A stretch of 63,877 bases of DNA, filler included, from Lenisia limosa (GCA_001655205.1; 18 parts of 18 records of this genome joined end to end with filler, not necessarily neighbours in it), one strand, 5' to 3'. Shown: positions 1 through 63,877, counted from the whole stretch's first letter. Numbers and translations: made by a program. The notes: generated by a model from the sequence alone, not told the origin.

Positions 1-2290
1 GGTTGAACCCTCCTTGCATGCCATTGACCAACGGGGCCAAATGGGGAGGAAGAATTGGACCGTCAAGAGAAGGACTGATTGAAGAAGGTACCCCCACAGG
101 GAGGAGATTGGGGGAGTGGCTTAGGCCGGGAGAAGCGGACATCTGAAGCTGGTTAATGAGAAAGTTAATGTGAGTTTTAGGAAAATCCTTGCTGTATTCA
201 TTGTCTATTTTTAAGTGGAGCCCTGATACCTGCTGAGGGAGAAGAGACAAGCTCGGGGACTGGCCCATTGCCCCGGTCACTGGTAAATTGGTATTGCGCC
301 GCGCAGTTGGAGGTGTGATGTTGGGCGAGGAAAGCGGGGACAAAAAGGAGACGTTGGGAGGCTGGATAAACGGTAAAAAAACGGATATTTCAAGCACACG
401 ATTGGTTTAAANNNNNNNNNNNNNNNNNNNNNNNNNNNNNNNNNNNNNNNNNNNNNNNNNNNNNNNNNNNNNNNNNNNNNNNNNNNNNNNNNNNNNNNNN
501 NNNNNNNNNNNNNNNNNNNNNNNNNNNNNNNNNNNNNNNNNNNNNNNNNNNNNNGAAAAGAGACCAGAAGAAAACAACTAGGGCTTCATTTAGGTTCAAA
601 AAAAGACTAATTTCTCAGTCTTTTTTCGAATCGAAGTGAAGCCCTAGACATATGCTCACCTGGAGGAATGTTGGGGATATAAGTTCGGAAGGATGCATGG
701 GAGGGAGCGAGATGGGAAGACTGTCCATTATCTGAAACAGTAAAACACGATCTGTCAGCCTTTTGAGCTCGCTTGGTAAAACTTGGTTTTGAGAAAAGGT
801 CGGTTTGAGATTTTTGGTGACGGATCAATGGAGACCAAACAAAGAGAATTGTGGACACAGTTTAGAGAACACCAAATGACAAGACAGCCACCACTCACCG
901 AAATAGTGCAATCTTCCGGTTCCATTTCGCTGGAGGTGGGCTTCCTTCTTCGTTTCGCGATTCTCTTTTCTCGAACGGGCTGGAACAGTAAGTGGTTCCA
1001 AAAATTTTCAAAAAAAAAAACTGTGGAATACAAATAGTTGACTAGCGAAGAATGAGCTTGTGAACACGTATCCATGCACTGCTCCCAACCCACTCCCTCT
1101 TCAGTCACTTCTGCGGGATCTTCGGCGGAATTATGAAATCCCGCCAAATAATAATCCAACGACATTCAGTGGTCAATACATACCCCTCACCTCAGCAAGA
1201 GAGTCAACAACCCTTCGACGAGGCATCGGCTTGGGTGGGGACACCAAGAAAAGCCGTCCAAGCGCTGGGGGTGGGTGTCAAGGAAATCTTACGGTTCTCA
1301 CATGAGGATTCTTCTTGTTGTTACTATTAGTATTATTCACAGTTTTATGTATTATCATTACTGCTCTCCTGCAAAGAGCTATCCGGCATACAGCCACTAA
1401 GCTTCCACATCTTGCCGCATTTTGTAGTAGCTTCATTCATTGCACCACGGGCGGTAGAGAATGGCTCCGATATNNNNNNNNNNNNNNNNNNNNNNNNNNN
1501 NNNNNNNNNNNNNNNNNNNNNNNNNNNNNNNNNNNNNNNNNNNNNNNNNNNNNNNNNNNNNNNNNNNNNNNNNNNNNNNNNNNNNNNNNNNNNNNNNNNN
1601 NNNNNNNNNNNNNAAAGCAAAGCAAAGAAAATGCCTCTAGTATCCATTTCCTCACCAAGATCAATGTGGAATTCTGAGAGGTAGGGGAGACTGAATGCCT
1701 GTCGCCAAGAGTCAGATGTCGGCTCGAAGATCAAACACTAATCAGAATAAGTATAACGCGAGAGGGACAAGGTTTAACAAAGGGAAGTGCGAAAAGAATA
1801 GAGATAGGTACAGTTGCTCTGACACTAATCGAACATAGCCCTTCTATCACAGTTTAAACAGATGAAATATCATTTAAACGCCAGAATAGAAGCTTAGTCA
1901 AGCCTACTCTGAAAAAAACGTCACCTTTTCCATCTCCGCTTTCAATGATGACGTACTTCGATGCCACAAGAGTCAAGACTAAAGGTAATTAGTTCCAAGT
2001 ATCGACGTAAAGCCAGATAGACTGTGAGTTGACTGAAGCCTGAGAAGTCACATCAATCTGCATAAAAGCGTTGTAATATGGTTATAGAAACAACCCTGAC
2101 TCGAAATATTGAAACCGAGAGGAAATACCCTGACACCTGGCATTTTCAAGGAAAATAGAGTGAATATCAGCCAGCAGGCACAATAGATCCTTCCTAATCT
2201 CACCTTGACGCCCAATGAATGTGTCCATTGGCTCCTTGGCCAGTGGAGGAACATGCTTTCCAATAGAACATACAGAACTTGGACTTGCGT
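1..2290 (-). CDS. Multi-exon hypothetical protein, partial (runs off window start)
   Basis: GT-AG bounded exons read by eye: ~228-362 PPNVSFLSPLSSPNITPPTARR, ~661-733 DNGQSSHLAPSHASF, ~896-980 PVREKRIAKRRRKP, ~2200-2260 HVPPLAKEPMDTFIGRQ. No family recognised. Confidence 0.55.
579..646. mobile_element. Family B MITE, minimal hairpin copy
   Basis: TAGGGCTTCATTTAGGTTCAAAAAAAGACT and its near-complement AGTCTTTTTTCGAATCGAAGTGAAGCCCTA, separated by only a few nt, just inside a minus-strand donor. Confidence 0.8.
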
Positions 2291-2821
2291 AAAGAATTGT
2301 GGTACTATACTTGTCTTTGGGGATCAATATCCCGCTGAAGAGCATCTTCCAAAAGATTTCTAAAGAAATTATTAGTGAAACTAATGTCACATATAAGAAA
2401 AGTATATACACAATCTAAGATATTGGGGAGCGGATAAAGGGCAATCATCCACATGAGCAACTGAAGTACTGCGTCATTTGAGAAAAGCACGCACAAAATG
2501 CTGCAATACCTACATATATTCCTTTGCATCAGCCTGAGCCAGCTATCAATGGAAAAATCGAGTCCAAAAAATGGGTATTTCCTGGGCTTGCAATTGAAAT
2601 ACTTTTTCAATTATTTAAGCAATATAATTACAAAATTGGTGCAATATACCACTACTTTGCTGATATCTAGCCTAAATTCCTAAAATCTTGAATCAAATAC
2701 TGGATCAAAAACCGATTCCAAACCAGAAGACGGTACGGTAGTGTCTTGATCACCCGCTTTTTATTTCTCCTGCTGTCCCTCCCGGTATATTTTGTAGATT
2801 TTGTTTGTAGTTTAAATTACA

Positions 2822-3907
2822 ATGGAAACCAATAATGAAGTCTTTCAAATACGAAAAGAGGGTATCCTCAAGACATGGGGAAGCCTTCGCTTTCGCTATG
2901 CTATCTTGATTTTAACTGCCCCACTACCATCTTTCTTTTGGACAACGCTGTTTCAACATATTTTTGGATTTCCGCAGATCTTGGTTTGTGATTTGTGGCA
3001 TACTGCCTTCTCCCTCTTTTCCTTACCAATCATAGGAGTCTGTTACGGCTGAATTGATCATAGGTGTTCTTGGTTTTGTCCTCTACCTCTTCAGCTACAT
3101 CCTCTTCCTCCTTCTCCCCGTCAAAGGAAGGTCACACCGGCTATATTTTTGGTGGTCAAGTGCAGTCATGTTCTTCTGTGCTGCCTTTACCCGCAAAGGG
3201 CTGGACCCACTGATGTGGCTTGTGGCGTTTAGTGCGGTTTATGCCCAGCTCTATATCATTTTAAAAGGTCGGTATCAGTGACTTTTATGCTTTCATCTGC
3301 GTTAATTTCATAATGTTTTTTTGTCACTGCTTTGCTTCTTGCACACACTAACATTATTTGTTTTGGTGTTAATAAGGTTGAAATATTTGTGTTTTTTTTT
3401 AGATCTTGAAAAAGCCGAGTTGAAATGGAGTTGTGATATGATGTTATGCATGATGCTGGATGACGAATTTTTTTTTTTTTTGTTCTTTTTTTTCTTCATT
3501 GATGTTNNNNNNNNNNNNNNNNNNNNNNNNNNNNNNNNNNNNNNNNNNNNNNNNNNNNNNNNNNNNNNNNNNATGTTATTGTTGAGGTGTTTTTTTTTGC
3601 GTGCGTTTTGTATTTTTGTTTTTTGATATTTTTCCCTGACAGGTTCTGCATGTGCGTCTTTATCTCTTTAGGAGCTGGTCGCTACAACCATCGCCCTGTG
3701 GACCAAGCTAAAATGGTGTGGGCACAGTCATCTTTCAGAGTGGGTGGTCAGAGCTACATTGGATTGACATTGTGATGACGGGAGACTCTATTATCTTCAA
3801 GGTATTCTTGCACCCTGGGCGTCGTATGATGCTCGCTGGTTTTATTGCATTCCTCGCAGTTCTTCCCTACCTGGCTTGGCCCATGGTGTTTGTGGGGCGA
3901 TTCCCCC
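2822..3907 (+). CDS. Multi-pass membrane protein, 3' partial
   Basis: ATG 2822; a canonical ~50-nt intron joins FPQIL to ESVTAELIIGVLGFVLYLFSYILF. Later exons GAGRYNHRPVDQAKM and MMLAGFIAFLAVLPYLAWPMVF; several hydrophobic helices. Confidence 0.65.
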
Positions 3908-3951
3908 NNNNNNNNNNNNNNNNNNNNNNNNNNNNNNNNNNNNNNNNNNNN

Positions 3952-3963
3952 TTAATTAATTAA
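3952..3963. other. Artificial scaffold spacer N44-TTAATTAATTAA-N44 (first of 17)
   Basis: Identical ~100-nt spacer with the 12-mer also at 9434, 11848, 15266, 17972, 22775, 33253, 34429, 35894, 37431, 41365, 44464, 52332, 53742, 56321, 60475, 62319. Confidence 0.97.
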
Positions 3964-4039
3964 NNNNNNNNNNNNNNNNNNNNNNNNNNNNNNNNNNNNN
4001 NNNNNNNGATATATGAAAATCAGCACCCCCCCCCCTCAC

Positions 4040-7000
4040 ATCAGTCAGCTGGGTCGTGGCCTCGGAGACTGCCGAGTTGTCGTCCTTAATACTCTCGACC
4101 GCCGTGACGAGGTCCTAAGGGGGGATGAAAAGAGGAAATTTATGAAGGTACAATTGGAAAATATCTGAATAATGGAAAACTTGAAACAATAAAAAAATAA
4201 GAGATATTGGATAGTATAATATTAATTTACCCAATCATTTGCCTTACAACTCTAAACACAAANNNNNNNNNNNNNNNNNNNNNNNNNNNNNNNNNNNNNN
4301 NNNNNNNNNNNNNNNNNNNNNNNNNNNNNNNNNNNNNNNNNNNNNNNNNNNNNNNNNNNNNNNNNNNNNNNNNNNNNNNTCAGTGTATATAATAGAGTAA
4401 TATATCATAATATATGTATAATACAAATGTAGTAAAGCAACAACACCCTCCCCTACTCTGACACAGGAAGTCACATTTCTGGAGTTCTTAGCCAGGTCAG
4501 TCTGTAGGGCGGATTTGTCGTTTGTGAACGGCATTTGACTGATCGCAGCAAGCATAGGCGTGAAGCTCTGGGCCAGGCCTGGGGGAGGGGGGTAAATAGG
4601 AAAATTTGTGAAAACACACACGCATAACAAAAGTAAAAACAGAATCCCCCCTTTGGACTTCATTTCGGTTCAAAAAAGATTGAATATCGAGATAAACCCT
4701 CTAAAACTACCAATATTTTAACGGTCTTTTTCGAACCGCCGTGGAGCACTATTCCCTACCCCTATTTTGCCATGTAAGGACNNNNNNNNNNNNNNNNNNN
4801 NNNNNNNNNNNNNNNNNNNNNNNNNNNNNNNNNNNNNNNNNNNNNNNNNNNNNNNNNNNNNNNNNNNNNNNNNNNNNNNNNNNNNNNNNNNNNNNNNNNN
4901 NNNNNNNNNNCTAAAAAAAAAACACACACACACAAACAAAATAATAATAATAATAATAAAAACGGAATGCTAACCGTCTAATGCACCCCCCCTTCTGACC
5001 GTCCACATGAGAAGAGAACTCGGGGTTTGACAGGAGAGCGGCAAAAGCGTCGGAAACAGCGCCGGAGAATGAGGAGAGTGTTTCGGCCTGATGGGCTTGG
5101 GAGCAGGACGCAAGGTTGTTGAGCTGGAAAATTAAAATTAAGGAAACAATTAAAGCCCAAAATGGTTAAACTAGATTTCTAATTTGTATTTTTTCTCTTA
5201 AAAAAAATAAAATAAAAAAAATATATATAAAAAAAAACTAAGGGTAAAATAGTAAATTAAAAACAATAGTAAGCAAGGTTGTTAGTTAAGCTGGTAAATT
5301 AAAATAAGGAAACAAATAAGCCCAAAATCAACTCTGTTGGCTGACAAAACATGAAGGTTGAAGGAATATTGGGCTGTAAACAATACAGTATTCCTTCACC
5401 AATATTCCTTGAACCACCCAACCCAATATCCTTACAGCAATAACTAGTTTCGTATTTCTTACACAAACTAAAAGTAAAATATCCCATGCATAAACAAAAA
5501 GAAGAAGAATAATATTCTTACACCAAACTAAAAGCATAATATTCCTGAAACTAAATGAAAAATACCAACCTGAGCCGCCATGGAGGCGAGGGACTTGGTT
5601 TCAATGACGATGGCGCGCGTCGACGCAACGGAATCGGCAGGAATGCGCGTNNNNNNNNNNNNNNNNNNNNNNNNNNNNNNNNNNNNNNNNNNNNNNNNNN
5701 NNNNNNNNNNNNNNNNNNNNNNNNNNNNNNNNNNNNNNCAAAATCAACTCTGTTGGCTGACAACACATGAGGGATAGAGATCAGAGCCCTTTCCACCTCA
5801 GCTTCCTTGAGGCTTGCCTTGAGTGCGGCGTCACCTTCGACAGCCTCGTCCAAAGCCTGAAGAAGGGGTTATAATAATAAAGGAAAAGGGGCTGAAGAAG
5901 GGGTTATATTAAAGGTAAGGCCTAATAAGGGTTATTAAAAGGTAAAAAGGGCGTTGAAAATAAAAGGTAGAAAAGACAACAAGGAAAAGGGGTGAAGAGG
6001 GGTTAACACGACTATAAGGAGACGTCATTTGGCTGAAAGGGTCGTTACAGCAAGTCAAAAGGGATTATTAAAACTGAACAAGAAGTTAAATAGTCCCCCC
6101 TCCCCCACGTCATTGAAAGTCTTCAAGGTAGTGCCAAGCTCAAGATGCGACTGTTCACTTGACAGGACGCTCTGAAGGATTAGGGGGATTACGCGAAAGT
6201 ATGGTAATTTGCTTATGTTACCCCTTTGTTTCCTTAGAGATCTAATGTAATATATTATTTCTCTTTTTCAAAAAAACAAAATAAAAGGAGGGGAATGAGG
6301 GTTGTTATTATGGATTATATTTTCCATTTGCAAATCTATCAAAAAAACAAAATACAAAATAAAAACACTAAACACCTGTGTGGTAAAGCACTAATTGTAA
6401 TATAATTGCTATCCCTCCCCCACCTGCATATGACCAACAGCCAGTTCGCAGGTTTGGGCCAGTTCGGTTGCTGTCCTGTTAACGCGTTGAAGGATACTGG
6501 CGTCGAGATGCGGGGCGGAACTGAGAACGCTGTAGAGGTTTTGTACCTGCCGGGTGAAATTGAAAAACAACAAAAAGAAGCTTAAATGCAGTAGTGTGTT
6601 TAATGATAGTTTTATTTCAGTTAAAAAAAGGACAGACAGCGATAAAATTTTTAAAAAAATTATGAAAAAAGCCACCTTATGCATGCCCATGATGGTGTTT
6701 CTATTTTTTACATGAACAGGGAGTGTTGTTTCTATCCTTTGCATGCACCATCTTGGACCCCCCTCTGACCTCTTCGGCCATCTTGGTAGAGGCATCCGCA
6801 TAACCTTCCTTATCTCCTGCAGCCAGGTCGAAGCAGGCTTGGAGGGACTGGGGAGGGGGGTGAAATTGGAAAATTTCTGAAATAAAAAGCCCAAATCAAC
6901 TCTGTTGACTCGACACACGAGGGTTGATAACAACANNNNNNNNNNNNNNNNNNNNNNNNNNNNNTCCTTACCTTGGCGTGTTTCCTCAAGACGTCGACAA

Positions 7001-10000
7001 ATACAGGTACGGACGTGAACGAGGCATCGATAATGGAGTCGCCAGAGAAGAGGGCCAGGGCACCCAGGTCGGTAATGACCTAATATGGTAAGTTGACGGG
7101 TTTCCTATTTGGGAAGCCGTGGCTGCTTCATGGTAATTCTATAATATATAAGATATGAGTGCGATTACTTTGNNNNNNNNNNNNNNNNNNNNNNNNNNNN
7201 NNNNNNNNNNNNNNNNNNNNNNNNNNNNNNNNNNNNNNNNNNNNNNNNNNNNNNNNNNNNNNNNNNNNNNNNNNNNNNNNNNNNNNNNNNNNNNNNNNNN
7301 NNNNNNNNNNNNNNNNNNNNNNNNNNNNNNNNNNNNNNNNNCACTTCAGCCATGCTGTCACGAGCGGTGGCGCAGGTTCTGAGACCCACCGCGCCGTGAG
7401 CAATGAGAGAGGAGACGGAGTTCGCCTAAAATCGTAAATTGCAGGACTCAATGAAATATATCAGAAATAGTTATAATAACAACACAAAGTGGGGTGGTAG
7501 TAAAAATATTTTAAAAAAATCAATAAATTTGCCCCAAAGATAGACCTCTCCCACTTCAGTGATAATAGCAGAGAACTTGTTCGGAATTTCAGCCTTCTTC
7601 TCAGCATCGGAATTGGCCAGGGCCTGGAGGGGGGGGGGTAAATTGGAAAATTTAAAAACAAAAAATTAAGCACAAAATCAACTCTTTTGGCTAACAACAC
7701 ACGAGGGTTGATACACAAAACATACAAAGCTCAGGCCAGTCGCTTCTGCAGCAACGCATCCCATCAAAATTGGCAAATTTACAAAAAAAAAAAAGCCCAA
7801 ATACGCCATACATAATTAACATATAGACAGAGCATCCCACACACCTGGTGAGAATGGACAAGGGTGTCTACCACGGCCTGGGACAGGGCCTTGAGAGCTG
7901 GAACAAAGGCACCGTCAGCCTGGATCGAACAGATCTCCGAGAAGAGAATGAAAATCTTCTTAGTCTGAATGCAGTGAGTTAGGGTGACTGGGGGTATCTT
8001 TTCGAGTCTATAACTAACATAATTTCACGATAGCACCATGATAAGTATATGTACTTGGACCACACCATTATTCTGCTACTCCAGTCATAAATTATTGTGT
8101 TTTTGTTTCATTTTTGATTCAAACATATTGTAATTGTCTACTTCACCGCCCTCTCACCTGGTCAGCAGCACTGAGCAGATCGCGAGGGAAGGTCACGTCT
8201 TCAACCTAGCAAACGGTGAGGTAAAATTCGAATTTGTTATTACCTCACAATCTCTCCAAGTGAGATGATTTGGGCTTTTCATNNNNNNNNNNNNNNNNNN
8301 NNNNNNNNNNNNNNNNNNNNNNNNNNNNNNNNNNNNNNNNNNNNNNNNNNNNNNNNNNNNNNNNNNNNNNNNNNNNNNNNNNNNNNNNNNNNNNNNNNNN
8401 NNNNNGAGAGCATAGAACACAATTCGGTGATGAAGAGTTCGGCCTGGGTCGCCACCACAAAGAACTGTCGCTTCTGTCGGGGTGATTAGAGGGGGTTTAA
8501 ATTTCTGTAAAAAAATAGACCCTGTTTTTTTTGGATAAACACCATGTTCAAAAACAACACCACCCTACGCTGGGTGTTGAGCCGAACGTTGGCAGCATTG
8601 ACTTAAGAGGCTCAATAGCAGCGGCAATGTCGCTAACAACATCACCGCCTTCACGGCAGCCGCGGATGGCCTTGTCAAACTGGGCTGAAAGATCTTTGGT
8701 ACGCGAGGCAAAGGTGGCTGAAGTTTCCTAATATGTTAAGTCGCAGGCCCAAATATAGAAGGTACCAAATATGGCAAGTCAGTGGTGTCATCTAAAATCA
8801 ATCCACTTTTTGAGGGTTTTGCATTTGAATGTAAGGATTTTGGGGCTCTTAAGATGGCAATTGTTTTGTCTGCCAATAATATGACTACTCACTCCTCTTC
8901 CAACCTGGGAAGATGGCAAGAGGGAGGCCAGGCGCACAAACTGCAGGATATCGGCCAAACCTTCAAGACAGTCCTGTGGGAAATTTCGATGAATATTGGC
9001 GTAAACGGTGAAATTGGACAATTTATGAAGCAAAAAAGCCCAGAATCAACTCTGTTAGCTGACAACACACAAGGGTTCAAACAAAGCTAAGGCCAGTCGC
9101 TTTGGGAGGTAGAGTTCAAACAAAGGGAGAGGGATAGAAAACATTATACGATATCGTATACTAATAACTAAGAATGGGGATACAAAGAATGCAATCTTCC
9201 CTGCAACCAACCTTGACAGCGTTACCAAGCTCTGTCGTGTTCTTCTGCAGCATATGCGGGAGAATGGTCACGGCAGATTTGAGCGGTTCAAGCAGGGCTG
9301 GGACCTCTTCCAGTAAAGTGGACTGCAGTTTGAGGGTCAACAGGCTGTTCTGCATGCCGGAAAGGGACGCGATAAACTGGGGGGGGGGGNNNNNNNNNNN
9401 NNNNNNNNNNNNNNNNNNNNNNNNNNNNNNNNNTTAATTAATTAANNNNNNNNNNNNNNNNNNNNNNNNNNNNNNNNNNNNNNNNNNNNCTTGAAGAGTG
9501 TTGGGGTGAAGCGATTGGGCTGTGGAAGGGCCAAGGGATGGAACGTCCACTGAATTTACCGAGGGAGCGACCGGGGGATGTGAGGGCCCGAGCGAAGGCG
9601 ATGTCTTATGAGGGGATGACTCGAAACTGGTGCGACTGTGAATACTGGCAGGTACGTTGCGACTGGGGGGAGGGGGTGGTGAGAAAAATTGGAAAACTTG
9701 AAACAAAAAAGCCCAAAATAAACTCTGTTGGCGGCTGAACATTAATCTTTTAAACAGGATCCGTTTCAATCAAAAAAACATGACCAATGCACGCCCATAT
9801 TGCATCCTATCGCTTATCCCCTCTCCACCTAGGAATCCTGGCAGGTGGTGGCGTATGCACAGACGCCATAAGCAGGTCAACAGACTGCAGGATTGTAGGG
9901 TGCAGCACGCATTCCAACGTGTCAACCTGGGGGGAGGTGAGGCTTTTGTGTGGCGGTACTATTGAATATATCATATGTGTCTCTTTAGCATACAGGAAGC

Positions 10001-11289
10001 AAGTCATATCAACAGGAAGAAACTCACAACGTACCCACCCCCCCGAACATGGGCAAAGGCGATTGTGTCGCACGCTTGTTGTGTCGGAACTGAGGCGCCT
10101 GCTATAAGGGGGATTGAATGTATGGACACTTTAGCTCGATTCTCCAAAATGTATAATGACAAAGGATCAAGGCCTCTATCCACACCATCACGCTCATCAT
10201 ATATCACAGAAATGAATTCTTTCAGAAGAATGTAAATGAAAGCGAAACCAGTTGAAATAGATATAAAGAATGGACGAAAAACACAGCATTTAAGCTCCCA
10301 AAACACAGCATTTAAGCTCAAAAAAAGGGATAAAAGGTCCTCTTTGACCGCCGAGNNNNNNNNNNNNNNNNNNNNNNNNNNNNNNNNNNNNNNNNNNNNN
10401 NNNNNNNNNNNNNNNNNNNNNNNNNNNNNNNNNNNNNNNNNNNNNNNNNNNNNNNNNNNNNNNNNNNNNNNNNNNNNNNNNNNNNNNNNNNNNNNNNNNN
10501 NNNNNNNNNNTCAATTGAAACGACCCCCCCTTCCCCTCACTCGCAGGTTGAGGTTGGCGAAGGCGATGACAGAGTCTTGAGGCGCAAGTGTAGGCAAATG
10601 TGCCAGGGAATTTGCGGCGGATATGAGCCTAGGGATGTAAGAGAACTGCCTTAGAGAAGTGAGAAATGACGCAGTCCCCATCATCTTGTTATCCTCGCAT
10701 CATATTCTTGTATTTGAAGAAATTAATTGATAAAATTTGAAATTAAAGTGTCTGAAATGGAGTTCACATGACAATAGGTCTCACGTCAAATTTGGCACAG
10801 AGCCTTAGTAATAAGGAACATTAGCCATATAGCAAATGAGAGAAACTACTTAGTGTGTACAACAATATCCCCCAATATTTGATAAGACAACATCACCTCC
10901 CTACTTGTGATTGGGGTCAAGGATGTTGACACAACCTCCGTCAAGCTTGAGAGAGAAGCTGGTTTTAACAAGTCGAGGCAACGACTGCGGGGAGGCCTGG
11001 CAGGAGTGAAAGAAGTGAGAGGGCAGTAGAATTGGAAAATTTATGAAACAAAAACAAAAAAGCCCAAATCAANNNNNNNNNNNNNNNNNNNNNNNNNNNN
11101 NNNNNNNNNNNNNNNNNNNNNNNNNNNNNNNNNNNNNNNNNNNNNNNNNNNNNNNNNNNNNNNNNNNNNNNNNNNNNNNNNNNNNNNNNNNNNNNNNNNN
11201 NNNNNNNNNNNNNNNNNNNNNNNNNNNNNNNNNNNNNNNNNNNNNNNNNNCCGGAGAGAACGGCCGAAAAGTCCACTGACATCTACCAT
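4040..11289 (-). CDS. Long alpha-helical rod protein (talin/vinculin-like composition), ~18 exons, 3' partial
   Basis: Amphipathic Ala/Leu-rich exons, e.g. LQSTLLEEVPALLEPLKSAVTILPHMLQKNTTELGNAVK (~9190-9375), ETSATFASRTKDLSAQFDKAIRGC (~8570-8725), SLQACFDLAAGDKEGYADASTKMAEEV (~6750-6847), DLVTAVESIKDDNSAVSEATTQLTD (4040-4114). Start at 11289 and continuity across the 9434 spacer are inferred; family assignment is weak. Confidence 0.55.
7624..7752 (-). repeat. Family A intron repeat, near full length, ending at the 3' splice site
   Basis: Reverse complement reads GCTGCAGAAGCGACTGGCCTGAGCTTTG...TCAACCCTCGTGTGTTGTTAGCCAAAAGAGTTGATTTTGTGC...AAATTTTCCAATTTA, then a C-run and TCCAG|exon. Other copies or fragments at ~4579, 5318, 5739, 6848, 9011, 9663, 10997, 23261, 27078, 35811, 37015, 62766, 63523. 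Confidence 0.85.
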
Positions 11290-11529
11290 GGATAAGTTCA
11301 GTTCAGTTCAGTTCAGTCAATACACTATGTATTACTAAGGACTCATAAAATATTCTTTTGATGGTGAAAATCAATAAAGAGGAAATTGTTAGGTAATAGT
11401 CTCATCATTTAAGCAAAATGTATTATCTTTTTAAAACTAAAGACTTCTAATTTTTACCCTTGATTGAGGAAAACACACACAAAAACAACACAAGACTCTT
11501 TTCAGTCGCAAATTCCCCCCCTCACCATT

Positions 11530-14500
11530 TGGTTGTTACATCTTTCGTTCAGGATTTGAACCACTGCACCAGGATGAAGATTGGGTAGGTATTTGGACTA
11601 GGGGGTGAAAGGGTTTTTAGTAGGGCTCTAATTGAAAAATTATTTGCCGAATTTGAGGTGAGACATTTGGTCATGGGAACTCCATTTCAGACACTTTAAC
11701 TTAAATTTGTGTCTATCAATTTCAAAATCAATTTACCGAGTCAAAAAAAAAACCTGAATTCAAGGAGAGTAGTCATGAATCTTCTTTATACCCCCTCACC
11801 TCCNNNNNNNNNNNNNNNNNNNNNNNNNNNNNNNNNNNNNNNNNNNNTTAATTAATTAANNNNNNNNNNNNNNNNNNNNNNNNNNNNNNNNNNNNNNNNN
11901 NNNGTGTACCCGCGTCCTTTTGGGTGAATAGTGGCAGTATGTCTCACATTTGACCTTCCAATTAGTGTTCATTATCTAAATTCACAACAACCTATTGAAT
12001 ATAACCCGCTACCGTAGTTTGTTTTCAGCTCAAGTGTTGTACCAGCAGCTCTGACCCTAGTCATCTGTATGGGTAAGAAAATGAGGTATGTCACTCAGAA
12101 GTGACACGTCATCAATAGTAATGGCCATCAGATTTTCGTTTGTTCAAAAAAGCTGGGTGTATTCTATTTGAGAATAAAACAGCCATCCCCATCCAACATG
12201 CATCATAAGCACCTCATCAGCCATCAAGTCCACCTCCTCAAGCAAATGTGTCGAATAGATAATCTGGAAAAGTTAATGCAAATTCGAAAAAACTGAAGAG
12301 GCAATGGCATGATTCATACCAAAGCGCCGCTGTCTCGCCTCTTTTTGATGACCGACCCGACAAGCTTCCGCATGGCCGGGTCAAGACCACTAAAGTGTAA
12401 CTTTGGCATTCAACGTGGCTTGCACTGAATCTTCAAAGCAAGGAAACCGCTGTTATAATTACCCGCTTCTCACCTGGCAGCCTCGTCAAACACTAGGATC
12501 TTGGGGTCACCCAGAAGAGCCAACCCAATAGAGAGCCGCCTTTTCATTCCTCCTGAGATTTGGTTGGAAATGGTCCATCAGAATAACATCATAGCACATA
12601 AAACAGAGGACCACAGATATTAGAGGGGGTCAAATACAGAACCTTTCGAAACCTCATAATACTATAATCCATCAAGAAGTAATTGAGAAGCAAACAGCTT
12701 AGATACTACCTACCCACCAGAAAGCTCCTTCGACTTTTTATCTCTGGCGTCTGCTAGCTCTACTTCACGGAGCTGGGCGGGTCAGAATAACATCAACAAA
12801 GACATTCATCATAGTGTGTTCGAATGCAACTAGAATTCAGACCATTTCCTCGGCAGCAGCGGAGGGGTCATCAAGGTTGCGGAAACGGGCAAAGAGAACC
12901 AAATGCTCATAACACGTGAGTGTTGGCCATAACTGGTCAAACTGGGGGCAGTAGCCCTGCGCTATTAGAATCCCAAGCGGGTTTAGTGGCTCAGGACTTT
13001 GGATGATTTGTCACCAAAAAGGACCCCCCCCCCCGGGCACAATTTGAGGAAGAACTGTTCCGGAGTGCGCCACCGGATTGTGTCCGGCAACAGTCACGGT
13101 TCCGTGTGTGGGCTTCAGGTTGCTGCAGTGTTATGATTCTTAGATTGTACTGTGATATGATTGGCTGCTGCGTCAATTTGGGAATCAAATAAATGATACG
13201 TATCTGAGATTCTCTACCCAGCTCCTACCCGCATATGAGGTTCAGCATTGTGGTTTTGCCTGCTCCATTTGGCCCAACAAGGCATGTGATATTACCCTTC
13301 CGGAACTCGTAAGAAACTTCAGCTACCTAGGTGTTGTAAATAACCTGCTATCTGATTTACAGTTCAATGAAAGAAGATTACGAAGGAGCATATTACGATA
13401 TTGTGTTCAACTTACGCCTGGGCTTTTCTTGTATGTTTTACTGATTTTCTGGAGGACAATTGACCCTCTGTTCAGACTTCTCAACCTGTGGAGTAAGTAA
13501 TTTACCACTTCAAGCCTGAAATTCAGATTAACACAAGCCCCATCAACCCAGCCAGAGCTCGGACATCGCCATCGATACTCTTCGGCGCCTTTGGGCCATT
13601 CCAGTAGCTTGGCTGCAGGAAGAAGAAGAGCGTCTTACCGGGAGACCCGTCCTTTTCTGAGAAATGAGAAGCAGTGGACTGTTGACATCAGACAACAGCC
13701 AAAAGAGTTCCGCCAAAAACCAACCATTTGCCACCTGGTGCAGATACCATGCCAGAAGCACATACATGAAAACTCCTGCGAAACCAAGGGCAAAGAGGAA
13801 CACTACACTGTTCACTTTTTTGCTGGTGATCTGAGACATTTTGGTCTAAGGTGTCAGGATAGATTTGAGAAATAAGGGACAGAAGAGAAACGCCTGCATA
13901 CCTGATCATTAGTGGTACATTGCTCAAACTCAAGGTCTTTGAAAAGATCCCAAAAGGAGAAATGACTCTGTGTAACTAAAAATGTGAGTAAATTGGACAA
14001 CAGCTTCTCTGATTGACTCCTCGACAATATTCAGCCTACCAAACTTCTCAACCAGACAATATTGCGGCTTGTAGACCGGTTTGTCAAAGTTTTGAAGGTC
14101 GAGAATTCTCTTAATACGCGCAGTCCTGGGGTAGAAGTGAATAATTGCGGAGTTCATCATCCGCCCCATGTTATTTATTCCTCATTGCTAAAAATAAACT
14201 TTATTGAAAGACGAGATCCCAAAATATGTCTATTATATTGTCGTATTTTTTAAAAAAGATATTAACTCCACTACTGTAACAACACAAGATGGTTTATACC
14301 CCCCACAGAAGTCCTGGTGAAATCATGGTCAAACCCTGCTGCATTGTTGTTGGGCTAGTGTTGAGTTCATCATAAGCTGGGAACGTCAGTTTCGGCGGAA
14401 ATTAATGAAATCGTTGCATCGCAAAACACACGTCCGCTACATCACACACTGCCCGGTCCAACCGTTGTTGCCGAAGAGAATGGGTTCGGTGGACTTGAAG

Positions 14501-16836
14501 CCAACAACAATCAAAGACGCGACGATCATGAAGATGAAGTAACCCGACGCAAGACTCATGCCTTTGCCCATCTTCTCAAACGGGGCACCAAGCATCTGCT
14601 GGTCATCTTGGCTAAATTCGAACGGACAAATTGGGATTTACTGATACTAAGGAGTTGAGAAAAATACATCAAAATTCAGTCCGTGATAGTTGTTCCAATC
14701 TATTTTGTTGAGCCCCCCCCCCCCCACAAGACCAGAAGCAGCTGACTGGAGACAGAAGAGAACCACCAAAAGATGTGTCACAAAATAGCTAGATCATAAA
14801 ATATGGATAGCCAGTTAAAGTGATAACATAAAATAGTTTGTTTTGTAACAGCGCTCTGTACTATCAAAGGAGCCCAAAAGAACTAACTGGTACATATCCC
14901 CTGAATACTTGGAACGCCAGTAGTCTGGGGAATCGGAAAACATCATTGAAACCATGAGCACAAGCGTGAAGATCTACAGGATTAACATTTGCAGAATTTA
15001 GCGTGGAGTAGTACTTTTTAAAACCAAGACAATCTGTCCAAAAGTATTTACAACACCCCATTAGTACCAGAGCTTTGAGAAGGGCAACACCCAGTTTGGA
15101 AGTGTAGATACTAGACGTGAAGGCACCAAGTCGAGTCATTGACTTGGCAGCTCCACTTGACCGCTCATTCAGGATGTCGTTGAGAGAGTGAATCATAAAC
15201 AGCTAGGAGGGGGATGGAGGTNNNNNNNNNNNNNNNNNNNNNNNNNNNNNNNNNNNNNNNNNNNNTTAATTAATTAANNNNNNNNNNNNNNNNNNNNNNN
15301 NNNNNNNNNNNNNNNNNNNNNAAACATGCATCCATAGTTCGAACTTCAAAAGCCTCTCCTCTAAAGGAAATGCTCTCTCCCAACTGAACTAATTAGACAC
15401 ATCATTGAAAGCTGCAAGTAAGTGGTAGAGAGAAGACTATGAATCGCATATACTGAGCAGATCAACAATACCCACTCCCTTCACTTGTCTCATGCACAGT
15501 ATGAATTGAAGTTAACTGAGTATAGAATGGGAAGAGAGCCTACATTGACACTGGCAATTGCGGACTGGATAATGTCATGGTCAACCATTTCCCGCTCAAC
15601 TAGACTCCTAATTGATTAATAACTCAGAATACATCATCTAGACACTGTTCATAAATGATGATCAATTAACAATTAGATTCAAAATTCTTAAAGTTGCCGT
15701 CACACAATCCTGTTGTTATGTAATAAAGTGTACGATGCAGAAAAAGAACTTACATCAGGTCACCATCCCCTTGACTCACATAGTCAGTCACCATCCCCTT
15801 GACTCACATAGTCAGTTCAGCATCCCCTTGGATCCGGTAGGTATAAGTGTTGTTTGCCAAGTCTATAAGCATCAAAGAAAAAAGATCTACGTGAAGAGTA
15901 CAATTAATACGACGTTGAAACCACATCAGAGGGTTTTCCACAAACCTTCAAAGAGCAGAAAACCGCCGACGTTGCCAAATCGTACTTTGACCTGGGGTAT
16001 AAGATGACATCATTGGCTTGGCCAGTAGCCTACCGCCTCCGTTGCAAGTCCTTCATTGTCGAAGCCGATGTACGATGAAGAGCTATGACCGGTGATTTCT
16101 GTCATCCGCTAAAAGCGTCAAAAAGCAGAAATTTCACCCAATGCCATGTAATCAATCAGATTATCACCCAGGCAATGGAGAAACCCCCTTGGGAGAAACT
16201 GCCATTTTCATTGTTTGGAAAAGTCAGTGAAAAGTGTCAGTCAGCCCATAAGGCCACTGTTACGTTAAATGTGTCACCAAGACCTCCTCACTTCTATGAC
16301 CTTCCGGACATCAGGAGTATTAGGGGCATAAACAAGTCGTGGACAGTCGTTAACTACACAAATGAGGAATTTAGACTGAGCTCATAAAACCATAATACCA
16401 AAAAAACCATAACTCCAATCCATTCCGTATTCATCACAAAACACAAACCTGTGTACATATCTTCATAAGTCGGTATTTTGCGAAGTTTACACCTGAAAAT
16501 GATCAAAGACTGACACATCGTATTGATGACATATTGAGTAGAGGAATACCCTCCCACGAGAAGGCCGAAGAGAAGGCCCGATTGTACTCATCAACGCTAA
16601 AGGTCTGGTTCTCAGCCACCTTGCTGCTCTTGTTGAAATAGATGGTGGCAAAGATCAGGCATGATGGCAAGATAATGTAGACCTAGAAAATAAAAAAAGG
16701 ACAGGATTGCATTTACAATAAGCGGACCAAGCCATACCCAAAACTTCAAAGAACGCGTGGCAAGACGAAGGTCCTTAGTGAACAACACGGAAGTGTGGCG
16801 CAAGAACGTCCGGATGTAGGCTGCTCCTGGGGCCAT
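11530..16836 (-). CDS. ABC transporter subfamily A (one TMD plus one NBD seen), ~20 exons
   Basis: N-terminus [29 protein letters not shown]; [11 protein letters not shown]; YLHQ...FFFLQPSYW; Walker [10 protein letters not shown] (~13250); [19 protein letters not shown]; signature [12 protein letters not shown]; Walker B ILVFDE; GLDP; [14 protein letters not shown]. The 3' end is uncertain. Confidence 0.9.
15759..15814. repeat. Perfect 28-bp tandem duplication (intronic)
   Basis: GTCACCATCCCCTTGACTCACATAGTCA x2. Confidence 0.9.
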
Positions 16837-17014
16837 CGTGGCCAGTGGGGTTCGTCTGGGTTCGGTCAGTTGGAGGATTTGTGTTCCTATTAATCTAACT
16901 TCTATTTAGTGCATGTATTTTGTTATAACAGTATGTTTTGCTGATGTTACAGAAAAGGAAGTGGAAAGAGGGAGGCTCAGACAAAAAAGGAACCAACGGA
17001 TCAAACGATCAACC

Positions 17015-17927
17015 TTATATTCTGCTTTGACTGGCCTGTTCTGGACCTTTTGACACATAATGACAAGGACTAAATTACTTATTGCGAATGACGACGGAAT
17101 AGAAGCGCCAGGGTTTGTCATTAGCGAGGAAACTCTCTTCTCTGACCATATCCAGGATCAACATCCTTGTGGAGGCACTTATGGAGACAAATAAGTAAGA
17201 TAAACATTATTAGTGGTGATATTGATGATTTTTTATAGATATGACATTCGTGTATCCGCCCCAGCAGAAGAACAGTCTATCAAGTCCATGAGCATGACTA
17301 GTAAAGTGATCAGTCGGTGGCTCTTGGAATGAGGGGGTAAACGCAATGGCTGAATAAAATGACATAAATGGAAATTAGTTCAGGAAAATTTGCATCACAA
17401 TATGTCATGGTAATGTCTTCTTATACTATGTCGTCGTATTGACAGATTGAGGCCACTTTTGTGTTGTGGAAATGACTGGTTATGTACAGTGATGGTGATA
17501 GGTTAATAGTAGTCTTTCCCAAACTATCAGTGTCATATTGTCTAAGGGGTAAATTTCATATGGTATACAGTGTATCTGATTTGGAGGCTATGCTGTAACG
17601 GTTTTCTTTTGTCAGTTTGCCTTTGGAAGAGGTGGGGGAAACAAAGCCCGTTAGAGCTTGTATTCTTATTTTTAGAGCTTTCTTCGTACACGTTTGAGAA
17701 ATTTGGCGATCGTGTGGTGGCGCAGCGTGTTTTTGGTGAGTGATGCTTCAGTTTGTTAACTGTTGGGCAAATTAAAGTTGAACTGTCTAAAAAAAATAAT
17801 CTTGGATCGCATGCCATAGAGCCTCAGTGTTGTAACCCCCCAGGCACCCCAGTTGAAGCAGTATATGCTGCTGACCTTGCTTGGCCGGATTGGAAGCCCG
17901 ATATGGTCATATCTGGTGGGCTGGGCT
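17015..17927 (-). CDS. Hypothetical protein, C-terminal exons
   Basis: Exons SHRLITLLVMLMDLIDCSS and ASTRMLILDMVREESFLANDKPWRFYSVVIRN, then SPEQASQSRI* with TAA at 17015-17017. Confidence 0.5.
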
Positions 17928-18447
17928 NNNNNNNNNNNNNNNNNNNNNNNNNNNNNNNNNNNNNNNNNNNNTTAATTAATTAANNNNNNNNNNNNNNNNN
18001 NNNNNNNNNNNNNNNNNNNNNNNNNNNAACCAGTTGATCGGATAAACGGGGAGTTTGGTGCAGCGGCCTGGTGGGGAGGCACGGAGGAGAGCACTGAGGT
18101 TCTACTTTGTGCCCGCGACAAGGACGACTGTGTACCTCCCTACAATATCATTGTTTTGTTAATTTTTTTTGTGGCTTATGAACTATTTCCATCAGTGACA
18201 TTATTGTATAAATGATAAGATGTCAGCGATTCATTGCGACCTGTCATCATTATCATACGAGTGGTGCGGTATTACATCACTGTATGGACAATAGTATATT
18301 CAAACTATTGGAAATGACCCAAAATATGATATTAAAAAAGGAAAAGGGAGTAATACATGTTGATACAAGTAGAATACTGATTCCCCCTTCATACCCGTTC
18401 TTCAGCATACTAATTACTAGTCATGAAACTATAATGGTACCCCCCTA

Positions 18448-21400
18448 CGCCTCTCTTCAAATACGCGGTTTTCTTGACGGAGCCTTTTCGAGCCTCCTCC
18501 AGACGCCGACTCTGAAAGCCGTCAAAAATATGATAATACATAATATGTTTCTCTTTTATCAATATCGATATATATAGTGTTTTGTTGTTCCATATTGTCT
18601 TTTTTTTTAATCAATATGTTCTCTTTTGCTACCAATATGTTGTCATTTTTTCTAATGTGTTGTGATTTATCAACACTTAAAGAAAGGTACCCACTCCACC
18701 GCTCATATTATAACCAACTCTGTCAATTGGTACCTATTCCGATTCTGGTATGCATGTATACCCCCCCCCCCAAACAAACATACTGTCATCAAAACAAAGA
18801 TTTCGTGANNNNNNNNNNNNNNNNNNNNNNNNNNNNNNNNNNNNNNNNNNNNCTCTCACCTGTAATTCTTCAAATTCCTCAGGTGATAATATGACGTCAA
18901 ACTCCAAACACTGCAACCGTTATAATCCAAATATTCCAAAAACCACATGATAAAAGAGTTAAACACTCCCATTGTTAACCCCCCTCACCTCGCCAGCATT
19001 CATGTTGTCAAAAGGGTCCACCATGGGTACCTCGCGGGTCACAGCAGTGGACCGATAGAGTTCACTCAGAGACTGATCACGCGAATCCTGAGAGTTGAGT
19101 TTCTTTGGATAACAAAAGAGATATTAATATACACTGCCCGAGATAAGTCCTGACACGAATATTGAGATTTTGAATTAATCGTATCAAGACCTAGATGAAA
19201 ATATTAAAAAGGTGAGTATCCTTCAAACGGTTGAGAGCTTGGTCAAAAAGACTGGTAAAATTAAAATAATATCGAGACTTATCGGTCATTTTTGGGACCA
19301 AAGGTGAAGCCCTGGTGACAGCAGTTCCAGTCAGATTTGATATAGGTAGGGCTTCAGTTCAAAAAGTCCACTAAATAGCTCCCCTCTCCCCCAACCTGCA
19401 TCTGCGGTACGAAGCCCGGAGTGGCAACCATACTTGGCATCTGGCTCGGAGGTTGGCTCCGCAGGTGGTGCGGCGTATTGGCAGGCTGCCCTGCGGTGGC
19501 GGCGTCAACAAAGGCCATCCACGCATCTTCGTGGCGCTTATGCGACGCAGACGCAACTGCTGGCGTATGCGCAAGATCGTTCATCGAAATCGGCCGGATT
19601 GCGGGGGTGAAAGGGGTGTTGGCTCCCTGAAATGTCAAAAAAAAAGTCTATTTGGCTTGATAATATCCCCATGTATATTTATTCAGGATAGAAGGACTTC
19701 ATTCCAATCCGAACTCGATAAATATCGATATTTCCCGGGTCGTTTTCAGATCGGAGTGAAGCTCTAATCATAAGTCCTAAAAGCCTACCCTTGGTCCTGG
19801 GGTTTTCATCCCCGGAGTTTTCATCCCCGGAGTCTTCATCATCCCAGGAGTTCTCATTCCTGGGGTTTTCATCCCTGGAGAATTACTTCTATGCGGGGGA
19901 ATTGCGGGGGCACCAAAAGGAGAGGGTGTGGGGAGCAGCGTCGATTGCTCCTGGAGCTGAATATATAAGGAATAATACTGTATGTGTGGCAAAAAGACTG
20001 AAATTCATATTAAACCCTCGAAAAATATCGATATTTCCATTGTATTGGGACGGGAATAAGGCTTTACTTTGGTTCGAAAAAAGACTGAATTTCTCGATAA
20101 ATCCTCCTCAAAAACTATCGATATTTTACCCGTCTTTATTGGACCGAAGTAAAGCCCAGCTACAACACATTTTGACCAACCTGGGTGGTCGGTGTGAGGG
20201 GAGGGTAGGGATTTGAGGGGACCATTGAGGCTGCGGGGTAGGCTTGTTGGGCAGGAGTCGCTAAAACAATGTTGGATTAGCGATGGACGGGTGGTGAGCG
20301 ATGATTTAAGTTCCGATCAAGTTTGTGACTGTTGAACATGTGACATTTTAAAGGTTCGGCGAAAAATCTGGTGAAACTACATGCACTAGATAGATATAAT
20401 ATTTTCGGTTCCAAAGAGACATGTAAAATATCGTGAGTTGTCAGGAATTTATCGAAAATAGAGTCATTTTTGGAACCGAAAGTGACGCTCTTGCTATTTC
20501 CAATATGTAACAATCCAATATCTCTAATAATTTTCATGACAGCTTTGGTAAGATATTAAATAACAAGACACTAAATGACAAACAAGAATCCAATATCTCT
20601 TTTACGTGTGTGGATGGCTTCGTCAGATATTATAAGCGAATGGCCGGCTTCAGCTTGATATTACCTCTAACTTGATATATTTTGCATTCTATTTGTCCTC
20701 ACCTGGGACACCATAGGGGTTGTTTGGGGGGGCTCTTGAGGATGTGGAGGTGTTGAGCGACTGCGGAGTAAAAATCAGGTTATGCTCTGCAGAGTGCAAG
20801 CATGTAAAATAGGTTATGGTCATTTGAATCAGTTAAAATTATGTTATTAAGTTATCAGTCGCGGGTCAGAGCAGGATAAAAAAGGAATACGGGAAGCGGG
20901 AAATGAATAGTAACAGCGCTTCCAAAAAGGCATATTAATGAGTCCTGCTAGCAATATAACAACACTGACCGCGATAAGTAATGATGTGGATATTGAGCTT
21001 TCTCTTGAGTGATTCGTATTAGGACTTATCGCGGTAAGTGCACATTGATATGAATTCAGATTGTTAAATTTTCAAAACGTGGCGGTATTATTAACCCCGT
21101 GTTTGAAATATCAACTAAAAAAATCAGCTCCCCTCTACTCATCAATAACACCTTTGAGTCTCAGAAAAGCACAATAAATTAGAAAACCACCTCCAGCTTA
21201 CTCTATTGAGGGGCTGTGAAGGGGGTCCGGATGGGTGCTGGGTGAGTGAGAATAACAATAAAAAGAAAAAGACAAGAAATGAAAATGAAAAACGGAAGGC
21301 TTTGCACGATGTCATCCCATCATCGCGTTTATGAGGGTTTTGCATATCATATGCATATTAAACACGCAAATAATAGCCACTGTCAGGGCTAACAACTGCT

Positions 21401-22319
21401 TCCCTCTTGTATTAATTCTCATATGTACAGTGACCGAGCGCTGGCCGTTTTACTATGTGATTTCCAAAGGAAAATCGGTCAAGGCTTATCCCGGTCACTG
21501 TGTATGGCTCTAATATTCTGTTGATTGCGGCCGTGATATACCTAGAGATGAGAAATAAAACAAGTTTGTACCTGGCCGAAGTCATCCACACCATCACGCT
21601 TATAAGTGATATTGGAAAATAGTAATACTAATTCACCCAATCATTTGCCGCACAACTCTGTGCACAGTTTTCTTCGTTCCTTCCTCCCAGTGACCACGAT
21701 AGTTACATCAAGAAAACCGTTCTTGATTTAAAGTATATGATATGAAATCTCTGGAACTTCCGTATGTATATGGACCAAATTACGGCTGATTTACAAGGCC
21801 TAGTAACACTCCCATACCCGTGGTCGTGGAGGCGGCACATCCGTTCGTTGGCAAGGCATACAGGCCGACAGCGTTTCGGTGAATGTGGGGACGATCAACT
21901 TTGCCAGCTTGATCCGTTGGAGTTCAAAGAGAATCGATCGCTCATCTGCGGAACTTGGGTAAACAAATATTCGAAAGAAAAAGAACAAAACCATATTTGA
22001 TTGTATGAACAGAAGCCAATAATATCTGTTATTGGGGAAGAGATCCACAGGGAAGGGGACCGCATACCTTCACGGAAGTTGGCGTAGAAATGAGCCAGTT
22101 GATCAACGCGTTCAGCAATGGCCTGGCGCCAGAGTGGGGCGTCTCCCATTTGTCTGAAACAAGCAATAACGTCTTCGGTTTCCCGCTCATAGGCCTCAAT
22201 GCTGCTTTGTAAACGCCAATTGTGCGAATAACCAACCTTTCCAGGGACTCAGCCACCAAGGGAAGCCAATGGGGAGGTGATGATGGCGAAAGACGAAACG
22301 GCTGCATCGTGGACACCAT
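18448..22319 (-). CDS. Hypothetical protein with Pro/Thr-rich middle region and GMKTP repeats
   Basis: In-phase exons IEAYERETEDVIACFRQMGDAPLWRQ, DERSILFELQRIKLAKL, ATPAQQAYPAAS, PGMKTPGMRTPGMMKTPGMKTPGMKTPGPR, GANTPFTPAIRP, DSRDQSLSELYRS, QCLEFDVILSPEEFEELQ. Confidence 0.6.
20057..20158. mobile_element. Family B MITE, full copy (~100 bp)
   Basis: Imperfect TIRs TAAGGCTTTACTTTGGTTCGAAAAAAGAC / GTCTTTATTGGACCGAAGTAAAGCCCA around a core with TCGATAAATCCTC..AAAACTATCGATATTT. Confidence 0.8.
20962..21040. mobile_element. Family D micro-MITE
   Basis: Ends ACACTGACCGCGATAAGT / ACTTATCGCGGTAAGTG. Confidence 0.75.
21426..21502. mobile_element. Family E micro-MITE
   Basis: TACAGTGACCG ... CCCGGTCACTG; core similar to 33363-33443 and 40874-40953. 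Confidence 0.7.
21545..21665 (+). repeat. Family C dispersed repeat
   Basis: GAGAAATAAAA..CTGGCCGAAGTCATCCACACCATCACGCTTATAAGTGATATTGG..TAATTCACCCAATCATTTGCCGCACAACTCT. Other copies at ~4199, 23838, 29843 (reverse), 32294, 55607, 62372. Confidence 0.85.
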
Positions 22320-22878
22320 CACGTTATCCGTGTTATTATCGCTTAAAACTATGACTATACTCTTCTATGTCTTATTTCACTGAAACGTTTGCCATTTTCG
22401 AGATAATTTTTTACTTATATATCTCGCGGCCGTAATTCAATACAAAAACAAAAGAATATATAATCAAAAGAAAAAGAACAAAATGGATAATAAATAGGCT
22501 GGCAGATTAGCTAGATCGCCATAATGATGTTGAGATTGGCAGCCGCTTGGCGAATGATCGTGTCAGAAACACGAATTTGGCGGTCTTCCCCAATCTTCAT
22601 TGCCTCTTCAAGCAGTGGAATCTGTATCGTCATATCGCGTAATTTGGCGTCAAAAAATAACGAAGCAAATACTTGAAATGTCACAACAGCAGGATCCCCC
22701 TCCCCCACCTGATTAGCCCCTGACACTCAGNNNNNNNNNNNNNNNNNNNNNNNNNNNNNNNNNNNNNNNNNNNNTTAATTAATTAANNNNNNNNNNNNNN
22801 NNNNNNNNNNNNNNNNNNNNNNNNNNNNNNAAAAAGACTAAGAACAGAAGAACACAATCTTTTGCGCTTACCATATTA

Positions 22879-25778
22879 GGAAGTGGAAGACTCCATTCCA
22901 AAGCCGCTACAGGACCCCTGGGAAATTGTCGAGCCTAAAAAGGGTAGGTTGATTTATTTGGGAAGTCATCTTACCGACTAGCCCCCCGGAGACCACGGGT
23001 ACTGTCTACGGACATTCGGAGCGGCGACCGGCAAGCCACACCCCAAGGCCTCCCCCAGCACACTGCGCTTGACGGATGGGGCGAAGTCATTACTGAAGAA
23101 GGCTCGGCCGCACTGGAATACGTTTTCCCCCTCGACCCTCTTGTGGGACGCTTTTCAGTGCACTTTGTCAAAGACATTTGCTTTTATTCATATTTTACAG
23201 GGTAATATATGATGTGTATCAGACCAATGTTCATAGTTATACTATGATATTCTGACTTCTCAACCCTCGTGTGTTACCAGCCAACAGACTTGATTTTGGG
23301 CTTCTTCTTTATTTTTTGTTTCATAAATAATCCAATTTTACTCTCCCTTCCCCCCAGGTCCAACAACACGTGCCGAGCAGTGCCGGGCTAATTGACCCAG
23401 TATCGGGACAGGTTATTACACTCGAAGATGAACTGCCGGTGGCTGGGGTCTTTGGAGTAGATTTTTCACTTGAACTAACTACAGTATCGTTGTACAATTA
23501 CTATATTGTATACTGTATTGAATATGATATAAACACCACAGGAAGATAGGGTTTCTGAGACTTAGACGATACTTTTCAATCCTTGATATATTCTATATTT
23601 AGGGGAGGGAGGGGGTGCCAGAGTGACATTCAGCTGCCACTCAACATTAACTCAATTTAGATTCTCAAGGGACCCGAAGACGCCAAGCCCCTCAAATCCA
23701 AGCCCAAGCCGGCTGATTTCTCGGCTATTAGAAGCCAGGTGGGTGAACGTCTTGTTTTGTCTTGCCTTGGTTCAACATTCGTTTTCGGCTTCGTTCCATC
23801 ATATAATATACCATATTATATGTAATATAATATATGGCAATGAGAAATAAAAACAAGGTCACACAGCTTTCTGCATGCCTCCCTAGCATACATCGTTCCA
23901 TCATACGGGTTCCTAATATTTTAGGATGGTAACCTGGGACTCCCTGTTAACATTTGCCGCATTGCGCCATCTTCCATCGAAGTAAAGCCCGAGGCCATAT
24001 GCGCACCTCCAAATATGGAAACTCGTTTGTTGGGTGTTGCCAGTTATGAAGTCCGTTCTAAGGTCCGTGTCTGACCTCCTAGACTATGCTGTCGATGAAA
24101 AAGCTCAGTCAGCTTGGGTCAAAATCCCAATCACCGATGTGGGAGGGAAATTGTTACCAAAAATTGAACAAAATAAGGTTCAAAATAAAAAAAACTCTGG
24201 GTTTCAACACTCATTCCTTAGGATGATGAGCCTCTACCCGCTGAACTAACGAAACCTTCTCCGCTCCCAAAGGTATTACGACTGCTTCTTGGGGGTTGTT
24301 TGCAGCAAGACAATATATTAAATAAATCCAGGCTAACATAAGAATATATAGGGATACCATGATCAAATCACCATAATGGGGCGCCTTCCCCTTCTTATGT
24401 ATTTCTGCTACTTTAGTACATAATATTCTCCCTATGGTGTTGACTTTTCCAGGTTCCAAAAACTAAACCCGCCTCGCATCAAGATACTGAGCCCACTACC
24501 AAGCTGCCTCCACTTCATCAGACAAAAACTGTGGTTCCTAACATGACGGTTCCTAAGGTTTGGAGGGCTGGTTGCCTGGGTACAGTGTTAGTAACTATGT
24601 GTTATAGACTATGGGGCGCAATGGTTGCCAGGAATATCATAGCATAATATTTAAATGAGAAATAGTTGGATAATGAGAACCCGTGATGGGTATCCAAATT
24701 TGAACCCCTCTTTACTGTTTAGAACTCCAATAGCATTCCGCTTCTGCAGCGTCCCAATATGTCCCCACAAAGACCCGTTGTTTCCTCGCCAGTGAGAAGA
24801 GTGACCCAGTCCCCCCAGAAGCCCAGGCCAACATCGCATGTCCGCCAATCTGCGTCATCAGGTGCGTGTTTCTTGTCACTCTGCGTCTGTCAAAAACCCA
24901 AACCTTTAGGCTTTCTCAGGTTCATTCATCGTACCAAACTGGAACTACCCACTTCTTTTACTCCCAATATTCTTCATCGAAATTCCTTCGTTTACCCCCC
25001 CCCCCCCNNNNNNNNNNNNNNNNNNNNNNNNNNNNNNNNNNNNNNNNNNNNNNNNNNNNNNNNNNNNNNNNNNNNNNNNNNNNNNNNNNNNNNNNNNNNC
25101 CGGTGCCGAAGCAGTCCGCTCGCCCGATCAGGTTTGATTATCTTTTTAACTTCATATCACTTTTTTTTGAGTCATTTTCACACGTATGAACTATGATATT
25201 CTACGTGATATGATACCTTAAATCACTTTTTGGATCATTTTCACACGTATGTACTATCATTTCCCACGCAGTGATATGATACCTACCTCATATCCACTTG
25301 TGATGACCGACAAGTAAACCCTCGTGCTATCTTGTGACTCGAATGTCAGTCACATGATTATATCAGTACTGCATATGATATGGTCAACCTGTAACAAGGC
25401 TTTTCTTACCCACTTAGCACACAACTTCCTCCCGAACAGAGGGCGCCAGCGCCACTTCTTGCGTCAACCAAACCCGGGTCTTATATTTCAAACCTCCAGG
25501 TACACTGGGGTCGTCTCATGAAATAGTTTTTTTTTTTGCTTTTTCTCGTTCTTTTTGGGTTGCCGTTGTTTTGAAGCTGACTCTGTAGTCTTACAGCGCG
25601 TCACAGCCCCTACAGCTTAACCCGGTGAGACAGACCCCATATTACTTTGCTTCCAAACTTCCAAACTAACTTTTTTTAGGCGAAAAAAATGCGCCAAAAC
25701 CCAAATCCCTCTGACGAAGAAATTGAAGACCAGAAGCGCTTCAAGCAAGCGAATGTTACCCTTCCCAGCCTTTTCTAA
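22879..25778 (+). CDS. Hypothetical low-complexity (Pro/Ser/Lys-rich) protein, 5' partial
   Basis: Exons EVEDSIPKPLQDPWEIVEPKK, VQQHVPSSAGLIDPVSGQ, GPEDAKPLKSKPKPADF, DDEPLPAELTKPSPLPK, RAPAPLLASTKPGSYISNLQ; last exon ...KRFKQANVTLPSLF* ends 25778. Confidence 0.6.
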
Positions 25779-26164
25779 TATGTATACTAGGTCCGTAGTT
25801 GTTTCCTTCATGTAATTGTAATTGTTGTACCTGGGTTGTACTCCTTTGATCCTTTGTTTTTGGAAGGTACTGTCTCCGCCTTGTGTGTGTTACTGTGAAG
25901 TAGAAAGGTAGGAGCAATGGTTCTCGGTTAGCCGTTCAGCAGTTGGTTTTAGTGTTTTAGTTAAGTATAATAATTGATCGATCAGTATTGGTCAGTTTGA
26001 TTATTGATAACAAGGCGGGTAGAACGGTAGAACCCCCACATTTTTTTGTATATATATATATTTTCCATGAACATTCCAAAAGGAAAGAACAGAAAGAAAG
26101 AAGATGAGAGAAGATTAAAAAATGAACAAGAAAAGACGGAAGAATTGGGAATAATACGCTCTTC

Positions 26165-29100
26165 ATGGAGGAGTTTTTCTGCTTTGACCGGCCAGGAAGA
26201 CCTGAAGTTGCCGCCTGTCATCGCTACTTTGTCTTTGTATGTATAATAATGGTTTTTTACTGCCCAAATACCCTATATAACGCTTTTCTGCAGAGCCAGT
26301 CCCTGATTCCTCCTTCAACTGCCGCCCACCGGAATGTACTGAATGGTGTTGCTTTTATTGGTAAGAAGCAATAACTTTTCAGGGAACCCATGTTACTTAT
26401 GAGCTCTCTGATGGGGTTTCATAGATGATCATTGAAATTGTTGTTTCCTCTCAGAGGAATGGAATGGAAGAAAAGAGTTTATGTTCCATGTGCCTTTTTT
26501 GGATGACAATGATATAATAACGAGCATATTTGCGAAGAATTGTTAGTTTATTTTCTGAGTTTCATGAGAGTCTGCCAAAGAGTGATGGCTTTTCAGGTCG
26601 ATTTGGGCCTCAATCGCAAGCTGGGGTCTTCAGGGTGCTGTCAACTGTACAAGTGGGGCGTTTGTCATATTGCAATCAAAGGGTAGATATTAATATTTTG
26701 TTCATGCTAATGCCCCTAATGAGATGGATGATTGCACAGGACGAGGACAGTGAGGTGTCGTTTTCGAGGCTCTCGTCAACCTTGGTGCCGGACTTGAAAG
26801 CGGCGAAGTGGATACAGGTTGTCTGGAAAACCTTGTACATAATCTTTTGGATTGTAAGTTATCTTTTCAGGTCTTTCCACCAGAAAATGTCAGCATTGAT
26901 GTCGAGGTTCATGCCTTCACCTATTGTGAACTGTGAGCGCCACATGTAGTGACACTTGCTCTTGCTTGATCAAAAATCTGAAATAATCTGAATATCGTGA
27001 AACAGGCACCCAAGTAACCCTCTCCAGGAATGACTCATTTGTCATTTTCGGGTCCGACAACACGGTCTTCTTTGTTGGTATGGGGGGGTAAAAATGAAAT
27101 ATTTATGAAACAACAAAATCAACTCTAATTTTTTACTGATTTTTGGTGAGCTCCATGAGAAAAAGTACTGAGGAGCTCTTTACCTTTGCGGCTAATATAG
27201 GCAGTATCCAACCAATTACCATTTAGACAGTAATGGTGATGCACACCTCTTTCCAATAAAGGCCAAAGCTGGAGTTCTGTTTGTTGAGGTTTCAGTTTTG
27301 TACTTTCAAACAGCGTTGTGCCAACATCATTCTCTTTATTCATTCTGTTACCGATTTAGTTCCTGTGATGGAAAGACATTGGCAGTGATATCCCCAGATT
27401 CTTCATTCGTCTCTTTTGTTGATGCAGAGCCTCCTGGCCGAAAGCATGATGTTGGCCGAATGGTGAATCCCAATTTGACAATTCTGAGAAGAAAATACTT
27501 TTTCCTTTTTGAACGCTTCGTTTACATAATTTAGTCGATTAATGCAGAAGAAAATTCCTCTTTTGGTGTTTCTGAAATGCTGATGGTTTGTCATTTCCTC
27601 ATACTATGAAATGTTTCTGACCTTTCAGGAGGAGTTCGGTAAGCAAGCGGAGGGTCACTGGAACGCTGGTTCTTCAGAATTTGCCTTCCTTCAGGTGGGA
27701 TTCTCGTGAATGACAGAAATGATCTATTTGTGTTATCTCTTTATAATTGTATGTTTTTGATGTTGTTGATTCACAATTCAGATGGATTCGCGGGATTGTT
27801 CTCTCATAGGTAAGAATTGTTTCCTGATTGGATTACATCCCTTTCACGAAGCAAGAAGGAAACGTGTACCCATTTCCGGGTCAATGCCTCCCTAAATTCA
27901 GCCTTGTGGTTGCTGACATGGAAAGGAGACTTAATATTCCTATTGTGGGTGGTTGACATTGTCTTTTTGTGCGTGTGAGGTGAATTGATTTCTCATTTCC
28001 ACTAATGCCTAACCAGATGGCGAGTCCATTTGAAATTACCTACATTGTGCAATACGGCTGGGTTACTGATAACATGTGAGACAGATTTCGGTGCTTTGAA
28101 GCATTTCCTTGTTTACACAGAACTAGTATTGTTTATATTATATATAGTATATATGATATATATACATACACTGTATATATATATATATATATAGTATGAA
28201 TAGTGTGGAGGGATTAGCCGTATTTTACTTGTCTTCTTTTGGAGACAGAAATGACTATTAGATTATTTGCAGTGCAGCTCTCACGAAACCACCGCGAGCT
28301 GATAATCGCTATTATTGACGTATCTGTAGGCCGGTACATCTTGGCATCTTTTGTGTGAAGAAATGACAAACCATCAATATTTCAGAAACACCAAAAGAGG
28401 CATTTTCTTCTGCGTTGATCGACTAAATTATGTAAACGAAGCGTTCAGAAGAAAATGAGCTAGAAATAAACTATCCAAAGCGGTACTAAAATAGTGGAAT
28501 TGGATTAGAATTGTACTCTTGATACCTATGTATGTATATATCCTTCACCTTGTTACCCCCAAGTTGGCCGAACTACGCTGGATTCCAGTTCTTCACACTT
28601 CTTCAACTTCTTGGATATATGTGAGCTTGGGCATTTACCTTTGACTATAATCCGCCAAAGAGAGTTTGTGACCTCTTAGCCTCCAACACACGTAACATTT
28701 CTATCTGATGGCAGACTTGTTACAACGTCGGAACACTCCGGCTTCCGACACATCATTGTTGTACATGCGGACGGGACAATCGGTTGGTGTGACCCAAGAC
28801 TTTTGTAATCCTGATAAACAGAATATTCAAATTTGACAAGAAACAAATTTTATTTCAATAGTGCTTCACTTTTGATTATAAAAAAGACAACGATTCGTAT
28901 AGTCTTTAATGTACTTGATTATAAAACATATAGTCTTCAACGTACCCATCGCTGTTGAACCCATCTCTTGTGGAAGGAAAAGAACTCCAATTCACAGCTC
29001 CAGATGATGTAACCAGTGGCCCTTTTGAGGTGACACACAACTTCCACGTCACTTCTCTGTCCAGTGACTCGCCTGGGGACTCGGAGGTGATCTTCTATCA

Positions 29101-31834
29101 CTCCCGCATGGCAACGCCATTGGAAACGCAGGTCCATTGGGCGCCGCTTCCCAACGGTCGGTCGTCATGGGCTGGCAATGTCAGCTGTGCTTCGATTCAG
29201 TCTGTTGTCGAGGTTGGTTGCAGCCAGTGTGGTTCACTCACATCACAGCCTGTCAAACTAAGTAACTTGTCTCCCCGTAGCCCCAGATCTACTGATCCCG
29301 ATCCTGCCCTGTTAGTTCTCAATCTCAATTAATATGATAATATAATATCCTGTGTAAACGGCATAGCATATGTTATAGTACTGAGCATACGTACATTACT
29401 CCGCTCAGATTGACGTTTCGCGGTCGAACTTGGGACTGTTTAGCGGCGTGCTCCGGAACAATTCTTTTGAGAGGTCTGCAATTGTCAGAATGTGATAGCT
29501 GAATATAACCCCAGGATCAACGTTATGTTGTAGGTTCATCACTTAATGAGCCAGCAGCCACTATCATGGTTCATGTTAGGAACAAGGTGGGCATGACACG
29601 TGTTTTGTAGTCCGAAAAGACTGAACTATTGATTATTGGAGACTTGTTCCCCTACAATTATATATTTTGAAGACCATGGAAGTCCAAAACATGACTGTAG
29701 AGATGCGCTTTGGATTGTTGCCTCAGAAATACCAATCATTGATTCAAAGATAATCGTAAAGGAGGGCCAAGTTCTTCTCTACAGCCCCATGATTCTGGAA
29801 AAGACCTTCAGGTGTCAAAACCAGGGTGAGTAAAAATGTTAATGATTGGGTGAATTAATATTACATTATTATCCAATATCTCTTCCAAGCTTGATGGTGT
29901 GNNNNNNNNNNNNNNNNNNNNNNNNNNNNNNNNNNNNNNNNNNNNNNAATAGATGAGTTGTACCACTCATCATATGTAGTAAGTAATACTGGTAATAGGT
30001 GAGTTGTACCCCTGGGTTTAGGAGGAACGATGCCACGTCATTGACCCTGCCCTCCAGAAATGGAAGCCACCCCGTCTTCTCTTTCGGTGAAGTCCCAACT
30101 GCGATTTGGTGGGCGAATACCCTTTTTTTAATCTCGATATGTGGTGCAGTTTTAATAATACAGGAATCAATAATTGTTAAAGTTCACACCACCCCAACCT
30201 TATGTCTGATGAAGATGTAACTCCTTAGGTGGGGTTACACGGAACCACTTCTTGGAAGGAATGGCCCAAGCCCCGGCCTTCAACTTCTTTCACTCTCCAC
30301 CCGACATCTTCTGCTGCTACAACCATAAAGGTGCGATCCGAATGGTCGTGCGAAGACTCTTTGCTTCTTCTTTGGCTTATCGTGTAGGCGACATTCTCCA
30401 TGGAATGTTTTTTCCTCCTTTGGGCACGCACAGATCACCACCACCTGGTGGGCACTATTCTCAATACAGTTGTAGTGGTTATCTATATATTCCTGCTGAC
30501 CCCCTCAGTGGCATTAATAGTCTATGCGGGCCCTGGAAAGCAAATGGTTACCAACTCTGAGGCGCTGAGTTTGGACCTACTTCCGCGATTGCTCTCGGCT
30601 TTAGGCATCAGTGTTCTTTTGGTCAACTCCGCTTCGGCTGCAGGCAAAGGTTGGACGCCGAACCTGAAGGGCTTTTCTTTGTTGATTGTAGTCTGTTCTT
30701 GTGTTATCCCGTTTGTTTTGGGTGATAATTTGTTTTTGGCTATACACCACCGTGTTTTGGGTTATTATTACACCATCTTTTGTTTTGGGTTACTATAACA
30801 CCATCAGGGCGATACACCGAACAGTGCTATGACGGCTGTCTGGGGCAGCAGGAACTCTTAGACCAAGTGTGCCCTTGTTTCATAAGTACTTTCTAAACCT
30901 CTTGAGCCGAGCATGTTGAAATAACTCCCTTACCCCCCACCCAGGTTGTTGCTCTTGATCACTTGACAAGCTCCGGTCGAGTGGACCCCCAGAGAATCGC
31001 TGTTATTGGCTGGTCATATGGTGGCTATGCGTCCCTGGCTCTCTTGGCCAGGTATCCAAGCTTGTTTAAGGTACTGAATGGATGCGCCAAACTGTGTAAT
31101 TGTATACAATTAATCCCCCAGATGGCTGTTGCTGGGGTACCAGTCCTCGATTGGGCCAAGTACAGTGCGGGTAGGCTTAAACTCTCCACATCATTCTGTA
31201 TTACTATCATTACTACAAAATATTCCGTATTACTACTATCAATACTACAAATTATTCCGTATTAGTATACCAGTACTGCCAAGCATTCCGTATTACTGTA
31301 AACCCACCTTACCGCACAGTTTACAGTGAACGGTACCTTGGGGACCCCCGACTGCATCCCAGGGCCTACGCCGCATCGTCTGCCTTGAATCTTGTTGACG
31401 AGTGCGTGGCGCTTGGGCTTGTTTTTAGCAATAAATGGTAACACTACGATCTTGATGAGTGTTGTCAAAAATAAATGGTATTTAATCCCTTTACGCTGAC
31501 AGCCTTCCGTCAGACAGTGACCGCCTCCTTTTGGTCCGATGCGGAGATGACCGTAACGTCCTTCCTGCTCAGACAGACTCTTTAATCTCGTCACTTATTC
31601 GTCTCAATAAGCCGTACTCTTTACTATCTTATCCTCATGACGGTGCGCTTCTTCTGCCTTATTGTTGTGCTTTCTTTCTGATACGACAGGTCATCAGCTC
31701 TGTGCAACATCGCAGGCACACTACGAGGTTGGTACGTGATAATCTTTCTGATGTGATTTCTTAATAGCAGTCTCCATAAAAATCTTACTCCTTAGGTGGA
31801 AGTAGCTTCCTATGTTTCAAAGGTATTATGTTAG
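26165..31834 (+). CDS. Dipeptidyl peptidase IV-family (S9B, DPP4/8/9-like) serine peptidase
   Basis: Propeller motifs DGKTLAVISPDSSFVSFV, EEFGKQAEGHWNAGSSEFAFLQ, YPFPGQCLPKFSLVVADME, TSEHSGFRHI, PLETQVHW. Hydrolase motifs LHGMFFPP, VYAGPGKQMV, ELLDQ, RIAVIGWSYGGY (Ser, ~31010), ERYLGDP, GDDRNV (Asp), YPHDGH (His). The start is uncertain. Confidence 0.88.
27508..27604 (+). repeat. ~97-bp intronic repeat J, copy 1 (inverted partner at 28353-28449)
   Basis: GAACGCTTCGTTTACATAATTTAGTCGAT..GCAGAAGAAAAT.CCTCTTTTGGTGTTTCTGAAAT..TGATGGTTTGTCATTTC matches the reverse complement of 28353-28449 with few mismatches. Confidence 0.9.
28353..28449 (-). repeat. ~97-bp intronic repeat J, copy 2
   Basis: Reverse complement of 27508-27604. 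Confidence 0.9.
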
Positions 31835-31999
31835 GGTAATTTATGGGTGGGTATTTCTTGTTTATTTAATCTGCATTGTTATGATTAGCCTTTTTTTCAA
31901 AAACGGGGTATCAAAAATACATTATAAATAGAAAAAAAGAATCATACCATAACATTACTGAATCACTACATTCCTTGGAATTAACTAAAGGTATGAGAA

Positions 32000-33207
32000 C
32001 AGCATCAAAAACATCTGGGACTGATGATTGTCACGTATGTATTGACAGGTACCCATACCTGGAAAAATGGATTGTTGGGGTGGAGGGCTGGCTTGTGTGT
32101 CTCTCTGGTGAACGGGATTTTGCCTTTTACTGAAAGCTGCAGAGGGTGAGGATTACAATTAGAGAAAGTGAATACTGCCACGGGGGAGTATGGGTGTGTT
32201 ATACATCCTATGATTCAGCCTTACTGAGTATTGTGTCGAAAGAAGGCCGAAAGTTGTCGCCGCTGCCGCCTGTTATGTCATAGCGATGCGAAATAAAACA
32301 AGGCTGAATCTGGCCGAAGCCGTCCAGACCATCACGCTTATAAGAGATATTGAATTATGGTATTATAAGATTACATATCATAATTCATAGCTAGCAATTC
32401 AAAACTTGTGGTGACACCCACCTGTATGGTCAGCACAGACCGGGCTTTGACAGTGTCTTGGGTATCAATGGGACCCCGTACAGACGACATGTTGTGTAGC
32501 CTGGTGAGGGGTGAGCAAAGCACGTGTGCTACAGCTAATGTTCGTCATTAGCAAGAAAACAGACAATAGACCCCCCACCCCCACGCTGTGAGAGTGAGTG
32601 AAACGTCCACATCCATTGAACCGGTGTTGTCAGCAACCACCCAAATTGTTGTCTGAGGGGTGAATGCGAAGAGCATTGGGTATTTATAGATGAAAAAGTT
32701 GATCACATTTTCAACAATTAAACAACAGTGTGATATCATTTCTTATGTATCATTAGTATGATAAAATATATAATAGTGCTGTGTGTGTGAGGCTCAAACT
32801 TCACAATACATAGTTGAGTCCTACCCACCTTGTTTTGTAGCACAGAAAGATAGAGACTCTTGAACTGTCTGCGAATCGATTAAAAAACTCAAACAAGCTT
32901 GATTATGGGAGGTTATTATAATCTGAAACAACAAGAGAATTGATGAGATGTCTCCTTCAATAAGCGCTGGCAGCATACTCAGTTTTCCTCTGAGGGTGTC
33001 GTATGACAGCTCGAACAATATTCTCTGCTGGCACATGTGATGGAAAGGCTTGGGGCGTAATACTCAGGAAGTTGTTCTCGGGGCTAATTGTAGGTTAAAA
33101 CACTTCAAAGATAAATTTAGCGATCTCATCAATACTGGAATGAACTTGTATGTAGTAAGCATCAGCCACATACGCTCGAACAGACACGATGGACACAAGG
33201 CCATGGT
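32000..33207 (-). CDS. Hypothetical protein fragment, possible vWA domain
   Basis: GT-AG exons TTIWVVADNTGSMDVDVSLTLTA (~32585-32655; MIDAS-like DxTGSM after a hydrophobic strand) and LHNMSSVRGPIDTQDTVKARSVLTIQ. Confidence 0.4.
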
Positions 33208-33362
33208 TNNNNNNNNNNNNNNNNNNNNNNNNNNNNNNNNNNNNNNNNNNNNTTAATTAATTAANNNNNNNNNNNNNNNNNNNNNNNNNNNNNNNNNNNN
33301 NNNNNNNNATTGGCTCCTTCTGTGGAAAATATATCTTTTCTACCCCCGATTTGTTTTTTTAA

Positions 33363-33443
33363 TACAGTGACTGGATAAGTCTTGACCAATTTTCCTTGGG
33401 AAATCACTTTGTAAATCGGTCAAGACTTTTCCCTGTCACTGTA
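33363..33443. mobile_element. Family E micro-MITE with TA flanks (Tc1/mariner-type ends)
   Basis: TA|CAGTGACTGGATAAGTCTTGACC ... GGTCAAGACTTTTCCCTGTCACTG|TA. Confidence 0.85.
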
Positions 33444-33505
33444 CCTACATCATATGATATAATTAGTGTTGGGGGGGGGGTGGGTGTCTTTATAGTGATA
33501 TGGAG

Positions 33506-33856
33506 GCGCTGCGGCGAGGCGCTGCGGCCGGATACTCCATTGTTTTATGAGGCGCTGCGGCCGGGTACTCCATTGTTTTATGAGAGGCTGCTGCCAGATA
33601 CTCTATTGTTTTATGAGAGGCTGCGGCCGGATACTCTATTGTTTTATGAGGGGGCTGCTGCCGGATACTCTATTGTTTTATGAGGGGGCTGCTNNNNNNN
33701 NNNGCCGGATACTCTATTGTTTTATGAGAGGCTGCGGCCGGATTCTCTATTGTTTTATGAGAGGCTGCGGCCGGATTCTCTATTGTTTTATGAGGGGGCT
33801 GCTGCCGGATACTCTATTGTTTTATGAGGGGGCTGCTGCCGGATACTGCATTGTTT
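33506..33856. repeat. 33-34 bp minisatellite, ~10 copies
   Basis: Unit GCTGCGGCCGGATACTCTATTGTTTTATGAGAG with variants; an internal 10-N gap suggests collapse. Confidence 0.95.
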
Positions 33857-33957
33857 TGTTTCTCATTCTTGACGAGTATTTTGGTGGCGGTGCGGATGGT
33901 CTATTGAGTAACAAGGCAGGGATGAGTTGTTAAGTAAATAAAATGACGTCACCGTTC

Positions 33958-36900
33958 AGGCAGCACCAGTGGCGCAGAGAGACCCGTCTCGACTCACAAA
34001 ACCAACTAAGGCTGAACAAATGCGTAAGAACGACTCGTCAAAGCCTGCTGGTTGGTTTGGTTGCCAAATGAGAGATATAACTTACAAGGACTAGGAAAGA
34101 AGATAAGAGGTACTATGTCTCATTTAGAGTGCGAAGAATGCAAAGAGAATCATACTACTTTTTATGTATCGTCAAACTGGGGTCTGGTTTATTGAAGTCT
34201 TGTGGAAGCCCTAACACTTTATTTTGGTCCTTCCCACTTTTACCACCCTCTTCACATATATGTTTTGATACCACATTTTCTAATAATATAGCTGGACCAA
34301 GAAACGTCTCGAAAGGCCTAGGCGGATGGGGAGCTGCAGAGGGGAGGTGGGGGGGAGTAAAGAATATTGGCGTGAAGGTACTAANNNNNNNNNNNNNNNN
34401 NNNNNNNNNNNNNNNNNNNNNNNNNNNNTTAATTAATTAANNNNNNNNNNNNNNNNNNNNNNNNNNNNNNNNNNNNNNNNNNNNATTGAATTCATGAAAC
34501 AAAATGGTAAATATGTTTGGGGGGAGGGGTGTTAACACTGTCCCTCGTATCTTCCATCACCTCATAAAACACCGTAATACAGCCCATCATCCCGTCACGC
34601 TTTAGTCTGAGTTTGAGGAGGCGGAAGTGACCGGAGACGGTTCAACGTCGCATCGCCGCAAGTGGCTCAAAAGGAAGCCTGGGGAGAAAGGTGGGCTGGA
34701 GTGATAGGTAGATTATTGAACTTTCAGTGTTGTTAAGGGGAAGGTACCGAAGACATCTTTAGAGAGAGAAATAAGAAGAAAACCATGGAAATTCTTTATT
34801 AGTGGGACCCCTGGCGATCCTAAAATCTCTGAAAAAAGAAGAAGAAAAACAGGGGGGGGGGGGGGNNNNNNNNNNNNNNNNNNNNNNNNNNNNNNNNNNN
34901 NNNNNNNNNNNNNNNNNNNNNNNNNNNNNNNNNNNNNNNNNNNNNNNNNNNNNNNNNNNNNNNNTATCTAACCTCCGTAGGTGCGGCTCCGCCACCAAAG
35001 GCGAAGAAGGTGTATCAATCTAAAGACCTCTTCAAATGTAGGCTTTTCTCATCGGAGTAAAAGGATGCGAAGATTTTGCCACCGAAGGATTTTGGGGGTT
35101 TTCCTTTTCCTTTATTGGGTTTTTGTGGGCACAATGCATGTGACCTGTTTAATATCTTCTATTATGGCCTTGCTTTCCACAGAAATTATATTATTTTCTG
35201 CTATTGCCTTGAGTTATTTCGTATTCTCTCACATTTCCAGTCACAAAGGTTCAAGCCGGTATCACAGAGAATGAGGCATACAAGTCAAGGGAAATCCACG
35301 CTCTCTACCGCTCAAACAGGAGGCATGAGTACGGGGGTATTAACTGTTGGAGACAATGATTTTATTTCATAAATACTGAGCAAGCTTCAGAGTTTATTTT
35401 CGGCTTCTTTTCAAGATCAATTCCGCCTTGCCCCCCTCCCCCGATGCATACTTTTTCTTAAAGAGAAATAATATACATTAGAAATCTTGGGAAACAAATC
35501 AAATGAATACATAGGGATACCATAAATAAATTTGCATACAAAGCCAGCCATTTTCCATTTTTCACCCCACCCCCACCCCCAGTGCGTCACGCATTCTCAA
35601 CTACGGATCTGGCTACGACCCGTTCGATGCCAAATGGCAGTATGGCGAGGACCAGCCGGCTCGGCCTTCCAAGGGGGCTAAGGGGAATGGTGGGAGGTAA
35701 AGGGTGACACGGGGTGGTAGTGGGTAAGGAATGACCGAAAAGGGCATCAATTCCTGCTAATATGACCTTTTCTTTTTGTCGTTACCCATCAGTTGGATGC
35801 GGTGCGTCAGAAGCGACTGGCCCGGGCTTTGTTTGTTTTGTTGTTTTTANNNNNNNNNNNNNNNNNNNNNNNNNNNNNNNNNNNNNNNNNNNNTTAATTA
35901 ATTAANNNNNNNNNNNNNNNNNNNNNNNNNNNNNNNNNNNNNNNNNNNNTTTGGGTGATCGAGCGGTGGGACTCTTCAAAGACTGGCTCGGTCTTGTTTT
36001 TGTTTTTATGTTTTTGTCATCTGGCCTTTGTCTAGTTTTAGCGTTGGTTGCTTGTGTTTGTTATTGCTTGTTTTTGTTTTTGTTTGGAGTTTCAGATTAT
36101 TCGGTTCGTGATTAGCACCTTTATGCCAATATTCTTAATCGAAATTTCCTTCGTTTTACTCCCCCCCCCCCCCNNNNNNNNNNNNNNNNNNNNNNNNNNN
36201 NNNNNNNNNNNNNNNNNNNNNNNNNNNNNNNNNNNNNNNNNNNNNNNNNNNNNNNNNNNNNNNNNNNNNNNNNNNNNNNNNNNNNNNNNNNNNNNNNNNN
36301 NNNNNNNNNNNNNNNNNNNNNNNNNNNNNNNNNNNNNNNNNNNNNNAGCCGGATAACACTGCAGCTCTCAGGAGAATGTGGGGGGATGGGGGTAGGGATC
36401 TTGAGTTTGCTGTTCTTCTTGTTGTTCTGTGTGTTGCTTCTTCTTCTTCTTCTTCTTTTTCTTCTTCTTCTTCTTCTTCTTCTTCTTCTTCTTCTTNNNN
36501 NNNNNNNNNNNNNNNNNNNNNNNNNNNNNNNNNNNNNNNNNNNNNNNNNNNNNNNNNNNNNNNNNNNNNNNNNNNNNNNNNNNNNNNNNNNNNNNNNNNN
36601 NNNNNNNNNNNNNNNNNNNNNNNNNNNNNNNNNNNNGCGGCAGCCGGGTGGACGGCGTCCTCAGCTGCCCCGAGATCCCGTTGATGCCTGAATAGTCCGG
36701 GGGGGTGTATTATTGTAGATGATAAAGTACATGATGTACATATATATATAGATATATATGTATATAATAGTATATGATATATTATATGACATGCATATAT
36801 TATATGATAATATATAATATACTATATGATATGATATATGTAGTATATGTAAAGGTGGGGGTAGAAGAGTATATAAACGCATGGGGGTGGGGGCTCTTTT

Positions 36901-37170
36901 TTCGCAGTTGTTATACCCCCCACCCTCCATCTTCGTTTTTATTAATAGTTATTCACAATCTTCATTTTTACATTTCTTCCCCGCTTCATTATAATATGAT
37001 ACCCCTAGCATCTTAGTTGATTTGGGCTTTCTTTTTTTTTGTTTCATAAATTTTCTAACTTACTCCCTTAGCATCTACCATCTGCGTCGATGTGCGCTCT
37101 TCAGCAACCTGGTGCAACACTCAGATGATATTGCAGCCCTGCGGACCACCTTTATTGCCCTACCTTATCG
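33958..37170 (+). CDS. Plus-strand exon fragments of one or more hypothetical genes across four scaffold pieces
   Basis: Exons AAPVAQRDPSRLTKPTKAEQM, SEFEEAEVTGDGSTSHRRKWLKRKPGEK, GAAPPPKAKKVYQSKDLFK, ASRILNYGSGYDPFDAKWQYGEDQP, IYHLRRCALFSNLVQHSDDIAALR. Confidence 0.4.
36437..36496. repeat. (CTT)n microsatellite running into a gap
   Basis: About 20 CTT units, one interrupted. Confidence 0.95.
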
Positions 37171-37197
37171 GTTCGAGGAGGGAAGCAGTATTAAAAC

Positions 37198-37286
37198 TAA
37201 GGCTTCACTTCGGTTTGAAAAAGACTGGTAAAATATCGATAGGATATATCGAGAACTTCATGCCTTCGAACCGAAGTGAAGCCCTA
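37198..37286. mobile_element. Family B MITE
   Basis: TAAGGCTTCACTTCGGTTTGAAAAAGACTG ... TTCGAACCGAAGTGAAGCCCTA. Confidence 0.85.
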
Positions 37287-37749
37287 GTTAGAGAGAAGGG
37301 AATTCTCTATCGCCCCTCCACCACCACCGTTTCACCCCATTTCACCCATTACGCACTTTTGTACACTTTTATACGCACTTGAATATNNNNNNNNNNNNNN
37401 NNNNNNNNNNNNNNNNNNNNNNNNNNNNNNTTAATTAATTAANNNNNNNNNNNNNNNNNNNNNNNNNNNNNNNNNNNNNNNNNNNNTAATTCCCCTATAT
37501 TTCTCATCTTATCATCCCCTCCACCCGGCCCCTATGAAGTTGTGTGATAATGAAGAGGCTTTCACATTTTATAAAAGGTTAGAAGAAGACCAAGGAGGAA
37601 TATATATAGCTACATATACTATAGTATATTTCCTCCTCCTAGAGAAGACACCATCTCAATTAAATAAGAAGCATATTTAAATATCGACCGAAAAGGCCAG
37701 TTAACTTAACGTCTCGTTGGGTGACTCGAAGGTTTCTTTGGCCATGCCC

Positions 37750-39343
37750 TCAGTCATTCTCAGTCAATTCCTTGAAGTCGACAAATAACTCAGGGTGATC
37801 TTTTTGTAGCTTTCGCCTGATCTTTCTGGAAGAAGAAAAAAAGTTAAACTCCAGAGTAAAATAAATATATTAGGTTGTAGTAGTACTTACTACACAAAGG
37901 GAAATTTCTACTAAAACCCAAATTTCCACAAAAATGTAACATACGAGAGCTATGGGAAATGGAAATGAGAAATAAAAAAAAATAAGCAGGATGAATCCGT
38001 CCATTCCACGATTGGGATGACAACATAGTAGTTTCAATAATTCATCCATCTCGATATATTAGCGTTGGTGTATTATACTTGACCCGCTACCTTAGTTTGG
38101 TATGAGTGGAGAGTAACTGGCTTTTCATAGTAGCCAGCATTGCCACATGAGCTTGAAGGGGATCCTGAACGGTTACAAGAAAAAATACACCGGTATTATA
38201 GTAAGTACATATCATATAATATGATATATTTATTATATCTCTCAGTGTCAGGTATATTCAACATTTTTCTTGTTCCCTAACAAAGGATGCCCCGTATCCC
38301 CCCAAACACCTTAAAAAGTGACCACCCCCTCTAACTAACCCATAAACCTCTTTGTAGCCCCACGCCCAACCTGGATGTGTTTAAACCTTGACTGCAGGTC
38401 GTCATTGAAGCAGGACAACGCCTCTCGTGACTGTGACAGTTTCAACAACCTTGAATATTATCAGTAATAATTGCCGTATTTTACTGGCTGGGGTTAAATT
38501 GGGGCGTGACACCTTTTTGAGAGCACGGAAGTATGCTAAATGGAAACCCATTGATACACAATTTCGGTAAAGATAGATTTCCCTCATTATGAAAAGACAC
38601 TTGGAAAATGTATCACACCAAACACCACAATATACATGTACATCTGATATAGGGTACCAAAAAAGTCAGCCCTTCTCTTGGTCAATGATATGATACGATA
38701 TACACCAGTCATACCCTCAAGATTATATGAGGGCTTTGAACCAAGTCAACGTTTCCCCAAAAGAGGCGTAATGAATGTTTTGTTATTCTACTTCAGCAAA
38801 CATTATGTTGAAATAAGAAAACACCACAGGAAGTTCTCCACAACATCATGTTTATAAGTGATAGTATTATAGTATTCATTAAATACACATGACCAATGCT
38901 TTGCGAATGAACTACCATCATTTCATGTTCTTCTTGAAGTGCAAGCTTTCTCATGTTCGCCCCCCCCCTACGTGTCTTTTTGGAGCTGCGCAATGCTCTC
39001 CACTTCTTCATGTTGAATGAGACCTCCCACTGCTTCCTAGCACCATAAAAAATGATTCAGGCCAAACTAATACAACTCAATATAGTACTATGATATTTTT
39101 TTTCTCTTGATTGCATTGTTTTTTGCACGCAATTAGGATTTCAACCTCACCAACCTTGACAGTGGTCATCATATTCTCCACTTTCTCCACATCAACACCG
39201 GGAAACGGCTGAGGCAATCAGACAAAATATAGGAAGTATCTGTCGTGTGTAGAAAAAAACGAAAGACAATAATAAGAGACAACTCCATTGAAAAACAAAC
39301 TATGCTGTCGAACCTGAGCTTCAGCTGTTTCAGGAGTTGCCAT
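37750..39343 (-). CDS. KXD1: KxDL-domain protein (KXD1/BORCS4-like), complete
   Basis: Spliced in phase: MATPETAEAQ|PFPGVDVEKVENMMTTVK|EAVGGLIQHEEVESIAQLQKDT|LLKLSQSREALSCFNDDLQSRFKHIQ|DPLQAHVAMLATMKSQLLSTHTKLR|KIRRKLQKDHPELFVDFKELTEND*. Spacing matches remembered KXD1 (N-FN, H-L-MK-L, KL-HPE-F); not verified by search. Confidence 0.72.
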
Positions 39344-39581
39344 TATTGTCTTCTTCTTCTAATAAAAAGCAGAAGAACAGGGAAACAGATAGGTGATCCT
39401 CCTTATCACAGGATGACAACGAGAGGTGGAGGGGGGGGGGCGCTTTTTTTCTTGATAAAGAAGAGAAGAAGGAGGAAGAAACAAATCAAAGAAATTAACA
39501 AGAGAGGAGAAGCAGGCGAAAAGCAAAAAGAGCAAGACGAAGGGAGGAAAGAAAAAAAAAAGGAGGAAGGAGAAAAAAAAG

Positions 39582-39653
39582 AGCCGAATCGCGGACTCGA
39601 ACCACGGACCTCACGCTTACTAAGCGTGCGCACTACCACTATGCTAATCCGGC
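39582..39653 (-). tRNA. tRNA-Thr-AGT: tRNA-Thr (anticodon AGT), intronless
   Basis: GCCGGATTAGCATAGTGGTAGTGCGCACGCTTAGTAAGCGTGAGGTCCGTGGTTCGAGTCCGCGATTCGGCT folds as a full cloverleaf and is followed by an oligo-T Pol III terminator. Confidence 0.97.
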
Positions 39654-39805
39654 TTGATAAAAATTAAAATTTCTTATTCATTTCCTATCACAATTTTTTT
39701 TGAAATTTCGAAATCGAAAATTTTCGAGAACATTTCTCTTTTTGTAATCTATTTTAAAAAACACTTCCATCTTGATTTTATTGGAAAGGAAGGGCGAAAG
39801 AAAAT

Positions 39806-40640
39806 ATGCTGGGAGTAAAGATGGGGAAAGAGTTCCCCTCTGCCCCCGCCTCCTTCATTTTTCCTCTTGAAGGTGAGAGTTTGTTAAAATATTAAGGCAT
39901 ACAACACTACAAGTTAATGAGAATGAGTAGATACGACAGGAAGGAGTTTGTATTTTAAACATATTTGTTGCTCTTTTGCTGTTTTTTGAGGGTTGCTTTT
40001 CTCACTTCCAGAACAAAGAGTGGAGGGAGCATCGATGGTTCTTATGCTGCCTGAACGAACAAATGATCTTATTCTCGAAGATAATGCAAGAGAGGTGGGA
40101 GGGTACAGAGAGGTAGGATGCAGTGATGCATTTAAACCTTTTACTTTCCTTTTACACAACAGATCGAACAGATATTTCTGAGTCATNNNNNNNNNNGCAT
40201 TTAAACCTTTTACTTTCCTTTTACACAACAGATCGAACAGATATTTCTGAGTCATGGGGAGGCGGCAGTAACTCTTGAGGTGGAAGGGAATGTATATAAT
40301 ACATGTATACATACTATGTATAACATATGCAATAAACAATTTCAAGTTAATATTCGATAATTCAATCGACTTAGTGGGGACTCAAGTACAATTTGTGTAG
40401 AGCTGTATAGGTTACCAATAACATTACGACAAAAAACGGTCAGTGGTCTAATGATGATAATGCACTGAAAGCTCTCAGATATTTTAGCATTATTATTTGA
40501 CCAGAAAGAGCACACTTTAAAATGCATCTTAAAGGCTTATTTAACATTTGTACCAACCTGCAACGGTTTAGGGAGTCAATCTCTTTGAACTGGCCTGCTT
40601 CCACGGAAGCTGGCAGTGCATCATGGTGTTGAGGGAGCAT
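39806..40640 (+). CDS. Hypothetical protein, possible ankyrin repeat
   Basis: In-phase exons MGKEFPSAPASFIFPLE|EQRVEGASMVLMLPERTNDLILEDNARE|IEQIFLSHGEAAVTLE; later FELACFHGSWQCIMVLREHG resembles an ankyrin helix-turn-helix. Confidence 0.4.
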
Positions 40641-40873
40641 GGCTGTAGCTTTTCTTCTATTCGTGAATGCTGTGTTGGTGGTGTGACAAACCTTCAATTC
40701 TGACCCACGATATGAATTTTCTAGAAATGCTTGATAATCACAATATCTATTTGTCTATTTCGAATCAACATGAAGTTTTACGTATGACTGATATAAATCT
40801 CCTCGTCAACTGATGGGGTAAAAAAAAGTCATTACTAAGGGCATTACTACACCTTGTATAGTTTGAAGAGGGA

Positions 40874-41032
40874 AATGACCGGGAGAAGTCTTGTCCGATT
40901 TACCATGTGATTTCGTCAACGAAAATAGGTAAAGGCTACTCCCGGTCACTGTATGTATACATAAATTTATACACTTACCGCGATAAATGTTTATTTGAGT
41001 TAATCGTGCCAGGATTTATCATGGTTACTGTA
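40874..41032. mobile_element. Adjacent family E (40874-40953) and family D (40970-41032) micro-MITEs
   Basis: ..TGACCGGGAGAAGTC...CCCGGTCACTGTA, then TACACTTACCGCGATAAAT...GATTTATCATGGTTACTGTA. Confidence 0.7.
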
Positions 41033-42144
41033 ATAATAATATATGCTGCTGCACGGAAACCGTGTCATTTATGAGAAACCGTGTCATTTATGATTTTCGT
41101 CTTTTTTCACTTCTATTTGTTAAAAAAAAAGATAAAATCACTCTGGTATGTATGTGTTTGAAGGTTGGAACACAAAAAAGAAGTATATTTTCCACAATTA
41201 TTTCTTCAACTTTTGCTTTTGCTTTAAAAATTCAACTTTTTTCTTGGTTGGACTTAACACCCCCCCCCTTATTAATAGGGGTATTTTTCGCCCGATCAGG
41301 CTTTAACTCTGCTGGAGTAGNNNNNNNNNNNNNNNNNNNNNNNNNNNNNNNNNNNNNNNNNNNNTTAATTAATTAANNNNNNNNNNNNNNNNNNNNNNNN
41401 NNNNNNNNNNNNNNNNNNNNCCCCCCCCCCGCTAACAAGTCATCTTGTTTTTTTTTACCTCCCTCGCACAATTATCTCTCAAATTTCCTTCGCTTAGAGT
41501 ATCATATAATAATAGTATTAAAAGTTTATGTTTAAACAATACCCTTAGCACAGAGTCGATGTGTTAGAACATCGATTGGCGGACTTGCACATGGTGGTGA
41601 AGAATAAGAACCCCAGGTTTGTTGACCATGCCTAAAACATCTCACGAAATTGCTTAAACGAATACGTACAATAATTTATTATTATTATTTTCTTTCAATA
41701 GCTCAACTATTCTCACAACGCAGCCTTCTTCTTCATTTGCGTGAGAGCCGTCCAGACTCGAAATCTCTAAGGAACTCTAAATCAAGGTTTTGATGCGATT
41801 TGTTATGTTTTTTTTTTGTATAGGGTTTTGTTAATGCAGGTTTAGTTTATGACAAGATGAAACTGATCTTCTTGTATCATCGTAGTAAATTATATTTTAT
41901 GTCTCACATTTTCCTCTCCAATTTGTTCTTTTCGACAGCCCGTAATTGTGTGAATATCTCTTGTCTTTTGAGCTTTCCCAAACATGGATAGTATCATAAC
42001 ATGATAATCGAGTATGCAGAAAAAACTTCACGCGTCTAAGTTTGATTGTTGAATGAGACAAGCGACTCCTGAGACTCCCTCCCCCTTCTGACAACGTCTT
42101 TTATGATGGAATCAGAAGTACCATAGATATATACAAAACAAAAA

Positions 42145-42440
42145 CTAGAGCAATGGCTTGCTATCATCTTCACTGGAAGCCTTTTCTTTTTCCTCATCCT
42201 TATCATTTTCCTCATCCTTCTTTTCCTCTTCCTTCTTCTCTTCCTGTGATGGTGGCAGGAAATTACAGGTTACTAAAACATGAAATGAGAAAATAAAAGC
42301 AGAGAATACACAGTAGAAAATACTAGTGAAAGAATAAACTGTTGAAAAAACGAGAATTTTTGTACCTGGAAAGTAAATCACTCCATCCTGGTTCTTGCCT
42401 CTAATCTTTTGCAGTCTCTTGAATTATTTCCATACTTGAG
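42145..42440 (-). CDS. Hypothetical protein, acidic C-terminal exons
   Basis: GKNQDGVIYFP|VTCNFLPPSQEEKKEEEKKDEENDKDEEKEKASSEDDSKPLL*. Confidence 0.4.
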
Positions 42441-43854
42441 CAGATCAATAATTCACTACCAATTTGGTCCAAAATGGGTGGTTAAGGTGTACTACAGGGA
42501 TTGAACCTTGCTGATATGAACCTTGCTGATACAACAGGAACTTTATGCGAGGGCTGCGAAAGCCAGGGGCCTTGACTTCCATTTCCGGAGCAAGTACACA
42601 AAGTACTTGAATTCCGATATTTGACAGTGTAAATGTGTTAATGGTGTAGGAAAAGACACGACTTGTTTATTGAGTGTGGTCAGATCAATCTTTGTTGTTT
42701 TATTGCCGTTCACATTTTACAATCACTTTTGTGGTGTTTCATAGTATAGCTATATTATATTTTCTTACAGTTGTGGTTTAGATATGGAATCTGGACCGAA
42801 TCCCGACCCGTCCTTTGAACAGATGTGATTTTTAAGTTAGCCACTTTTTGTTACGTTTACTGAGAATGTGACCCAAAAAAAACAGAATTAACTGACACTG
42901 ACATTTTACTCTTTGCAACCTTCCAGGTACAACAATCACAATGAAACAAGAAATAGGATTGAACCCAGCATACCATCGTCAGCTGAAGCGCTGTTACGAG
43001 TGCTCATGGTCTGGAAATATGAGGGGATTTCAAGACTATAAGTCAAACGCTATGGAAGTCAATCATTGCTTGCTATTGATGGAGTCTAGCTTTGTAAATT
43101 GGTACAATTGAGGAGCAATGTTTGTTTGTAGTATCCCTTTCTAGGCACAATCAGATCCTTTAGCAGCGTTACACCCCCCCCCCCCAACCGGAGGANNNNN
43201 NNNNNNNNNNNNNNNNNNNNNNNNNNNNNNNNNNNNNNNNNNNNNNNNNNNNNNNNNNNNNAATTGTGCCGTATCCGTTACTGTGAGGGTAAACAAAATA
43301 GGATATGAACACATGTAGCAAAATGAGAAAAGTACTGGGTAGTGGTTGTGTATGATATTATGAAGTTGAGTCACTTTCCCCTTTTGTCCCTCACCACAGA
43401 TAATGAAATATGTGTGAGGACCGATACATCGTGATATAGTAATATTATGTAGCAATATAGAAAGTAGTCGAACTCCACGTACTTTCTCATTTCCGAGCCT
43501 TTGGGAGTGGAGGAAGACATCCGAGGGGCTGTTAGAGGGTAGCGGTAACTTGCCAGGTTCGCAATGCTACCCGTGTGGCCAAGCTGTGAAGTGAGTAAAT
43601 ATGTGTACGTGCGTGTACTGTCTATATCATATAGCTGTGATATACTGTATATACATGAACATGTACATATACATATTATATGATCTAGTATATATATATA
43701 TATCATATGCATTCTAGATAGTATATGTTTTATATATGTATGTGTGTGTGTGCGTTGTGTGTGCTTCTTTTGTAGAGGACACCCCGGATATATGTCCTAA
43801 TTTCTTGGCCCGCGATGGCCAAGGTGCGGGTAGCTTGAACCTTTAGTTCCCATT

Positions 43855-44403
43855 CTAGGAAATAAACTCAGACGCTACTGAATCTTCCCTTCCCTTTACA
43901 AAAGAATGAGGAACACCACCCACCTTTTCCAGCTTATGGATGTGCTGCGCCAGATCCTTCCTTGTAATGATTCCCTCGACTTTTCCCTCGGTTGTGACCA
44001 AGACGTTACGCGGGCCGAGTTTCTTCACCAATTCTACAACGGTAAACATAGGGCGTTACTTCAGTCCACAAAATACCTGTGAAATATCGATACTTTAGAA
44101 GATTCCCTCATATTAATAATACTCTCGTAATACTTCCTCTCATACCAAGAACCATTTCAATCGGAGACTGCGGTGTGACCTGAACCGGGGTCTGTGGAGT
44201 CAGAGGTACAATGTGGGAGAGGGTTTAAAGGTCAAATTACACAGTAAACAATTACTCCGACACCAACACTCTATCCCCCCAACCCAGTACACGATCTGTC
44301 TGAAGTCGACATGGTCGTCAGGCATGGTCTCAGTCGTCTCGCAGCCGAAATAGATATTCGTGCTCCCGGGATAGATGGCTCGGAGTTGGCCTGAAGGCAT
44401 CAT
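43855..44403 (-). CDS. CLC chloride channel/transporter C-terminal CBS region, partial
   Basis: DHVDFRQIVYW|TPVQVTPQSPIEMVL|ELVKKLGPRNVLVTTEGKVEGIITRKDLAQH matches the CBS2 pattern of CLC proteins. Confidence 0.7.
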
Positions 44404-45419
44404 AACAAGGGGGGGGGGGNNNNNNNNNNNNNNNNNNNNNNNNNNNNNNNNNNNNNNNNNNNNTTAATTAATTAANNNNNNNNNNNNNNNNNNNNNNNNN
44501 NNNNNNNNNNNNNNNNNNNTTTATCATATTGACCCCTGTCATTTTTGTGGCCCGCCCGGCACCAGGGTCACCCCCCTGTCCTAAGTTCCTAAATTACACC
44601 TAAATGAAGATGAATAATGGAGTTTGGAGCAGGAGGAAAGCAAGTGACAAGTACTTTATTGTTAAAAAAGGTAAAGCTCATTGTTTTGATGTTTCTTTAA
44701 ACACTTGCTTTCCTAAGGCATCCACAATTATCGCTACAGATAATTTACAAGAAAAGGTAGGCACTTTAAATGACTAATTCATTAAGGGCCTCTCAAATCT
44801 TGGGGAGCAAGACTGTTGCTTACACAAAAGACAGACAAAGTTTCCGGTTGGACTTTCAATAGTCTATGATCAGAGACAATTTGAAGGGCCAAACTACCTT
44901 CATTCATCAATGCCAGGGTTGGTTGGCGATTTGATAACTTCGAAGAGTATTCTATAAAGAACGAACACGCTTTTGGAGAAACACTCTTAACAGAGCATCA
45001 AGCTTACAAGTTTGTTATTCTCCCTCACGTTATTTTTTGTTGACAAATAATACACATTGGGAGTGGGCTGAGGACATCACAAATCAGTTTCAAAAAACTG
45101 CCAGTTCTTTAAAAGAGTGTATGTACGTTTCTATTTTTTTTTTTTTTTTTTTTTNNNNNNNNNNNNNNNNNNNNNNNNNNNNNNNNNNNNNNNNNNNNNN
45201 NNNNNNNNNNNNNNNNNNNNNNNNNNNNNNNNNNNNNNNNNNNNNNNNNNNNNNNNNNNNNNNNNNNNNNNNNNNNNNNNNNNNNNNNNNNNNNNNNNNN
45301 NNNNNNNNNNNNNNNNNNNNNNNNNNNNNNNNNNNNNNGTTATTTAACCTCTGGTCAAAATATAAAAAATGTATCATATTTGAAAATATGGAAAACAGGC
45401 AGTACAAATTCCAAAAAAA

Positions 45420-46099
45420 TCAAATATTTGATTTGATATTGGCCTGGCAACGACGTGGCATGGAGTCGATTAGGTTTTTAATTGCAGATCCAAGCATCAT
45501 CGTATCAGCTTCGTAGGTCGGTTTGATACCAGATTCGCGCAATTTTGTGTCAAGTAGTCATGCATGCTCAATGTTCAAATCTGGACTTTGTCCAGACCAG
45601 TTCATATTGGGGCATTGTCAAAAATATATTTTTTACACATCTGAACACTAAGAATACGGAATTAAAAAGCGGATGAAAAGTGGCAACGATTACACGGAAC
45701 TTCTTTTGCCATGTCATGTGCTTTGGGTCGTTATCCTGTTGAAACATTGCATTTTTGAATTGGCACGTGCAAAACCGCCAACTTCAACTTTCATGAAACC
45801 CCATCTTTTTGACATAATGCATCCCAAATAGTTCATAAAATGTTCAAGATACAGTCTCAAAACACTTTCAGGACTTAATATAAAAATGTTCAGGAATATC
45901 AGAAAGTGTTTCGTAAAAAAAATATCGTTAAACGTGCAGTTAGAAATTGTGGAAAATCATCAAAGTTGGCAATATAAACTTGCCTTTTATGGGAAAATGA
46001 ACTGAACTGTGGAAAATTTTAAATATAACTTTTTTGTACAAAATGCCATTTTCTTCACTCAAAATGAAAGTTACAACATTACTTATCTCACGCACTGTA
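45420..46099 (-). pseudogene. Tc1/mariner transposase remnant with one terminus
   Basis: MFQQDNDPKH (D at 45733-45735), WSGQSPDLNIE (E at 45567-45569), KNLIDSMPRRCQA; frameshifts and stops; terminus TA|CAGTGCGTGAGATAAGT at 46081-46099. Confidence 0.85.
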
Positions 46100-47377
46100 A
46101 ATATACAGGGATTTGCGATTTGTTTTGAGCTTTGATTTTATTTTACTGAAGAGAAAGGCTGTTGTCGCACCACACTACAAAGAATCTCAGATATCCTCTA
46201 AATATTTCAAGTAAGTGTGTGAACTTGTTGTTTTAGACTTATAAGAAGACCCTTAGAAGTTCAGTCTCATTTGCTACCGTCGACTTCACTACTATCACCC
46301 CTTTATGCTCTTGCTGATTCTAGAGCAATGAAATCCCGAATCCATTCTTTGGATGTTCCTCTGGAAGGTATTAATTAAGCACTCTAAATGCAGATTCACC
46401 TTTTTTGAAAATACCAAACTCTCCCCTTTGTCTTGATAGAACTCATGGTGTAAGCAATCCTTGTAAGCCCAAAACAAGTACATATGTAGGGCTAATGTGT
46501 AGCTTCTCTTGTGAACAAAATTCTTAAAAAGAAGAGTGAACTAAAAACTCGGCAAACGGCTGTGCGATATACAGCTCAAGTTATTATTAAAGGTGTGTTA
46601 TTGCTTTCTACTCTTTGTTTTAAATATCTAGATAGTATATTTAGTACATATATATGATATATCATATAGGTTGGTGTTTAAAACCGCGAACAAGCCAAAA
46701 ATCGACATAAATCGCTTCAATAACACNNNNNNNNNNAAAAAAAGATCTTTTGATCAAAATCGAACGGCCGGGGTCACCCAGTTTCCTTTTTAATATTTTT
46801 TGAAACCCCCCTCTTTCAGAATAATATCATTTTGAGCCTATTAAAGTGCCCCACTATAGAAACGCAGATTTTTAAGGAGAATTTGAATCTGAAGTCCATT
46901 TTTGGAGAAAATGTGGTGGTTATGAGGTATTTAAGTCAACTTTTGTCACGGTTTTTTCAAGAATTTTTCTTGTTCAGTCTCTATAATGGAGCCAATGGAC
47001 AAAATAGACGTCTGATTAAAGTAGATGCTGCGTCAACAACCCATTTACTGTTCTGGAACGGCACAAAAGGTAAGAGTCAAATTCGGTAATTTACGCTCAT
47101 TTTTTGCCCAATTTGTCTCGTATTCTCTACTTAANNNNNNNNNNNNNNNNNNNNNNNNNNNNNNNNNNNNNNNNNNNNNNNNNNNNNNNNNNNNNNNNNN
47201 NNNNNNNGTTGGCTCAAAAATTGAAAGAAAAGCCTCCTTTTCGTGATTTTAATCATGTTGGCGGTTATAACTATATGATATATACTGCACATATGATATA
47301 GTATATTTATTTTAATAAATACCAAGCAATCATATATCATATATATTACTCAAGTATGGGGAGTCAAGATGAAATCC

Positions 47378-47411
47378 TTAAAGCAGGGTTTCATTTGAAA
47401 CCCTGCTTTAA
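47378..47411. repeat. Perfect 16-bp hairpin with TTAA ends
   Basis: TTAAAGCAGGGTTTCA-TT-TGAAACCCTGCTTTAA. Confidence 0.9.
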
Positions 47412-47640
47412 ATTTTGTGAATGGAGTTTCTATCGGTTCAACATCTCAGGTGTTAGAAAACTGAGCCAAATCTGACAATATGGAAGATTTGAATGATGCA
47501 TTGAATTCAAATAAGTTTTCTAATATAGCTACTGACATTCACACAGGAACACCACATGATTTGTAAAGGTTCATTAATTTCAAATACGTTCTCGATAGCT
47601 ACTGACATAAACAGGAATCCCCTAAAGGCTAAGGACACAG

Positions 47641-48030
47641 TTAAAGCGGGAGTCTGCTTAATTTTTCTTACAATTCTCAACAATTATTGTTCTGGGGTGG
47701 ACAGATGTATAATTTTGAGTTATATCATTTCCGTGAGATTATTAGCTGAATTCATTTATTGGGCACAGTAATGTCACTGTTTTACACCACTTTGTGAATC
47801 ATCATCTAAATAATGGAATTTAGCACTTTCAATGGGTGATTTAGACTTGAAAACTATATGAATTGACCAATATTCCAGGAAAAGTTAATATAGTACCTAG
47901 AAAACGACAAAATATTAATTTTTCCAATTCTCTTGGAGTTGACTCAGAAAAGTACATATTTCTTGCAATTAAAGCGGGCGAAATTCCAAAAAAACATTGT
48001 TTTCGCAATTTAAGCAGACTCCCGCTTTAA
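47641..48030. mobile_element. 390-bp TTAA-flanked non-autonomous element (Kolobok-like AG..CT termini)
   Basis: Perfect 21-bp inverted ends TTAAAGCGGGAGTCTGCTTAA / TTAAGCAGACTCCCGCTTTAA. Confidence 0.7.
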
Positions 48031-51000
48031 TGAGGCACCTTTTGCATGTGGCCTACTATAATTATATATGGGGTGATAGGGTTCAGTTCATAATTGAACT
48101 GAACTATGCTGTTAATGGTGGAAATGTGTGGTAACAAAAACAGCTTTCTTGAACGTAAGAATTTAAATCCCCTACCAGTACTATGTGGTCATCAAATAGT
48201 ACACAAAAGAGTAAAGTGTACTATTTGATGACATCACATAGTACACTTTACTCTTTCTAAATAGTCTCTCTAACTCTTCATTGAATCCTGATAGACTGGT
48301 AGAATTATGATAGAATATGGTTCATTCATGCATAACCATTTTTTGAATATGATTGTTTTTTGTTTGTGGGTGTCATTTTCTCCTACCTTAGTACGTAATA
48401 AGGAGGAATTGAGACATTGACACCCAAGGTTGTTTGTTCAATATTGGTTGTTCCATATCTTGAATAAAAGCGAAGTTAACCACAATTTGCAGCTAAATCG
48501 CGTTTTAATAGTTCGATCAGAGGAAAAATATCAATTTTTGAGGATAAGGAAATTAAGGTGGTTCAGTCCTTTTTTTGATTTAACGAAAAGTCGACTCAGT
48601 ACAGTAAGTACTGAAATAAATTTTGATCTTAAAATCTACACTTTATTAACTATATTATGCAGGCAAAGCGAAAAAAAAACGGATTTTTACAGCAATTATG
48701 GTGTGGTACCTCATGAGGTTCACCTTTTTTTTCCCGTATAAATCCCAAAAAGGATACAAAATGTCAATTTAAGCCGTATAACGGAAGTAGCTGATAATCA
48801 AAGATGAATATCTGAAATGATATTAAGTGAACAAAAATTGCTTTAATATAACACAATTTATTGCATTTTATAATGATTAAGCTTGTTAATCCCCACCCTT
48901 TCCTCACTGGACATTCCGTGAAAGAGCTGCTCCCTATTTACTTTAAGACGAACAAGCTTTGAGAAGGTACCTTCAGAGTCTCACTGCCAAGAGCTCAGTA
49001 TGGTTAGATAGAGATTATGTTTTAAGAGGTGTTTTTTTTTTAGATTTTATGCTTGTGTAGTACTTGCATTGTTTCTGTAATACTGCTGTTTTATTGAATT
49101 TTTGAGTTGGTGCCGTAACAAGGTGGATCTTGAAGAAGATCACGCACGAATGGCAGCCTCAAGAAATCCGCTTCGTGGTCTGCCGTACTATCGCTAAGTG
49201 TCTCGGTTTGGTGACTCGTACTTCTCTCCCCAAGCCTGTTGTTTCAGCAATTTGATCTCGTTTATATTAAGTCCCCCCCCCCCCNNNNNNNNNNNNNNNN
49301 NNNNNNNNNNNNNNNNNNNNNNNNNNNNNNNNNNNNNNNNNNNNNNNNNNNNNNNNNNNNNNNNNNNNNNNNNNNNNNNNGTGAAAACAGTGAAATACTA
49401 AGAAAAATACCATGAAATAACCATATACCATACAACAATACCCTATTGGGCGACTTTCGCACAACCAGGTGCAAATCCTCTCCGGTTACCGTAAGTCTTA
49501 TCCTTGGCATTGGCTGAATTCTTCTTCTGCTTGACCCCACGGATCAATGACCTCTTCCCCTTCGCTTCCTCCGAAGCCTTGTAACCCGTCCAGTTGACCC
49601 TCTCCCTTTCGACAACCCAAAAATGGTATCATTGATGGTCAAGTCCTATTCTGAGAAAAAGGGTTCAATTCTTGTGTAAGCAAAATAACTTTTCCAAAAC
49701 TACTGAAATACCTACCTTTCATCACCTCTTTGCGAAAGGCAAGACTCAAAACACTTGCAAGCCAGGAGTAACACAATCTCCAGACTCTTGAGAACACTCG
49801 CTTTTGTAGCGTATCACCTATTGAATCATTGAAGCTAACATCAAAAAGTGTAAACGCAAGTGGATGTTTAATCTCCTCCAACAATACAAACTCCATTTAA
49901 AGAGAAATAGCAAACAGTATATATTTATGTCTAAATGTAACCATGTTATTTAGAGCTTCGTTGAGGTTGGTATTCTCGGCGGAAGAGTATAAAGAGATTT
50001 TCTTCAGTTCAAACCATGGTTATTTTTGTAAACTCAGACAGCAAAATATATTTTTACAGGTTTTTTTAAAAACTATTCGAGAAGTTATTATGAATCATGC
50101 AACAAATACAAGATTTATCGACAAGGAATGCAACAAATGCAAGATTTGTGAACAAATAATGCAACACATGTAAGATTTGTGTGTAACTATTCAATCAAAA
50201 TATGAAAATTATGAATCCACCTACTGTGATAGCCTTGGTCAGGAGAGGTCTGAAGGATTTTTGGAGGTTCACATTATTATCGCTGGCATAAAAATCAGGC
50301 AAGGCATCTCAATTACAAATGAAACAACGGGGCTTACCGTAAACGCCTGATTCTCTTTCAACTTTTTTCGGCATCCATTGCGAATACAGAGCTTATTGTT
50401 TGCAGCATGGGTTGCTGGGGTAACATTAAACATCCACTGTCAAATATTATCAAAAACGTGTTGGCTCATTACTTGAAGTCTGTAATGACATCATTAAATG
50501 ACTGAAGAAAGGACTGCCAAGTTAGACTTGACGATAGAACAGCCCCTCATACCTCGAGACTTTTGTGCCACAGCGGTGACGACGGCCCTATCCAAGCTGC
50601 GGGAGCCGTGATGTAAACAAAGACCTCAAAATTTCTTTGTTTTGGTGTTATTGATAGTCTAGTACTCAAAACTGCCGAATTTCACACTAAAAAGGGTGTT
50701 ATTGAAGCGATTTATGTCGATTGTTGGCTTGTTCGCGTTTTTAATCATGTTCAAACACCAACCTATAAAAAAATATTTATATAACACCGTCCAAAAATCT
50801 CTGTGATTTTTCCGATGTCTGTGATTTTTTGAAAATGCTGCTTTTGCGTTCATTATACTCAAACTATTGCCTCTTTATTCGCAGTCACTTTGTTTTCCAG
50901 TTTAAAACTTGACCCGACAGTGATATACTGAGTGATAAAACATCGTTTTTAAAACAACAATATCAAGGATCGCCAAAGGCTTGGGACATGAGGACAACAA

Positions 51001-52638
51001 AGATCCGCAAATGCTTGACGGGAGACACTTTAGAGTACATCCTCAAAAATAAAACTGCTAATATACTACCATTAAACTGGCTTATCTGTCGAATTCTGGG
51101 AATGAATAAAGCGTATATAATGAGATACCCAACATGGAGATATTAAAGGGGAAAATAAAAAAAATTGACATGGTATGCATTCGCACCAAACTTCTTTTGT
51201 CTGAAAAACAAAAATTACTCCTTTTCAGATTAATCCAGAGCTTAACTCCTTTTCAGATTTAATTCAGAGGTTGGGTCGTTAGATGCGTAACATAAGAGTG
51301 CTCAAAAAGGGAGACCAATTGTTTTTAAGCATTTCAACTGTTACTTTATTCCTCTTTGCCATTCTACGTTTCTATGCTAGAATTTGATTAATTTTCAACT
51401 AATCGAACTTTGGAACCACCACCATTATGGATATTCGGGACAATATTTTAATATCACGATTTGAGTTGGATTTTCCTGAATCTTAGCCTTTTAGGACTAA
51501 ATGACACTATGGGAGCGGTGCAAGGTATTATTAAGAGTAGTCAGTTGGAGTCAGATCAAAGAAGACTAGTAGCCAATAATCTTATGAACGTTTGAAATTC
51601 ACATTCACTCTTATCAATTTAGAGTCTTTATTTAAAATTGCCTGAGTTATCATTAACCCAGCAGACCAAGTTTGAATTCACCAAAGACCAGATTACCGAA
51701 ACCACCAGTAATGTAAGTGCATCATATCACCTTCTCACCCTGGTTGAGTTGGTTTTTGGAACAGTCTGAGTATCTCGTGCATATTAACTTTTTGTTACAG
51801 AAGGATTGCTTACATTAAAAAACTATATATCNNNNNNNNNNNNNNNNNNNNNNNNNNNNNNNNNNNNNNNNNNNNNNNNNNNNNNNNNNNNNNNNNNNNN
51901 NNNNNNNNNNNNNNNNNNNNNNNNNNNNNNNNNNNNNNNNNNNNNGCCTTTTATCCCGGTTTTTTTTTTGCTTCCCCTTTATTCCTTTATAACGACCTAT
52001 AAAGTTGGCAAAAAAATACCCTCGGACAAATTGGTTTTTAAAAGACACAATCCTCAAGAAGCTGTTATCAAATTTTGGAGTGATGGCGACCCATTAGTGA
52101 CGAGCACCAAAGGTAAACTTTCTCGGATGTTGGTGTTATTTACCGGACCAGAGCCATATCTCGTTGAAAATATACTATAATTAAATTTGGAAAAAATTGC
52201 GTGAAAAATACGAGTTTTATCTCCCAGTTTATAATAGTATTTTACTATTTCTACTCACCGTGCTCTCAAAAAATGCATTATATGACTNNNNNNNNNNNNN
52301 NNNNNNNNNNNNNNNNNNNNNNNNNNNNNNNTTAATTAATTAANNNNNNNNNNNNNNNNNNNNNNNNNNNNNNNNNNNNNNNNNNNNAGGGGGGGGGGGG
52401 GATAATCTTGTTTATTTCTCATTGCAATAAAATTACTCCGACCCTCAAGCTGGCAACTAACTCTAGAACAATACAGCCATTTTTTCTACCCGTTTTACAA
52501 GCATTTTCCTGCCCTCAATCACAAATATTTGTATCAATTTTTCAACATTTTTGTTTACTACTTGACACATTCATCTATTGCACACAAATTTTGCATGTTT
52601 TTCATTGTTGTCCATTTAACAATCCTAACCCATTTTAG

Positions 52639-52725
52639 CTTGCCACTCTCGAAAAGGAGGAATGTCCCTTCTGTCGCAACTCCCTCCACGAACCCTCGGA
52701 TGAAGGGGTCTCAATGCTGGAGTAG
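52639..52725 (+). CDS. Last exon of a probable RING-finger protein
   Basis: TTTTAG|LATLEKEECPFCRNSLHEPSDEGVSMLE*; CPxCR is the usual RING C-terminal pair. Confidence 0.55.
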   Translation, partial: LATLEKEECPFCRNSLHEPSDEGVSMLE

Positions 52726-53989
52726 CTAATTGTCTATTTCAACTGTTTGTATCGTTGTATTGTTTTGTTTTTTCTCTTGTGCTCTTATTGATTTGTTTTT
52801 CTTTCATTCTCGTGGTTAACATTGAATATGTGTTGTGAGTAGGGCCACCACTCCCTTAGGAAGAAGGCTAAATATTGATATTCATCGAGGATTTATCGAG
52901 AAATTCCGTCTTAATAAGGCAAATAATTGGGTGACTTAATATTGCACTAGTTATATTATCATCATATCAATTGCAATCTATCGGGGAAGGTGTGCATAGA
53001 GGCACAATCTAAAAAGCACTACGGCGCATCGACTTGGAATTCCCTCATATTATTTGAGAATCCCATAAATTTCTTCGAATTTCTATAAAAATGAGATTCA
53101 TATGGCAATTCCAACGTGTTCACCAAGAATCCCAAGTCAAGTCGCTGTAGCACCGGGTGGCAAAGTTTGGTTAATTAAAAATAGAATTCCTGCAAGTAAT
53201 CAATGCCAAGTCGATGCGGCGTCTTCCTCGATGGTATTTAAGTTGTGGGTTGCTCGTCACAAACGAAGAATAATCAAAAAGGGTCTCAACTTTCCCCCAA
53301 GAATTCCAAGTGAATGGTGCATAGCTGCGTAGACAAGCAGAACGCGGTGTGGACAGAGTTGTACAACGTGATGATTGGGTGAATATATGCTGGAAAACTA
53401 TGTTTCTACACACTATTTTCTCTCATTTCTACAAATAATTGAAAATACATTACTAATTACTAAACAAAAACTTCAGAAACACCCATAGAAATACCAAGCC
53501 GAGAGTTGACCCTCCCCTGATCGGGATAGCAATGCTAATTTTGAAGCAGAAACAAGGGGTGCGGCATGTGCTCGGCGGGAATATCGACAGGAGGTGCCAA
53601 TACACCAAGGGGGTCAGATTCTCGGAACATGTGCGTGTAGACGGAAGGTAAGAGCATCATTATCACGACAACGAGGAGGGTAATGATGGCGGTGGCANNN
53701 NNNNNNNNNNNNNNNNNNNNNNNNNNNNNNNNNNNNNNNNNTTAATTAATTAANNNNNNNNNNNNNNNNNNNNNNNNNNNNNNNNNNNNNNNNNNNNGGG
53801 GGGGGGGGGCGGGGGATATCTTCACTTCGGATCGAAAAAAAGACTGAATTTGTCGATAAATCCTCGAAAACTAACTATTGATATTTTCCTGGGTTTTTTG
53901 GGACCGAAGCCTGATTGAAACTCGTACAAAAAAACACGAAATCCCCCACAAACCCCTGGAACTCTATCAAAAAGTACCTCCCCCCTTTG

Positions 53990-55125
53990 CCTACCGATCC
54001 CATTAATGCTGCCTCCCATAACCTGGGGGTGTCAAATTGAAAATGTGGAACAAGCAAAATATTTTTCCACTGTATAATCATTGTATATATCCAAATAACT
54101 GAGGATGTGAAATTAAAAATGTGGAACACAGTGTTGAAAAAGTGGAAAATTTACGAAACAGAAAGAGAAAGTCTAATGATAGATAAGGGAAAATAAAAGA
54201 CACTGTCATGACTATTGGCACTACGTCAAAAGACGTGCAGCTAAAATTGTTGTATAAAGGTCTAAAGCTGAGTCATCACCACCACGCCCCTCTTTCTAAA
54301 AAAAACTGTCTAGTGCCCCCCCCCCCAAACGTANNNNNNNNNNNNNNNNNNNNNNNNNNNNNNNNNNNNNNNNNNNNNNNNNNNNNNNNNNNNNNNNNNN
54401 NNNNNNNNNNNNNNNNNNNNNNNNNNNNNNNNNNNNNNNNNNNNNNTACTGGGCAAAATTGGCAACGTTTGTAAGAGGGCCTGGATGGGTGAAGAAATGA
54501 GAAATGGAAATGGGAGTCATAAGAAATATCGATTATGTATATATTATCATATTATAATAGTAGAAATGTAGTGAAAATATTACACCACTCCTATTTGTTA
54601 CCCCAAGAATCAATTGTTTAAAAAATCATAACACCCCTTTCACCAATAATACCCCTCTCACCAACAGCTACTATTTCCACATCCGGGTACTTCTTCACCA
54701 TTGCAGCAATTAGACCATGTGAATCTCGATGACCTATAGGATGAAAAACGCGGCACAGCATTGAGATACTATTCCAATCGATTTAAAAGATATACTGATC
54801 GCGATAAGTCCTGACACGATTGACTAAAGATAAAGCTCAATGCCCGTGTCAGAACTTATCGCGGTCAGTGTACGATGATGAACAAGAAAAAGATCAATAT
54901 TCTTAACTTGATCATGATGAACAAGAAAAAGTTCAATATTCTTATCGGAGTCATGATGAACACTATCCGCGATAATAATATTGAACTTTTTTTTATCAAT
55001 CGTGTCAGCTTATTACGGTCAGTATCAACAGCCCCATACTGACACTTTGAAATGTACCGTCCCACCATTTCCCTCTGCTTTGTTGGGGAATAATAACTCA
55101 CGCTGTTCACGGAGTCCGTCAGAAC
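53990..55125 (-). CDS. Hypothetical protein, internal exons
   Basis: Exons VLTDSVNSVSYYSPTKQREM, GHRDSHGLIAAMVKKYPDVEIVAV, LWEAALMGS with GT-AG ends. Confidence 0.4.
54791..54872. mobile_element. Family D micro-MITE with TA flanks
   Basis: TA|TACTGATCGCGATAAGTCCTGACACG ... CGTGTCAGAACTTATCGCGGTCAGTG|TA. Confidence 0.85.
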
Positions 55126-56523
55126 CTAAGGGTGTCAATTTGTTGTAATAGTATCTCAAAAAGGACTGAATTTGTAGATAAATTCTCAATAAATATCGAT
55201 TGTTTCATGGTCTTTAACCCTACATATTACAAGGTACAATTTTACCCGCTTTTGTTTGGCCCCACAACTCGCGAGCGGATTTGGTCCAGTCTCAGTGATT
55301 TTTCAGTCAAAAATAACATGAGTCTTTTACCAACCCCCATAACTATTTACTTCCCTTCCACCCTCCCCCCAATATCTTTTAGCCCCTANNNNNNNNNNNN
55401 NNNNNNNNNNNNNNNNNNNNNNNNNNNNNNNNNNNNNNNNNNNNNNNNNNNNNNNNNNNNNNNNNNNNNNNNNNNNNNNNNNNNNNNNNNNNNNNNNNNC
55501 TGCACCTTGATCCTTCTCCACTAATGATGATCATATGAATAACGTTGGGGTTAAATGATCCTGGAGTGTTTATACACTGACTGTGAGCTTCATCATAAGG
55601 ATGTCTGGCCGAAGCCGTCCACTATCACGCTTATAAGAGATATTGGATTTTAGTATAATACTAATTCACCCAAACATTTGCCTTACAACTCTTGAACTAA
55701 GGCTCTGTAAGAGTTGTACGGCAAATGATTGGGTGAATTAATATGCCGGGGAGGCATGCAGAAAGCATATGTGCGATTGATTTTTTGTTTTGTTTAATAA
55801 AAAAAATTTTAAGTGAGCGAGAAAAAAAACAAAATATAAAACTCTTTAGCTTACTTTATCTACTCCTCCTGAGCAGGTAGATAAAAATAATTAAAATAGT
55901 CAAATTTATTTTTTTAACATGAAATTTTGACTTATTTGAACTAAAAAAAATAAAAAATCAATTGCGGCCTCAATATGCATCCCCTCCCCCNNNNNNNNNN
56001 NNNNNNNNNNNNNNNNNNNNNNNNNNNNNNNNNNNNNNNNNNNNNNNNNNNNNNNNNNNNNNNNNNNNNNNNNNNNNNNNNNNNNNNTGCGTGGCGCCTG
56101 ATCGTCTCCTAAACTGTCAAAAAAAGTTGAATATAATTGTCAAAAAGAGTTGGAAAAAAGGAACAGTTAAAATTGTCAAAAAAAAAAGGGGGGTAAACAA
56201 AATTGAATTTTTTTTTATTATTATTTGTATCAGGGGCAAAAGAATTCCACCCCTATAACATGATAAAGTATAATTANNNNNNNNNNNNNNNNNNNNNNNN
56301 NNNNNNNNNNNNNNNNNNNNTTAATTAATTAANNNNNNNNNNNNNNNNNNNNNNNNNNNNNNNNNNNNNNNNNNNNATAGAAACCTGATCCTTATGTCAC
56401 AACGCCAATATCGCTAGTGATTCTTATGCCACAAAGCCAATGTCGCTGGCTCCAACTACAAAGTCATGATGATATCACTACCTCTCCTCGTTCCGTCCCC
56501 ATCATTTCCCCCTAACGTATCAG

Positions 56524-57236
56524 GCTGCTTGTCGAGCCAACGGATGGCCCCTTGACAAGGCCACTCTTGTCAGTAGTGTGACGTCGTATAGAAGCGCTGA
56601 CGAGGTCACTGAACGACCTGCTCAGGTTGGGACTTCACTTCAAAAGAACCCATACGCCTTGTTCGTTTCTATTGAGGCAAGAACTTGTTGAATTTTACCC
56701 CCCCCTCCACCAAATTGATGATACAGGGATGCTACGTATCAGGCCTCTATCTTGAAGGNNNNNNNNNNNNNNNNNNNNNNNNNNNNNNNNNNNNNNNNNN
56801 NNNNNNNNNNNNNNNNNNNNNNNNNNNNNNNNNNNNNNNNNNNNNNNNNNNNNNNNNNNNNNNNNNNNNNNNNNNNNNNNNNNNNNNNNNNNNNNNNNNN
56901 NNNNNNNNNNNNNNNACTCATCAGGGCCCTGGTGCACGAAATGCCGATCATGATGATCGTCCCAATTGAGCAGCACATTGCATCCCGTGCCGACATCTTC
57001 CACTCCCCCGTTTATGTCACACAGGTGGGTCTCAGATAATAACCGCTCACAACACTGCATTGTTACTTATTGACCTCTTGATAAACATCGGTACCGAAAT
57101 AGCAGCATTTCTGACCCCCAAGGAACGTTGCAACAAAATGGGCGAGGGCCTTGTCTTTGAGGCTGGTCTTCCCACCAATGACCACATCTCACACTGGGTC
57201 CTGCAGGGTGTGTGCCTGGTCCTCAATATTAGCTAG
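56524..57236 (+). CDS. DNAH10: Axonemal dynein heavy chain C-terminus (DNAH10 / inner-arm I1-alpha-like), 5' partial
   Basis: AACRANGWPLDK..|GCYVSGLYLEG..HEMPIMMIVPIE..FHSPVYVTQ|ERCNKMGEGLVFEAGLPTNDHISHWVLQGVCLVLNIS* (TAG 57234-57236). The paralog call rests on the GxGLVFEA/SHWVLQGV tail. Confidence 0.85.
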
Positions 57237-57766
57237 GTCTTGTTGTGTTATTGCGTTCTTATCATGTACTTTAATCTTTGTATTATCAGATCTTCGTGGA
57301 TTACAAAACTGTAATTATTCCAGAGCCATGGCAATGTTGGTATTGATGGATGTGTATCTTAGCAACTACTTTCCACCAACCACTTTGGCTTTGATATTTG
57401 TATATTCATTTGCCAATCATTTGCTCCCTTGCTTCCTGTTTGCTTCGGCATATAAACTATTAAGGATGAGACTTAAAATAGACAATATAATTTGATATGG
57501 AGAGCGCCCGCCGCCCAAATATGCAATAATTTTTTTAAAATCCATATAAGATCCATAAAACCTTGTAAAGCTGTTGTTAGAGAGAGAGACAGATAAAGAA
57601 CAATATTGGAGAAGAGAAGCAGCAGTTTGCAGAGAACAGCAACAAAAGTGGCATTCACGAAATAGCACATGGTGTTTAGGGTAAGTTCCACGCTGTCAAT
57701 CGTCTCAAATATGTTAATTGAGTTGCATATCGTGGTTCAACCAAGCAGCAGACTCTTATTGAATAG

Positions 57767-60418
57767 GTTAAACCTCGCCTCAGTGGACTCTTCAGGAGCC
57801 TCTGGCTCGAACAATCAAAGAGAACACCAGTTGACAATGCTAAAGAGCTCAGACTGAGACAATGGAAACTCACTCCCAAGTAAGCATATTCTGACGAGAC
57901 CTACACTCCTGAAGGTGATATTCCCTCATGTTCACCACTAGCACCACACTAATACGCAATATTTTAGTGTTTTTATTGGGTTTTAAGCATGCTGGAAGAG
58001 ATAATACGTTTGTACATGTTTGCTTTTTATCTTACCACGTCGTCATTTTGCAAATTGTTACGCTGCCCTGTGTATCCCTTCAACTCTCACTCTTTTCTTG
58101 GGAAAGAGGAAAGATATTTTAGAGCAATAAGTGGGATATAATTATACACCCAAATACAAAGACGTATCTTCAGGGATTAGACTCAGCTGGTTTTTCTGTT
58201 ACTTTTCTTGGCTCCCAGTGTTCATTTCTCTGCGTTTTGCCGCTATTTAGAGCCTTTAACCGCCCAGGGATGAAGATGTTGAGAATCAGAAGAGCAGAGG
58301 ACTGGTACATTTACTGGCGAAACGTCTCAATGGACTTCCTCCTGAAGATTTGAGGAAAAGCCGTGACCATTGTAAGGACATTGTAGCCCTCATCAACAAG
58401 TCCGAGCTTGTGTCAAACGATGGTGATAGCAGAGAGGTTTGAGTCTTTGATAGTCTTATACTTTCAACAATGGTGCGACGAATAACACTATTAGATCGCT
58501 GAAGTGTCCTGCATTCTCTACGAGGAAATGTCCGAATTGCTACGCCAACGTGATGTTTATTTCCATGAATACGATGGGGATGACATAGCAGCGAGGGAGT
58601 ACAAGTACAGTGGCATGGAGACCAAAAACAATGAGGCTCTGAAGAAGCGGCTTGTTTCACAGGTATTAGGGACAAGGTTTTAGGATGTCAGGATGGACGG
58701 ATACGAAATATATTATGCCGTGCCATTGAGCTGTTTTTCTTCTTATTATTTTGTTTAGATTGGACCATTCAAGGTGGACCTGAATATTTTCATGTCTGAC
58801 ATCGACGCTCTATACTCCCTTGAGAAAAAGGCCAGAAAAGAGCGAGCAGAAGAACCTATTATGGTGGGGGTTCCTCCATGAGTTTTTCCGTTCCTTACAA
58901 TAGGAGTTGAAAAAAAGGACCTTTTCTGTTTCATTTTGCAACTTTCTCTAACCTGGCTAGCAAGTCAAAACCGCATCCGCAGTGGAGTCGATTCCCTCTG
59001 AGTTTCTCCTTGCCGACCGCCCTGTGCCGGTACCAAATGACGTCTTCGACTGGGTCAAGTACGCTCCTGAGGCGCCCCGCGTGCCCTCATGCCAGCAACC
59101 CTCGCAGCCTCTCACAGAGTTGGAGCTTCACCACTCATACTTACAGGAGGCTTTTGGTGGGCATTGTATTGTTATCTTGCTTTCGCCGTGAACTATGGAG
59201 ACACCATGATTCTGTTTCACCTTTTAATTCCGGCTTGCTGCTGACAGTTCAGAGTACCATGATGTTCTTTCACCTGCCTGGTTCCAAGCCGTCTGCACAG
59301 AGTTTGGCAGGTGAGCTGTCTCCCTCCCCAAATGATGGATAAATTAATTATCGTCACTAACCATAAAGCGATGATATAGGCGACTTTAACCTTTACCTTT
59401 TTTCTTTGACATTTCTACATTTCGAATTATTAAACAATGTAGCATTATTGGAACACCTACTGATTTTGTGAAAGAAGATATTATGAACCTTCTGGAGTCC
59501 AAACAGCCTGGTTAGAGGGTTTGCTGCTGAGGGTTAATTGGACAGTCGGTTTCAAAGTTGCTAAATACGTTTTGATACATTTTGGGCTAAACATCTACCT
59601 CTGTCTCCAAAATAGGAACGTCCTTTACCTCCCACCCAGACAATCAAGTCAGCACGCAAATGCACGAGTTTTTCGGTGACGCTGCGCTGGAGACTATCTT
59701 GACTCTGGTGAATAACCGCTGGACCCTCTCATGCATGGCGCGCAATATCGTGGGTGAGGTTTTTCTGTTGACCATTAAATTGTCTTTCGAGATATACTAT
59801 ATCATAAATATTATATGATAGATATATGATATATCATATGTAGCTACATGAGTCGATATGCCAACCTTCTTGTTTTTTAATATGTGGATCTTTGCGGAAT
59901 GTGTTTTTACCTCCTAGGTTCCCGAAACAACTAGAAAAATCGGTCAAAAGGGTTCTGTCAACAACAGTAGGATGGTATTGGTACTGTAAAACACTATTTG
60001 TTTAACTATTTGACACACCTGCAAATGGTAAATACTTTTGCGGAACCACTATTTGAGGGACATGTTTTAGATCCTTTGCTTTACTTTCAGTTTCTATCAA
60101 CAACAGTCTTTATCTTCTGATCCTCCCCCAGCTTTTGAAAAGGAGCTTCTCAAGAAGGCGAAGAAGGAACAGGAGAGGAATCGGAAAGGCAACAAGTCCC
60201 ACACAGCTCCCAAGACCTTGAGTACAGCTGAGATGGCTGAAAAATGGTATGTTATTCTTCTGATTGAAAAGACAAATTCTGTGGAGTGCTTTAGTCTTTG
60301 TCCCCTATAATGTGATCTAAGTTGCAATACATGACATTTCACCATTGTTGATTTTGAAGGCAAGAAGACATGTCCCTTAGAGCAATGGATGACGGTCTGT
60401 CAAATTTATTGGAGGAAG
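57767..60418 (+). CDS. Multi-exon hypothetical protein with a possible divergent RNase III motif
   Basis: About 11 exons, e.g. DEDVENQKSRGLVHLLAKRL, IGPFKVDLNIFMSDIDALYSLEKK, ELELHHSYLQEAF, QMHEFFGDAALETILTLVNNRWTLSCMARNI, FEKELLKKAKKEQERNRKG. Confidence 0.55.
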
Positions 60419-60603
60419 GTATGTTCGCAANNNNNNNNNNNNNNNNNNNNNNNNNNNNNNNNNNNNNNNNNNNNTTAATTAATTAANNNNNNNNNNNNNN
60501 NNNNNNNNNNNNNNNNNNNNNNNNNNNNNNACTGCTATATTGTGTAATTTTTTCGCTCTGAATAATATATGAAACATAATATTATATTATTTTTACACCC
60601 TAG

Positions 60604-62274
60604 ACCCCCCTCCTCTACTTCGGAGCCTCTGATGTCATCGAAGTTCTTTCCAATGAGGGCAGCTGGCTTAAGGGGTCTTCAAATGAAAGCTCCGGATGGT
60701 GAGGGGGGGGGGTAGAGTGTTTGAGTTGGCCCTTTTGGGTGTTTTGAGNNNNNNNNNNNNNNNNNNNNNNNNNNNNNNNNNNNNNNNNNNNNNNNNNNNN
60801 NNNNNNNNNNNNNNNNNNNNNNNNNNNNNNNNNNNNNNNNNNNNNNNNNNNNNNNNNNNNNNNNNNNNNNNNNNNNNNNNNNNNNNNNNNNNNNNNNNNN
60901 NNNNNNNNNNNNNNNNNNNNNNNNNNNNNNNNNNNNNNNNNNNNNNNNNNNNNNNNNNNNNNNNNNNNNNNNNNNNNNNNNNNNNNNNNNNNNNNNNNNN
61001 NNNNNNNNNNNNNNNGGCCCGGTCCAGTCCCAGATTTTTTAGAGAACCGGTCTGGTCCGTATCGGTCTGGTCCCAGATATTTGAACCAGTCCGGTTCCTG
61101 ATACGGGACCGGTCCGGACCAGTTCATTATACACAAAAGCTGTCAAAAGTGTACCAAAATGCTTCAAATCTATATTAAATACAAAACCCACATTGCTCCT
61201 ATTGTATTTTATATGCTTTATAATTGAGCAATTTATCACAAAAATACGACAATTATGACTTCTGTCCATCATCATTTTATGGAATTGAGATGTTCGAGTC
61301 TTGGTACTGCCATATTTTTTATTATTTTTCTGGATTTCTCTTCTTTTTGAGAGAACCGGTCCGGTCTAATATCCTTCATCGAAATTTCCTTTTTTACCCC
61401 CCCCCCCCCNNNNNNNNNNNNNNNNNNNNNNNNNNNNNNNNNNNNNNNNNNNNNNNNNNNNNNNNNNNNNNNNNNNNNNNNNNNNNNNNNNNNNNNNNNN
61501 NNNNNNNNNNNNNNNNNNNNNNNNNNNNNNNNNNNNNNNNNNNNNNNNNNNNNNNNNNNNNNNNNNNNNNNNNNNNNNNNNNNNNNNNNNNNNNNNNNNN
61601 NNNNNNNNNNNNNNNNNNNNNNNNNNNNNNNNNNNNTACAATAAAATATCAACCATTTCCCAACCGTTTGTGAAATAATATCCATTTCTTACCTACGTAG
61701 GCCCTTGCCCCGTACAACGCCCAAAATAAGTCCGAAGTCAGCCTTGTTGAGGTTTGCATCTGTAAACCCAGGTCCACCTCCACTCACCCCGCTTCTCAAC
61801 ATCCCAATATTGTAAAAATAGGAGACGATGTTGTAATTGCAGAATCATCAAGTATTAAGGAGATAAGGTAAAGAAGAGTCATATTTATTAAAAGTAGGAT
61901 ATATGTTGATAGTCAAGCTAAGAGTCGTAGTTATTAAGATCATAATCAAGACACCCCCCACCATTTATGGAAGACAAACTATTCTTTCTTCAAATTATAA
62001 TACTCTACGGAGCGACAACTTTGTATCTAGGGCTTCACTTCGGTTCGAAAAAAAGACTGGATTGCTCGATATTCCTCGAAAACTAAAGCCCTATTTATAT
62101 TTCGTGTTGTACTTGGGAATCTCAAAAATTCATTCGGAGTTCCATACCAACACCTACCTCAATTCACCTGCCACAGAAGGAAACAGTCACCATCCAAAAT
62201 ATGGTATCAGCGTCCCTGTTTAGGGTGGTGAAGTCGGATGGTTCGACCGGCCTTGTCCCTTTCGAGCTGTTGAA
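60604..62274 (+). CDS. Multi-SH3 domain protein, internal fragment
   Basis: LYFGASDVIEVLSNEGSWLKGSSNESSGW (60604-), ALAPYNAQNKSEVSLVE (~61700), KETVTIQNMVSASLFRVVKSDGSTGLVPFELL (~62178-62274). Confidence 0.7.
62028..62093. mobile_element. Family B MITE, internally deleted
   Basis: TAGGGCTTCACTTCGGTTCGAAAAAAAGACTG..AAAGCCCTA; flanks TTTGTATC / TTTATATT (6 of 8 identical). Confidence 0.8.
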
Positions 62275-62559
62275 NNNNNNNNNNNNNNNNNNNNNNNNNN
62301 NNNNNNNNNNNNNNNNNNTTAATTAATTAANNNNNNNNNNNNNNNNNNNNNNNNNNNNNNNNNNNNNNNNNNNNCTATATAGCAATGAGAAATAAAAAAT
62401 AAGGTTGTATCTGGTCGAATCCGTCCACACTATCATGCTTATAAGAGATATGGATTATAGTATAATATTAATTCACCCAAGCATTTGCCTGACAACTCTG
62501 TGGAACACAGCTTTCTGCATGCCTCCCCAGCATACATCTTTTGATAGATATCCCCCCCA

Positions 62560-63760
62560 TGATCTCTTACATGACCTTGGCAGACATTGGATTCTCTCTC
62601 ATCATGATCTCTAATCTTGACAGGGATCTCATTTTAGCCCAAGATAATCCTGTCCGCAACCACAAACACCCAATGCAACAGCCTCCCAGGTATGGAGTTT
62701 CTTAAGAAAAGTGAAGGATAATATTGTGAAACAATAAAACAAAGCAGCTATGTATGAGTATAATCTACGGGGCGACGGGGAGAGGGGAGTAAAATTGGGA
62801 AATTTCTGAAGCAACTCTGTTGGCTGACAACACACAAGGGTTGTTAACAACAAAACAAACACAAAAAACCGGGCCAGTCGCTTCTGCAGCAGGGTTATTA
62901 TTTATTAATAATGTGTATGGGGAGTGGGGGGAGGGATATGTGAAGAAAATTGACGGGTAATGAAGGAATTGATTTTTCAAAGGGGATGAAGGATAATGAA
63001 AGACTCAGTTTGTAATTAGTTACCTACGATTCCAAAAAAGACTGAATTTATTGATAAATCCTCGATAAATATCGATATTTCACCGGTCTTTTTGGGTCCA
63101 GAGTGAAGGCCCAGTTAATATGATTATCTCCTACGTTATATCATATATTCTTCAAAAATTCGTTCGTTTTACACCCCAAGATTGTTTTTCCCCCTCCCCA
63201 CTCCCACTAACCTCTCAGACCCCCCATCACCCCCCCTGAACCCGTGGGGCACCCCGGAGTCCTCACAGTCCTGTCCAACAAGGCAAGAATGTCATGGCCG
63301 ATGGGAGCACAAATGCATGATGATGGGAGCTCGCCCCTCCATGAGCCGACCATAGATCGGATTGCGGAGGAGCTGAAGAGAGTCTCTATTTCGTCGCTGG
63401 ATGATGGAGAGCCCATGCCAGACTTCAGGCCTCCTACAGTAACCACCCAGGTAATGATTTAATTCAAGACTTAGGCTTCTCTTCGGTTCGAAAAAAGAGC
63501 GAAAGAGATGAGAACTAAAATATGTTGTTATCAACCTTCATGTGTTGTCAGCCAACAGAGTTGATTTTGGGCTTTTTTTTGTCTCATAAATTTTCTGATT
63601 TTACTCCCCCCAGGACATCACCAACTGGGTTGAAGGTCGTTCCGGCATCCAGTTTGGCGTTGTGCGCATGCGTGGGCTTCCGTTCCAATGCACTACTGCG
63701 GATGTTTTGGCGTTCTTCCACCCCTACACACCCGTGCTCAGCGGCGTGTTTTTCATACAG
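62560..63760 (+). CDS. hnRNP F/H / ESRP-type quasi-RRM RNA-binding protein, partial
   Basis: In-phase exons ..HPMQQPPR|PPITPPEPVGHPG..RPPTVTTQ|DITNWVEGRSGIQFGVVRMRGLPFQCTTADVLAFFHPYTPVLSGVFFIQ; VVRMRGLPF is the qRRM hallmark. Confidence 0.8.
63523..63613 (+). repeat. Family A repeat forming the acceptor of the qRRM exon
   Basis: TCAACCTTCATGTGTTGTCAGCCAACAGAGTTGATTTTGGGCTTTTTTT..CATAAATTTTCTGATTTTACT, then a C-run and AG|exon at 63614. Confidence 0.88.
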
Positions 63761-63877
63761 GTGAATGGTGATAATAATGGAGTAAAACGAATCACATAGC
63801 AAATCGGTCAAAACTAATCTCGGTCACTGTATATATACATGTATTATATATATATTATATATGTAATATATATATTA

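Follow-up and report, generated by a model that had tools for sequence, protein, structure and literature searches.

A high-copy non-coding repeat at the 3′ ends of unrelated introns: a proposed acceptor-targeted, retroposon-like element

The stretch of DNA analysed here (the window, 63,877 nucleotides) contains a high-copy, non-coding repeat, family A, whose copies lie mostly in sense where unrelated introns end in their acceptors, and which may be an acceptor-targeted, retroposon-like element; the association is real and beyond chance. Its copies have a fixed 3′ end and ragged 5′ ends, splicing occurs at five of the AGs that follow them, and the donor ends of the introns that carry them are unrelated. 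We tentatively explain family A as 5′-truncated, likely RNA-templated copies inserted at acceptors that already existed, a reading that may well be correct, although we stop short of adopting it. An earlier note on this DNA had proposed an introner-like or acceptor-replacing mobile unit; the acceptor-replacing unit fits best, and the creation of introns found no support.

The window joins 18 scaffolds of an intron-rich eukaryote with artificial spacers (58,915 called bases), and many of the internal sequence gaps come right after C or G runs. Scaffold 2, the protein of which may be talin-like, is covered by two public runs from one study: X2, which is poly-A RNA, and X1, whose run kind is unrecorded, which behaves as DNA and which may be the source of the assembly. 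RNA mapping covered scaffold 2, that is, one gene; the splicing at 9663, 10997, 23357, 27078, 37071 and 63613, on other scaffolds, was assigned from gene models or motifs. A self-trained gene finder, which over-predicted exons even on non-coding scaffolds, served as a guide only, and frames were checked by hand. Searches with single exons found no usable protein relatives. One exon in the window matched the peptidase S9 domain, the exon starting at 63614 matched hnRNP H/F/ESRP qRRM domains (best E 1e-6), and the exon after the acceptor at 23357 had a weak plectin-repeat match, below the cut-off.

A family A profile of 122 positions, built from seven copies, was compared with 30 local Markov shuffles, the best of which scored 8.4 bits. 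Of 30 matches at E ≤ 5, 14 exceeded this maximum (14.2–106 bits), in agreement with the at least 14 copies counted previously, and the seven copies outside the seed set all did so (14.2–43.2 bits). The copies and associated features are listed in Table 1. Cores were 75–95% alike (mean 0.86 over 36 pairs), corresponding to a divergence of about 14%. X1 yielded 4,307 contig records over 5.4 kb of scaffold 2, with summed depths of 26,250, 35,433, 99,666 and 11,363 in four family A bins against 12–33 in unique bins; this depth is no copy number by itself and is in line with thousands of copies. Exact-motif scans with a 23-mer gave no match in metagenomes, and scans of viral contigs gave none either; a 19-mer gave 11 matches in metagenomes (best 16.4 bits, seed included), all of which were judged to be chance because their flanks were unrelated.

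Table 1. Positions of family A copies and related features in the window
Feature	Positions	Strand	Evidence
Longest copy, used acceptor AG at 7624-7625	7624..7763	−	106 bits; 69-nt exon fits RNA contig gap; DNA contig covers exon and tail
Second tail directly upstream of the 7624 copy, same intron	7767..7800	−	Self-match and alignment; only 6.3 bits, inside null range
Tail, used acceptor	4579..4622	−	RNA contig joins 4578/5000; 14.2 bits
Degenerate tail, used acceptor, without C-run	5124..5161	−	RNA contig exon ends 5123; 84% match to 5273-5328; no HMM match
Copy (5287-5361) with duplicated acceptor and exon start, unused as acceptor	5273..5361	−	43.2 bits; 5110-5163 matches 5273-5328
Copy, 3′ end enters sequence gap; CTGAT branch-like motif before copy	5739..5776	−	33.1 bits
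Copy, used acceptor	6848..6935	−	73.8 bits; 80-nt RNA gap fits
Copy (9008-9104), then family E segment carrying used acceptor	8974..9104	−	90.9 bits; E match 8979-9005; 69-nt RNA gap fits
5′-truncated copy, inferred acceptor	9663..9733	−	31.2 bits; open 202-aa frame
Copy, then 28-nt non-A pyrimidine tract and inferred acceptor	10997..11072	−	23.0 bits; open frame
Copy, inferred acceptor; CTGAC just upstream of 5′ end	23260..23357	+	71.6 bits
Short, probably antisense copy directly after G-run donor of plus-strand gene	27078..27126	−	18.5 bits; flanking plus-strand exons join, open 83-aa frame (model)
5′ part, begins right after acceptor-like CTAAT...CAG; cut by scaffold end	35793..35849	+	25.1 bits
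Truncated copy (37015-37061), TSD-like direct repeat spanning AG and first five exon bases	37004..37076	+	16.8 bits; 8-nt exact repeat
Near full-length copy, own C-rich tract and AG, probably antisense mid-intron	62765..62891	−	87.8 bits; plus-strand model open 145 aa, minus-strand alternative stops in all frames
Copy at acceptor of qRRM exon	63521..63613	+	84.4 bits; hnRNP H match E 1e-6; open frame
Three tandem A-like tails before acceptor, downstream of family C segment	4115..4196	−	Sequence; below null maximum of profile

Read from 5′ to 3′, the element opens with a GC-rich head and a T-rich linker; a conserved core and a T-run follow, and the tail finishes in TTTAC or TTCAC. Wherever the 3′ end was visible (12 copies), the profile match ended at positions 110–120 of 122, whereas in the 12 copies with a visible 5′ end it started anywhere between 1 and 67. 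SINEs and LINEs likewise share common 3′ ends with 5′ truncation. The SINE- or retroposon-like pattern of a common 3′ end and variable 5′ truncation is thus present in family A, with deletion as an alternative cause: the copies at 62781 and 27082 contain internal deletions, so that deletion could also stagger the 5′ ends. Between core and AG lie 9–34 nt, mostly C-runs, that differ in every copy, and the constant C-run plus AG described earlier therefore does not hold. Nor is it supported that the element always brings the AG: a family E segment separates A from the AG in the 9006 copy and a 28-nt T/C tract unlike that of any other copy precedes the AG in the 11018 copy. As stated in the earlier note, terminal inverted repeats (TIRs) are absent: no inverted self-match was found within the copies, and all six copies examined folded no better than shuffles (z −0.57 to +0.34), which ruled out a conserved hairpin core. 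Examination of the introns for direct repeats found no target site duplication (TSD) of fixed length around the copies. Rfam gave no match at E ≤ 1 over 4008-11803, and family A has no tRNA, 5S, 7SL or snoRNA head; the sole tRNA in the window is located elsewhere. Nine stretches of the window, scanned for a partner retrotransposon or reverse transcriptase, matched no Pfam family. The motif yTnAy was present at −25 to −6 of all ten A-bearing acceptors and of 22 of 31 others (hand-picked), and in the element it presumably serves as the branch point; the stricter CTRAY was found at branch distance in 2 of 10 and 10 of 31, respectively.

In the gene on scaffold 2, RNA contigs agree with five family A acceptors; for two the fit is direct, for three it is one of length. 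Record 8 of X2 joins 4578 to 5000 with a 1-base ambiguity, and its exon ends at 5123. The undisplayed stretches of records 8 (80 and 69 nt) and 9 (69 nt) have exactly the lengths of the exons modelled up to acceptors 6848, 7624 and 8974. At these five acceptors, splicing takes place at the boundary of the element, as in introners. X1 contigs cross the junctions between exon and element at 4579, 7624 and 8974, so that these links are present in reads. Two of six loose ends in X2 show the 3′ end of A at other loci, and in both a C-run plus AG comes next; the AG signature also stands in the majority line of 27 X1 contigs at the 3′ end of A, with a low agreement of 0.41. On scaffold 3, with acceptors 9663 and 10997 in use, a frame of 202 aa stays open across six exons, and on scaffold 18 a 145-aa frame is open across three exons. 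The seven positions named earlier are indeed terminal AGs (4579, 6848, 7624 and 9663 on the minus strand; 23357, 37071 and 63613 on the plus strand), and they sit on five scaffolds rather than in four genes. Their role as acceptors was borne out to differing degrees: 4579, 6848 and 7624 fit RNA, 63613 and 9663 were assigned by frame, and 23357 and 37071 by motif and local open frame only.

The position of the copies was scored in the 12 of 14 with a visible 3′ end, excluding 5739 and 35808, which run into a gap or a scaffold end. Nine of the 12 were in sense orientation and within 35 nt of a working AG, against 3.1 expected from random placement in the same introns (P 1.3e-4), or 1.55 when strand is included (P 3e-7); n is small, and 7 of the 12 acceptors or orientations were scored from gene models rather than RNA. 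The previously claimed link to acceptors is thereby upheld. In hand-curated introns, only 1 of 11 hairpin (TIR) MITEs lay within 35 nt of an AG (Fisher P 0.003 versus family A). The three other scored copies comprise a sense copy (5287) at a duplicate acceptor that is unused, and two copies that lie away from acceptors and are probably antisense (27082-27126, after a G-run donor, and 62781-62891, in mid-intron).

Under the reading that we tentatively favour, the C-rich, AG-ending 3′ end of family A RNA would pair, at a host acceptor, with the template strand where this is nicked or broken, and a reverse transcriptase supplied in trans would copy the RNA backwards, often stopping early. The TTTAC or TTCAC end of the copy would come to occupy the expected place of the branch point, the old branch or acceptor motif would stay upstream of the copy, and the AG after it would be the host's, a duplicate of the host's or the element's own. 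Insertion primed by the RNA tail would account for sense orientation, 5′ truncation, occasional acceptor duplication and re-insertion on earlier tails; a direct repeat spans the AG and exon start at 37071, and stacked tails are found at 4115, 5124/5287 and 7767/7624. Family A would then be a SINE- or retroposon-like element with a splice-site-shaped tail, which renovates introns and does not make them. The probably antisense copy at 62781 carries a C-rich tract and an AG of its own, a hint that the end of the mobile RNA resembles that of an intron. A bolder version, possible in our view but rather doubtful, is that the mobile RNA is the excised intron itself, released by the spliceosome. A host gene would transcribe an A copy, splicing would free its C-rich, AG-ending 3′ end, and this end, once at a different 3′ splice site, would act as the primer for reverse transcription of the same RNA. 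Such an element would need no promoter of its own, each new copy would amplify it, and it would overwrite the branch-point regions of thousands of host introns; a full-length copy landing in an exon, a rare event, would be a new intron, and families C and E would be parallel waves.

Whether family A made the introns was addressed at their other ends. Among the ten A-bearing introns, 41 of 45 pairs exceeded the 95th percentile of shuffles over the 3′ 60 nt, and 3 of 45 did so over the 5′ 40 nt; the donor ends are as unrelated as shuffles, differing already at +3 to +6, as the earlier note had held for the 5′ parts. Similarity at both intron ends, as in introners, is therefore lacking, with one possible exception: intron 7844-7624 opens with an 8-nt match to the head of A (18 of 1000 shuffles; one of ten introns). 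This intron, together with a resemblance of the head to donors of this genome, would suit a history in which family A was formerly a whole intron of about 150 nt that created these introns and later lost its 5′ parts or had them replaced, the branch and acceptor end being maintained by selection. Family C can be aligned end to end with two introns that are candidates for whole elements (5 and 12 of 500 shuffles for the first 35 nt), and a sense bias with no TIR or TSD is typical of some introners, as the accessible parts of PMC3879977 and PMC9860276 describe them. We nevertheless regard decay of this kind as unlikely, because donor ends are at shuffle level though the retained bodies are about 86% alike, and because old branch or acceptor motifs precede the copies. 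Of 11 A 5′ junctions, 5 had a CTRAY no more than 20 nt, or a YAG no more than 10 nt, upstream (background 0.196; P 0.046, post hoc), with CTRAY just upstream of the copies at 23260 and 5776 and YAG at 9733, 35793 and 37015; that such motifs often lie just upstream suggests that the introns predate family A.

The strand ratio bears on a further alternative, that a short mobile element lands anywhere, or at C or G runs, and that selection removes sense copies which create stray acceptors while sparing those at the real acceptor. The 62781 copy, with its tract and AG in antisense, and the 27082 copy, which adjoins a donor G-run, are what this would produce, and gaps after C-runs may skew which copies are visible. 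Such a filter alone, however, predicts more antisense than sense survivors, and we found 12 sense and 2 antisense among the 14. Donor G-runs are common (about 20 by eye among 113 C-rich runs), yet only one adjoins family A, so that a plain preference for C or G runs fails to explain the bias, and we consider this alternative quite unlikely. The same count led us to reject whole introns as TIR elements with a G-run and a C-run, inserted in either orientation.

Equally improbable, in our view, is that DNA was copied from one intron end to another during break repair or gene conversion with C-runs as primers, in which case neither an RNA step nor an element in the strict sense would be involved. 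One gene holds six of the 14 copies, the 5′ junctions are microhomology-like, and the pattern is common to three families, all of which would fit. So would acceptor duplications, which occur both with A and in its absence. At 37071, the AG and five exon bases appear a second time 5′ of the copy, the only AG-spanning repeat of at least 8 nt in 11 A-bearing introns (39 introns examined; copies about 14% diverged), and one non-A intron has a 17-nt acceptor duplication. These duplications are, for that reason, not specific to family A, and the divergence of its copies would have blurred junction signatures. Local templating is contradicted by identities of 0.858 within one gene (10 pairs) and 0.866 in other pairs (26 pairs): copies within the gene are no more alike than others, which weakens local copying, and we set it aside. 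Moreover, all copies are nested in one fixed consensus and never extend into the flanks of a donor locus. That the repeat is a generic, convergent splicing signal, the refutation foreseen in the earlier note, is scarcely tenable except for the last 10–15 nt, where 6 of 31 non-A acceptors likewise have a C-run plus AG; bodies of 75–125 nt at about 86% identity, the absence of A from all 14 examined introns of an ABC-transporter-like gene and the existence of antisense copies exclude it for the body.

To count as an introner in the surveys, a sequence must show similarity up to both ends of the intron, and secondary insertions are removed by filtering, as far as the available text of PMC9860276 and PMC12130899 goes, and family A is no member of the introners as there defined. 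Like the introners in these portions of the surveys, it is multi-copy at splice boundaries of unrelated genes and non-autonomous, and some introner families are also without TIR and TSD; unlike them, it reaches the 3′ intron end only, and survey pipelines would therefore discard it. The introner elements of Micromonas, in the available part of PMC3879977, share with family A a sense bias, copies buried in or merged with other introns and a proposed RNA route; remnants are described there as a minority (32 cases) beside whole introns, whereas in family A 3′-anchored partial copies are the rule and at most one of ten host introns could be whole. Fungal introner-like elements and the sister introns of Hypoxylaceae, for which RNA-mediated models were proposed, resemble A in lacking TSD-based transposition and in degenerating over time, and differ in being whole introns with stable folds or symmetry, while A folds like shuffles (PMC3609843, PMC8469720, partial texts). 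snoRNA retroposons arise from intron-derived RNA retroposed in trans and often lie in sense in introns; the accessible section of PMC1687206 describes A-rich tails and TSDs of about 14 bp and reports no tie to acceptors. Family A differs from these and from SINEs: its tail is C-rich and ends in AG, it lacks an Rfam head, and a TSD-like repeat accompanies it in 1 of 11 cases. Dinoflagellate elements, according to the part available of 10.1101/2020.10.14.339549, recruit splice sites from TSDs; intron gain in general is treated in PMC5560861, also available in part. In the openly accessible literature that we searched, we found no account of a high-copy, 3′-anchored repeat targeting existing acceptors. 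A repeat that takes over the host splicing signal at existing acceptors would be an unusual route for a mobile element, and elements of this kind would be missed because introner surveys discard one-end repeats. If the bias reflects targeting, this genome holds natural events by the thousand on which RNA-mediated intron mobility could be tested (reverse splicing, or retro-insertion of excised intron RNA), direct evidence for which is scarce so far, and shows that branch points and tracts can be replaced genome-wide without intron gain.

Two other families in the window look similar to family A at the sequence level. In family C, taken in reverse, a tail is followed by an AG within 6–27 nt in eight of nine motif matches, these AGs being putative acceptors, and family E has a C-run at its end in four of five matches, with a gap following in three cases. 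Families B, D and F self-match on both strands, are MITE-like and lie in mid-intron where checked.

When read in reverse, family C, one of two further repeats that resemble family A (the ~130-nt non-coding repeat found at the 3′ ends of unrelated introns), begins with a donor-like GTATG followed by a G-run and has a T-rich tail and AG at its other end. Alignments of two of its copies with candidate whole introns ran end to end, and judging from these, family C may be a true introner-like family. The summed depth of the DNA contig records aligned to scaffold 2, which is not a copy number, was very high (28,485) in the family C bin at 4188–4367. The second repeat, family E, is A-like at its 3′ end, which consists of TTTTAC and a C-run. 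Sequence gaps cut into three family E copies at their ends, and one copy is interposed between a family A copy and the used acceptor at 8974. Three MITE-like families (B, D and F), each of which is self-complementary, served as position controls.

Repeat copies and the tRNA gene located in the window
Feature	Coordinates	Family length	Strand
Family C copies	62375-62545, 21543-21690, 32283-32375, 38803-38972, 55595-55744, 29828-29901, 4198-4259, 23835-23897	~165 nt	
Family E copies	24958-24997, 36121-36163, 61363-61399, 63136-63176, 8979-9005	~45 nt	
MITE-like families B/D/F, first copy group	20060-20157, 53820-53909, 4655-4747, 63024-63111, 37201-37284		
MITE-like families B/D/F, second copy group	21428-21504, 33361-33443, 40873-40955		
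MITE-like families B/D/F, third copy group	20961-21041, 54792-54872, 19130-19198		
tRNA-Thr(AGT) gene	39581-39653		minus

Across the whole window, C or G runs precede many gaps and scaffold ends, and acceptors of the C-run type are therefore under-counted. G-runs were also observed after many donors (for example, 6108, 6423, 11525, 14727 and 27078). Proteins of the hnRNP H/F type bind G-tracts; a qRRM protein of this type is encoded at 63614–63751 and may be linked to these G-runs. At 23143–23357, an additional strong acceptor-like site is located at 23200, ~60 nt upstream of the family A copy; it may mark a micro-exon or be an older acceptor that was displaced. A duplicated 17-nt acceptor sequence lies at 5857–5905 (minus strand), inside an intron that has no family A copy.

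The 45350–45800 region resembled a decayed Tc1/mariner transposase by eye, and a Pfam search of two stretches from it returned no match. A tandem repeat with a unit of ~33–36 nt occupies 33518–33857, and an inverted pair of 105 nt (27500–27604 and 28353–28455; 90% alike) lies within an S9 peptidase-like gene.
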